Positions 1 to 45,725 of a stretch of DNA of 45,725 nucleotides are shown here, in pieces. This stretch comes from an uncultured Bacteroides sp. (GTDB lineage: Bacteria; Bacteroidota; Bacteroidia; Bacteroidales; JACABE01), in NCBI GenBank assembly GCA_964646395.1, contig CAZYEM010000002.1, positions 1 through 45,725 of the forward strand, read 5' to 3'. Below the pieces are notes generated by a model that was given only the letters and a program-made list of their open reading frames with translations, made no database searches and was not told the DNA's origin. Within the stretch, counting starts at the first letter, position 1, and every line of letters starts with the position of its first letter. Both the position numbers and the translations under genes were made by a program.

Positions 1-49
1 TAGATGCATTTAGTGTTTTTTTATATTGGGTTATTTATGATTATACATA

Positions 50-78
50 CTGCCTTGGAAACTAGGTGGCTTTTTTTT
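50..78 (+). terminator. Possible weak intrinsic terminator of an off-window upstream gene
   Basis: A 6-bp stem ctgcct (50-55) / aggtgg (64-69), including two G-U pairs, has an 8-nt loop and is followed by a T8 run (71-78). It lies in the non-coding leader before the kinase gene. Confidence 0.3.
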
Positions 79-109
79 ATTGAAAAGTATCAAAAATGAA
101 TAAATCTAT

Positions 110-117
110 TATCTTTG
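110..117 (+). promoter_or_regulatory. Candidate Bacteroidota-type -7 promoter box (TAnnTTTG) for the kinase/regulator operon
   Basis: tatctttg matches TAnnTTTG and sits 27 nt upstream of ATG 144. No good -33 TTTG occurs at canonical spacing, so this is tentative. Confidence 0.3.
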
Positions 118-143
118 TAAAAGTAATTATTTAAATAATTTTT

Positions 144-2216
144 ATGAAGTTGTATGGAGTGAATTTATTTGTTAACAGTAAGAATATTAGAGTTTTAGTC
201 TTATTTGTTTTTGTGTTCTTTTCATTAAAATTGAATGCACAGATTACAATTGATAGCTTGAAAAAATCAATTTCAACTACTTCATTAACTGAAAAAACGA
301 AGTTATTATACAAAATATCAGATTATTATAAGAATAAAGGAGATTTTGATTCTGTTGTTAAATATGCAGAAATTGGTTATAGTGTATTGAATAAGAAAGA
401 TTATGATAACCAATATAAATTCTGCGAAATATTAAGTAATGCTTACGAAAATTTATCAAATTCTCAACAATTGATTTATTATCTTAATCTTATGATAAAA
501 ATTGCTGAAGATCGAAAAGATTTGAAGAGTTTATCTGAATTATATACGAAATTAGGTGCCAAATATGGAAGAAATTATATATACGATAAAGCAATCTATA
601 ATTTTTATAAATCATTGAGTGTAAATAAGTATATTAATGATAGTATTGGAATTTCAAATTCATATAAAAATTTAGGATTACTCTATTTGTTTACTAACGA
701 TACTGTTAAAGCAAAAGAAAATCTTCAGATTAGTTTAAATATCTCATTAAAAATTAAAAATAAAAGAAGTACTGCTTATACATTAAAAGGATTTGGAAAT
801 CTTTATATGCAATTAAGTAACTTTGAAAAAGCCTTAAATTATCAGTTATGGGCATTAAAATTATTCGAAGAAATTAAAGAAAATAAAGAGATATCGTTCA
901 CTTTGTCTGATATTGGAGATACTTATAAAAGTATGAAAAGATATCTAACAGCACTTAAATTTTATAAGAAGTCAATTAATATAAAATTAAATATAAATGA
1001 TAAATATTATCACGCCTATTTATTGATAAATATTGGTAATACATTCCTTGATCTTAAAAAATATGATAGTGCTTATGTTTATATTAAGCAAGCAGAAATG
1101 ATTACAAAGAATGGGTATGATATTGGTATAGGTAGTATGGTTTATGAAGCTTATTCTTCATATTATTCAATAATAGGCGATTATAAGAAGGCTTTTGAGT
1201 ATCAGAAGGTTTTCAAAGTTGCAAGTGATTCTATATTTAATAAACAGAACAATGAAAGAATCAACCAATTGAAGGTAAAATATGAAATTGATGAATTTGA
1301 GACAGAAAATCAGTTACTCAAACAAAATAATGTAATTCAGCAATTAGCAATAGAAAAGCAGACTTATTTAAGAAATACTTTTATTGCATTATCTATAATG
1401 ATAACGATTTTAGTTTTAATTGTCTTTTATCGTTTCTTATTAAAGCAAAAGGCAAATAAGGTTTTGTCTGAAAAAAATAATCAGATCAGCAATCAGAAAA
1501 ATCAATTGGAAGAAGCTTTTGCTACTAAGGATAAGATTTTTGCGATTATTACTCATGATCTTAAAAATCCATTTGGAACCATAATTTCATTATCAGGATT
1601 TCTTGAAGAAAGCTATGACGAAATAGATGATAATCATAGAATTCATGCCATAAGAACCCTTAAAAAATCGGCAAATTCTGCTTATGATTTATTAGAAAAC
1701 CTAACAAAGTGGTTAATGTCTCAAAACAAGAATATTCCAATAAAAAACTCTGAATTTGACATAAGTATTGCAATTCAAACAATATTAACATTTTATAAAA
1801 TAGAAACAGATAAAAAGAATATTAAGATAGATTCTGATATTGCAGAAGAAACCTTTGTATATGCAGATGAACAAATGATAAAAACGATTTTAAGAAATTT
1901 ATTATCAAATGCAATAAAATTTACACCTGATAATGGGAAAATTGATATTAAAATTAAAAATTTTCAAAATGAAATTCATGTTGCAATAAAAGATTCAGGA
2001 ATTGGAATAAAAGAAGAAGATAAGGAAAAGATATTCAAGATTGATAGCAATTTTACAACAGCAGGAACTTCAAAAGAAAAGGGTAGTGGATTGGGACTTA
2101 TTTTGTCCAAAGAATTTGCGGAGCGTAATAAAAGTAAAATTTGGTTTGAAAGTGAAGAAGGAAAAGGGAGCACTTTTTATTTTTCAATATTGAAAAAAAC
2201 AAGTAAATATGAATAA
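144..2216 (+). CDS. TPR-repeat sensor histidine kinase (N-terminal signal/anchor, about 350 aa of TPR-like repeats, one TM helix, coiled coil, HisKA + HATPase_c)
   Basis: 690-aa ORF. Hydrophobic N-terminus VLVLFVFVFFSLKLNA|Q. Repeated Y/A/L-patterned TPR-like units. TM segment TFIALSIMITILVLIVFYRFLL. H-box FAIITHDLKNP, N-box LLSNAIKFT, G1 DSGIGI, G2 GSGLGL. Confidence 0.93.
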   Translation: MKLYGVNLFVNSKNIRVLVLFVFVFFSLKLNAQITIDSLKKSISTTSLTEKTKLLYKISDYYKNKGDFDSVVKYAEIGYSVLNKKDYDNQYKFCEILSNAYENLSNSQQLIYYLNLMIKIAEDRKDLKSLSELYTKLGAKYGRNYIYDKAIYNFYKSLSVNKYINDSIGISNSYKNLGLLYLFTNDTVKAKENLQISLNISLKIKNKRSTAYTLKGFGNLYMQLSNFEKALNYQLWALKLFEEIKENKEISFTLSDIGDTYKSMKRYLTALKFYKKSINIKLNINDKYYHAYLLINIGNTFLDLKKYDSAYVYIKQAEMITKNGYDIGIGSMVYEAYSSYYSIIGDYKKAFEYQKVFKVASDSIFNKQNNERINQLKVKYEIDEFETENQLLKQNNVIQQLAIEKQTYLRNTFIALSIMITILVLIVFYRFLLKQKANKVLSEKNNQISNQKNQLEEAFATKDKIFAIITHDLKNPFGTIISLSGFLEESYDEIDDNHRIHAIRTLKKSANSAYDLLENLTKWLMSQNKNIPIKNSEFDISIAIQTILTFYKIETDKKNIKIDSDIAEETFVYADEQMIKTILRNLLSNAIKFTPDNGKIDIKIKNFQNEIHVAIKDSGIGIKEEDKEKIFKIDSNFTTAGTSKEKGSGLGLILSKEFAERNKSKIWFESEEGKGSTFYFSILKKTSKYE

Positions 2217-2868
2217 AATTAAATTAATAATAGTTGATGATCATCCCATTGTAAGGGACGGAATCAGTGTGCTTTTAATGAATATTTCAAATATTGAAAT
2301 AATAGGTGAAGCAGCTGACAGTTTTGAATTGGATGATCTGTTGAAAAATATTAAACCGGATATTATTTTGATGGATATTAGTATGCCTGGTATATCTGGA
2401 ATTGAGATTACTGAAAAGCTAAAAGAACAACAACCGGAAATAAAGATAATTATGTTAACAGCTGATATAAATGATAATTCCATTTTCGATTCATTAAAAG
2501 CAGGTGCTTTGGGTTATCTTCCCAAAAATGCAAAACGGAATGAGATTATTGATGCTATCAATAACGTGTATGAAGGGAAGGAGTATATTGCAGAATCAAT
2601 TACAAGCAATGTTTTAAAAACATATATTTCCAAAGCAAGAGATTTAAAACCACATGAAAACAAACAAGAAGTTGAATTATCAAAACGTGAGATTGAAATT
2701 GTAGAATTATTTTCAGAAGGACTTTCTTACAAGGAAATTGCTAATAGGTTATTTATTTCAACAAGAACTGTTGAATCTCATAAAAACAATATCCTGGAAA
2801 AATTGGAATTGAAAACAATTGTTGATTTAGTTAAATATGCAATTAAACATAATATTATAAAGTTATAA
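2209..2868 (+). CDS. Two-component response regulator, NarL/FixJ/LuxR family (REC + LuxR-type HTH)
   Basis: 219-aa ORF. Acidic pocket IIVDDHP, phospho-acceptor IILMDISMPG, conserved T (MLTAD) and K (GYLPK). C-terminal HTH LSKREIEIVELFSEGLSYKEIANRLFISTRTVESHKNNI. Its ATG overlaps the kinase stop by 8 nt (ATGAATAA), which implies translational coupling. Confidence 0.95.
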   Translation: MNKIKLIIVDDHPIVRDGISVLLMNISNIEIIGEAADSFELDDLLKNIKPDIILMDISMPGISGIEITEKLKEQQPEIKIIMLTADINDNSIFDSLKAGALGYLPKNAKRNEIIDAINNVYEGKEYIAESITSNVLKTYISKARDLKPHENKQEVELSKREIEIVELFSEGLSYKEIANRLFISTRTVESHKNNILEKLELKTIVDLVKYAIKHNIIKL

Positions 2869-3039
2869 GTTCATTATTGAAATTCAAAAACAGTAAGCAA
2901 GGAAAATTAATTTAAAGGACATCTTAAATCCTAAAATTTACAATAAATTTTATAAGTGCTTTATTGACAAAAAGATGCATTTTTATGATTCTTTTATAAG
3001 AATTTATGGACAATAAAAATAAATCTGCGGATTTATGGT

Positions 3040-3070
3040 ATTGAAATCATTCCCGTTTCAATTATTTTTT
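3040..3070 (+). terminator. Possible weak terminator after the two-component operon
   Basis: A 7-bp A/T-rich stem attgaaa (3040-3046) / tttcaat (3056-3062) has a 9-nt loop and is followed by tatttttt (3063-3070). The stem is weak. Confidence 0.2.
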
Positions 3071-3152
3071 ATAGAACAACATTAATCAGATAAATTTTTT
3101 CTGTAAATTTTCACTTCCTTTTATACAAATTACAACTTTTTATTTTTATAAA

Positions 3153-3193
3153 ATAGGTAATTTTCCTTACTTAAAACAAGGAAATTTACCTAT
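3153..3193. promoter_or_regulatory. Near-perfect palindrome (16-bp arms, 1 mismatch, 9-nt spacer), candidate operator upstream of the receiver/giant-gene block
   Basis: ataggtaattttcctt (3153-3168) and aaggaaatttacctat (3178-3193) are reverse complements except for one position. No T-tract follows, so it is not terminator-like. It lies 53 nt upstream of the TTG start at 3246. The repeat itself is certain. The operator role is inference. Confidence 0.45.
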
Positions 3194-3215
3194 ATTAATT
3201 ACTTTCATTATACTA

Positions 3216-3223
3216 TAAATTTG
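3216..3223 (+). promoter_or_regulatory. Candidate -7 promoter box (TAnnTTTG) for the receiver gene and downstream giant genes
   Basis: taaatttg matches TAnnTTTG, lies 23 nt upstream of the TTG start at 3246 and immediately downstream of the palindrome. Confidence 0.35.
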
Positions 3224-3245
3224 CTAATTATATATTCTATAGAAA

Positions 3246-3692
3246 TTGGCAATAAAAATAGTATTTTGTATTAAGGATTTTTTATCAAAAGAAACCAATA
3301 AAATTTTATTGAAAAAAATTCCTCATGTCAAGATTATTGGTGAATTTGATGATGCCAATGATTTACTGTTAAACTTAAAAAATCGGATTCCTGATATTGT
3401 AATTTACGATTTGCAATCAAACAACCTTCGTGATATCGCCGAAATAAAAAAGATTCTTACCATTAGTCCAGAATTAAAGGTTATCGTAACCTGTACATTT
3501 GAAGATACAAGAACTATTGCAGCAACATTTAATTTGGGAGCCATAGCATTTCTTACAAAAAGAGACTTATCCGTTAGCGAATTATCAAATGCCATAAATT
3601 ATGCTAATGAAAACAATCATTATGTTTCAAGATGTTGCGAATACAAAATGGTTAATATTAACAAAATGATTCAATTGAACTATAGTTTATAA
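3246..3692 (+). CDS. Stand-alone degenerate receiver (REC-like) domain protein with no output domain and a TTG start
   Basis: 148-aa ORF that aligns by eye to the REC half of the neighbouring regulator. KIVFCIKDFL corresponds to LIIVDDHPIV, so the DD pocket is replaced by IK. DIVIYDLQ corresponds to DIILMDIS, so the acceptor Asp is kept. Thr (VTCTFED) and Lys (FLTKRD) are also kept. The protein ends right after the linker with no HTH. An in-frame stop at 3240-3242 leaves TTG 3246 as the only plausible start. Confidence 0.7.
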   Translation: MAIKIVFCIKDFLSKETNKILLKKIPHVKIIGEFDDANDLLLNLKNRIPDIVIYDLQSNNLRDIAEIKKILTISPELKVIVTCTFEDTRTIAATFNLGAIAFLTKRDLSVSELSNAINYANENNHYVSRCCEYKMVNINKMIQLNYSL

Positions 3693-3728
3693 AAATTCAA
3701 GATATAATAACAATAAACACAAAAAATC

Positions 3729-6700
3729 ATGAAAAAAGTAATCCTGTTTTTAATAGTCGTTTTATATATGACTTTTTTATCAGCTCAATCAACAATTGTT
3801 TTTCACGAAGACTTTGAATTACCTTCATTAAGTGATAGTTTGCAAAGTTCAACTGATCCGATTGGTGGAAATTCATGGGCTATATCAACTCATTTAAAAA
3901 ATTCAGGATCAAGATCAGATTCAAATCGCGTTCAGATTGGTAAAACCGTATATTTAACTACAAATTCTTTTAGTACTGTTGGTTACAGTAATGTATATCT
4001 TAAATTTGCTCAGATATGCAAATTGTTTTTTTCGGATGGAGGGCAGGTTGAGGTCTCTACAAATGGAGGAATTTCGTGGACACTTTTAACTTCATCTTAT
4101 TATCAAGGCAATGCCAGTATGGTGTTGAATAGGTTTAGTGAAAGCTCATATAATATATGGAGAGTAGGAGATACGATTGTTAACCCCACGAATGATTGGT
4201 GGAAAAACGAAACTTTTAATATTTCATTATTAGCATCTAATCAGGCTAATGTAAAAATCAGATTTAAATATACTGGAAGTAATAATCCTTTAGCAACCGG
4301 AAGATACGGCTGGTTATTAGATGATATAAAGGTAGTTGCAAGTATGTCGGAATTAGAACCTCCTGTGGTTAATTTAATTTCTTATCCCATTGATACTGCC
4401 TACTATGGAGGACCTTACAATGTTTCTGCATATGTAAAAGATGCTTCTGGAATCGATACCGTTTTTATTTCCTATAGAGTTGGTAATGGTAGTTTTACAC
4501 AATTAGGAATGATGAAGTCTCCAATAATTGATAGTTTGTACACGGCAGGAATACCATTTGTAGGTTATGGTAAAAAGATTGAATTTAAAATAACAGCAGT
4601 TGACGCATCTTCTGCACATAATTTCACTGAAAAGCCATTAAGTGAATATTATTCCTTTTTTGTTAAATATTCAACTGGAGGAAATGTAATTGTAGGAAAT
4701 GGTTCTTCACCTCAGAATTATCCTTTTAAGTCAAATTCCGATTCTACAAAAAGTGCTGCTTTATATTTATATTCCAATATAAACAGGTTTGGATTAATAA
4801 ATCAATTACAATGGTATGTTTCTACAGCTCAGGCTTCATTAAATATCCCAATTAAAGTTTACTTAAAACAAACCAATACATCAGCTTTAATAGGTGACTC
4901 CTGGGCTAGTTTAATGGATGGAGCTGTTTTAGTCTATAGCGGTACACATACATTTTCTTCAACAGGTTGGAAAACAATTACTTTAAACACACCTTATAAT
5001 TATAGTTCAGGTAATTTAATCGTATTATGTGAAACTAATTATGGAGGTTCAGGTGCTTCAATAACTCCTTCGTTTCGTTTCACGACTGCTTCATTTGGTT
5101 CGCACCAATTTTATGCATCCAGTTCCTCAATAGTCGAAGTAAATGCACAAAGACCAAATATTACTTTAGGCTTTGTAATAGTTCCTGTACTTACGCAAGA
5201 TGCAGGTATTTCTCAAATTACAAGCCCTTCCGGAAGTGTGACTGCAGGTACAGCATTTGGAGTAATTGCAAAAATAAAAAATTTCGGAAGTACTGTTTTA
5301 ACAAAAGCCAGTGTAAGTTATGCTTTGGATGGAATAATTCAGGGTACTTCTTTATGGACAGGAAGTTTATCAAAAGATTCATCTATCAGCTATACCATTG
5401 GAAATCTTAATACAACTATTGGAATACATACACTTAAGGTATGGTCTGATTTGCCTAATGACAGTATAGATCAAAATAATATAAATGATACTGCTTTTTA
5501 TACTTTTTATTCGTGTGGAGGACCTTTAAGTGGAAATTATTCTGTTGGTGGTTTTGGTGCTGATTTTCAGACTTTTGCTGATGTAAATGTAGGTCTTTCG
5601 CAATGTGGTATAAACGGACCAGTTGTTTTTAATGTAAATCCGGGTATTTATACCGAACAATTTACAATTACAGAAATTGTCGGAGCTTCTTCTAATAACA
5701 CAATTACTTTTCAATCTGTAAACAATGACAGTACATCAGTTATAATGAACCGTGCTTCTACTTCTACATCCAACTGGATAATTAAATTGAATGGTGCTGA
5801 TTATGTTAGTTTTAAGAATATAAAATTTGCACCTTCTGATTCATTATTTTCTACAGCAATCATAATTACAAATGGTGCAACCAATAATAAACTTATTGGA
5901 AACCAGTTCTTAGGGTATGCAGGTACTGCAATATCTCAAACATTAATTAGTATTGAAGGAACTGTAAATTCGAATCATAGTAATTTAATAAATGGAAATC
6001 GTTTTTTTAAAGGATCTTATGGAATTTCTGTAAAAGGTATTGCAAATATTAGGTTGAAAAATATTGTTATTAAGAAAAATATTTTAGATGAAGTAGTTTT
6101 GTATGGTATTTATACACAGTATGTTGATTCTTTACTCATAGATTCAAATACTATTTCTTCATCTGCTTTTAGTGCTAATAAATATGGCATTTATTTACAA
6201 TATGGTGATGTCTTAAATAGAATAACTAAAAATACAATATTTCTTTCGGGTGGTATAAATATGTATGGGATTTTGGCTGAAAGTTCTGTATCTTCAGATT
6301 TGTCTAAAGGATTAATTGCCAACAATTTTGTAAGTATTTTAAATGGATCTTCAATTGCTTATGGTATAAGGTTGAATACCATTACAAAATTCAGGATTTA
6401 TGCTAATTCCATTGTTTGCTTTGGTAATAGTTTTGCTAATACAAGAGCAATGAATATAACTAGTTCATGTTCGAATATTGTTATTAAAAACAATAATTTA
6501 GTAAGTAATAAATATCCATTCTTTGTAGAAGGAATCTCATCTGTCAGCTCTTCTGATTATAATAATTTTTACACTACAGGAGCAAATTTAATTAATTGGA
6601 ATTCAGCTGATTATTCTAATATAGCAAGTTATACAACTGTAAGTTTAATGGATTCAAATTCTATTTCTACTAATCCAATATTTTTCAGTAATAGCGACTT

Positions 6701-9700
6701 ACATACTTTTAATGGTTTGCTAAAAGGGAAAGGAATTATGTTGACTGATATCACTACTGATATTGATGGAAGTCCACGTTTAAATCCCCCTTGTATCGGA
6801 GCAGATGAATTTTTACCACCAGCAAATGATGCTTCCTTAACAGCAATAATTAATCCGATGAGTGCATGTGGTTTAACTACAAACGAAAGTGTTACAGTTG
6901 TTATAAAGAATATTGGTGTAAATACAATGACATCAGGTAGTTATTCTGTGGCATATAAAGTTATGGGTAGTAATCCAATAGCTCCGGAAACTATAAACAG
7001 AACGATATTGACAGGAGATACAATTCATTACACATTCAATGCCAAAGTAAATCTTTCAGTTGCAATAGCACATATCGATTCTACATATAAATTGTTAGCA
7101 TGGAGTAATTTAGCTGGTGATTTTGCAAAATCAAACGACACATCATCACTTACAGTTTTGTCATCTTATTTACCGGCAACTCCTGTTCCGGGACCAAATG
7201 TTACAATTCCTTATGCAACTACAGCATTATTAACAGCAACTTCTTCAGATTTATTGCAATGGTATAATGTAGCTGCAGGTGGCTCAATTCTGGCATTAGG
7301 ATCTCCGTTTACAACATCTGTATTACTTGATACAACTACCTTTTATGTTCATGCAAGACCTAATGAAAATAAAATTAATTATGCCCTTACAGCCGATATT
7401 TCTCATGGATCTGGGGGTGCATTTGGTTATACACCTGATTTATATAATGATGGAATAATTCCTGCATATGGTTCAGCAGGTTCAGGAATTGCAGGTTGGA
7501 CTACTACTAATTCATGGATTGAATATGAATGGAATAGTATGCTAACACTTAAAAAAGTTGTATTTTATAAAGATACCAGACCTATGACAACCTGTATTTT
7601 CCAATATTGGGATGGAACCGCATTTGTTGATTTCTATTCTTATAATAATAATAGTATAAATGATAGCGTGACATTTCCTGCTGTTACTACTACAAAAATC
7701 CGATTTAATAATGTTTCAGGTATAAGTGCAAATCCAAATTTCAGAGAAATAGAAGTATATGCAAGTGATGGTAATCCTAATTCAGGTTGTGCAAGTGCAA
7801 GAGTTCCAATAACTGTATATACAGTTGTTTCACCTCGTGAAGCAGGTATTTCAGATATTATTACACCAGAAGGTTGTGCTTTGTATCAGGTGCCTGTTAG
7901 TATTAAATTATTTAATCACGGAAGTACTCCAATGAATTCTACAAATACTTCCGTTTCATATAAGATTGATAACGGAAATTTTATAACTCCTGAAGCTTTA
8001 AATGTTTTTATCGCACCATTTGATACAGTTCAATATACATTTACAACATTAGCAAATTTCGCTGCTCCTGTATCTGATAGATTTATAAAATTAACTGCTG
8101 TTGTAAATACCACTAATGATGCATTGCATAGTAATGATACATTAGTAAAAGATTCTATACCTTCCAGATTTACACCTCCTTCACCAACATCAAATAATGT
8201 ATTTATTAATAATGGTGTAAGTACCATGCTTAGTGCCAATGCTTCAAGTGGTACTATTAATTGGTATGAACAACTAACTGGAGGAAATTTTATTGCACAG
8301 GGAACTTCATTTTTAACACCAATATTATATGTAAGTGATACTTTTTTTATAGAAGCTAAAGCTTATAACTCAGTTATTGCAACAATTGGTAACGGAACAA
8401 GTGCAAATACTTCTTCGTCTTATCCAGCACCTTATGGCAACTTATATACCGGAGCTAAACATCAGATACTAATTACCAAAGCAGAATTAAGTGCCTATGG
8501 AATTCAGGCTGGTCCAATAACCTCACTGGCTTTTGATGTTGCAAATGCAGCAAACTCACCACTTCAAAACTTTCAGTTAAAATTAGGACATACAGCGTTA
8601 AATGCATTAGCAATAGGAAGTTGGGTTCCGAATACCACGCTTGTTTATATATCTTCAGTTTATACAGATGTAATTGGTTGGAATACACATAATTTTACTA
8701 CTCCTTTTTTGTGGAATGGAATTGATAATGTTGTTGTTGAAGTTTGTTTTGACAATATTACAGTTTCTAATTCAAATGCCTCAACCAGATATACGCCAAC
8801 GACATTTAATTCTGTTGCTTTTAGAAGTTATTATGGTGTAGGTGGAATATGTAATTCTGCTGAAAGTACTGATATATATGTAAATCGTCCAAATATGAAA
8901 ATAAAAGGAACTGTGCAGGGATGTGGCAGTTCTCCAAGAGTTCCTGTAATTGTTAATGTTGCTCTTCCTCCACAAAATGATGCAGGTATAACTGCATTAG
9001 CTAATCCTGTGGGATCAACTCCTGCTGGTATTTCAACTCCAATTAAAGTTAAAATTAAAAACTATGGTCAATCAACTTTAACAAATGTAAAAGTTGCATG
9101 GAAGTTGAATAATGTATTAAAACCGATATATAATTTTTCAGGAAATATTGCCCCAGGTTCAGAATCAACAGTTACAATTGCTAATGAAACCTTTAGTGGT
9201 GGTGTATATTGTATAAAAGCATGGACATTTCTTCCAAATAACAACAGCGATAGTGTAGCTTCAAATGATACATTATCAAGTACTTGTTTCAATGCATGTA
9301 TGAGTGGAATTTATACTATTGGAAATTCTCCTGTCAGTAATTTTTCTACATTCAATTCGGCTGTTAATGCATTAAAATCGAGTGGTGTATGCAGCAATGT
9401 TTATTTTTTAGTTGATTCTGGAATTTATACTGAACAAGTAAGAATTCCTGAAATATTAGGAGCTTCTGCATCTTCAACCATTACTTTCCGTTCGGCAAGT
9501 AATGATAGCACTAAAGTTGTATTGCAGTATGCCGGAAATTCAACAAATAATTACACTTTAAAACTTGATAGTGCTGATTTTATCAGAATTGAAAAAATGA
9601 CCATAAAATCAACAGATCCTACTTATGGTTATGGGATTGAACTTGATAACGGAGCTTGCAATAATATTATCTCAAATAATAGTGTTGAAATGCCGAATAA

Positions 9701-12700
9701 CTCAAGTCCTTATAATGCTTGTATTTATGATCATAATGGCAACGATCATAATAATAAATATTTAAATAATAGAATTTTAAATGGATACATTGGGTTATAT
9801 ACATCAAGTGGAACTTCAACTAAGATAATTAATGGAACAGAAATCAGAGGGAATAAATTGTTGAATTTTGGAAATTATGGAATTAATGCCTCATATAACG
9901 ATTCTATCAAGATTACTGATAACGAGTTAATTTCAAGTGGATTAATAGGGACGGCAATCTACGCTTTATATTCCGGTTCAAATAAATATGCAGTTCAGAT
10001 TTTAAATAATAAAATAACTCTTACATCGCCATCACATCAATACGGATTATATACTTATAATAATATTGCATCGGCTTCAGCCCGGGGATTGGTTGCAAAC
10101 AATATGGTTTCACTATCAGGAGGTTCATCAACTTCAAGTAATTATGGTTTATATCCTGCCATTTCAGCATTTACTGATTATTTCTATAATACTATCAGTG
10201 TTAGCGTTCCATCAATTACAAGTGGAAGATCTTTATTTGTTGTACAAGGTAATGATCTTACATTTAAAAATAATATTTTTGTAAATAAAGGGGGTGGTTA
10301 TGCCTATTATGTTCAGACTCCGGCTGCTATTGTTCAATCTGAATACAACAATATTTATACAAGCGGGAGTTTTCTGGGTTACTGGAATACAAATCAACCT
10401 GGATTAATTGATTTGCAAACAGCAAGTACCAAAAATGCGAATTCAGTTTCTCTTAATCCAACATTCGCCTCATTAACTGATTTACATCTTAATACTACAG
10501 CTTTAAGTGCTTTAGGAACACCGGTTGCTGCTGTTACTACAGATATTGATGGAAAATCAAGAGACTTAGCACATCCATGTATCGGAGCTCATGAAATACC
10601 ATTGTTGCAACAAGATGCAGGAGTTAGCTTTATTGCTAGTCCTAATGACTTTGAAGTTGAAGGCAGTAGTTTTCCTATAAAAGTTGCAGTCAAAAACTAT
10701 GGGACAAGTCCGATTACTTCATTGACTGTTAGTTATGTTGTAAACAATGGAAATCCTGTAAGTTTTTCATACAATGGTACTATTCCATATCAGGGAGTTG
10801 ATACCGTTGTTTTCCCTTTAAATATTACTGCAATTGCCGGTAACAATACAATATGTGTTTATACAACATTAACAGGTGATAGTAATACCTTTAACAATCA
10901 GACCTGTAAGACATTTGTTAGTTCTCCAATTTTTGATGCAAAATTAGCTGGTATATTTCCAATACAGGAAGGATGTAATTTAGCAACAGATACTGTTATT
11001 ATATTAATTGCAAATAATGGAATTATGCCTATAAATGGTTCTTTAACAGCAAATTATCAGAAATTAGGTGGAAGTACTATTGTGACAGAAATAGTGAATG
11101 CAAACATAGCAGTAGGAAGCAGTTTAATTTATAAATTTAACACACTTGTAAATCTGGGAGTTACGACTTCAGATTCATTATTTAAAATTAAAACCTGGAT
11201 AACACTTGCTAATGATAATATACAAAGCAATGATGCAGATACTATTAAAGTATCCTCACTTCATACACCTTCAAATCCTGTTGTAATAAGTAATTTAAGT
11301 ATTCCTTACGCTACTGCTGCGGTTTTATCTGCATCATCACCAAATAATATTCCTTTGAAATGGTTTGATACTTCAAATGGTGGTTTATCATTATTTGATG
11401 GAAATCCATATATTACACCAATGTTATTTGCTTCAGATACATTTTATGTTGAGGCTAATTCTACCAATCCATTTAATAATATCGTTGGAACAGGACCAAA
11501 TACCGCTGGCGAACCATTCAGCACGCTTAACGGATTTACGAGAAGTGTTTCAATATATAATGCAACTGAAATCGGTGGTTATGGATTTGTAAACAAATTG
11601 AGTTGGGATGCTTTTTTAGCAGATACAGTAAATGTAATTCCTATTAAAGTTTATGTAAAACAAACTTCACAATCGTTTATGATTCCTGATACTTTGTCTG
11701 ATTTACTCAATGGAGCTACATTGGTTTATGATGGAGATAAAATGTTTAGCACTACAGGTTGGAATTCCATTGATTTTATAAATCCATATTATTATAATTC
11801 AGGTAATCTGATGGTAATTTGTGAAGCTAATTTTGGAGGAACAGGAATATATCCTTCTGCTATTTTCAGACAAACAGGCGTAGCAGGATCCAAATTCCAT
11901 CAGGTGTTTAAAGCTGATTACGCACCACCAACAGGTGTAGGAGTTATATATGCTTCCAGACCAAATATTAAGATTTCCGGATATATTGCAGGTTGTGCAA
12001 GCCAGAGAGTTGCTGTAAATATAAATGTTGGTGCTCAGGCTTCAATTGATGCAGGAATAGGTTCAATAATAAAACCATCAACTGGAACAAATTTATCTTC
12101 TCATGATACAGTAAAAGTGCTGGTTAAAAATTATGGCTATTCCCCTGTTTTTAATATTCCTGTAAAGTACAGATTAGGAAATAATACCGTAGTTTCAGAA
12201 ATTATGACTGATACTATTTTAAGTGGTGGTTCAAAACTATATACATTTGCTCAAACTGTAAATTTATATTTATATAACCAAAGTGCAACATTCAATATTA
12301 CAGCATGGACTGATTTAATTGGAGATCCAACTTTTCAAAATGATACAGCAAAGAAATCAATTATTAATAATTCTATTATATATTGTGTTTCGGCAGCTAA
12401 TAATAGTGGTAATGATGATTTAGGAAATGTTAAGTTTGCAGGAATTAATAATGGTAATTCTTTTCCGATTTATAATAATTCTTCAGCTAATCAGACATAT
12501 AATAATTACACGGCTTTAGCACCTGCACAAATACGAAGAGGAGTAAGTTATCCGATATCATTAAGTATTATTTTTTCAGACGGTGGTTTTTCGGGAAAAG
12601 CAAATGCATATATAGACTATAATCAAAACGGTGTTTGGGATTTGCCCGGGGAATTGGCATTTTCAGCACAATACAACGGAAATGGAAATACAACAGTAAC

Positions 12701-14648
12701 AGGTTCAGTTAATGTTCCGGATTCTGCTTTGTTTGGTTTGTGCAGAATGAGAATAGTAGTTGATAATAATAACAATGCATTCCCATGCGGATCATATTCT
12801 TATGGAGAAACAGAAGATTATACCGTTAATATAAATCTTCCTTTAGCTCACGATGGAGGTTTAAGTAAAGTAAGTAATATCGGCTCTTTTGTTCCTTTTA
12901 ATGTATCAGCTGTAGTAAGCCCATATTTCTTTATCAGAAATGAGGGTACTGATACATTAACGAATGCGAATATTAATTATACTTTAAATAATTCTCCTGT
13001 AACAACTCAGATTTGGAATGGTAATTTACCATATTTGGCTGAAGATTCACTAAACCATACCTTTACACTACAAACAGGTATGAATACAATAACTTCATAT
13101 TTAGATGGTATTGCAAATGATAGTAATCAGTTTAATGATACAATTCATTTAAAAGTATTTAAAGAATATTCAACTACGCCTCCTTATTTTGATAATTTTG
13201 AAACCAACAAATATTGGTTTCCAACAGACACTTTATGGAGTTTTGCAATTAATAACCTATGGGAACAAGGTGCTCCATTAACTCCATATTCTACTCTTAA
13301 TTCAGCTCATAGTCCTGTTAATGTTTGGATTACTCAATTAAATGGAAATTATTCAACAAACAATTTAAGCGTTTTGTATACTCCTGTATTTGATGTTTCA
13401 ATTATGAAGGCCGACACTTTAAAGTTCTGGCAATGGCGGGAATTTAATTTTGGATCAACTTCATATATTGAATACTTAAACGCAAATGGAATTTGGAATC
13501 AATTGGGAATTCAGAATGATACAAATTCAACTAACTGGTATAATGCACTTAATAACTGGATTGGGATTGATTCCGTTTGGACTCAATCTAAATATTGTGT
13601 AAAAAATATAAGTAATATTGGAAATAAACTTCAATTCAGATTTGTATTTAATTCAGGTACGATAAATAATCCGAAAAAAGGTTGGGCTATCGATGATTTT
13701 GAATTAACATTAGCTCCCTCATCAAATGATGCCGGTGTAACTGCAATAAATTCACCTGCCTCGTTCTCCATTGTTGGTGATAATATTAATGTTGGTGTTA
13801 CTGTTAAGAATTTTGGAACAGTTTCATTAACTAATATTCCTGTAAAGTACCAAATTGGAAGTGGGAGTGTTCAAACAGGAATCATTGCAGGTCCGCTTGC
13901 TCCAGATTCATCCGTGAACTTTACATTTTCTCAATCATTACTGATTGGAAATATTACTGATTTTGATATATGTGCTTATACTGCAGTTGTTAATGACATT
14001 TATATTCAAAATGACAAAACCTGCAAAAATGTTGTTGTAAATCCAGCTGCAAATGATGTTGGTATTATAGAGATACTTCAGCCAGCTCTTGCTGTAAATA
14101 CAGGAAATATTGATGTTAAAGTAGTTATTAAAAATTTTGGTACCGATACAAAAACATTAATCCCATTATCATATAGAAGAGGTTCATCTCCCGCTGTTAA
14201 TGAAACATGGACTGGTAGTTTAGCTGCTGGCAATACGGTTGAATATACATTTTTAACTATAATGAATGTTCCGTTGGGAAGTTCATTTGGATTCAGGGCT
14301 TATACTGCTTTAGCAAACGATGCATATAAACAAAATGATACTGTTTATAAGACCGTTACAATTATGAATGCTATTGACGATTTTGGAAAAGATAAATTAT
14401 GGCTTGGACAGAATATGCCAAATCCTACTACCGAAATAGCAAATATTGAATATAACCTGCCTGAATCAGGTGAAGTTAAGTTTGATATTATGAATTTGTT
14501 TGGACAAGCTGTGTATTCATTGAATAGTATTGATGATGTTGGAAAACATTTGATTAGCATAAATATCAAAGATTTATCAGCAGGTATTTATTATTATACT
14601 ATCGAATTTAAAGGCAAACGACTTGTAAAGAAAATGGTAGTTAATTAA
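3729..14648 (+). CDS. Giant T9SS-secreted mosaic surface protein, paralog 1 (3639 aa)
   Basis: Uninterrupted 10.9-kb ORF. Signal peptide MKKVILFLIVVLYMTFLSA|Q. Two MAM-like domains, about 10 CARDB-like units, 2 beta-helix super-modules, 3 copies of the unassigned module X, a discoidin-like domain and a GEVED motif YGETEDYTVNI. C-terminal sorting domain WLGQNMPNPTT...AGIYYYTIEF...KKMVVN. Confidence 0.95.
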   Translation: MKKVILFLIVVLYMTFLSAQSTIVFHEDFELPSLSDSLQSSTDPIGGNSWAISTHLKNSGSRSDSNRVQIGKTVYLTTNSFSTVGYSNVYLKFAQICKLFFSDGGQVEVSTNGGISWTLLTSSYYQGNASMVLNRFSESSYNIWRVGDTIVNPTNDWWKNETFNISLLASNQANVKIRFKYTGSNNPLATGRYGWLLDDIKVVASMSELEPPVVNLISYPIDTAYYGGPYNVSAYVKDASGIDTVFISYRVGNGSFTQLGMMKSPIIDSLYTAGIPFVGYGKKIEFKITAVDASSAHNFTEKPLSEYYSFFVKYSTGGNVIVGNGSSPQNYPFKSNSDSTKSAALYLYSNINRFGLINQLQWYVSTAQASLNIPIKVYLKQTNTSALIGDSWASLMDGAVLVYSGTHTFSSTGWKTITLNTPYNYSSGNLIVLCETNYGGSGASITPSFRFTTASFGSHQFYASSSSIVEVNAQRPNITLGFVIVPVLTQDAGISQITSPSGSVTAGTAFGVIAKIKNFGSTVLTKASVSYALDGIIQGTSLWTGSLSKDSSISYTIGNLNTTIGIHTLKVWSDLPNDSIDQNNINDTAFYTFYSCGGPLSGNYSVGGFGADFQTFADVNVGLSQCGINGPVVFNVNPGIYTEQFTITEIVGASSNNTITFQSVNNDSTSVIMNRASTSTSNWIIKLNGADYVSFKNIKFAPSDSLFSTAIIITNGATNNKLIGNQFLGYAGTAISQTLISIEGTVNSNHSNLINGNRFFKGSYGISVKGIANIRLKNIVIKKNILDEVVLYGIYTQYVDSLLIDSNTISSSAFSANKYGIYLQYGDVLNRITKNTIFLSGGINMYGILAESSVSSDLSKGLIANNFVSILNGSSIAYGIRLNTITKFRIYANSIVCFGNSFANTRAMNITSSCSNIVIKNNNLVSNKYPFFVEGISSVSSSDYNNFYTTGANLINWNSADYSNIASYTTVSLMDSNSISTNPIFFSNSDLHTFNGLLKGKGIMLTDITTDIDGSPRLNPPCIGADEFLPPANDASLTAIINPMSACGLTTNESVTVVIKNIGVNTMTSGSYSVAYKVMGSNPIAPETINRTILTGDTIHYTFNAKVNLSVAIAHIDSTYKLLAWSNLAGDFAKSNDTSSLTVLSSYLPATPVPGPNVTIPYATTALLTATSSDLLQWYNVAAGGSILALGSPFTTSVLLDTTTFYVHARPNENKINYALTADISHGSGGAFGYTPDLYNDGIIPAYGSAGSGIAGWTTTNSWIEYEWNSMLTLKKVVFYKDTRPMTTCIFQYWDGTAFVDFYSYNNNSINDSVTFPAVTTTKIRFNNVSGISANPNFREIEVYASDGNPNSGCASARVPITVYTVVSPREAGISDIITPEGCALYQVPVSIKLFNHGSTPMNSTNTSVSYKIDNGNFITPEALNVFIAPFDTVQYTFTTLANFAAPVSDRFIKLTAVVNTTNDALHSNDTLVKDSIPSRFTPPSPTSNNVFINNGVSTMLSANASSGTINWYEQLTGGNFIAQGTSFLTPILYVSDTFFIEAKAYNSVIATIGNGTSANTSSSYPAPYGNLYTGAKHQILITKAELSAYGIQAGPITSLAFDVANAANSPLQNFQLKLGHTALNALAIGSWVPNTTLVYISSVYTDVIGWNTHNFTTPFLWNGIDNVVVEVCFDNITVSNSNASTRYTPTTFNSVAFRSYYGVGGICNSAESTDIYVNRPNMKIKGTVQGCGSSPRVPVIVNVALPPQNDAGITALANPVGSTPAGISTPIKVKIKNYGQSTLTNVKVAWKLNNVLKPIYNFSGNIAPGSESTVTIANETFSGGVYCIKAWTFLPNNNSDSVASNDTLSSTCFNACMSGIYTIGNSPVSNFSTFNSAVNALKSSGVCSNVYFLVDSGIYTEQVRIPEILGASASSTITFRSASNDSTKVVLQYAGNSTNNYTLKLDSADFIRIEKMTIKSTDPTYGYGIELDNGACNNIISNNSVEMPNNSSPYNACIYDHNGNDHNNKYLNNRILNGYIGLYTSSGTSTKIINGTEIRGNKLLNFGNYGINASYNDSIKITDNELISSGLIGTAIYALYSGSNKYAVQILNNKITLTSPSHQYGLYTYNNIASASARGLVANNMVSLSGGSSTSSNYGLYPAISAFTDYFYNTISVSVPSITSGRSLFVVQGNDLTFKNNIFVNKGGGYAYYVQTPAAIVQSEYNNIYTSGSFLGYWNTNQPGLIDLQTASTKNANSVSLNPTFASLTDLHLNTTALSALGTPVAAVTTDIDGKSRDLAHPCIGAHEIPLLQQDAGVSFIASPNDFEVEGSSFPIKVAVKNYGTSPITSLTVSYVVNNGNPVSFSYNGTIPYQGVDTVVFPLNITAIAGNNTICVYTTLTGDSNTFNNQTCKTFVSSPIFDAKLAGIFPIQEGCNLATDTVIILIANNGIMPINGSLTANYQKLGGSTIVTEIVNANIAVGSSLIYKFNTLVNLGVTTSDSLFKIKTWITLANDNIQSNDADTIKVSSLHTPSNPVVISNLSIPYATAAVLSASSPNNIPLKWFDTSNGGLSLFDGNPYITPMLFASDTFYVEANSTNPFNNIVGTGPNTAGEPFSTLNGFTRSVSIYNATEIGGYGFVNKLSWDAFLADTVNVIPIKVYVKQTSQSFMIPDTLSDLLNGATLVYDGDKMFSTTGWNSIDFINPYYYNSGNLMVICEANFGGTGIYPSAIFRQTGVAGSKFHQVFKADYAPPTGVGVIYASRPNIKISGYIAGCASQRVAVNINVGAQASIDAGIGSIIKPSTGTNLSSHDTVKVLVKNYGYSPVFNIPVKYRLGNNTVVSEIMTDTILSGGSKLYTFAQTVNLYLYNQSATFNITAWTDLIGDPTFQNDTAKKSIINNSIIYCVSAANNSGNDDLGNVKFAGINNGNSFPIYNNSSANQTYNNYTALAPAQIRRGVSYPISLSIIFSDGGFSGKANAYIDYNQNGVWDLPGELAFSAQYNGNGNTTVTGSVNVPDSALFGLCRMRIVVDNNNNAFPCGSYSYGETEDYTVNINLPLAHDGGLSKVSNIGSFVPFNVSAVVSPYFFIRNEGTDTLTNANINYTLNNSPVTTQIWNGNLPYLAEDSLNHTFTLQTGMNTITSYLDGIANDSNQFNDTIHLKVFKEYSTTPPYFDNFETNKYWFPTDTLWSFAINNLWEQGAPLTPYSTLNSAHSPVNVWITQLNGNYSTNNLSVLYTPVFDVSIMKADTLKFWQWREFNFGSTSYIEYLNANGIWNQLGIQNDTNSTNWYNALNNWIGIDSVWTQSKYCVKNISNIGNKLQFRFVFNSGTINNPKKGWAIDDFELTLAPSSNDAGVTAINSPASFSIVGDNINVGVTVKNFGTVSLTNIPVKYQIGSGSVQTGIIAGPLAPDSSVNFTFSQSLLIGNITDFDICAYTAVVNDIYIQNDKTCKNVVVNPAANDVGIIEILQPALAVNTGNIDVKVVIKNFGTDTKTLIPLSYRRGSSPAVNETWTGSLAAGNTVEYTFLTIMNVPLGSSFGFRAYTALANDAYKQNDTVYKTVTIMNAIDDFGKDKLWLGQNMPNPTTEIANIEYNLPESGEVKFDIMNLFGQAVYSLNSIDDVGKHLISINIKDLSAGIYYYTIEFKGKRLVKKMVVN
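3786..4340 (+). other. N-terminal MAM / choice-of-anchor-J-like domain (paralog 1)
   Basis: Begins FHEDFELPS directly after the signal peptide and ends GRYGWLLDDIKV. The G-W-x-(L/I)-DD-(I/F) ending is typical of MAM/ConA-like domains. Confidence 0.55.
4683..5177 (+). repeat. Unassigned module X, subtype 1 (paralog 1, copy a)
   Basis: NVIVGNGSSPQNYPFKS...KSAALYLYS...GLINQLQWYVS...IPIKVYLKQT...GWKTITL...SGNLIVLCETNYGGSG...GSHQFYAS...AQRPNITLGFV. Confidence 0.6.
5532..6812 (+). repeat. Beta-helix super-module 1A (right-handed parallel beta-helix, PbH1-type turns)
   Basis: Opens GNYSVGGFGADFQTFADV...CGINGPVVFNVNPGIYTEQ...NTITFQS. Continues with about 20 N/G/I-patterned turns. Closes LHTFNG...DIDGSPRLNPPCIGADEF. 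Confidence 0.7.
7377..7763 (+). other. F5/8 type C (discoidin)-like domain, unique to paralog 1
   Basis: NYALTADISHG...WIEYEW...LKKVVFY...FQYWDG...VTFPAVTTTKIRFNN...NPNFREIEVYA. The closing x-E-I-E-V-Y after a (K/R)-I-R-F strand is characteristic of galactose-binding-like domains. Confidence 0.55.
8379..8909 (+). repeat. Unassigned module X, subtype 2 (paralog 1)
   Basis: ATIGNGTSANTSSSYPAPYGNLYTGAKHQILITKAELSAYGIQAGPITSLAFDV...LQNFQLKLGHT...GWNTHNFTTPFLWNGIDNVVVEVCFDN...VNRPNMKIKG. Confidence 0.6.
9306..10598 (+). repeat. Beta-helix super-module 1B
   Basis: Opens GIYTIGNSPVSNFSTFNSAVNALKSSGVCSNVYFLVDSGIYTEQ...STITFRS. Closes DIDGKSRDLAHPCIGAHEI. Confidence 0.7.
11475..11984 (+). repeat. 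Unassigned module X, subtype 1 (paralog 1, copy b)
   Basis: NNIVGTGPNTAGEPFST...RSVSIYNATEIGGYGFVNKLSWDA...IPIKVYVKQTS...GWNSIDF...SGNLMVICEANFGGTG...KFHQVFKA...ASRPNIKISGY. Confidence 0.6.
12378..12833 (+). other. GEVED domain (paralog 1)
   Basis: IYCVSAANNSGNDDLGNVKFAG...YIDYNQNGVWD...CRMRIVVD...CGSYSYGETEDYTVNI. The eponymous GE(V/T)EDY motif closes the domain. Confidence 0.6.
13179..13718 (+). other. Second, C-proximal MAM-like domain (paralog 1)
   Basis: PPYFDNFETNKYWF...LKFWQWREF...LQFRFVFNSG...KKGWAIDDFELTLAP. Confidence 0.55.
14391..14645 (+). other. Type-A T9SS C-terminal sorting domain (paralog 1)
   Basis: DKLWLGQNMPNPTTEIANIEYNLPESGEVKFDIMNLFGQAVY...LSAGIYYYTIEFKGKRLVKKMVVN. This is the classic Por_Secre_tail pattern: the PNP motif, then a beta-strand, then G-x-Y-x-Y. 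Confidence 0.85.
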
Positions 14649-14719
14649 TAGATTAACTGTTTATTTTGAATCTAAAAGTATATTATCTTACAAATTCAAA
14701 TTTGTATAAAAATCTAAGT

Positions 14720-17700
14720 ATGAAGAGAATAATTGTATTTATAGTAACTATAACCTTTGGTTTATTTGTTTCTGGTCAAACTATTGTTTTTCACGAAAAT
14801 TTCGAATTACCCTCAGGTGGAGATAGTTTATTATCTTCGGCTGATGAGGCAGGGAATCCTACAACCAATTTTATACCATGGTCACTTTCAAGTAAGTTAT
14901 TCAAATCAGGTATAAAATCAGATTCTAACAGAGTTCAAAACGGGAAAACAATTTATCTGACAACAAATTCATTTTCTACTATAGGAAACAATTATGTAAT
15001 TCTTGAATTTGCTCAGATTTGCAAATTGTATATTACGGATGGAGCACAAATTGAAGTTTCAACCAATGGAGGAATAAACTGGATTACACTTGGAACTGCT
15101 CAGTATAAAGGTAATGGTGTAATGGCTTTGAATAAATTTAGTGAGAATTCGTATGGAAATAACTGGAGTCCAGGTGATACACTTATTAAACCGAATAACA
15201 CCTGGTGGCGAAATGAGAAGTTTGATATTTCCTCTTTAGTAGCAAATCAGTCAAATGTAAAAATCAGATTCAAATTTTCGGGAAGCGGAAATATCAGTGG
15301 TGCTGGAAGATACGGCTGGTTGTTAGACGATATTAAAGTAACAATGAATCCAACTGAATTGGATTTACCTTTAATCTCAATGATTTCTTATCCAACTGAT
15401 ACAGCTTATTATGGTGGACCTTATACCGTTTCTGCTTACGTAAGTGATTTTTCAGGTATTGATACAGTTTTTATTTCATACAAAGTGGGTAACGGCGCTT
15501 TTAATCATTTAGGAATGATTAGGTCAGCTGTTATTGACAGTTTATATACTGCAGGAATACCTTTTGTGGGATATGGTAAAAAAATATTCTATACTATTAC
15601 CGCTAAAGATTCTTCAGCATCACATAATATGATGACAAATCCTATTTCTGGTTATTTATCATTTTTTACAAAATATTCTTCGGGAGGAAATGTAATTGTT
15701 GGTTCAGGTTCAACAAATCAGAATTACCCATTTAAATCAAATGCTGACAATACCAAAAGTGCATCACTATATTTATTTTCAAATATCAATAAATATGGTT
15801 TAATCAATCAATTACAATGGAATGTTTCGTCTGCTCAGGCTTCGTTAAATTTACCTTTAAAAATATATATAAAACAAACTACTTCTTCTTTAATGACGGC
15901 TGATACTTGGGAAAATCTGATATCCGGAGCTGTAATGGTATACAATGGTAATCAGATTTTTAATTCTTCCGGATGGAAGACAATTAATCTTTCTACTCCT
16001 TTTAATTATAATTCAGGGAATCTGATGGTTTTATGTGAAACCAATTACGGAGGAACTGGAGCTCCGGCTTCTCCTTCATTTTATTATTCAACAGTAACAA
16101 ATGGTTTGCATCAGTTTTTTGCCTCATACATAACAACCACAGGAACAATAAATGCTCAACGACCTAATATTACCGTTGGTTTTGTTAGTTTTCCTTTGCC
16201 AACACAGGATGCCGGAATTTCTCAAATAACGAGTCCTGTAGGTGGAGTAAATGCTGGAATAGCATTTAATGTTACAGCAAAAATAAAAAATTATGGCAGT
16301 TCGGCATTAACCAAAGCAAATGTTATATATACTATTGATGGGAATGCAGCTGTTTCAAGTATATGGACAGGTAATTTGTTAAAAGATTCTACTTATAGTT
16401 ATACTGTAGGAAATCTTAATTTGCCGGTAGGATTTCATGTTTTAAAAATATGGACTGAAATGCCCAATGACAGTTTAGATCAGAATAATCTGAATGATAC
16501 TTTATTTTATTCATTTTATGCTTGTTCGGGACCTTTGAACGGTACTTATACAATTGGAGGATCAGGAGCCGATTTTCCATCATTTACAGATGCATATACG
16601 GGTTTATCTCAATGTGGTGTTAATGGTCCTGTTGTATTTAATGTTACTGCCGGGGCTTATTCAGATCAGTTAACAATTTCTGAAATAGCCGGTGCTTCAG
16701 CAATAAACACAATAACCTTTCAATCTGCAACTAATGACAGTACTACTGTAATTCTCAACCGTATTTCCCAAAGTACTTCTAACTGGATAGTTAAATTGAA
16801 TGGAGCCGATTTTATAACATTTAAAAACATAAAATTTGCACCTTCTGATTCATTATACTCAGTAGCAGTTATATTTGCAAATGGTGCAACCAATAATAAA
16901 TTAATCGGGAATATTTTTCAGGGATATTCGGGTGCTGCTGCAAGTCAGTCGCTTGTAAATATTGAAGGAGGTACAAACCCGAATACAAGGAATACTATTC
17001 AAAAGAATTTATTTACAAAAGGATCTACTGCTATTTCACTTAAAGGTCTTGCTCTTATAAAATTGAAAAATACTATCATTAAAAATAATGTCATAAACAA
17101 TTCATTTGTTTATGGAATTTATAATCAATATGTTGATTCTACAATAATAGATTCAAATACAGTAAATTCTTCTTTTGTTAGCTCAGGCAATAAATATGGG
17201 ATCTATTTGCAATATGCTAATATTTTAAATGCTATTACAAAAAATACTATCAATTTAATTGGAGGAGTAAATATGTATGGTATATTGGTTGAAAGCTCAA
17301 TATCCAATGATACTGCCAAGGGGTTGATTGCCAATAACTTTATAAGCTTATTAAACGGTAACGGAATTACTTATGGAATTAGATTCAATTCGGTAACCAA
17401 ATATAAAGTTTTTGCCAATTCTGTTGTTGTTACTGGTAGCAATGAAACTGAAACAAGAGGTGTTAATATAGCAAGTTCATCATTTGGCATTGAATTGAAA
17501 AACAACAATATATACAGTAATAAGTTAGCGGTTTATCTGGATGGACTCTCTGTAACCTCATCTGATTATAATAATTATTTTTCAAACGGTAATAATTTAG
17601 CATTCTGGAATACAAATTTTTATACAGATATCAATACTTTAATCGCAGCAAGTTTTAAAGATTCCAGTTCAATTTCTGTAAATCCAAACTCAATCAGTTT

Positions 17701-20700
17701 ATCTGATTTACATACATTTAATGGTTTGCTAAAAGGTAAAGGGGTCTATTTATCTGATATTTTATCTGATATTGACGGAGAAACCCGTACAAATCCACCT
17801 TGTATTGGTGCAGATGAATTTACACCTCCTTTGTATGATGCTGCGTTGATAGCTGTTTTGAAACCCAATGGAAGTTGTGGACTTTCATCTGCAGAAGATG
17901 TAAAAGTTGTTATTAAGAGCGTGGGTAGTAACACAATAATGCCAAATACAATAACTGCACATTACAAACTCGACAATACTAGTATTGTTTCAGAATTGAT
18001 AGACAGAAGTATAAATTCAAATGATACGATTCACTATGTATTTAATACAAAAGCCAATCTATCAGGTTCACCATCATTAAATGATACATCTTATACATTA
18101 AAAGTATGGACAGATTTGACTACTGATTATGCTCACGCAAACGATTCAAGTTCAACATTGACTGTAAATTCACTGTATAAACCTATTGCTCCGAATGTTA
18201 ATAATGCAACTACATTATATGGTACTTCTGTTATTTTAAATGCTTCTTCAAACAGCCCCATATTCTGGTATGATGCTATTTCAAGTTCTAATATATTAAA
18301 TATCGGTTCTTTATTCGCTACTCCAAATTTATTGGCAACAGATACTTTTTATGTTGAATCAAATACGAATAGTTTATCATATCCCATAATCGGAACAGGA
18401 TTATCAAATCAGGCACCTCCTTTTTATACAGGTTGGGGTTATACCACAAGTGCTTCAGTTTATCTTGATACAGAAGTTGGTGGATATGGAGTAATAAGTC
18501 AGTTGGGATGGAATGTTATTACTCCCTCTGCTACCAACATACCAGTTAAGATTTATTTAAAACAGATTTCTCAAGCAAGTTTAATTCCCGAAACCTGGGC
18601 AAATTTAATAAGTGGAGCATCTCTTGTATATGATGGTACTCAAATTTTTGATATTCCCGGATGGAAAACAATAAATCTGGTTAATACTTTTAAATATACT
18701 ACAGGAAACTTATTGGTACTTTGTGAAGCTAATTATGGAGGTTCGGGTAATATATCTCCATATTTTGCTTATACCACAGCAAGTGCTGGAAGTCATCATA
18801 CAACCAATGCAAATAATACTCCGGCTACTGGTATTGGAGTTACTTCCTATTCAAGACCAGATATTAAAATAAAAATCAGCAATGAAGGTTGTGCAAGTGC
18901 AAGAGTGCCAGTTATTGCAAATGTAACTGTTCCGGCTTATGAGGCTGGTATTTGTAATATAAGTACTCCATCTGGTTGTGCATTATATCAGGTGCCTATT
19001 AAAGTTAAAATATTTAATCATGGAAGTAATCCATTGAATTCCAGCAATACAACGGTTTCTTATAAGCTTGATAATGGAACTTTTACAATACCCGAAGTTC
19101 TTAATTTAACGATATTACCTTTTGATACGCTGGAATATACATTTAATACACCTGCAAATTTTGCTGCTCCTATAAATGATAGAATAATTAAAGTTACTGC
19201 TAAAGTATATACTCCTGCAGATGTTTTACATAGCAACGATACATTGGTAAAAGATTCAATATTTTCACTTAAAACACCACCTATACCAATTTCCAATAAT
19301 GTAACTATAACAAATGGTAACTCAGCAACATTAAGTGTTTCAAATGCTAATGGAAATATTAACTGGTATGATGAGCAAATTGGTGGAAATATTATTGGTC
19401 AAGGTACACCTTTTACAACTCCGTTTTTACTTTATACAACTGATACATTTTATGTAGAAGCAAACAACAATTATCCTGTTTCAAAAATTATCGGAACAGG
19501 AACGCTGATTAATACTTATCAGACTAATCCAACTCCTTATGCTAATTATAATTCAGGATCTAAAGAACAATATTTAATTCTGGCTTCAGAATTACAAGCT
19601 ATGGGATTACAGGCAGGTGAACTGACATCTGTCGCTTTTGATGTTGTATCACCTTCGTTAGCTACAACTTACGGTGTTCCGGCAACAGGTTCACATATGT
19701 TAAACTTAAATATAAGCATCGGATTTACAGCAACGTCTTCGTTAACAGCATTTATTACAGGTTTAACTCCGGTTTATTTTACTCCACATTATATTGATGT
19801 TATTGGATGGAATAATCATAATTTTTCAACACCTGTATTTTGGGATGGTTTAAGTAATATTGTAATTCAAACTTGTTTTGATAACAATATTGTTGGTTCA
19901 GATTGGTCGGATGGATCTGCAATTGTAAATCAAACATCAACGCCTTATATTTCAACACTTAGTTATCATTCCAACTATGGAGGAGTTTGCACAACAGGAG
20001 GAAATCCCGCGAGTTATAGCAAAAGACCTAATATTAAAATAACCAGCATAAAAAATGGTTGCACAAGTTCTCCTAGAAAAGCTGTAATTGTGAATGTTAG
20101 CCTTCCACCACAAAATGATGCAGGAATCACAGCTTTGATAAATCCTTCTTCCTCTGTTCCTTCTGGCATATCTACTACAGTAAGAGTTAAAATAAAAAAT
20201 TATGGACTTGCTAATTTAACAAGTGCTACAATTGCATGGACTTTAAATAATATTACAAAACCAGCTTATCATTTTACAGGGAATCTTTCAACTGGGCATG
20301 ATACAGTTATTACAATTGCTAATGAAATATTTAACGGAGGATTATATTGTATCAAAGCCTGGACAAAGAATCCTAACAGTGTAGCAATTGACAGTATTGC
20401 ATCAAATGACACATTGGCAAATACATGTTTTACAGCATGTATGAATGGTACTTATACAATTGGTGATACAAGCGGTGGCATTTACCATGATTTCCCAACT
20501 TTTAATGCAGCAGTTAATGCATTAAAAATAGGAGGGGTTTGCGGAAGTGTGACTTTCTTAGCTGACATTGGTACTTATAATGAACAGCTAAGGATTCCTG
20601 AAATTGCAGGTGCTTCTGTTTTCAATACCATTACTTTTCGTTCGGCAAGCAATGATAGTACGAAAGTAAAAATGCAATTTTCACCTAACAATATAAACAA

Positions 20701-23700
20701 TAACTATATATTACTTCTTGATAGTGCTGACTTTATAAGATTTGAGAAAATAACACTTAAAACCTTAGGTTCTGTTTATGGGAATGTTGTTGTTTTAAAT
20801 AATGGGGCTTGTAATAATTTGATAGCAAATAATATTATTGAAATGCCTGTAAATGATGGAATTTACTCACATACAGGTATTAATGACAATCCTGCACCAA
20901 ATTATTATAATAAATACCTTAATAATAGAATATTAAATGGTGATCGTGGAATATATACAAATGGAAGTAATATTTCAAATTTAAAAAAAGGAACAGAAAT
21001 ATTTGGTAATAAAATTTATAATTTTTATTCTCACGGCATATATTCATGGTATCAGGATTCTGTTAAAATTATTGGTAATGAGGTTAGTTCAAATTCAGCT
21101 AATAATAATATTTACGGTTTAAATATTGCATATAATTATAATGCAAGTCAGATTTTGAAAAATAAAATTATTATAACTACATCCAAATCTCAATATGGAC
21201 TTTATCTTTATAATTGCATTGGAACTCCAACTTCACGAGGCTTAATAGCCAACAATATGATTGCATTGACTGGTGGTACAGCTACAACAACTAATTATGG
21301 CTTATATTCAGCTTATTCAACTTATCAGAATTTTTATTACAATTCCTTAAATACAGTTTCTCCTTCAATTGCAAACAGTCATGCTTTGTATGTTGCCGGC
21401 GGTGGTTCCGATTTGAAATTTCTTAATAATAATATTGTAAATACCGGAGGTGGTTATGCTTATTATATTCAAAATACAGCTGCAATTGTTTTGTCAAATT
21501 ACAACAATATTTTTACGACAGGTGGTGTGTTGGGATACTGGAATGGTGCTGCTGGTAATTTAGCAGCTTTACAATCTGTTAGTGTTAATGATTTTAACTC
21601 AGTTTCACTAAATCCATTATTTTCATCTCCTACAGATTTACATCTACTCTCAACTTCTTTAAGTAATCTGGGAACTCCGGTTGCAGGAATTACCGATGAT
21701 ATTGATGGGTCAACAAGAGATTTGATGCATCCTACAATTGGAGCTGATGAAGTTACATTACTTCAAAATGATGCAGGGGTTACTTTTATTTACAGTCCGG
21801 CAATTGTTGAACTAGAAGCTGCTTCCATTCCCGTAAAAGTTATAGTGAAAAATTTCGGGACAAGTCCGATTACCTCAATGACTGTTAGCTATGTTTTAAA
21901 TAATAATCCTCCTGTAAATTTAGTTTATAATGGTTCAATACCTTTTAATGGTACTGATACTGTTACTTTTCCTTTGAATATGACAGTAGTTGCAGGAAAT
22001 AATAACATTTGTGCTTATACCAATTTAACTGGAGATACTTATACATTTAACAATCAGAGTTGTAAGAATATTGTTGGAACACCATTATTTGATGCTCAAC
22101 TGGCTTCAATTACTCCAATTCAGGGGGGATGTGGTTTAAGTAACGATACTGTTAAAGTGTTGATAGTAAATCAAGGGATAATGGCAATAAATGGTGGACT
22201 TTCAGCAAGCTATAAAAAAATTGGAAGTACAGCTGTTGTTACAGAAACTATAAATGCTACTATCCCTGTTGGAGGAAGTTATCTTTATTCTTTTTCTTCA
22301 AAAGTAGATCTGGTGGTTACAACCAACGATTCACTTTATGCGATTAGAGCCTGGGTTAATTTAAACAATGATAATATTCACAATAATGATACAAACTCAA
22401 TAACTGTTAAGTCATTACATACACCACAGAATCCTGTTACATCCAATTTAAGTATTCCCTATGCAACAAGTGCAACTTTAAATGCAACTTCAGCTACAAA
22501 TGATCCACTGAAATGGTTTGATGTTGCTATTTCAGGAACTCCTTTATTTACAGGCAATTCTTATAATACGCCTGTATTATTTGCATCTGATACTTTTTTT
22601 GTTGAGGCCAATTCAAACGCAGTATTTCAAGCAAGTATCGGTAATTCAGCAAATATTCAGGCTTATCCATTCTCAACTAATTGGGGTTTTACGCGAAGTG
22701 CTTCTATATATAAAGCTAGTGAGATAGGTGGATATGGTATAATAAATGAATTACAATGGAATGTTACGAATGCTGTTGCATCCAATGTGCCTGTGAAAAT
22801 TTATCTTTTACAAACATCTCAAAGTATTATGAATGTTAACAGCTGGGCAAATTTAATCAATAATGCCAGTCTGGTTTATGATGGTTCATATCAATTTAGT
22901 ATCAATGGATGGAATTCTATAAGTCTGACATCTGCTTTTGATTATACATCAGACAATTTATTAGTGCTTTGTGAAGTAAATTCAGGAGGAACAGGATCAA
23001 ATCCTTCTCCGCTTTTCTATTATTCATCAACAACATTAGGTTCACATCAATATTTTACTTCTGACAATTTACCACCAGCAGGAAATGGATATTTGTCATA
23101 TAACCGTCCGAATATTAAAATAGTTGGAAATATTGCCGGATGTGTAAGCCAGAGAGTTGCAGCTGTAGTGAATGTTGGTGCACAACCTGCTTTGGATGCA
23201 GGAGTAACCTCAATCGTAACTCCAGTTACAGGAATAAATTTAACAAATCATGATACTGTTAAGATAATTATCAGAAACTATGGAAGTTCGCCAATCAGCA
23301 ATATTCCTGTTAAATATAAATCAGGGGCAAATGCGGAAGTAAGTGAAATAATAACAGCTAGTATTGCTTCAGGAAATACGTTGGAATATTCATTCAATCA
23401 AACTGTTGATTTAAGTTCCAATATTCAGCCACAGGTATTCTCTGTTAAAGCATGGACTGACTTAGCAGGCGATGCAACTCATCAAAATGATACAATAAAG
23501 AAAATAATCATAAATAATCCTTTCATTTATTGTACGTCTTATGCAATTAATAGTGGAGATGAAGATTTAGGACAAGTAATATTTGCCGGAATAAATCATG
23601 GGAATGCACTTCCTGTTTTAAATAATCCATCTGCAAATCAATCGTATAATGATTATACAAGTCTGACACCGGCAATAGTTCAACCAGGTATAAGTTATCC

Positions 23701-26068
23701 GATAAGTTTAAGTGTAATTTTTTCGAATGCTTCCTATTCTGGCAAAGTTAAAGCCTATATCGATTATAATCATAATGGAAACTGGGATTTACCCGAAGAA
23801 CTTGTATTTACAGGTTCTTTTTATGGAAATGGTAATTCAACCTTAACGGGTTATGTTGGTATTCCTTTCACAGCTATACCCGGTTTTTCAAGAATGAGGA
23901 TCGTAGTTGATAATGATAATAATGCATTACCATGCAATTCCTATTCTTATGGAGAAACTGAGGACTATACCGTTAATATTATTCCACCTATTCCACAGGA
24001 TGGCGGTATTTGTGAGATGAACGGAATGGATTTATTAATACCATATTATGCATCAACTTCACAGATGCCTCAATTTTTTATTAGAAACTATGGAAATGAT
24101 ACATTAACAGCTGCTACAGTTAATTATTCAGTAAATAATAATCCTGTAATTACACAAAACTGGTCAGGTTCTTTGCCATCATTAGCGGTAGATTCTATGT
24201 TTCAGAATATTACTTTAAATAATGGAATGAATAATATTAAAGCATTTACTTCAGGAATTCCTGGAGATATTAATCAAATAAATGATACTATAAGTATAAA
24301 AGTATTTAAGGAATATCTTACAATTCCTCCATACTCAGATAATTTTGAAACAAATAAATATTGGTATGCTTCTGATAATTTAAATGGGGTTGCTATTAAT
24401 AATTTGTGGGAACAAGGTATTCCAAATTCAGCATTTTCTTCGCTTAATGCAGTTCATAGTCCTGTTAATGCTTGGGTTACTAAATTAAGTGGTAATTATT
24501 TATCAAATAATAACAGTTATTTGTATACACCGGTAATTGATATTTCTGTTTTACAACCGGATACTTTAAAATTCTGGCAATGGAGGCAATTTGGCACGGG
24601 TATTAATGGTGCAAATGGACAAATAGAATATAAAAATGTAAATGGAGTTTGGCTTACATTAGGTGTTCAGAATGATACGAATGCTTCAAACTGGTATAAT
24701 GATATTTCAAATAAATGGGTAGGTTCAGATACTATATGGAAACTTTCAAAATTCAATATTAAAAGTTTAAATAATTTAGGAAATACTATTCAATTCAGAT
24801 TTTTATTTGCTTCGGGGAATAGTAGTATTACCCAGAAAGGCTGGGCAATAGATGATTTTGAATTAACGTTGGCTCCAATTCCAACTGATGCTGGTGTAAT
24901 TGCAATAAATTCACCGGTTTCAAACTCTTTGATCGGTGATACTGTTACGGTTACTGTAACTGTTAAAAACTTCGGAACAACTACTTTAAATAGTATTCCT
25001 GTTAAATATCAGGTGGCTAATGGTAGCGTTGTTACAGCAACTATTAATACTTCCATTTTATCGGGTGCAACTACTAACTATTCATTTTTACAAACATTTA
25101 AAGCTGGGATTCAGGATTATACGATTCGTGCTTATACTTCAGTTGTTGGAGATATATATACTCAAAATGATACTGCTATTAATTTTATCAGTATTAATCC
25201 AGCCTTAAATGATGTTGGGATAACAGATATATCAGAGCCGGGAGCTTATGTAAATTCAGGCCAGATATATTATCCCAAAGTTGTTATAAAGAATTTCGGA
25301 ACTACTCCGCTTACATCTGTACCTCTTTCATATCAGAGAGGCACACAAGTTCCGGTAACCGGCATCTGGACAGGAATATTACCTTTAAATTATGGTGATA
25401 CTGCACATTATACATTTAGTACTTTTATGACAGCACCAGTTGGGACTTCATTTTTATTGTCAGCATTTACTACATTAGCTAATGATGCATATCTGTTAAA
25501 TAATAAAAATACTAAAACAATTTCTATTTGCAACATTCCACCACCAACTGCTATAATTGGTTCCACAAATCCAATTCCCGGACAAACAGGAATTTCTTAT
25601 TCTGTTGATAGTGTACCAAATGCAACTATTTACACATGGTCATATTCAGGAACTGGAGTTACTATAAATGGAAATGGAAGCAGAATGGTAACATTGGATT
25701 TTGCAAATAATGCAACTTATGGTCAATTATCTGTAATTGCGTCAAATGCCAATTGTACAAGTATTCCAACTGTCTTGATTTTTGTTGGAATTAGTGAATT
25801 GAATGGAAGTAATTTCTGGCTTGGACAAAATATGCCAAATCCAACTACAGGCAAAACAAGTATAGCATATTGTGTGCCAGAAATATCCGAAATAAGCTTT
25901 GATATTGTAAATCTATATGGGCAAAATATATACTCAAGAAAGGAGAAAGTTGAAGTTGGGACACACATCATTGAACTCAATTTAAATGACTTGACAGCTG
26001 GTATTTACTATTATTCTATCCTATATAAAGAGAATCGTATTACAAAGAAAATGCTTATAAATAAATAA
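14720..26068 (+). CDS. Giant T9SS-secreted mosaic surface protein, paralog 2 (3782 aa from ATG 14720)
   Basis: The ORF is open from TTG 14666, but ATG 14720 starts a canonical signal peptide MKRIIVFIVTITFGLFVSG|Q that matches the paralogs. It is collinear with paralog 1, roughly two-thirds identical by eye. It ends in the T9SS domain FWLGQNMPNPTTG...AGIYYYSILY...KKMLINK. Confidence 0.93.
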   Translation: MKRIIVFIVTITFGLFVSGQTIVFHENFELPSGGDSLLSSADEAGNPTTNFIPWSLSSKLFKSGIKSDSNRVQNGKTIYLTTNSFSTIGNNYVILEFAQICKLYITDGAQIEVSTNGGINWITLGTAQYKGNGVMALNKFSENSYGNNWSPGDTLIKPNNTWWRNEKFDISSLVANQSNVKIRFKFSGSGNISGAGRYGWLLDDIKVTMNPTELDLPLISMISYPTDTAYYGGPYTVSAYVSDFSGIDTVFISYKVGNGAFNHLGMIRSAVIDSLYTAGIPFVGYGKKIFYTITAKDSSASHNMMTNPISGYLSFFTKYSSGGNVIVGSGSTNQNYPFKSNADNTKSASLYLFSNINKYGLINQLQWNVSSAQASLNLPLKIYIKQTTSSLMTADTWENLISGAVMVYNGNQIFNSSGWKTINLSTPFNYNSGNLMVLCETNYGGTGAPASPSFYYSTVTNGLHQFFASYITTTGTINAQRPNITVGFVSFPLPTQDAGISQITSPVGGVNAGIAFNVTAKIKNYGSSALTKANVIYTIDGNAAVSSIWTGNLLKDSTYSYTVGNLNLPVGFHVLKIWTEMPNDSLDQNNLNDTLFYSFYACSGPLNGTYTIGGSGADFPSFTDAYTGLSQCGVNGPVVFNVTAGAYSDQLTISEIAGASAINTITFQSATNDSTTVILNRISQSTSNWIVKLNGADFITFKNIKFAPSDSLYSVAVIFANGATNNKLIGNIFQGYSGAAASQSLVNIEGGTNPNTRNTIQKNLFTKGSTAISLKGLALIKLKNTIIKNNVINNSFVYGIYNQYVDSTIIDSNTVNSSFVSSGNKYGIYLQYANILNAITKNTINLIGGVNMYGILVESSISNDTAKGLIANNFISLLNGNGITYGIRFNSVTKYKVFANSVVVTGSNETETRGVNIASSSFGIELKNNNIYSNKLAVYLDGLSVTSSDYNNYFSNGNNLAFWNTNFYTDINTLIAASFKDSSSISVNPNSISLSDLHTFNGLLKGKGVYLSDILSDIDGETRTNPPCIGADEFTPPLYDAALIAVLKPNGSCGLSSAEDVKVVIKSVGSNTIMPNTITAHYKLDNTSIVSELIDRSINSNDTIHYVFNTKANLSGSPSLNDTSYTLKVWTDLTTDYAHANDSSSTLTVNSLYKPIAPNVNNATTLYGTSVILNASSNSPIFWYDAISSSNILNIGSLFATPNLLATDTFYVESNTNSLSYPIIGTGLSNQAPPFYTGWGYTTSASVYLDTEVGGYGVISQLGWNVITPSATNIPVKIYLKQISQASLIPETWANLISGASLVYDGTQIFDIPGWKTINLVNTFKYTTGNLLVLCEANYGGSGNISPYFAYTTASAGSHHTTNANNTPATGIGVTSYSRPDIKIKISNEGCASARVPVIANVTVPAYEAGICNISTPSGCALYQVPIKVKIFNHGSNPLNSSNTTVSYKLDNGTFTIPEVLNLTILPFDTLEYTFNTPANFAAPINDRIIKVTAKVYTPADVLHSNDTLVKDSIFSLKTPPIPISNNVTITNGNSATLSVSNANGNINWYDEQIGGNIIGQGTPFTTPFLLYTTDTFYVEANNNYPVSKIIGTGTLINTYQTNPTPYANYNSGSKEQYLILASELQAMGLQAGELTSVAFDVVSPSLATTYGVPATGSHMLNLNISIGFTATSSLTAFITGLTPVYFTPHYIDVIGWNNHNFSTPVFWDGLSNIVIQTCFDNNIVGSDWSDGSAIVNQTSTPYISTLSYHSNYGGVCTTGGNPASYSKRPNIKITSIKNGCTSSPRKAVIVNVSLPPQNDAGITALINPSSSVPSGISTTVRVKIKNYGLANLTSATIAWTLNNITKPAYHFTGNLSTGHDTVITIANEIFNGGLYCIKAWTKNPNSVAIDSIASNDTLANTCFTACMNGTYTIGDTSGGIYHDFPTFNAAVNALKIGGVCGSVTFLADIGTYNEQLRIPEIAGASVFNTITFRSASNDSTKVKMQFSPNNINNNYILLLDSADFIRFEKITLKTLGSVYGNVVVLNNGACNNLIANNIIEMPVNDGIYSHTGINDNPAPNYYNKYLNNRILNGDRGIYTNGSNISNLKKGTEIFGNKIYNFYSHGIYSWYQDSVKIIGNEVSSNSANNNIYGLNIAYNYNASQILKNKIIITTSKSQYGLYLYNCIGTPTSRGLIANNMIALTGGTATTTNYGLYSAYSTYQNFYYNSLNTVSPSIANSHALYVAGGGSDLKFLNNNIVNTGGGYAYYIQNTAAIVLSNYNNIFTTGGVLGYWNGAAGNLAALQSVSVNDFNSVSLNPLFSSPTDLHLLSTSLSNLGTPVAGITDDIDGSTRDLMHPTIGADEVTLLQNDAGVTFIYSPAIVELEAASIPVKVIVKNFGTSPITSMTVSYVLNNNPPVNLVYNGSIPFNGTDTVTFPLNMTVVAGNNNICAYTNLTGDTYTFNNQSCKNIVGTPLFDAQLASITPIQGGCGLSNDTVKVLIVNQGIMAINGGLSASYKKIGSTAVVTETINATIPVGGSYLYSFSSKVDLVVTTNDSLYAIRAWVNLNNDNIHNNDTNSITVKSLHTPQNPVTSNLSIPYATSATLNATSATNDPLKWFDVAISGTPLFTGNSYNTPVLFASDTFFVEANSNAVFQASIGNSANIQAYPFSTNWGFTRSASIYKASEIGGYGIINELQWNVTNAVASNVPVKIYLLQTSQSIMNVNSWANLINNASLVYDGSYQFSINGWNSISLTSAFDYTSDNLLVLCEVNSGGTGSNPSPLFYYSSTTLGSHQYFTSDNLPPAGNGYLSYNRPNIKIVGNIAGCVSQRVAAVVNVGAQPALDAGVTSIVTPVTGINLTNHDTVKIIIRNYGSSPISNIPVKYKSGANAEVSEIITASIASGNTLEYSFNQTVDLSSNIQPQVFSVKAWTDLAGDATHQNDTIKKIIINNPFIYCTSYAINSGDEDLGQVIFAGINHGNALPVLNNPSANQSYNDYTSLTPAIVQPGISYPISLSVIFSNASYSGKVKAYIDYNHNGNWDLPEELVFTGSFYGNGNSTLTGYVGIPFTAIPGFSRMRIVVDNDNNALPCNSYSYGETEDYTVNIIPPIPQDGGICEMNGMDLLIPYYASTSQMPQFFIRNYGNDTLTAATVNYSVNNNPVITQNWSGSLPSLAVDSMFQNITLNNGMNNIKAFTSGIPGDINQINDTISIKVFKEYLTIPPYSDNFETNKYWYASDNLNGVAINNLWEQGIPNSAFSSLNAVHSPVNAWVTKLSGNYLSNNNSYLYTPVIDISVLQPDTLKFWQWRQFGTGINGANGQIEYKNVNGVWLTLGVQNDTNASNWYNDISNKWVGSDTIWKLSKFNIKSLNNLGNTIQFRFLFASGNSSITQKGWAIDDFELTLAPIPTDAGVIAINSPVSNSLIGDTVTVTVTVKNFGTTTLNSIPVKYQVANGSVVTATINTSILSGATTNYSFLQTFKAGIQDYTIRAYTSVVGDIYTQNDTAINFISINPALNDVGITDISEPGAYVNSGQIYYPKVVIKNFGTTPLTSVPLSYQRGTQVPVTGIWTGILPLNYGDTAHYTFSTFMTAPVGTSFLLSAFTTLANDAYLLNNKNTKTISICNIPPPTAIIGSTNPIPGQTGISYSVDSVPNATIYTWSYSGTGVTINGNGSRMVTLDFANNATYGQLSVIASNANCTSIPTVLIFVGISELNGSNFWLGQNMPNPTTGKTSIAYCVPEISEISFDIVNLYGQNIYSRKEKVEVGTHIIELNLNDLTAGIYYYSILYKENRITKKMLINK
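14777..15340 (+). other. N-terminal MAM / choice-of-anchor-J-like domain (paralog 2)
   Basis: FHENFELPS ... GRYGWLLDDIKV, homologous to 3786-4340. Confidence 0.55.
15689..16186 (+). repeat. Unassigned module X, subtype 1 (paralog 2, copy a)
   Basis: NVIVGSGSTNQNYPFKS...KSASLYLFS...GLINQLQWNVS...LPLKIYIKQT...GWKTINL...SGNLMVLCETNYGGTG...GLHQFFAS...AQRPNITVGFV. Confidence 0.6.
16541..17821 (+). repeat. Beta-helix super-module 2A
   Basis: Opens GTYTIGGSGADFPSFTDA...CGVNGPVVFNVTAGAYSDQ...NTITFQS. Closes DIDGETRTNPPCIGADEF. Confidence 0.7.
18386..18877 (+). repeat. Unassigned module X, subtype 1 (paralog 2, copy b), at the position of the discoidin-like domain of paralog 1
   Basis: IIGTGLSNQAPPFYTGWGYTTSASVYLDTEVGGYGVISQLGWNV...IPVKIYLKQIS...GWKTINL...TGNLLVLCEANYGGSG...GSHHTTNA...YSRPDIKIKI. 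Confidence 0.6.
19487..20044 (+). repeat. Unassigned module X, subtype 2 (paralog 2)
   Basis: IIGTGTLINTYQTNPTPYANYNSGSKEQYLILASELQAMGLQAGELTSVAFDV...GWNNHNFSTPVFWDGLSNIVIQTCFDN...SKRPNIKIT. Confidence 0.6.
20447..21754 (+). repeat. Beta-helix super-module 2B
   Basis: Opens GTYTIGDTSGGIYHDFPTFNAAVNALKIGGVCGSVTFLADIGTYNEQ...NTITFRS. Closes DIDGSTRDLMHPTIGADEV. Confidence 0.7.
22631..23128 (+). repeat. Unassigned module X, subtype 1 (paralog 2, copy c)
   Basis: ASIGNSANIQAYPFSTNWGFTRSASIYKASEIGGYGIINELQWNV...VPVKIYLLQTS...GWNSISL...SDNLLVLCEVNSGGTG...GSHQYFTS...YNRPNIKIVG. Confidence 0.6.
23525..23980 (+). other. GEVED domain (paralog 2)
   Basis: IYCTSYAINSGDEDLGQVIFAG...YIDYNHNGNWD...SRMRIVVD...CNSYSYGETEDYTVNI. 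Confidence 0.6.
24326..24877 (+). other. Second, C-proximal MAM-like domain (paralog 2)
   Basis: PPYSDNFETNKYWY...LKFWQWRQF...IQFRFLFASG...QKGWAIDDFELTLAP. Confidence 0.55.
25529..25789 (+). other. PKD/Ig-like module inserted just before the sorting domain (paralog 2)
   Basis: CNIPPPTAIIGSTNPIPGQTGISYSVDSVPNATIYTWSYSGTGVTINGNGSRMVTLDF...GQLSVIASNANCTS. The paralog 3 counterpart is at 37608-37925. Paralog 1 has none. Confidence 0.45.
25811..26065 (+). other. Type-A T9SS C-terminal sorting domain (paralog 2)
   Basis: NFWLGQNMPNPTTGKTSIAYCVPEISEISFDIVNLYGQNIY...LTAGIYYYSILYKENRITKKMLINK. Confidence 0.85.
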
Positions 26069-26117
26069 TATTAGAAATTGAAATCAAATAATAAATTTAA
26101 ATAATAAACACACCATT

Positions 26118-29100
26118 ATGAAAAGAATATTTTTACTTTTACTTGTTGTTTTGTTGACTTTATATTTGCCAGCACAAACGATAATTGCTTTTCACGAGGA
26201 TTTTGAACTTCCATCATTAGATGATAGTCTTTCAAGTTCATCAATCCCTGCAGGTGGAAATCCCTGGGCAATTTCTACAAAATTAAAAAGCTCAGGTCTT
26301 AGGTCTGATTCCTCCAGAGTGCAGGATTCAAAAACAACTTATTTAACCACTATTTCATTTAGTACAATAGGATACAACAATGTGTCTTTAAAATTTGCAC
26401 AAATTTGTAAATTATTAGTTCAGGATGGTGGCTTTATACAATATTCAATAGATGGAGGAACTAATTGGCAGATAGTTACAAATTCGTATTATCGTGGAAA
26501 TGGAGTGTTTACATTACTTAATAAATTTAGCGAAAATTGTTACGGTACACTTTGGAAACCTGGAGATACTCTAACATTACCAACTAATAGCTGGTGGACT
26601 TATGAGATATTTAATATGTCATCTTTAATTTCAAATCAGGCTAATGTTAAACTAAGATTCTGTATTTCAGATGGAGGTACGATAGGAGGAGAAGGCAGAT
26701 ATGGTTGGTTGTTAGATGATATTAAAGTTGTAGCTTCAGTAAATGAAATTGATGATCCTAAAATAACTTTCAAAACACCTATCATTAAGGATAGTGTTAC
26801 CAATACCGGTCCATTTTTGATTAAAGCATTTATTTCGGATGCTTCAGCTATTACTTCAGCTAATCTGGTTTATAATGTGAATGGCGGAAGTGATAATATT
26901 ATAGCAATGACAAACATTTCTGACAGTTCTTATATAGGAGAAATACCTTCGTATACCTATAATACGACAATTTCCTATAAAATTATTGCTACAGACCAAT
27001 ATGCAAATCAGAATATTTCAAATTCGTATAGTTTCATAATTAAGAAAATTCCACTTATTGTTGAAATAGGAACAGGACTTTTAACCTCCTCGTATGCACC
27101 AATTTCAGTAATTTCATCTACTTCTAGCAATTTATATTCTTATAATGCATCTGTGTATAAAGCTTCTGAAATTAATGCAACTGGGTATATAAAATCAATA
27201 GCCTGGAATAAAGCAACTACTGGAAATTATAATTTAGGGAATGCCAGTTTTAAGATATATCTTAAAGAAGTCCCTGCAAATACTAATGTATCCACTACTT
27301 ACGCAGCTTATAATACAGATATTACCGGTGCTACTCTTGTTTACTCAAAGCTTACACAGAGTATAACAGGAAATACCGGATGGGATACCTATAATTTTAA
27401 TGTAGATTCCTTTGCTTATAGCGGACAAAATGATTTAATGGTTTTTGTTGAATTTTACAGACCTGGAAATGCCAATGCGGCAATTAAATATTACTATTCT
27501 CCAAGTACTGATAAGGCTTATACTTTTACAGGACCTATAGTTCCTCCTGCATTAAGTTTTGCCAATTATCGGCCAGATATCAGGTTAGCAATAATAACTC
27601 CCGTATTTCTTAATGATGCAGGGGTAAGCTTAATTACCAGTCCTACGGGTATTCTATTTACAACTATACCAATACCTGTAAAAGTAAAAGTGAAAAATTA
27701 CGGATCATCAATTTTAAGCAAAACTAATGTTCATTGGTCATTGGATAGCATATATCAGGGATCTGTAACTTGGACAGGAAATATGATGGAGGGTTTGGTT
27801 TCCAGTGAAATACTATTGGGAAATATTACAATTTCAAATGGTAATCATGTTGTTAAAGCATGGACTGATTTGCCAAATGACAGTATTGATAATAATAATA
27901 TGAACGATACCGTTAACGGGTCTTTCTACAGATGTCCTCAGATATTAAGCGGTACTTATACTGTAGGTAATTCAGCTTCAGATTATAACACATTAAATGA
28001 TGCATTAACAGCTTTATTGAATTGTGGTATAAACGGACCAGTAGTGTTCAAAATAAAACCGGGTATATATCAACAATTTACGATACCAATAATTCCTGGA
28101 ACTTCTGCTGTAAATACCATTACTTTCGAATCGGAATCAGGAAACAATAATGATGTAAAAATAATTTATGCTGCAAGTAATGCAACTGACAACTGGGTTA
28201 TAAGAATTGATGGAGCTGAATATATTAAAATAAAAAATATAAGTGTTCAGGCTCAGGGTACTACTTATGGAAATGGAATTGAATTAATGAATGCTGCAAG
28301 TCATAATACCATAGAAGGCTGTAAAATTATTGTACCATCAATAAATACATCTAATTGCTCCGGAATTACAACATATAGTATTACTACTAAGGAACAGTAT
28401 AACACTTACAAAAATAATGTGATACTGAATGGCTTTTATGGTATTAATAATTATGGACCAGGTTCAGGTGAGAAAGGAAATATTATAGAAGGAAATACCA
28501 TTAATGGCTTTTATTATGCAGGTATTTATTCTTATTACCAGGATTCGGTAACAATTAATTCTAATATTGTAGAAAATGGTACAAATGCTATTGGACCTAC
28601 TGGGATATCAGTCAATTCTCACAGTAATTTGTTAAGCATCAGCAATAATAAAGTGTATGTTTATAGTATTGGTAATAGCGGAAATGCTGGAATTACTATG
28701 TCTAATTGTACTAATCATGGATCCCAGCCGGGTATTATCTCTAATAATTTTGTTTCACAATCGGCTATATCTGGAAGTGTTTATGGAATTATGAGCAGTT
28801 ATGGAATTTATCAGAATTTTTACTATAATTCTGTTAATATTACGTCAGGTAATCCTTCAACATCTTATAACTTTTATACAAACGGTGGTTCAAATGTGAA
28901 TTTACTTAATAATAATTTATGCAATACAGGGGGTGGTTATGCTTATTATGTTAATAACATGAATCCGCCACCTTTTGTGAACACTGATTATAATAATTTA
29001 TATACTACAGGAACTAATTTAGCTTATTGGAATACAAATATTACCAATTTATCAGCATTGCAACTTGCAAGTAATTTTGAAGCACACTCTATCACAGCAA

Positions 29101-32100
29101 ACCCGGGATTTATATCATTAACTGATTTGCATTCAAATAGCATTATGCTAAACAATGCAGCTACTCCGGTTTCAGGTGTTTTATATGATATTGATGGAGA
29201 GTTACGTAATTCATCTACACCTGATATTGGTGCAGATGAGTTTCAGATTTTTGCTGATGATGCAGGTATAATCAGTTTAGAAAGCCCTGTTGTTAATTGT
29301 TCCGGAAATGCTATTGATGTTATTGTAAAATTAAAAAATTTTGGTGCAAATATATTGACTTCAGTTAGTATTAACTGGACATTAAATGGAGTTAATCAGC
29401 CTATAGTTAATTATACCGGGAATTTACCTAATTTGAGTTCAACCAATGTTTTATTATCAAACTATACTTTTGTACAAGGAATAAACTATATTATTAAAGT
29501 ATGGGTAAGCAATCCAAATGGACAGATAGATAATAATTTTGTAAACGATACTTTGTTAATTAATTATATAACTGCTTTAAATGGTTCATATACGATTGGA
29601 GCTACAGCAGCAGACTATGCAAGTATTAATCTTGCAGTTGCTGATTTAATTCTAAAAGGGGTATGTGGTCCAACTGTTTTTAATATTTTGCCAGGGACAT
29701 ACAATGAAAATGTATCAATTCCTCAGATTCTTGGTAGCTCTGCAACTAATACCATTACTTTTCAGTCATCCAATGGGGATAGCACTTCTGTTAAACTTAT
29801 TTATTCTTCTGCAGGAGCTAATGATAATTTTGTATTCAAGCTAAACGGTGCTGATAATATAATCATTAAGAACCTAACATTGCAAAACAACGGAGGAGCC
29901 TTTTCCAAAGTTGTTGAATTGGCATTCTCTGCGAATAATATCAGAATTTTAAATAATATTATTAATAGCAGTGTAAGTACAACTAATACTGCTGCTGGTA
30001 TTTATAATGCATCAGGGCTTGATAATTATAATATCTACAGAAATAATATCATTTCAAATGGTTATTATGGAATATATGTTTATGGTGCTTCTGCAACTTC
30101 ATTGGAAAAAGGAACTATCATTGATGGAAATACCATTATCGGCAGCTCTTCGTTTGGAATTTATTCCACTTTTCAGGATTCTGTATCTATTACTTCAAAT
30201 ACTGTTGAACCTGGTTCAAGTACTATAATGATTTATGGTATTTTTAATAGTTATTCTAAAAATACACTTAAAATCAGTAATAATAAAGTAAATATTCATA
30301 ATCCGGGTACAGGTATAAACTATGGAATTTCTGTTAATTATTGTGATAATACCGCAACACAACCGGGTATAATCGCAAACAATTTTGTTTCTCAATCGGG
30401 TACTAGCGTTCCTATTTCCGGATTATATTGTGAAAATTCAACTTTCCAGAATTATTATCACAATTCTGTAAATATAACATCAGGTGCTTCCGGCAATAGT
30501 TATTCTTTTCGTGTAAAAAATGGTTCAACTATTAAATTAAAAAATAATATTTTAAGCAATACCGGAAGTGGATATGCTTATTATATTGAGACCATATCAG
30601 CTATTGTTAACTCCGATTACAATAATCTTTATGCAACCGGAAGTAATTTAGCTTACTGGGGAGGAACATCTGCCGCAAATCTTACAGCCTTGCAAGCATT
30701 AAGCAATAAAGATAGCAACTCCATGTCTATAGATGCCTGGTTTATAAATAATACAGATCTTCATGCTGAAAATCCTTTATTATATCATAAAGGGACTCCA
30801 ATTGCTGAGATTAGTGACGATATCGACGGAGATACCAGAAATATAATGACCCCATGTATTGGAGCAGATGAATTTTTATCATTTCCCAATGATGCGAAGG
30901 TAAAAGCATTTTATACTTTGGGAAAATTACCCAAAATAGCTGGAAGTCCTCATTTTGTTAAATCAGTAATTTTTAACAGAGGTTTAAATACCTTATACAA
31001 TTTAAGTGTCAATTTAAGTATTTCAGGAAGTAATACTTTTACTAATACATATAATATTGACTCAATACATCCGGGAGCTTACGATACTATTAGTTTTTCA
31101 GGTTTTTCTCCTCCAAATTTTGGCGTAAATAATGTTAAAGTAAGTGTTCCTGCTGATGATTTATTGACAAATAACGAAATGAATTTTATGCAAACCGTTA
31201 CCGATACGGTATTTTCTTATGCGGATACTTCGACGAGCTATTCTAAAATAGGATTCGGAACAGCTTCAGGTATGATGCTTGCAAAATTTTATGTAAATGG
31301 CAATAAAACCATTCCTTCGATAAATGTTTATATTGTTGATTCTAATTCAATTGGGAGGCAAGTGTATGCAGTTATTCTTAAAAACGGTGTTGTTGCTGAT
31401 ACTTCTGTAATCATAACAATTACTGCCAATGACATCAATACATGGAAAAGGTTTGAATTTGTTAACCCTGCTGCTACAACTACCAGCAATAATTATTTTT
31501 ATGCAGGAATTGCACAGATCAGTACTCTTTATTCAGCTTTTTATCCATTGGGGATTCAGAAAGAATTTCCTGTAAGAAAAAATGCTTACTATACAGCTGC
31601 ATTAAACGGTAGTAATCTAACCCAAACTACAGATATGGGACGATTTATGATCAATGCTAATCTTGGAAATCCTACCAATAAAGATGCATCAGTAATTGGT
31701 ATTTTATCTCCTAATTCTGGTTGTGGTTTATCCAGCGAATTGGTTAAAATTGTTGTTCAAAATAAAGGAACAGATACTATATATGGTGGACAAAATGTTT
31801 TGATTGCAAAATACGGACTGAATTTAAATGGAATCCTTATTAATGTGCATTCTCAACAAATAACAGATACTATTTATCCGGCTGCTATTAAAAACATTAG
31901 CTTTAACGTACCCTTAAATGTAATTGCTCCATTTGCAGATTCAGCCTATCAATTAGTTGCTTGGGTAGAACTGGCAAATGATCCATTTACAAATAATGAT
32001 ACAATTTATCACAGTTTCGTGGCAAAATTTACACCTTTAGCACCATTATCAAATGCAGTTACTATTCCTTATGGCACAACTGCTAATTTAACTGCAATTT

Positions 32101-35100
32101 CTTCAGATTCTTTATTTTGGTTTGATAATATCAATAGCAATACAAGCTTTGGGCAAGGAGCTGTTTTCACAACTCCTCATCTTTTTGCTACGGATACATT
32201 CTATGTTGCTGCAAATACCGGTAAAAACGTTTTAGCAACAATCGGGACAGGAATTTCTGTAAATACAAATACGTCATATCCGGCTCCTTATGGGAATTCC
32301 TATTGGGGTGCAAAACACCAGATTTTAATTTTAAAATCTGAATTGGATGCATTGGGTATTACCAGTGGGCCACTTACCTCTGTTGCATTTGATGTTGCTA
32401 CAGCTCAGGGTAGTGCACTTCAGAATTTTGAAATCAAGATGGGACATACACCACAGAATTATATGTTACAATCTGCCTGGGCCAATAGTATAACAACTCC
32501 GGTATATTCAGCTGCTTCATATATAGATGTAATTGGATGGAATACTCATACTTTTACAACCCCTTTTATTTGGAATGGTATTGATAATGTTGTAGTTGAT
32601 GTTTGTTTCAACAACTCAAGTTCCAGCTATAATGCTAAAACAAGATATACTTCTACATCCTTTATTTCAGTGACTGCCAGAACGAGTCAGTTAACTAATG
32701 TTTGCACCAACCCTACTGCAATGTTTAACTCTATTGACCGCCCAAACATGCAGATACGGCAAAATGTTCAAGGTTGTATCAGCCCGAAAACTCCTGTAAT
32801 AGTAACAGTAACAAATACTCCTGCTGTTGATGCCGGAATTTCTCAGATAACATCCCCTGTAGGATCTATACCTTCAGGGATTAATACTCCAATAAAGGCT
32901 TTAATTAAAAACTATGGAAGCGGTAATTTAACTTCTGCAATGATTGGTTGGTCAATAGATGGTGTTATTCAAACACCGCAAAACTGGATTGGAAATTTAA
33001 GTTCTGGTCAATCTTCAATTCCTTATCAAATAGCAACTATCCCATTTATCGGGGGTATTCATAAAATCAAAGTATGGACGTATAATCCGAATAATATAGC
33101 TGATATTTATGCAATTAACGATACAGCAACTCAAACATTTTCTGTCTGTATGAATGGTAGTTTTACCATTGGTAATGGTAAGAATTTTCCATCGTTCAAT
33201 GCTGCTTTAACAGCTCTGGATACTGCAGGTATTTGTGGAAATGTTGTTTTTTTAGTTGATTCAGGGACTTATAATGAAAGACTTCTTATTGGAGCTATAC
33301 CTGGAATGGGTATAAATGCAACCGTTACATTTACTTCTGCTACAGGAGATAGTACTGATGTAATATTGCATTACTCAACCTCTTCTGTTGAAACATGGGC
33401 TATTAAGTTTAATGGATGCAGTTATTTTAAATTTACAAAAATGAAATTATCTGTTATTGGAGGAACTAATTATGGAAGAGTTATGGAATTAGCAAATGCG
33501 GCAAATCATATTGAAATTTCCAACTGTATTATTGAAGGAATTATAACTTACAATGCTGATTATTCGTGTGCACTTATTTTTTCTGATGGAATTGGATTAA
33601 ATCATAATACATTTAAAAATAATTTATTATTAAATGGTTCTATTGGTATTTATTTAAATGGGTATAGTGGAAATCTCCATAGTAAAAATTCAATCCGTAA
33701 TAACATTATAAAAGATTTTTCTTTTTATGGTATTTATATGAATCGTCAGGATAGTGTATCGGTTATTTCAAATACAATTGAAAACAAAGCAGATGGTGGA
33801 TTTGTATATGCATTGAGTGCTAATTACACTAATAATGGAATTTTTACAAAGAATAAGATTCACCTTAATGGAGCTGCTATGGTTTATGGCATTGATATGA
33901 ATAATAATAATTTAGGTGGTAACAATGGTGAAGGAAATTCGATTGTGGGTAATAATTTTGTTTCTCAAACTTATGGAACAACCTTTGTATACAATGTATA
34001 TGGAATTAATAATGTAAATAACAAAAATACAAATTATTACAACAACTCAGTAAATATTAGTGGCAGCAATTCAGCTTCTTATGCTTTCTATACAAGTGCT
34101 GGTTCATTAAATAATATTATAAACAATATATTCAGCAATAAAGGAGGTAGTTATGCTTATTATGCCGTTAATTCAACAGGTATTAATATCAGTAATTATA
34201 ATAATTTATATACTACTGGTCTTAATTTAGCTTACTGGGGGTCTGATTGTAGTAATCTGAATAGTTTTAAGACATTAAGTGGTAAAGAGCAAAATTCAAT
34301 ATCTGTTATTCCAGGATTTTTCTCATCAACAAATCTTCATTTAATAAATTTTGAGTTAAATGCCAAAGCAACTCCATTAACTTCAGTAAATGAAGATATT
34401 GATGGTGAAATAAGAAATCTGACAACACCTGATATAGGTGCAGATGAATTTAATTTGCCTGCAAATGATGCAGGTATTACTGCTGTTACTGCACCAATAA
34501 GTCCGGTTAATGCAGGTAATCAGACTGTAAAGGCTGTAATCAGAAATTTTGGTTCAGCTAATTTAACTGCTGTATCTATACAATGGTCTGTTAATGATAT
34601 AATACAACCATCTGTTGTGTGGGCAGGCAATCTTATTTCTGGAGATACTATTTCAAAAGTACTCGGAAATTTTAACTTTAACGGAGGGATGAGCAATACG
34701 ATAAAAGTATGGACTAATCTTCCCAATGGAATGATAGATTTATGGAATGATAATGATACTATAAATAAGGATATTACTGTATGTTCGGGTCCATTGACAG
34801 GAATATATACTATCGGAGGTGGCGGTGCTAATTTCTCAACTGTGAACTCTGCTGTACAATCATTAAATTATTGTGGTATAAGTGGACCGGTTACTTTTAA
34901 TGTAAATCCTGGTTTTTATAACGAACAATTTGTGATAAATCAAATTCAAGGTTCATCTGCAGCCAACAAAGTTACTTTCCAATCTTCAAACGGCGATAGT
35001 AGCAGTGTTATTATCGGGTTTGACTATACTCAGACTGGAAATAATTATGTAATTAAGCTTGATGGAACCCAATATCTTACAATTAAGGGTATGACTATCC

Positions 35101-38100
35101 GCCAAACCAATTCAATAAATGGAAACGTTATTGTATTTAAAGGGATGTCATCCAATATAACCATTGCTAACAATCGTCTCGAAATGCCTTTAAATGCAGG
35201 TGGAACTTCTGTTGCCATTCTTACTTTCAATTCAGATTTTGGAAATGACAATAAAATACTGAACAATTATATTTTGAATGCATACAATGGAATTGTTATG
35301 CAAGGCTCAACAATCTTAACAGCAAAACGAAATGTTATTGAAGGAAATACATTCAAAAGCTTCAATTATTATGGTATTCAAGCTGATTATCAAGACTCAT
35401 TAATAATTAGAAAAAACAGTTTTGAAACAAATTCTACTTTAGCTTCTAAAAGAGCTGTTTATTTAACTTCTCCAACTAATAGTCTGTTTATCGATAAAAA
35501 TAAAATAAAAATGTTGGTTCCAGGAGTGAATTTAAATGGTATTTATATTATTAATTCAAATGGAACAACCAACAGCAGACAGTTTATCACTAACAATTTT
35601 ATCAGCATAAATGGAAGTTCAGGCTATGGTATTTATTTAAATTCGCCTAATTATATTACAATTGCTAATAATTCATTAAATATTGATTTCACAACAAATA
35701 GCCCATCTACTTCTGCGTTATATGCTTCAGGTGGAGGTAATAATTTGCTTTATAATAACAGTATTGTTGGGATTGATAGTACTTATCTGATTTATGTTGC
35801 TACCAATTCTATATTCAATAACAGTAACAATAATAATTTTTACAAAACAGGAGGACCTAATTTTGCTTTTTGGGGTACAAATGCTGCAAATCTTAATGCA
35901 CTTAAATTAATCAGTACAAAGGATAGCAATTCAGTAGCTGTAAATCCTTCCTATATTTCTGTATCAGATTTACATTTATATTCTCCCGTATTAAATAATA
36001 TTGGAAAAGTAATAACAGAAGTTCCCGATGATATCGATGGACAACTAAGAAGTCAAAGTTTTCCTGATATAGGTGCAGATGAATATACTCCAGTGCCTAT
36101 CGATTTGGCTGCAATAGAACTGATTGAACCCATTTCCACATATTCTCAGTCGGGTGTTAATATTCCAGTTAAAATGAGTATAAGAAATTATGGTTCCGAT
36201 AGTATTGCTAATTTTTATGTAGTTTGTAAATTTGGCAATGCTACAGCTGTTTCTCAGTTATATTCTGCTTATCTGCATGTAGGTCAAATAGATACTATTA
36301 CGTTTGTAAATCAACCTGTTGTTCCAGGTCCATTTGAAATCAAAGTTTATATTTCTTTGTCAACAGATGGAAATCACAGTAACGATACTGTTAAATCTAT
36401 GTATTTTGGAATTCCAATCAAGAATATTCCTTATGCTGAAAACTTTGACAATACAACAGAAGAATGGTTTGTTTCCGAACCAGCCTCTATATGGAACCGT
36501 GGAGTTCCCAATGCTAATGTAATTAATATAGCACATAGTACGCCTAACGTTTGGGCAACAAATTTAAATGGAAATTATATTAATAATAATACCAGCATAC
36601 TTTATACTCCGATATTCAACAATTCAGGTTACAATGCTGATACATTGAAATTCTGGCATTGGATAGATGCAGAAAATAATAAGGATGGCGGTTTTATTGA
36701 ATATAAGAATGTTTCAGGAAATTGGGAGTATTTAGGTGGTATGAATAGTCAGGATACTAATGCAACCAATTGGTATAACTCCATATTATTAAATAAATGG
36801 ACTGGTAATAGTGCTGGATGGCAGGAATCTAAGTATATAATCGGTAATTTATCCAACATTGGCAATACAGTTCAATTCAGATTTGTATTTAAATCAGATG
36901 CTACAAACAACAATTACAACGGATGGGCTATTGATGATTTTGAAATTACAATTCAACCAATTGCAAATGATGCTGGTGTTATCGAAATAATAAATCCAGT
37001 TTCATCATTATTAGGCGATACTGTTTATCCAAAAGTTAAGATTAAAAACTTCGGATTAAATACGCTTACTTCTATACCTGTAAAATATTCGGTTAACGGA
37101 CAAGTAATTGCTTCAGAGGTGTTTAATACAATGTTAGCTCCTGGTTCAACTGCTGATTATACTTTCAGTCAATATTTTAAAGTAACCACACAACCTTTAT
37201 ATACTATCAAAGCATATACCGTTTTGGCTGGAGATTATTATAATGTTGCTGATACAACAATTAAAGTTGTTAATGTATCTCCTGCTTTAAAAGATGTTGG
37301 TATTCTGAGTATTATAAGTCCGGCAGATACTGTATATGCTGGAAGTATTGTAACCGTTATTGTTAAAATTAAAAACTATGGAAGTTCAGCAGTTTCTTCA
37401 ATTCCTGTTTCTTACAAAAGAGGAAGTCAGCCTGCTCAGAATGATACATGGACAGGTGCTGCATTAAATTCAGGTGATACTGCAACATTTTCATTCCCTG
37501 TTACATTTACTGTAAGCATGGGTAGTTCATTTGCCTTTAGCGCATATACAAGTCTGGTAAGTGATGCATTCGATTTGAATAATAAAATTACCAAATCTAT
37601 TATTATATCATCATTACCAGGGAGCTCAGGTAATATTACATCTGCAACTATTGGTACTTATGGTGGCGACACTATTTGTTTTCCTACTGGAAGCTCTTCT
37701 CCTATAATTGCAACTTATACTGTTCCAGTTATTGCAAATGCAACAAATTATATCTGGAATTATACAGGAAGCAATGTAACTTACAATAATTCTACTTCTT
37801 CTAATTCTGTAGATTTAACTTTCAATACTAATTCAACAGATGGTATTTTAACTGTTTATGGTAAAAATACACTTGGTAATGGAAACTCTTCACCTGCTTT
37901 TGCAATTGATGTTATTTTGAATTGTACAATTGGTATTGAAGATGAATTTATAGATAAGTTCTGGCTTGGTCAGAATATGCCAAATCCTGCTTCAGGTATT
38001 ACAAACATTGAATACAATTTACCGGAAGCTGGAGAAGTTAAGTTTGATATTATTACTGTTTATGGTCAGAATATTTACTCAATTTCAAAGAATACAGATG

Positions 38101-38213
38101 CTGGTAACTATTTAATTGAATTCAATACTAAGGACTTACCTGTTGGAATTTATTATTATTCAGCTTGTTTCAAAGGTAAGATTCTTACCAGGAAAATGCT
38201 TATTAATAAATAA
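26118..38213 (+). CDS. Giant T9SS-secreted mosaic surface protein, paralog 3 (4031 aa, rearranged architecture)
   Basis: Signal peptide MKRIFLLLLVVLLTLYLPA|Q. N-terminal MAM-like domain homologous to paralogs 1 and 2. Four beta-helix super-modules (four ...IGADEF/Y caps), about 9 CARDB-like units and no GEVED domain. T9SS domain FWLGQNMPNPASG...VGIYYYSACF...RKMLINK. Confidence 0.95.
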   Translation: MKRIFLLLLVVLLTLYLPAQTIIAFHEDFELPSLDDSLSSSSIPAGGNPWAISTKLKSSGLRSDSSRVQDSKTTYLTTISFSTIGYNNVSLKFAQICKLLVQDGGFIQYSIDGGTNWQIVTNSYYRGNGVFTLLNKFSENCYGTLWKPGDTLTLPTNSWWTYEIFNMSSLISNQANVKLRFCISDGGTIGGEGRYGWLLDDIKVVASVNEIDDPKITFKTPIIKDSVTNTGPFLIKAFISDASAITSANLVYNVNGGSDNIIAMTNISDSSYIGEIPSYTYNTTISYKIIATDQYANQNISNSYSFIIKKIPLIVEIGTGLLTSSYAPISVISSTSSNLYSYNASVYKASEINATGYIKSIAWNKATTGNYNLGNASFKIYLKEVPANTNVSTTYAAYNTDITGATLVYSKLTQSITGNTGWDTYNFNVDSFAYSGQNDLMVFVEFYRPGNANAAIKYYYSPSTDKAYTFTGPIVPPALSFANYRPDIRLAIITPVFLNDAGVSLITSPTGILFTTIPIPVKVKVKNYGSSILSKTNVHWSLDSIYQGSVTWTGNMMEGLVSSEILLGNITISNGNHVVKAWTDLPNDSIDNNNMNDTVNGSFYRCPQILSGTYTVGNSASDYNTLNDALTALLNCGINGPVVFKIKPGIYQQFTIPIIPGTSAVNTITFESESGNNNDVKIIYAASNATDNWVIRIDGAEYIKIKNISVQAQGTTYGNGIELMNAASHNTIEGCKIIVPSINTSNCSGITTYSITTKEQYNTYKNNVILNGFYGINNYGPGSGEKGNIIEGNTINGFYYAGIYSYYQDSVTINSNIVENGTNAIGPTGISVNSHSNLLSISNNKVYVYSIGNSGNAGITMSNCTNHGSQPGIISNNFVSQSAISGSVYGIMSSYGIYQNFYYNSVNITSGNPSTSYNFYTNGGSNVNLLNNNLCNTGGGYAYYVNNMNPPPFVNTDYNNLYTTGTNLAYWNTNITNLSALQLASNFEAHSITANPGFISLTDLHSNSIMLNNAATPVSGVLYDIDGELRNSSTPDIGADEFQIFADDAGIISLESPVVNCSGNAIDVIVKLKNFGANILTSVSINWTLNGVNQPIVNYTGNLPNLSSTNVLLSNYTFVQGINYIIKVWVSNPNGQIDNNFVNDTLLINYITALNGSYTIGATAADYASINLAVADLILKGVCGPTVFNILPGTYNENVSIPQILGSSATNTITFQSSNGDSTSVKLIYSSAGANDNFVFKLNGADNIIIKNLTLQNNGGAFSKVVELAFSANNIRILNNIINSSVSTTNTAAGIYNASGLDNYNIYRNNIISNGYYGIYVYGASATSLEKGTIIDGNTIIGSSSFGIYSTFQDSVSITSNTVEPGSSTIMIYGIFNSYSKNTLKISNNKVNIHNPGTGINYGISVNYCDNTATQPGIIANNFVSQSGTSVPISGLYCENSTFQNYYHNSVNITSGASGNSYSFRVKNGSTIKLKNNILSNTGSGYAYYIETISAIVNSDYNNLYATGSNLAYWGGTSAANLTALQALSNKDSNSMSIDAWFINNTDLHAENPLLYHKGTPIAEISDDIDGDTRNIMTPCIGADEFLSFPNDAKVKAFYTLGKLPKIAGSPHFVKSVIFNRGLNTLYNLSVNLSISGSNTFTNTYNIDSIHPGAYDTISFSGFSPPNFGVNNVKVSVPADDLLTNNEMNFMQTVTDTVFSYADTSTSYSKIGFGTASGMMLAKFYVNGNKTIPSINVYIVDSNSIGRQVYAVILKNGVVADTSVIITITANDINTWKRFEFVNPAATTTSNNYFYAGIAQISTLYSAFYPLGIQKEFPVRKNAYYTAALNGSNLTQTTDMGRFMINANLGNPTNKDASVIGILSPNSGCGLSSELVKIVVQNKGTDTIYGGQNVLIAKYGLNLNGILINVHSQQITDTIYPAAIKNISFNVPLNVIAPFADSAYQLVAWVELANDPFTNNDTIYHSFVAKFTPLAPLSNAVTIPYGTTANLTAISSDSLFWFDNINSNTSFGQGAVFTTPHLFATDTFYVAANTGKNVLATIGTGISVNTNTSYPAPYGNSYWGAKHQILILKSELDALGITSGPLTSVAFDVATAQGSALQNFEIKMGHTPQNYMLQSAWANSITTPVYSAASYIDVIGWNTHTFTTPFIWNGIDNVVVDVCFNNSSSSYNAKTRYTSTSFISVTARTSQLTNVCTNPTAMFNSIDRPNMQIRQNVQGCISPKTPVIVTVTNTPAVDAGISQITSPVGSIPSGINTPIKALIKNYGSGNLTSAMIGWSIDGVIQTPQNWIGNLSSGQSSIPYQIATIPFIGGIHKIKVWTYNPNNIADIYAINDTATQTFSVCMNGSFTIGNGKNFPSFNAALTALDTAGICGNVVFLVDSGTYNERLLIGAIPGMGINATVTFTSATGDSTDVILHYSTSSVETWAIKFNGCSYFKFTKMKLSVIGGTNYGRVMELANAANHIEISNCIIEGIITYNADYSCALIFSDGIGLNHNTFKNNLLLNGSIGIYLNGYSGNLHSKNSIRNNIIKDFSFYGIYMNRQDSVSVISNTIENKADGGFVYALSANYTNNGIFTKNKIHLNGAAMVYGIDMNNNNLGGNNGEGNSIVGNNFVSQTYGTTFVYNVYGINNVNNKNTNYYNNSVNISGSNSASYAFYTSAGSLNNIINNIFSNKGGSYAYYAVNSTGINISNYNNLYTTGLNLAYWGSDCSNLNSFKTLSGKEQNSISVIPGFFSSTNLHLINFELNAKATPLTSVNEDIDGEIRNLTTPDIGADEFNLPANDAGITAVTAPISPVNAGNQTVKAVIRNFGSANLTAVSIQWSVNDIIQPSVVWAGNLISGDTISKVLGNFNFNGGMSNTIKVWTNLPNGMIDLWNDNDTINKDITVCSGPLTGIYTIGGGGANFSTVNSAVQSLNYCGISGPVTFNVNPGFYNEQFVINQIQGSSAANKVTFQSSNGDSSSVIIGFDYTQTGNNYVIKLDGTQYLTIKGMTIRQTNSINGNVIVFKGMSSNITIANNRLEMPLNAGGTSVAILTFNSDFGNDNKILNNYILNAYNGIVMQGSTILTAKRNVIEGNTFKSFNYYGIQADYQDSLIIRKNSFETNSTLASKRAVYLTSPTNSLFIDKNKIKMLVPGVNLNGIYIINSNGTTNSRQFITNNFISINGSSGYGIYLNSPNYITIANNSLNIDFTTNSPSTSALYASGGGNNLLYNNSIVGIDSTYLIYVATNSIFNNSNNNNFYKTGGPNFAFWGTNAANLNALKLISTKDSNSVAVNPSYISVSDLHLYSPVLNNIGKVITEVPDDIDGQLRSQSFPDIGADEYTPVPIDLAAIELIEPISTYSQSGVNIPVKMSIRNYGSDSIANFYVVCKFGNATAVSQLYSAYLHVGQIDTITFVNQPVVPGPFEIKVYISLSTDGNHSNDTVKSMYFGIPIKNIPYAENFDNTTEEWFVSEPASIWNRGVPNANVINIAHSTPNVWATNLNGNYINNNTSILYTPIFNNSGYNADTLKFWHWIDAENNKDGGFIEYKNVSGNWEYLGGMNSQDTNATNWYNSILLNKWTGNSAGWQESKYIIGNLSNIGNTVQFRFVFKSDATNNNYNGWAIDDFEITIQPIANDAGVIEIINPVSSLLGDTVYPKVKIKNFGLNTLTSIPVKYSVNGQVIASEVFNTMLAPGSTADYTFSQYFKVTTQPLYTIKAYTVLAGDYYNVADTTIKVVNVSPALKDVGILSIISPADTVYAGSIVTVIVKIKNYGSSAVSSIPVSYKRGSQPAQNDTWTGAALNSGDTATFSFPVTFTVSMGSSFAFSAYTSLVSDAFDLNNKITKSIIISSLPGSSGNITSATIGTYGGDTICFPTGSSSPIIATYTVPVIANATNYIWNYTGSNVTYNNSTSSNSVDLTFNTNSTDGILTVYGKNTLGNGNSSPAFAIDVILNCTIGIEDEFIDKFWLGQNMPNPASGITNIEYNLPEAGEVKFDIITVYGQNIYSISKNTDAGNYLIEFNTKDLPVGIYYYSACFKGKILTRKMLINK
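26175..26735 (+). other. N-terminal MAM / choice-of-anchor-J-like domain (paralog 3)
   Basis: FHEDFELPS ... GRYGWLLDDIKV, homologous to 3786-4340. Confidence 0.55.
27060..27590 (+). repeat. Unassigned module X, divergent subtype 1 (paralog 3)
   Basis: VEIGTGLLTSSYAPISV...YNASVYKASEINATGYIKSIAWNK...ASFKIYLKEV...GWDTYNF...QNDLMVFVEFYRPGN...NYRPDIRLA. The conserved Cys is lost here. Confidence 0.5.
27951..29243 (+). repeat. Beta-helix super-module 3A
   Basis: Opens GTYTVGNSASDYNTLNDALTALLNCGINGPVVFKIKPGIYQQ...NTITFES. Closes DIDGELRNSSTPDIGADEF. Confidence 0.7.
29583..30875 (+). repeat. Beta-helix super-module 3B
   Basis: Opens GSYTIGATAADYASINLAVADLILKGVCGPTVFNILPGTYNEN...NTITFQS. Closes DIDGDTRNIMTPCIGADEF. 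Confidence 0.7.
32235..32759 (+). repeat. Unassigned module X, subtype 2 (paralog 3)
   Basis: ATIGTGISVNTNTSYPAPYGNSYWGAKHQILILKSELDALGITSGPLTSVAFDV...LQNFEIKMGHT...GWNTHTFTTPFIWNGIDNVVVDVCFNN...IDRPNMQIR. Confidence 0.6.
33156..34451 (+). repeat. Beta-helix super-module 3C
   Basis: Opens GSFTIGNGKNFPSFNAALTALDTAGICGNVVFLVDSGTYNER...ATVTFTS. Closes DIDGEIRNLTTPDIGADEF. Confidence 0.7.
34800..36086 (+). repeat. Beta-helix super-module 3D
   Basis: Opens GIYTIGGGGANFSTVNSAVQSLNYCGISGPVTFNVNPGFYNEQ...NKVTFQS. Closes DIDGQLRSQSFPDIGADEY. Confidence 0.7.
36426..36959 (+). other. Second, C-proximal MAM-like domain (paralog 3)
   Basis: IPYAENFDNTTEEWF...LKFWHWIDA...VQFRFVFKSD...YNGWAIDDFEITIQP. 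Confidence 0.55.
37608..37925 (+). other. PKD/Ig-like module inserted just before the sorting domain (paralog 3)
   Basis: SSLPGSSGNITSATIG...ATYTVPVIANATNYIWNYTGSNVTYNN...VDLTFNTNSTDGILTVYGKNTLGNG...ILNC. Confidence 0.45.
37956..38210 (+). other. Type-A T9SS C-terminal sorting domain (paralog 3)
   Basis: KFWLGQNMPNPASGITNIEYNLPEAGEVKFDIITVYGQNIY...LPVGIYYYSACFKGKILTRKMLINK. Confidence 0.85.
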
Positions 38214-38341
38214 TATTAAAAACTATGCTTAATCATTTTAAAATAAACAACTATATATATTCATCCAATTAAATTAGTGTATTTTACTATTGTAGTTGCA
38301 CTTACAACAATTAAATCTTTTATTAATTAATATTTATTATC

Positions 38342-41300
38342 ATGAAAAAATCATTGATTTTCTTAAGTTTAGTACTCGTATTTGCAACGAGTACATGGGC
38401 TCAGCTTACAGGGCAAAAATACATCCCTGGTTCAGGTGGTCTCAACGATTATTCAAGTATAGCTTTAGCAATTGCTGATCTGAATTTGCAAGGTGTTGGT
38501 ACTGGTGGCGTTACTTTCAATGTAGCTTCTGCTTATACCGAAACCATTACAGCAACCTTATCAGTTACAGCAACCGGTACTTTAGCTAATCCTATTATTT
38601 TCAGGAAAGATGGATTGGGAGTTAATCCTTTGGTTACATCTTATTCAACAGGAATTTCAACCCCTGACTCAACAGTACAGGATGGTATCTGGAATTTTAT
38701 TGGATCAGATTATGTAACTATAAATGGTATAGATCTTTATGATCCAAATACTTCTAATCCTTCAACAATGGAATATGGTTATGGTTTTTTTAAAGCCAGT
38801 TCAAGCGATGGTTGTCAGTACAATACAATACAAAATTGCATTGTAACACTTAATAAAATTAACAATGCTTTAGGTGGCACTATTGCTTTAGATGGTTCAA
38901 AAGCCATTAATTTTGTAAATGCATTGGTTACAGCCCAAAAAACGGTGGTTGTTCCTACTTCTGAAAATGGTACAAATTCTTACAATAAATTATACAGCAA
39001 TACATTGCAAAACTGTAATATTGGTATTGCAATAATAGGTTTTGTTGATGTTACTTCTTCTGTCTTATGCGATTTTGGAAATGATATCGGTGGAAGTTCA
39101 GCTGCAACCGGAAATAATATCATAAACTTTGGAGGAGCTCCAGGTGCTGCAGGTACTACTAATCCTGCTGCGGGTATAAGAACATTAGGGCAATATGATA
39201 TCAATGTTTCTTATAATACTATTAATAACAATAATGGCTCAGGTGTGAACCATGGATCTACAATCAGAGGTATTTATCTGAATACTGCCATAAACGCAAG
39301 TTCAACTATTACTTACAATACAATTACCATCAAGAGTTTTATGAAAGTAACTCCCAGTCAGGTTTCTGTAATCGAGAATGTTTCCGGAGCAAATGGAATT
39401 TCAAATACAATTAATATCAGCCAGAATACCATTACCAATTGTACGAATGATTCATGTACACAAGCTTTCTGGTATGGGATTTACAATACTGCCAGTTGTG
39501 CAAATCTGAAAATTATGGGTAATACATTCAGCAACAATACTACAAAAGCTACTACTGGTAATTCAAATTTAATTCTTAGTAGCGGAGCTGTCACCTTAAC
39601 GGATAGTATTTGCAATAATAATGTAAGTTTTAGCCATATTAATACCACAGCTTGTTCAGCAACGATTTCCAGTATTTATAATTCAGGAACAACAAATACT
39701 TGTACGGTTGTTATTAACAATAATAATTTCTTAAATTATAATTTTAATACGCCAGGTACTGGTTCATTATATTTTATACATAATGCTGGATTAAATAATT
39801 CTCCATCAAATGTTTACATTTCAAACAATACCTGGAGCAATTTAACATTGAATTATTCAGGTACTATTTATTTATGTAATCAAGGTGCTAGTATCAAAGG
39901 GCCTGAATTTAATTTTACCAATAATTATATTGTAGGAAACTTAATCCGCACAGGAACTGTAGGCACTTTTTATTGTCTTTCTAATTCTTCATCTAATAAT
40001 ATTGCAACTGTAATAACTATTGCTGATAATGACTTTTCTAACATTACAGCAAGCGGAACAGGATCGGGAACATTCTACGGAATCAATGAAGCATCAACAA
40101 CACCAGCTCCATATAGTTTGAAAAAGGTATATAATAATACTGTTTCTAATATTACAAACACATTGGGTACAGGAACATTCACAGGAATACTTGTTAATAC
40201 AATGGGACCTGGTATTACTTCTACTCCATCAATAATATATGATAATACAGTAAGTGGTATTAGCACAGTTGGTACTATTAATGGTTTTTCCCTTGGTTCT
40301 ACATCTTCATTAGCATCCAGGTATCAGGCATATAATAATACAATCAACACTTTAACTTCTTCTGGAGCTTCTTCTACTGTAAATGGTGTTAATTTAGCCA
40401 GTAGCGGTGCAGGTGCTGATTTTTTTAAACATAATATTTATAATATTAAAGCTACAGGTGCTACTGCCTTTGCTAATGGAATTTTAATTCCTTCAGGTGG
40501 TATAAATACAAATGTTTACAATAATTTTATTTCTGATATTAAAACTCCAAATAATTCAAATACTACTATTACAGATGGTGTAAGAGGAATCAGTATCACT
40601 TCAATATCTGCTAACACAAATATTAATTTGTATTATAATACGATTTATCTGGATGCAACTTCTGTGGGGACTAATTTTTCTTCATCAGCTGTTTTTCATA
40701 CTTATAACGCAACAGCAACTTCAGCTGTTTTAAATATGCAGAACAATATTCTGGTAAATAATTCAATACCCAAGGGAACCGGTATAGCATCTGCATTCAG
40801 AAGAAGTGCCGCAACCAGTATTGTAAACATTTCTCAAAATTGCAACTTTAATTGTTTTTATGCAGGAACTCCTGATACCAAGCATCTTATTTATTATGAC
40901 GGAACCAATTCTGATCAAAGCATTACAGCTTACAGAGCACGGGTTTTGGACAGAGATCTTCAGTCATTTAGAGAATTACCTCCATTTTCTAATATAGCTA
41001 CACTTCCTTATGATCTTCATTTAACATCTGCTGCTGCTACACAATGTGAAAGCGGAGGACAACAAATTTCTGGCATTACAACTGATTTTGATGATGAAGG
41101 TCGTTTTGGTTCAGTTATGCCTCCTTATTTGGGTGTTGGAACATCAACTGATATTGGTGCTGACGAAAGCGATTTACTTATGGTAACCGATATTATTGCT
41201 CCAGCTATTGTTTATACTCCGGTTATAAATACAGCTTTTCCTACAAGTACAATAATTGCAAATATTACAGATCCAAGTGGTGTACCATCTGTTATGGGTG

Positions 41301-44300
41301 ATCCTGGTTTACCTGTATTAATATGGAAAATCAATGTTCCGGGTAGCTGGAACTCTGCTACAGCTACTCCTCTTGGAAACAATCAATATTCATTTACATT
41401 TGGTGGTGGTGCAATTAACGGTGACAGTATATTATATTATGTTGTTGCTCAGGATGGAGCTGCTAATGTAGGAACTTATCCTTCTTTGGGTTCTGCAGGT
41501 TTTGGTTTAAATCCACCAAGTGCAGCTACTGCTCCAACTAATTTATATAAGTATAAAAAACTCGTAGCTATGTCAGGAGTATATACTATTGATAACTCAA
41601 TGGTTACCGGTGGAACAAATTTTCAAACATTTACCGATGCTGTTATAGCTTTAAATACTTCGGGTTTAACAGGTCCGGTTACATTTAATGTAGCTGCCAA
41701 TCAAAGTTGGGTAAATACTTGTTCAGGTAATCCAAGCATTGCTTTAAAAATAACAAATACAACTACTACAGCAACCAATACTGTTACGTTCCAAAAAAAT
41801 GGTGTTGGTCCAAATCCAGTAATAAATATTAATGGAACTGCTGGTTCTGATTATGGTATTTATCTTGAAGATGCTAAATACTTTACTTTTGATGGTATCG
41901 ATGTGGTTGATGCAGGTACATCTGCCTCTAACTGGATAGAATATGGTATATATTTGAAAGGCACAGTGTTTGGTTGTCAGTATAATACCATTAAAAATGC
42001 AGAGGTTAATATGGAAAGAAGTATAGCTTCTTATGGTATCTATTCTTCAAGTGGTGCTACTCCTTTAGTAGCTGCTAACAGTTATAATAAATTTTATAAT
42101 AATACCATTAAAGAATGTCGTTTTGGATATTATTTGTTAGGTGTAAATAACTTTAGAGATATTTTAAATGAAATCGGAACTATTTCATCAGGTATCAGTT
42201 TAATTCAAGGAATTGGTTCTTCTCTAGTAGCTTCAACACCTAATGCTATTTATGGCAATTATCAGGATGGGTTGAAAGTATTCAATACAACTATAGATTC
42301 TGTAACTGCTCTTAATTCAATTGTATCGGGTATGGAAATTACCAATAGTTCCAATCTTAGTATTTACAGCAATACGCTTAAAAATATAAGTAAAGTCGGA
42401 ACAACCGGTAACAGCGATGTTATGTTAATGAATATTACAAATTCTTCTGCTGGTACTCATAATATATACACGAATACAATGTTTGATTGTAGTATTCCGG
42501 CAACTGCATTAACAGGTAATCTGAATGCAATGAGAATTTATGGTGGATCAGACTGCAACTGGAATGTTTATGGAAATACTGCCTACAATTTATACAATTA
42601 TGTAGGTGTAGTAACTGGCGTTTATCATAATGTAGGATCAGGTTCAACTACAACTAATATCTATAATAATAAATTCTACAATTTTACATCTTATGCAGCA
42701 TCAAGTTATATTCCTGTTATTTTTGGTGGACAAACAACAAATACTTATAATGTATATAACAACTATGTTTATGATATTAAAAATGCAGCATCTAATATTG
42801 CATCTCAACCTGCTGTTCAGGGTATTTCTGTTGCCGGTGGTATCTGGAATATCTATAACAATACAGTAAACCTGGATTATGTAAGCAGCCATGTTGCTAA
42901 TACTTCTGCAGCATTGTATGTAAGTACTTCTGCAGCAATTGTTGATATCAGAAATAATATCTTTGTTAATAAATGTGATATGACCATAGGAGCAAGTGCT
43001 GTTGCTTTCTGGTACACAGGTAAACTTCCTTATACAAACATCGCATCTGCATCTGGCAATAATCTTTATTATAGTGGTATCCCGAGTTCAAAAAATTTGA
43101 TTTTCTGTGATTCTTTAGCTCCTACTGCTACTACTAATTTTATTCAGACCTTAGGTGATTACAAAACAATCTCAGGAAAAGAAGCCAATTCAGTAACTGA
43201 AGATCCTCCGTTTATAAGTAATGTTGCTCCTTATAATTTACACATGCAAACATCAACTCCAACAATTACCGAAGGAAGAGGTCAAGCTATTGCTATTGTG
43301 ACAACAGATTATGATGGTGATATTCGTAATGCTACTACCCCTGATATAGGAGCTGATGAATTTACAGGTACTCCGGTTGTTGAATGTACTGGTATTCCTG
43401 CAATGGCTAATATAAGTGGAGCAGCTTCTGTTTGTATAAATACAGGAACAGCACTTACTTTAACTCCTTTAAACACAGATCTTGGTATAACCCATCAATG
43501 GGCATATTCCAATGCTCCTGGTGGTCCTTATACTAATTTAGGTAAACTAAATTCTCAGTTAACAGGGAATATTTCTGTAACCACTTATTATATTGATACT
43601 ATTCGTTGTACAAACAGTGGCTTATATATTGTAACAGCAGAGAAAATGATTACTATAAATGCTTATCCTGTATCTTCAGCAGCTGTTGCATTATCACCGA
43701 TTTGTGCTAATGAAACTCTTAATCTATTAGGTACAACTGATATTGGTACATCTTTTAACTGGACAGGACCAAATGGTTATACATCAATAAGTCAAAATCC
43801 AAGTATTGCTTCAGCAACAACAGCTGCAACTGGTATATATTCTTTTACTTCTACTTCTAATGGCTGTATTTCTCCTGTTAGTACTGTTGCAGTTATTGTT
43901 AATCAAACGCCAAGTGCCATTACAGTTACACCTTCTTCTTCATCATTATGTGCAGGAAGTATTCAGGCATTAGCTGCTAGTGGTGGTATTGTTACTGGTG
44001 CTACTATTTTAAATGAAAACTTTAATGATAGTTTAAGTGCAAACTGGACGAAAATTAATAACTCTGTGGGAGGAACTCCTGCAAATTCAGCATGGACAAA
44101 CAGAGCTGATGGTTATGTATATGCTACTTTTGGAACATTTCACAGCAATGATAATTCACGATTTTTTGTTTCCAATAGTTTTGATCAAGGTAGTGGAACA
44201 GGAGTTAATACCCAAACAATTCTAATGTCACCATCTTTCAGTACACTTAATTTCACTTCAGCAACTATAAATTTCTATCAATATTATGAAAGATATGCTA

Positions 44301-45601
44301 ATAATAAAGATACCATCAGAATTGAAGCCTCAGTAGATGGAACAACCTGGACTACATTGCAGTTTTATGCATATATATCAGGAAATCAAGGATCTACTTC
44401 TGTATTTAAAAATTCAGTAATTAATTTAACTGCTCCTTTCCTAAATCAGGCTAATGTTTATATCCGTTTTAGATACAATACTCTTAGTAATGGATATTGC
44501 TGGGCAATTGATAATGTAAGCATAGGTGGTTCTAAATCTCTTTTACCAACATGGCTGCCTATAACTGGTTTATTTAGTGATGCTGCCGCAACGTTACCTT
44601 ATGTTGCAGGAACAACAGCTTCAACTGTTTATGCAAAACCTGATGTAGGATTAACTAATTATAATGCTACAGCAACTACTGCTAATGACAATTGTTCAAT
44701 TACAAGTAATACTGCAGTTGTAGATGTAAATACGCCTTCTGTTGGAGGAACTGCTATTGCTGCAGCTACTTCAGTTGTTTCTGGAACAGGAACTTCTATT
44801 GATTTAAGCGGCTATACCGGGTCTATTCAATGGCAATCTTCTCTGAACGGAACAACCTGGACAAATATTTCAGGTCAAACATCATCAACTTTATTAACAG
44901 GAAACCTGAATGCAACAACGCATTTTCAAGCATTGGTTACAAACGGATCATGTACACCGGCTATATCATCTGAAGCTATTGTTACAATTATTACTACAAA
45001 AACGTTGAATCTTAATTTGATTTTAGAAGGTTTGTATAATAATAACAACACTGGTATATTAATGAATGCAGCAGCTGATGATTTAGGTCCTCATTGGGGT
45101 TCAACAATTGCTGATCAGGTTACAGTTGAATTACATAATGGAACTTCTCCTTATGCTTTAGTTCAATCATTTACTAACAAAATACTGAATACAAACGGAA
45201 CATTATCTATAAATGATATTCCTGCTAATTTGGGTGGAAATTATTATATTGTTATTAAACACAGAAATAGTATTGTTACTTGGAGTAATTTACCAATATC
45301 ATTTGCAAACTCAGTAATAAGTTATAATTTCACAACTTCTGTTAACTCAGCTTATGGAAGTAATTTAAAACCTATTGGCATTGGATTGTTTGCTGTTTAT
45401 TTTGGTGATGTTAATCAGGATGAGGTAATCGATTTATCTGATCTGGTTGATATGGATACCGACTTAACCAATGGCACTGTCGCTTATGTTGTTTACGACT
45501 TAAATGGTGATGGTGTTGTTGATCTTTCTGACTTAGTTGCTATTGATGAAAACCTAACCAATGGTGTAGTTGGCATAAATCCTTTAAATAAAAAAAAATA
45601 A
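38342..45601 (+). CDS. Giant secreted beta-helix protein with a C-terminal dockerin-like module and no T9SS sorting domain (2419 aa)
   Basis: Signal peptide MKKSLIFLSLVLVFATSTWA|Q. Two beta-helix modules end in DIGADES and DIGADEF. Ig-like modules carry the motif NWTGPNGYTS...ATGIYSF. MAM-like domain ILNENFNDS...CWAIDNVSIGG. The C-terminus is GDVNQDEVIDLSDL...YDLNGDGVVDLSDL. Confidence 0.95.
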   Translation: MKKSLIFLSLVLVFATSTWAQLTGQKYIPGSGGLNDYSSIALAIADLNLQGVGTGGVTFNVASAYTETITATLSVTATGTLANPIIFRKDGLGVNPLVTSYSTGISTPDSTVQDGIWNFIGSDYVTINGIDLYDPNTSNPSTMEYGYGFFKASSSDGCQYNTIQNCIVTLNKINNALGGTIALDGSKAINFVNALVTAQKTVVVPTSENGTNSYNKLYSNTLQNCNIGIAIIGFVDVTSSVLCDFGNDIGGSSAATGNNIINFGGAPGAAGTTNPAAGIRTLGQYDINVSYNTINNNNGSGVNHGSTIRGIYLNTAINASSTITYNTITIKSFMKVTPSQVSVIENVSGANGISNTINISQNTITNCTNDSCTQAFWYGIYNTASCANLKIMGNTFSNNTTKATTGNSNLILSSGAVTLTDSICNNNVSFSHINTTACSATISSIYNSGTTNTCTVVINNNNFLNYNFNTPGTGSLYFIHNAGLNNSPSNVYISNNTWSNLTLNYSGTIYLCNQGASIKGPEFNFTNNYIVGNLIRTGTVGTFYCLSNSSSNNIATVITIADNDFSNITASGTGSGTFYGINEASTTPAPYSLKKVYNNTVSNITNTLGTGTFTGILVNTMGPGITSTPSIIYDNTVSGISTVGTINGFSLGSTSSLASRYQAYNNTINTLTSSGASSTVNGVNLASSGAGADFFKHNIYNIKATGATAFANGILIPSGGINTNVYNNFISDIKTPNNSNTTITDGVRGISITSISANTNINLYYNTIYLDATSVGTNFSSSAVFHTYNATATSAVLNMQNNILVNNSIPKGTGIASAFRRSAATSIVNISQNCNFNCFYAGTPDTKHLIYYDGTNSDQSITAYRARVLDRDLQSFRELPPFSNIATLPYDLHLTSAAATQCESGGQQISGITTDFDDEGRFGSVMPPYLGVGTSTDIGADESDLLMVTDIIAPAIVYTPVINTAFPTSTIIANITDPSGVPSVMGDPGLPVLIWKINVPGSWNSATATPLGNNQYSFTFGGGAINGDSILYYVVAQDGAANVGTYPSLGSAGFGLNPPSAATAPTNLYKYKKLVAMSGVYTIDNSMVTGGTNFQTFTDAVIALNTSGLTGPVTFNVAANQSWVNTCSGNPSIALKITNTTTTATNTVTFQKNGVGPNPVININGTAGSDYGIYLEDAKYFTFDGIDVVDAGTSASNWIEYGIYLKGTVFGCQYNTIKNAEVNMERSIASYGIYSSSGATPLVAANSYNKFYNNTIKECRFGYYLLGVNNFRDILNEIGTISSGISLIQGIGSSLVASTPNAIYGNYQDGLKVFNTTIDSVTALNSIVSGMEITNSSNLSIYSNTLKNISKVGTTGNSDVMLMNITNSSAGTHNIYTNTMFDCSIPATALTGNLNAMRIYGGSDCNWNVYGNTAYNLYNYVGVVTGVYHNVGSGSTTTNIYNNKFYNFTSYAASSYIPVIFGGQTTNTYNVYNNYVYDIKNAASNIASQPAVQGISVAGGIWNIYNNTVNLDYVSSHVANTSAALYVSTSAAIVDIRNNIFVNKCDMTIGASAVAFWYTGKLPYTNIASASGNNLYYSGIPSSKNLIFCDSLAPTATTNFIQTLGDYKTISGKEANSVTEDPPFISNVAPYNLHMQTSTPTITEGRGQAIAIVTTDYDGDIRNATTPDIGADEFTGTPVVECTGIPAMANISGAASVCINTGTALTLTPLNTDLGITHQWAYSNAPGGPYTNLGKLNSQLTGNISVTTYYIDTIRCTNSGLYIVTAEKMITINAYPVSSAAVALSPICANETLNLLGTTDIGTSFNWTGPNGYTSISQNPSIASATTAATGIYSFTSTSNGCISPVSTVAVIVNQTPSAITVTPSSSSLCAGSIQALAASGGIVTGATILNENFNDSLSANWTKINNSVGGTPANSAWTNRADGYVYATFGTFHSNDNSRFFVSNSFDQGSGTGVNTQTILMSPSFSTLNFTSATINFYQYYERYANNKDTIRIEASVDGTTWTTLQFYAYISGNQGSTSVFKNSVINLTAPFLNQANVYIRFRYNTLSNGYCWAIDNVSIGGSKSLLPTWLPITGLFSDAAATLPYVAGTTASTVYAKPDVGLTNYNATATTANDNCSITSNTAVVDVNTPSVGGTAIAAATSVVSGTGTSIDLSGYTGSIQWQSSLNGTTWTNISGQTSSTLLTGNLNATTHFQALVTNGSCTPAISSEAIVTIITTKTLNLNLILEGLYNNNNTGILMNAAADDLGPHWGSTIADQVTVELHNGTSPYALVQSFTNKILNTNGTLSINDIPANLGGNYYIVIKHRNSIVTWSNLPISFANSVISYNFTTSVNSAYGSNLKPIGIGLFAVYFGDVNQDEVIDLSDLVDMDTDLTNGTVAYVVYDLNGDGVVDLSDLVAIDENLTNGVVGINPLNKKK
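38402..41167 (+). repeat. Beta-helix super-module 4A (about twice the usual length)
   Basis: Opens QLTGQKYIPGSGGLNDYSSIALAIADLNLQGVGTGGVTFNVASAYTE...NPIIFRK directly after the signal peptide. A long N/T/S-rich turn region follows. Closes TDFDDEGRFG...STDIGADES. Confidence 0.6.
41576..43363 (+). repeat. Beta-helix super-module 4B
   Basis: Opens GVYTIDNSMVTGGTNFQTFTDAVIALNTSGLTGPVTFNVAANQSW...NTVTFQK. Closes TDYDGDIRNATTPDIGADEF. Confidence 0.65.
44006..44530 (+). other. MAM-like domain in giant 4
   Basis: ILNENFNDSLSANW...INFYQYYERY...VYIRFRYNT...NGYCWAIDNVSIGG. Confidence 0.5.
45404..45565 (+). other. Dockerin-type duplicated EF-hand-like Ca-binding segment at the C-terminus of giant 4
   Basis: Two loops fit the D-x-N-x-D-x-x-x-D-x-x-D pattern: DVNQDEVIDLSDL and DLNGDGVVDLSDL. 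A short helix follows each (VDMDTDL and VAIDENL). They are 22 residues apart at the very end of the protein. Confidence 0.6.
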
Positions 45602-45610
45602 ATTAAGAAT

Positions 45611-45650
45611 ATTGACACAGAATGCAGTTAAAGCATTCTGTGTCAATTTT
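45611..45650 (+). terminator. Strong rho-independent terminator closing the giant-gene block
   Basis: Perfect 15-bp stem attgacacagaatgc (45611-45625) / gcattctgtgtcaat (45633-45647) with 7-nt loop agttaaa, followed by T-tract 45647-45650. It starts 10 nt after the stop of the fourth giant gene. Confidence 0.85.
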
Positions 45651-45725
45651 AAAATGATAATTTAAATTTAAATTAAAATTCAATCTTATGAGAAATCAAT
45701 TACAGAAAATCATTGGATTAATGAT

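Follow-up and report, generated by a model that had tools for sequence, protein, structure and literature searches.

The reading that we favour, with somewhat better than even confidence, is that four giant genes (G1-G4) encode a non-catalytic-looking surface cluster under promoter-operator control, in which G1-G3 are anchored through T9SS and G4 is held by docking to a cohesin encoded elsewhere. Together, G1-G4 would form a coat that is probably adhesive or polymer-binding.

The window - by which we mean the whole 45.7-kb stretch of DNA analysed - stems from a freshwater Bacteroidales bacterium that is uncultured and has a low GC content. Four consecutive + strand ORFs of 3639, 3782, 4031 and 2419 aa (G1, G2, G3 and G4, respectively; Table 1) fill 91% of it and are separated by spacers of 71 (G1/G2), 49 (G2/G3) and 128 nt (G3/G4), all as the preliminary description had claimed. 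For G2, translation may start at TTG 14666 (3800 aa) or at ATG 14720 (3782 aa), the latter starting the signal peptide. Since tandem DNA repeats are absent from the window and GC is uniform across it, the four-giant block is real rather than an artefact. That the giants show no enzyme signature was borne out, too: G1-G4 contain no HExxH motif and no catalytic Pfam/NCBIfam family at E<=0.01.

Table 1. Features of the window (positions in nt; '.' denotes no strand)
Feature	Position	Strand	Description
Sensor histidine kinase	144..2216	+	signal/TM segment, periplasmic TPR region, second TM aa 414-432, HisKA, HATPase
NarL/FixJ-type response regulator (REC + GerE/LuxR HTH)	2209..2868	+	Response_reg 3.9e-27, GerE 5.6e-18
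Operator candidate, four 7-bp half-sites	3154..3192	.	TAGGTAA-tt-TTCCTTA-cttaaaac-AAGGAAA-t-TTACCTA
Bacteroidota-type -7 promoter box	3216..3223	+	TAAATTTG; 23 nt upstream of REC start
Stand-alone receiver protein (REC)	3246..3692	+	Response_reg 32.4 bits, cutoff 30.2
G1	3729..14648	+	3639 aa; signal peptide, MAM-like head, CARDB/Ig, 2 beta-helix modules, DUF7402, Ig_7, GEVED, T9SS type-A tail
G1 T9SS type-A C-terminal sorting domain	14418..14645	+	aa 3564-3639; PF18962 41 bits; TIGR04183 29.7 bits
G2	14720..26068	+	3782 aa; G1 paralog, G1-like architecture with PKD_6 before tail
G3	26118..38213	+	4031 aa; paralog, modules reshuffled, 4 beta-helix modules
Representative supermodule (G3 aa 2773-3336)	34434..36125	+	CARDB-like Ig domain + right-handed beta-helix
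Further supermodule copies 1-5 of 9	5160-6851, 8946-10637, 16169-17860, 20102-21793, 27591-29282	+	
Further supermodule copies 6-9 of 9	29223-30914, 32799-34490, 39353-41209, 41546-43402	+	
Conserved 128-nt spacer upstream of G4	38214..38341	+	no exact -7 box, no terminator-like site
G4	38342..45601	+	2419 aa; signal peptide, two long beta-helix modules, Ig_7-type repeats, MAM/Reelin-B-like domain, X-module-dockerin tail
X-module + dockerin (XDoc) dyad, G4 aa 2215-2419	44984..45598	+	predicted with AF2 + Foldseek
Dockerin Ca2+-binding loops + intervening segment	45407..45532	+	DVNQDEVIDLSD (aa 2356-2367), DLNGDGVVDLSD (aa 2386-2397)
Hairpin after G4, terminator candidate	45611..45647	.	perfect 15-bp stem, 7-nt loop

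Going by their sequences, G1-G3 are ordinary giant Sec/T9SS type-A cargo and paralogs of each other, whose modules are of the CARDB/Ig, beta-helix, GEVED and MAM-like types, with G1 and G2 sharing 55% identity end to end. The type-A tails ascribed to all three were recovered with PF18962, at aa 3706-3780 of G2 (32.9 bits), at aa 3955-4029 of G3 (34.2 bits, with the C-terminus scanned alone) and in G1, where TIGR04183 also exceeds its cutoff of 23 bits. Orthologs were found for G1 (73% in L012, 66% in L013) and G2 (73% in L012, 64% in L014), and G1 had no match by sequence among solved structures. The signal peptides of G1 and G4 carry Gln at +1, in agreement with the Bacteroidetes Q-rule (PMC10653852). 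Judged from established T9SS biology, G1-G3 would leave through T9SS across the outer membrane, shed their tails and end up covalently attached to the surface.

For G4, a profile search found no T9SS tail, and the dockerin-like module said to have replaced it could be resolved further. Based on sequence match and modelled fold, the C-terminus of G4 is confirmed as an X-module-dockerin (XDoc) dyad, resembling the dyad with which scaffoldins of cellulosomes plug into type-II cohesins. Its AF2 model (pLDDT 95.3, pTM 0.91) retrieved type-II XDoc chains as all top eight Foldseek PDB hits (E 1e-7 to 4e-6; chains matched: 4u3s_B, 4wi0_B, 3kcp_A, 2b59_B, 4fl4, 5g5d_B), and the dockerin aligned by sequence with Ruminococcus (R.) flavefaciens dockerin 5lxv_B (E 7e-4), while Pfam Dockerin_1 scored 15.4 bits, below its cutoff of 22.9. 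The dockerin loops are nearly invariant in orthologs (P0011, 77%; P0012, 67%; P0013, 62%) whose bodies are just 62-77% identical. Further upstream, G4 resembles GhpA (9flp; E 1.5e-61), a match limited to aa ~1680-1900. Neither type of protein is rare: giant beta-helix T9SS proteins of this family number more than 1,200, and the XDoc tail matches 6226 protein clusters at E<=1e-3. Pfam detects Cohesin in 6/60 and Dockerin_1 in 23/60 XDoc proteins, and the tail belongs to a large cohesin-dockerin system that is apparently undescribed so far. To our minds, the G4 tail would represent a new variant of a known general kind, namely a T9SS-linked cohesin-dockerin display system.

What the giants do on the surface may be approached through their supermodule, whose beta-helix is closed by a DLH...DIDGxxR...P-IGADE cap (alignment A5). 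The claim that G4 has this beta-helix module in common with G1-G3 stands insofar as the similarity is real, but it is weak (G4 vs G3, E 1.5e-12). The AF2 model (pLDDT 82, pTM 0.78) gave its best Foldseek matches, at fold level only, to GH87, GH136, GH28, PL6 and AlgG enzymes along with CARDB domain 3idu, and because this fold is common to many glycanases and lyases, enzymatic activity of the giants is possible. Hence, an alternative may be envisaged in which they are not structural adhesins but process polymers, as glycan-binding proteins or beta-helix glycanases/lyases, in a PUL-like form of nutrient capture. In MAG JAPLDQ01, SusC/SusD and two PNGase-F-like T9SS proteins are encoded directly ahead of the G1 and G4 orthologs, an arrangement that hints at nutrient capture over pure adhesion; NosD/Beta_helix matches, weak, below-cutoff CBM_2 and BNR_assoc_N-like regions, and other XDoc proteins with peptidase, nuclease or lectin domains point the same way. 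We nonetheless regard polymer processing as unlikely, albeit worth keeping in mind: similarity to the enzyme folds is weak (TM 0.27-0.47, 9-14% identity), adhesins such as PfbA have the same fold by Foldseek, no GH, PL or CE family was significant in Pfam/NCBIfam searches of the giants, and the window lacks a SusC/SusD pair. Moreover, the GEVED and Ig_7 content of the giants is typical of fibrillar adhesins, GEVED having been defined from the fibrillar adhesin CshA (PMC10952558).

As for how G4 is held, cohesins were found neither in G1-G3 nor, upon six-frame translation, elsewhere in the 45.7-kb contig, be it with Pfam or with an iterated lineage-specific HMM (40 domains) which picks up cohesins in other giants. 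Relatives encode cohesin proteins with a T9SS tail, and therefore G4 most likely docks onto such a scaffoldin rather than onto G1-G3. Scaffoldins of related MAGs combine 1-6 cohesins with a T9SS tail (3 or 4 cohesins in L102-L106), L039 has a cohesin and T9SS-tail gene adjoining a gene for three cohesins and XDoc, P0266 unites XDoc with three Pfam cohesin stretches (88.9 bits; four by the custom HMM), and a protein of the cohesin-PKD-XDoc type is encoded in MAG CAIZXK01, the nearest relative. Accepting this, G4 would be displayed through Ca2+-dependent docking to a cohesin scaffoldin that is anchored by T9SS and whose gene lies elsewhere in the genome.

The preliminary description had instead proposed one dedicated super-structure, with G4 dockable onto the anchored mega-scaffolds G1-G3 and the sensor devoted to the block. 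Such an architecture is feasible, since G4-like or GEVED giants elsewhere bear cohesins beside a T9SS tail (P0023 and P0047, both with G4-like bodies that end in a cohesin and this tail; P0122, with two cohesins), and it fits with genes that are adjacent on one strand and separated by short spacers. Yet docking of G4 onto G1-G3 is left unsupported by their lack of cohesins, and the domain directly before their T9SS tails is PKD/CARDB-like. G4 orthologs directly follow a CTD-type giant in 3/3 contexts, but this upstream partner varies (it is G3, an ortholog of G1 or a gene resembling G2). Nor is the sensor dedicated, because in JAPLDQ01 the cassette of kinase, regulator, operator and receiver lies ahead of other T9SS cargo genes, which are smaller. 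Taken together, we find a dedicated super-structure improbable. Even less can be said for a G4 tail that binds no cohesin and serves as an export/retention signal (for T9SS or another outer-membrane route) or as a Ca2+-stabilised terminal domain: XDoc stands at the C-terminus of 135 among the best 150 of 6226 clusters, never shares an ORF with a T9SS tail in sampled loci (112 XDoc and 38 T9SS-tail ORFs, 150 in all), occurs in genome contigs of Bacteroidota and Ignavibacteria only, i.e. phyla having T9SS, with several copies per genome, and outnumbers cohesin proteins by 112 to 10 in these loci, but cohesins are encoded in the same clusters as XDoc and even within XDoc proteins, the fold is that of XDoc dyads solved with cohesins whereas T9SS tails go unmatched, and conservation of the dockerin helices far exceeds that of the bodies, as expected with a common protein partner. 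We know of no outer-membrane route for XDoc proteins, which are without a T9SS tail.

With G4 docked elsewhere as the preferred reading, control of the block may be sought directly upstream, where Pfam and an inverted-repeat scan confirmed the TPR kinase, LuxR-type regulator, degenerate receiver and large palindrome noted before. The kinase gene (HATPase_c 1e-24, TPR_12 3.5e-18, HisKA 9e-4) is preceded by a Bacteroidota -7 box (TATCTTTG at 110-117), and its end (stop) is overlapped by the regulator gene start by 8 nt; the JAPLDQ01 orthologs share 76% (kinase) and 81% (regulator) identity. The stand-alone receiver (92% identity in L012, 58% in L002) retains the phospho-acceptor Asp and, compared with the REC domain of the regulator, has Lys in place of the first acidic-pocket Asp. 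The operator candidate lies within an inverted repeat (3149-3197; two 20-nt arms, 90% complementary) and is kept in L012 and L002 (alignment A1). A relaxed version of the motif occurs five times in 1.13 Mb (0.36 expected), with 4/5 sites in these promoters. Control by the regulator is plausible and gains support since a relative keeps the operator upstream of an unlinked G1 ortholog: JAPLDQ01 has an exact TAGGTAA-N2-TTACCTA there (L013 9770), with kinase and regulator on a different contig. The palindrome is an operator of the 7-2-7 type, conserved and next to a -7 box, and most likely the adjacent NarL-type regulator, under the TPR kinase, would regulate the block by binding this operator, which overlaps the -7 box promoter.

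This -7 box is invariant in 3/3 aligned MAGs, and no other exact TAnnTTTG lies in the spacers from the regulator gene to G4, going by consensus matching only and with TAnnTTTG at chance level in the window (35 observed vs 35 expected). Most likely, transcription would begin here (~3216), and it may continue through REC and G1-G4 as far as the hairpin at 45611, a single transcript being compatible with the sequence. The terminator ascribed to this hairpin holds up in its perfect 15-bp stem (arms 45611-45625/45633-45647), which begins 10 nt past the G4 stop, but not as a canonical one: it is followed by TTTTAAAA on the + strand and went unscored in the + strand scan because its 3' tail is just TTTT, then A's. 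As claimed, none of the three giant-gene spacers gave a terminator-like site in the terminator scans, and the spacer upstream of G4 keeps 84% mean column identity in three genomes with different preceding CTD giants (alignment A4).

Two parts of this gene block are ordinary, namely a NarL-type two-component cassette and giant adhesin-type proteins anchored by the T9SS, while its new part is the C-terminus of G4, an X-module-dockerin dyad (XDoc) that belongs to a large, apparently undescribed cohesin-dockerin system with T9SS-anchored scaffoldins, found in T9SS-bearing phyla only. The cluster of four giant genes (G1 to G4) is real and had been correctly portrayed in the preliminary description, as its ORFs, spacers, hairpin and upstream genes were all recovered. 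According to our ORF listing, the four genes follow each other on one strand and take up 91% of the window, with spacers of 71 (G1-G2), 49 (G2-G3) and 128 nt (G3-G4) in which terminator scans revealed no terminator-like sites. Divergence among G1, G2 and G3 is too great for these paralogs to be an assembly artefact. The window, one entire contig of 45,725 bp, has an evenly low GC content (24-35%) and contains neither tandem DNA repeats nor Rfam families.

Coordinates of the features in the window (XDoc, X-module-dockerin dyad)
Feature	Position	Strand	Description
Terminator-like hairpin CTGCnTTGGAAACnAGGnnGC, then T8	50-79		5' of the kinase gene
Kinase	144-2216		TPR + HisKA + HATPase; signal/TM segment, ~370-aa TPR region, second TM before HisKA
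Regulator	2209-2868		REC+GerE; gene overlaps that of its cognate kinase
Operator candidate	3154-3192		Palindrome of four heptamer half-sites, TAGGTAA-tt-TTCCTTA-(8 nt)-AAGGAAA-t-TTACCTA
Bacteroidota -7 box TAAATTTG	3216-3223		23 nt upstream of the receiver gene
Receiver-only protein	3246-3692		First gene after the operator
G1	3729-14648	+	3639 aa
G2	14720-26068	+	3782 aa, counted from the ATG at 14720, which opens the signal peptide
G3	26118-38213	+	4031 aa
G4	38342-45601	+	2419 aa
XDoc	G4 aa 2215-2419		C-terminal dyad
Hairpin after G4	45611-45647		Perfect 15-bp stem, starting 10 nt past the G4 stop; T-tract of four T's only
Partial ORF (MRNQLQKIIGLM...)	45688-45725	+	Opens 41 nt past the hairpin; truncated by the contig end

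G4 carries a Q-rule signal peptide, two long beta-helix modules, Ig_7-type repeats and a MAM-like domain, and neither Pfam, NCBIfam nor a six-frame scan with our custom HMM for the T9SS type-A C-terminal sorting domain (CTD) detected a T9SS tail in it. Its tail, previously termed dockerin-like, is more precisely an XDoc dyad, because a sequence match, two Ca2+ loops, a confident model and top fold matches to XDoc chains only all point the same way. Scoring 15.4 bits against Pfam Dockerin_1, it stays below the cutoff (22.9), and it aligns with the solved Ruminococcus flavefaciens dockerin 5lxv_B at E 7e-4. The two ~22-residue repeats that define a dockerin, each an EF-hand-like Ca2+ loop with a helix after it, are both present, with canonical loops (DVNQDEVIDLSD and DLNGDGVVDLSD) spaced 30 residues apart and helices at 151-163 and 181-192 of the AF2 model. 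In this model of the last 205 aa (built from 80 homologs; pLDDT 95.3, pTM 0.91), an Ig-like X-module is packed on the dockerin as in type-II XDoc structures, and the eight best PDB fold matches are all XDoc chains of type-II cohesin complexes from cellulosomal scaffoldins. The chains matched (4u3s_B, 4wi0_B, 3kcp_A, 2b59_B, 4fl4, 5g5d_B; E 1e-7 to 4e-6) are covered over about 200 columns with TM values of 0.63-0.67, normalised to full 156-residue XDoc chains.

G4 is one member of a large family. A full HMMER scan of 1.84 billion representatives with the 205-aa XDoc module returned 6,226 clusters at E<=1e-3 and 617 at E<=1e-30. Of the best 150 proteins, which range from 232 to 4,535 aa, 135 end 20-39 residues past their last Ca2+ loop, and the dockerin helices are nearly invariant while the protein bodies differ widely. 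Species-representative genomes hold at least 223 XDoc loci, the best 80 of which all stem from MAGs of Ignavibacteria or Bacteroidota (Bacteroidales, Lentimicrobiaceae, Chitinophagales, Flavobacteriales); more than one copy in a genome is frequent. When 60 XDoc proteins were scanned, Dockerin_1 was found in 23 (E<=1e-3) and Pfam Cohesin in 6; the remaining ones showed fn3, BACON, PKD, GEVED, peptidase C1/M14, endonuclease I, lectin and beta-helix domains. One homolog, P0182, lies above the Dockerin_1 cutoff at 24.2 bits. In the loci fetched, 112 ORFs carry XDoc and 38 a type-A T9SS tail, with not a single ORF having both, and XDoc genes stand in tandem with other XDoc genes and with cohesin and CTD genes.

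Cohesin carriers among the XDoc relatives came to light with an HMM built on seven domains of XDoc-family cohesins and iterated to 40 domains. The homolog P0266 combines four cohesins (custom HMM; Pfam Cohesin 88.9 bits) with XDoc, and two others with G4-like bodies, P0023 (which shares 55% identity with G4 across its first 411 aa) and P0047, end in a cohesin plus T9SS tail, as does, with two cohesins, the 3,986-aa GEVED/beta-helix giant P0122. In a locus of MAG JACAAZ01 (L039), a gene for a cohesin and T9SS tail precedes one for three cohesins plus XDoc, and on a Logan contig (SRR6032601; L100 327-11394) the P0023 gene comes first, then a cohesin-PKD-CTD gene and after it one encoding six or more tandem cohesins. 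A conserved gene pair with CTD-tailed products recurs in five Bacteroidales/Prolixibacteraceae MAGs (L102-L106; for instance L102 4613-7969 and L105 3519-6872): the product of the first gene is a large protein with a cohesin and a T9SS type-A tail at its end, that of the second a protein of ~1119 aa with four cohesins (three in L106) and a T9SS tail, and by domain content these products look like T9SS-anchored scaffoldins. Taken together, the predicted domain order of these carriers is the layout of a hierarchical cohesin-dockerin system that anchors its scaffoldins with a T9SS tail. Non-cellulosomal cohesins and dockerins are known in general (Peer et al. 2009, as cited in PMC10066038); our literature search on dockerin, cohesin or scaffoldin together with T9SS, Bacteroidota or Ignavibacteria yielded incidental mentions and no paper describing a T9SS-linked cohesin-dockerin system. 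On a separate note, P0047 (JGI 3300075153) is flanked by an 827-aa cohesin protein and a cohesin/PKD/CTD protein, with a sigma-54-type response regulator upstream, so that here another two-component regulator adjoins such a cluster.

The closest parallels are the type-II XDoc pairs of cellulosomes, CipA with SdbA/OlpB in Acetivibrio thermocellus and ScaA with ScaB in A. cellulolyticus. Like CipA and ScaA, G4 is a large non-catalytic protein whose extreme C-terminus is formed by an Ig-like X-module on a two-loop dockerin, and as in cellulosomal scaffoldin systems, its relatives encode multi-cohesin scaffoldins and adaptor-like cohesin-XDoc proteins. Unlike in cellulosomal systems, the host is a diderm, in which XDoc proteins must cross an outer membrane; the scaffoldins end in a T9SS type-A tail rather than in SLH or sortase anchors; and the cargo, instead of being a cellulase set, includes giant beta-helix proteins, proteases, nucleases and lectins. 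In contrast to cellulosomal dockerins, that of G4 is below the Pfam cutoff, and its cohesin binding is predicted from sequence and model. A cellulosome proper is not what we find, given that G4 contains no CAZyme family and that the domains of its XDoc relatives are mixed and mostly non-CAZyme.

To our minds, G4 may be seen, tentatively and with the odds somewhat against it, as one cargo of an undescribed, T9SS-linked and cellulosome-like surface-display system of Bacteroidota and Ignavibacteria. In such a system, scaffoldins with 1-6 cohesins would be anchored via their type-A T9SS tail, and thousands of XDoc-ended proteins (beta-helix giants, proteases, nucleases, lectins) would plug into these cohesins. 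Having no T9SS tail themselves, the XDoc proteins would have to cross the outer membrane in some new manner; they might, for instance, ride through the SprA translocon on a cohesin-CTD carrier, or XDoc might be recognised directly. Secretion, docking and this export route are what we infer from the domain arrangements. Much of what Bacteroidota secrete or display at their surface is T9SS cargo, and in lakes, sediments and guts these bacteria are major degraders of particulate organic matter. That the XDoc tail may recruit thousands of tail-less proteins to T9SS-anchored cohesin scaffoldins would, if true, add a non-covalent, modular layer to T9SS display, extend cohesin-dockerin assembly to diderm bacteria and offer new orthogonal cohesin-dockerin pairs for surface-display engineering. 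It also raises a testable question, namely by which route tail-less proteins pass the outer membrane, and turns about 42 kb of 'hypothetical protein' into a defined set of modules with a testable operator and promoter.

Does G4 dock on its neighbours G1 to G3? The preliminary description, which had paired three anchored mega-scaffolds with one dockable mega-protein, implied as much. This part found no support: no cohesin was detected in G1-G4 by Pfam, the seven-domain HMM or the 40-domain iterated HMM (best domain E-value 0.15), the domain directly before the G1-G3 tails is PKD/CARDB-like, and the lineage-specific HMM found nothing at E<=0.1 in the six-frame translation of the window. Most likely, the predicted docking partner of G4 is encoded elsewhere in the genome, because these searches found no cohesin in the window and because a cohesin-PKD-XDoc protein with a dockerin almost identical to that of G4 is encoded by MAG CAIZXK01, the nearest relative. 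A scan with a single cohesin gave no further cohesins in CAIZXK01 or in MAG JAPLDQ01. It nevertheless seems plausible from gene order that G4 and the CTD giants are functionally linked, since in three of three contexts the G4 ortholog directly follows a CTD giant (G3 in the window, the G1 ortholog in JAPLDQ01 and a G2-like gene on a Logan contig), and the ~128-nt spacer before it is 84% conserved across the three.

G1, G2 and G3 are, judged by their domains, giant T9SS-anchored proteins of adhesin type and form one of the ordinary parts of the block. G1 and G2 share 55% identity over their entire length, and G3 is 37-41% identical to both with modules duplicated and reshuffled. PF18962 sits at the extreme C-terminus of each (G1 41, G2 32.9 and G3 34.2 bits; cutoff 27), TIGR04183 matches G1 alone among the three (29.7 bits), and the custom CTD HMM, run over six frames of the window, picked out the ORFs of G1, G2 and G3 only. 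Apart from the G1 tail, an NCBIfam search of the giants returned nothing. In all four, a hydrophobic N-terminus is followed by A/G-Q, which we judged by eye and hydropathy to be a Sec signal peptide; Gln after the signal peptide is the Bacteroidetes Q-rule (PMC10653852). Interior modules of G1-G3 comprise a MAM/Reelin-B-like head, which also occurs in InhA-like T9SS proteins, plus CARDB, Ig_7, PKD_6, DUF7402 and GEVED, and the MAM/InhA-like head was seen again with the N-terminal 1100 aa of G1 as query (38 matches, a number limited by the word filter). In a collection of 15 billion proteins, G1, G2 and G3 are each a singleton at 90% identity. With G4 as query, over 1,200 proteins were matched at E<=1e-5; most have no annotation beyond T9SS sorting-domain or hypothetical protein, and in several cases two of them sit on one contig.

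In signal peptide, Gln at +1 and terminal type-A domain, G1-G3 resemble generic T9SS type-A cargo (TIGR04183/PF18962), from which they differ by extreme size (3.6-4.0 thousand residues) and by being three tandem paralogs. SprB of Flavobacterium johnsoniae uses a type-B tail with SprF. Like SprB and GhpA of Aureispira, the giants are very large, predicted Sec/T9SS substrates, G1-G3 with a T9SS tail, and members of that class assemble into adhesive structures outside the cell (bioRxiv 10.1101/2024.01.29.577165). G4 shares Ig_7-type repeats with GhpA, the grappling hook (9flp; E 1.5e-61), solely at aa ~1680-1900, and since the match is confined to these ~220 residues, we reject G4 as a whole-protein GhpA homolog; unlike in GhpA, the bodies here are beta-helix/CARDB supermodules. 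G1 has no match in PDB sequences, and among the window ORFs of >=100 aa, all of which are accounted for, none is a PorP/PorE-like (GhpB/C) or SprF anchor gene, so a filament of GhpA/SprB type is not indicated. With CshA-type fibrillar adhesins, G1 and G2 share GEVED (68 and 58.5 bits in Pfam), a domain defined from CshA that, in fibrillar adhesins, is conserved alongside the adhesive domains (PMC10952558). Their predicted anchoring is by T9SS instead of LPXTG, the stalk differs, and the CshA NR2 domain was not detected in the giants.

Each supermodule consists of a CARDB-like Ig domain and a right-handed beta-helix with a closing DLH...DIDGxxR...P-IGADE cap; G3 has four copies, while G1, G2 and G4 have two each. 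A single copy modelled with AF2 (pLDDT 82) has PDB matches at fold level only (GH87, GH136, GH28, PL6, AlgG and CARDB domain 3idu; TM 0.27-0.47). The remark that the giants bear no enzyme signature is correct as an observation, as motif, Pfam and NCBIfam searches found neither HExxH nor a catalytic family at E<=0.01 in G1-G4. Their modelled beta-helix fold is nonetheless compatible with a glycan-active function. Their physiological role may be adhesion or polymer capture. Two side observations concern JAPLDQ01. Between its G2 and G3 orthologs lies a 361-aa ORF (L014 11917-12999, JAPLDQ010000046.1) which matches G2 solely in the CARDB/PKD region before the tail (42% identity) and looks like a remnant or mini-paralog. 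In the same MAG, genes for a SusC-like/SusD-like pair and for two T9SS proteins with PNGase-F C-terminal domains immediately precede the G1 and G4 orthologs (L013 1-9593, JAPLDQ010000043.1). This order, which the window lacks, is similar to that of a polysaccharide utilisation locus.

With HisKA and HATPase in the kinase and REC and a GerE HTH in the regulator, the cassette upstream of G1 is a two-component system of NarL/FixJ type. As in NarL/FixJ systems acting on 7-2-7 inverted repeats, the regulator is a REC + GerE protein whose gene overlaps that of the kinase, and the heptamer half-sites, spaced by 1-2 bp, lie beside a promoter and are conserved across MAGs. It differs in its sensor with a periplasmic TPR domain and in the extra receiver-only gene that comes first after the operator, and unlike for NarL, the half-site (WAGGWAA) is unrelated to the NarL consensus and its binding is predicted. 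The receiver-only protein (92% and 58% conserved in relatives) retains the phospho-acceptor Asp, Thr and Lys, with the first acidic-pocket Asp replaced by Lys, which suggests a putative feedback or phosphate-sink role.

Candidate operator-mediated control by the adjacent regulator is well supported by comparison, because the operator is conserved and a second copy occurs upstream of an unlinked G1 ortholog. The operator/-7 block is kept in CAIZXK01 and, with half-sites paired differently, in JAPLDQ01, where the cassette (kinase 76%, regulator 81% and receiver 58% identical; operator present) is followed by other T9SS cargo genes (1029 and 1325 aa) while the orthologs of G1 and G4 are found on a different contig. 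A sensor dedicated to this block, as had been proposed, is therefore not supported. Upstream of the unlinked JAPLDQ01 G1 ortholog, an exact TAGGTAA-N2-TTACCTA is placed 22 nt before a -7 box, one of only two exact copies in the 1.13 Mb fetched. With the motif relaxed, this sequence yields five sites (0.36 expected), four of them in these promoters. Exact TAnnTTTG is absent from the G1-G2, G2-G3 and G3-G4 spacers and has chance frequency across the window, and a sigma-70 scan was uninformative (99 sites, 98 expected). By consensus matching alone, a single 42-kb transcript would fit the short spacers without terminators or -7 boxes.

Some further observations may be added. The half-sites are ordered A-B' ... 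B-A' in the window operator and A-A' ... B-B' in JAPLDQ01 (L002 12753-12791), at equal spacing. In two more distant Bacteroidales MAGs (L017 8090-9739, L018 223-1809), TPR+GerE one-component regulators lie ~250 nt upstream of G3-like giants, and their spacers share conserved sequence without the WAGGWAA 7-2-7 site. Finally, the CTGCnTTGGAAACnAGGnnGC-type hairpin 5' of the kinase gene resembles one downstream of the G4 ortholog on a Logan contig (L099 12453-12482; 30 nt, 87% identity, E 1e-4). The 30-nt similarity is too short to point to a genomic context common to the window start and this post-G4 region, and the hairpin may be a recurrent terminator element of the lineage.
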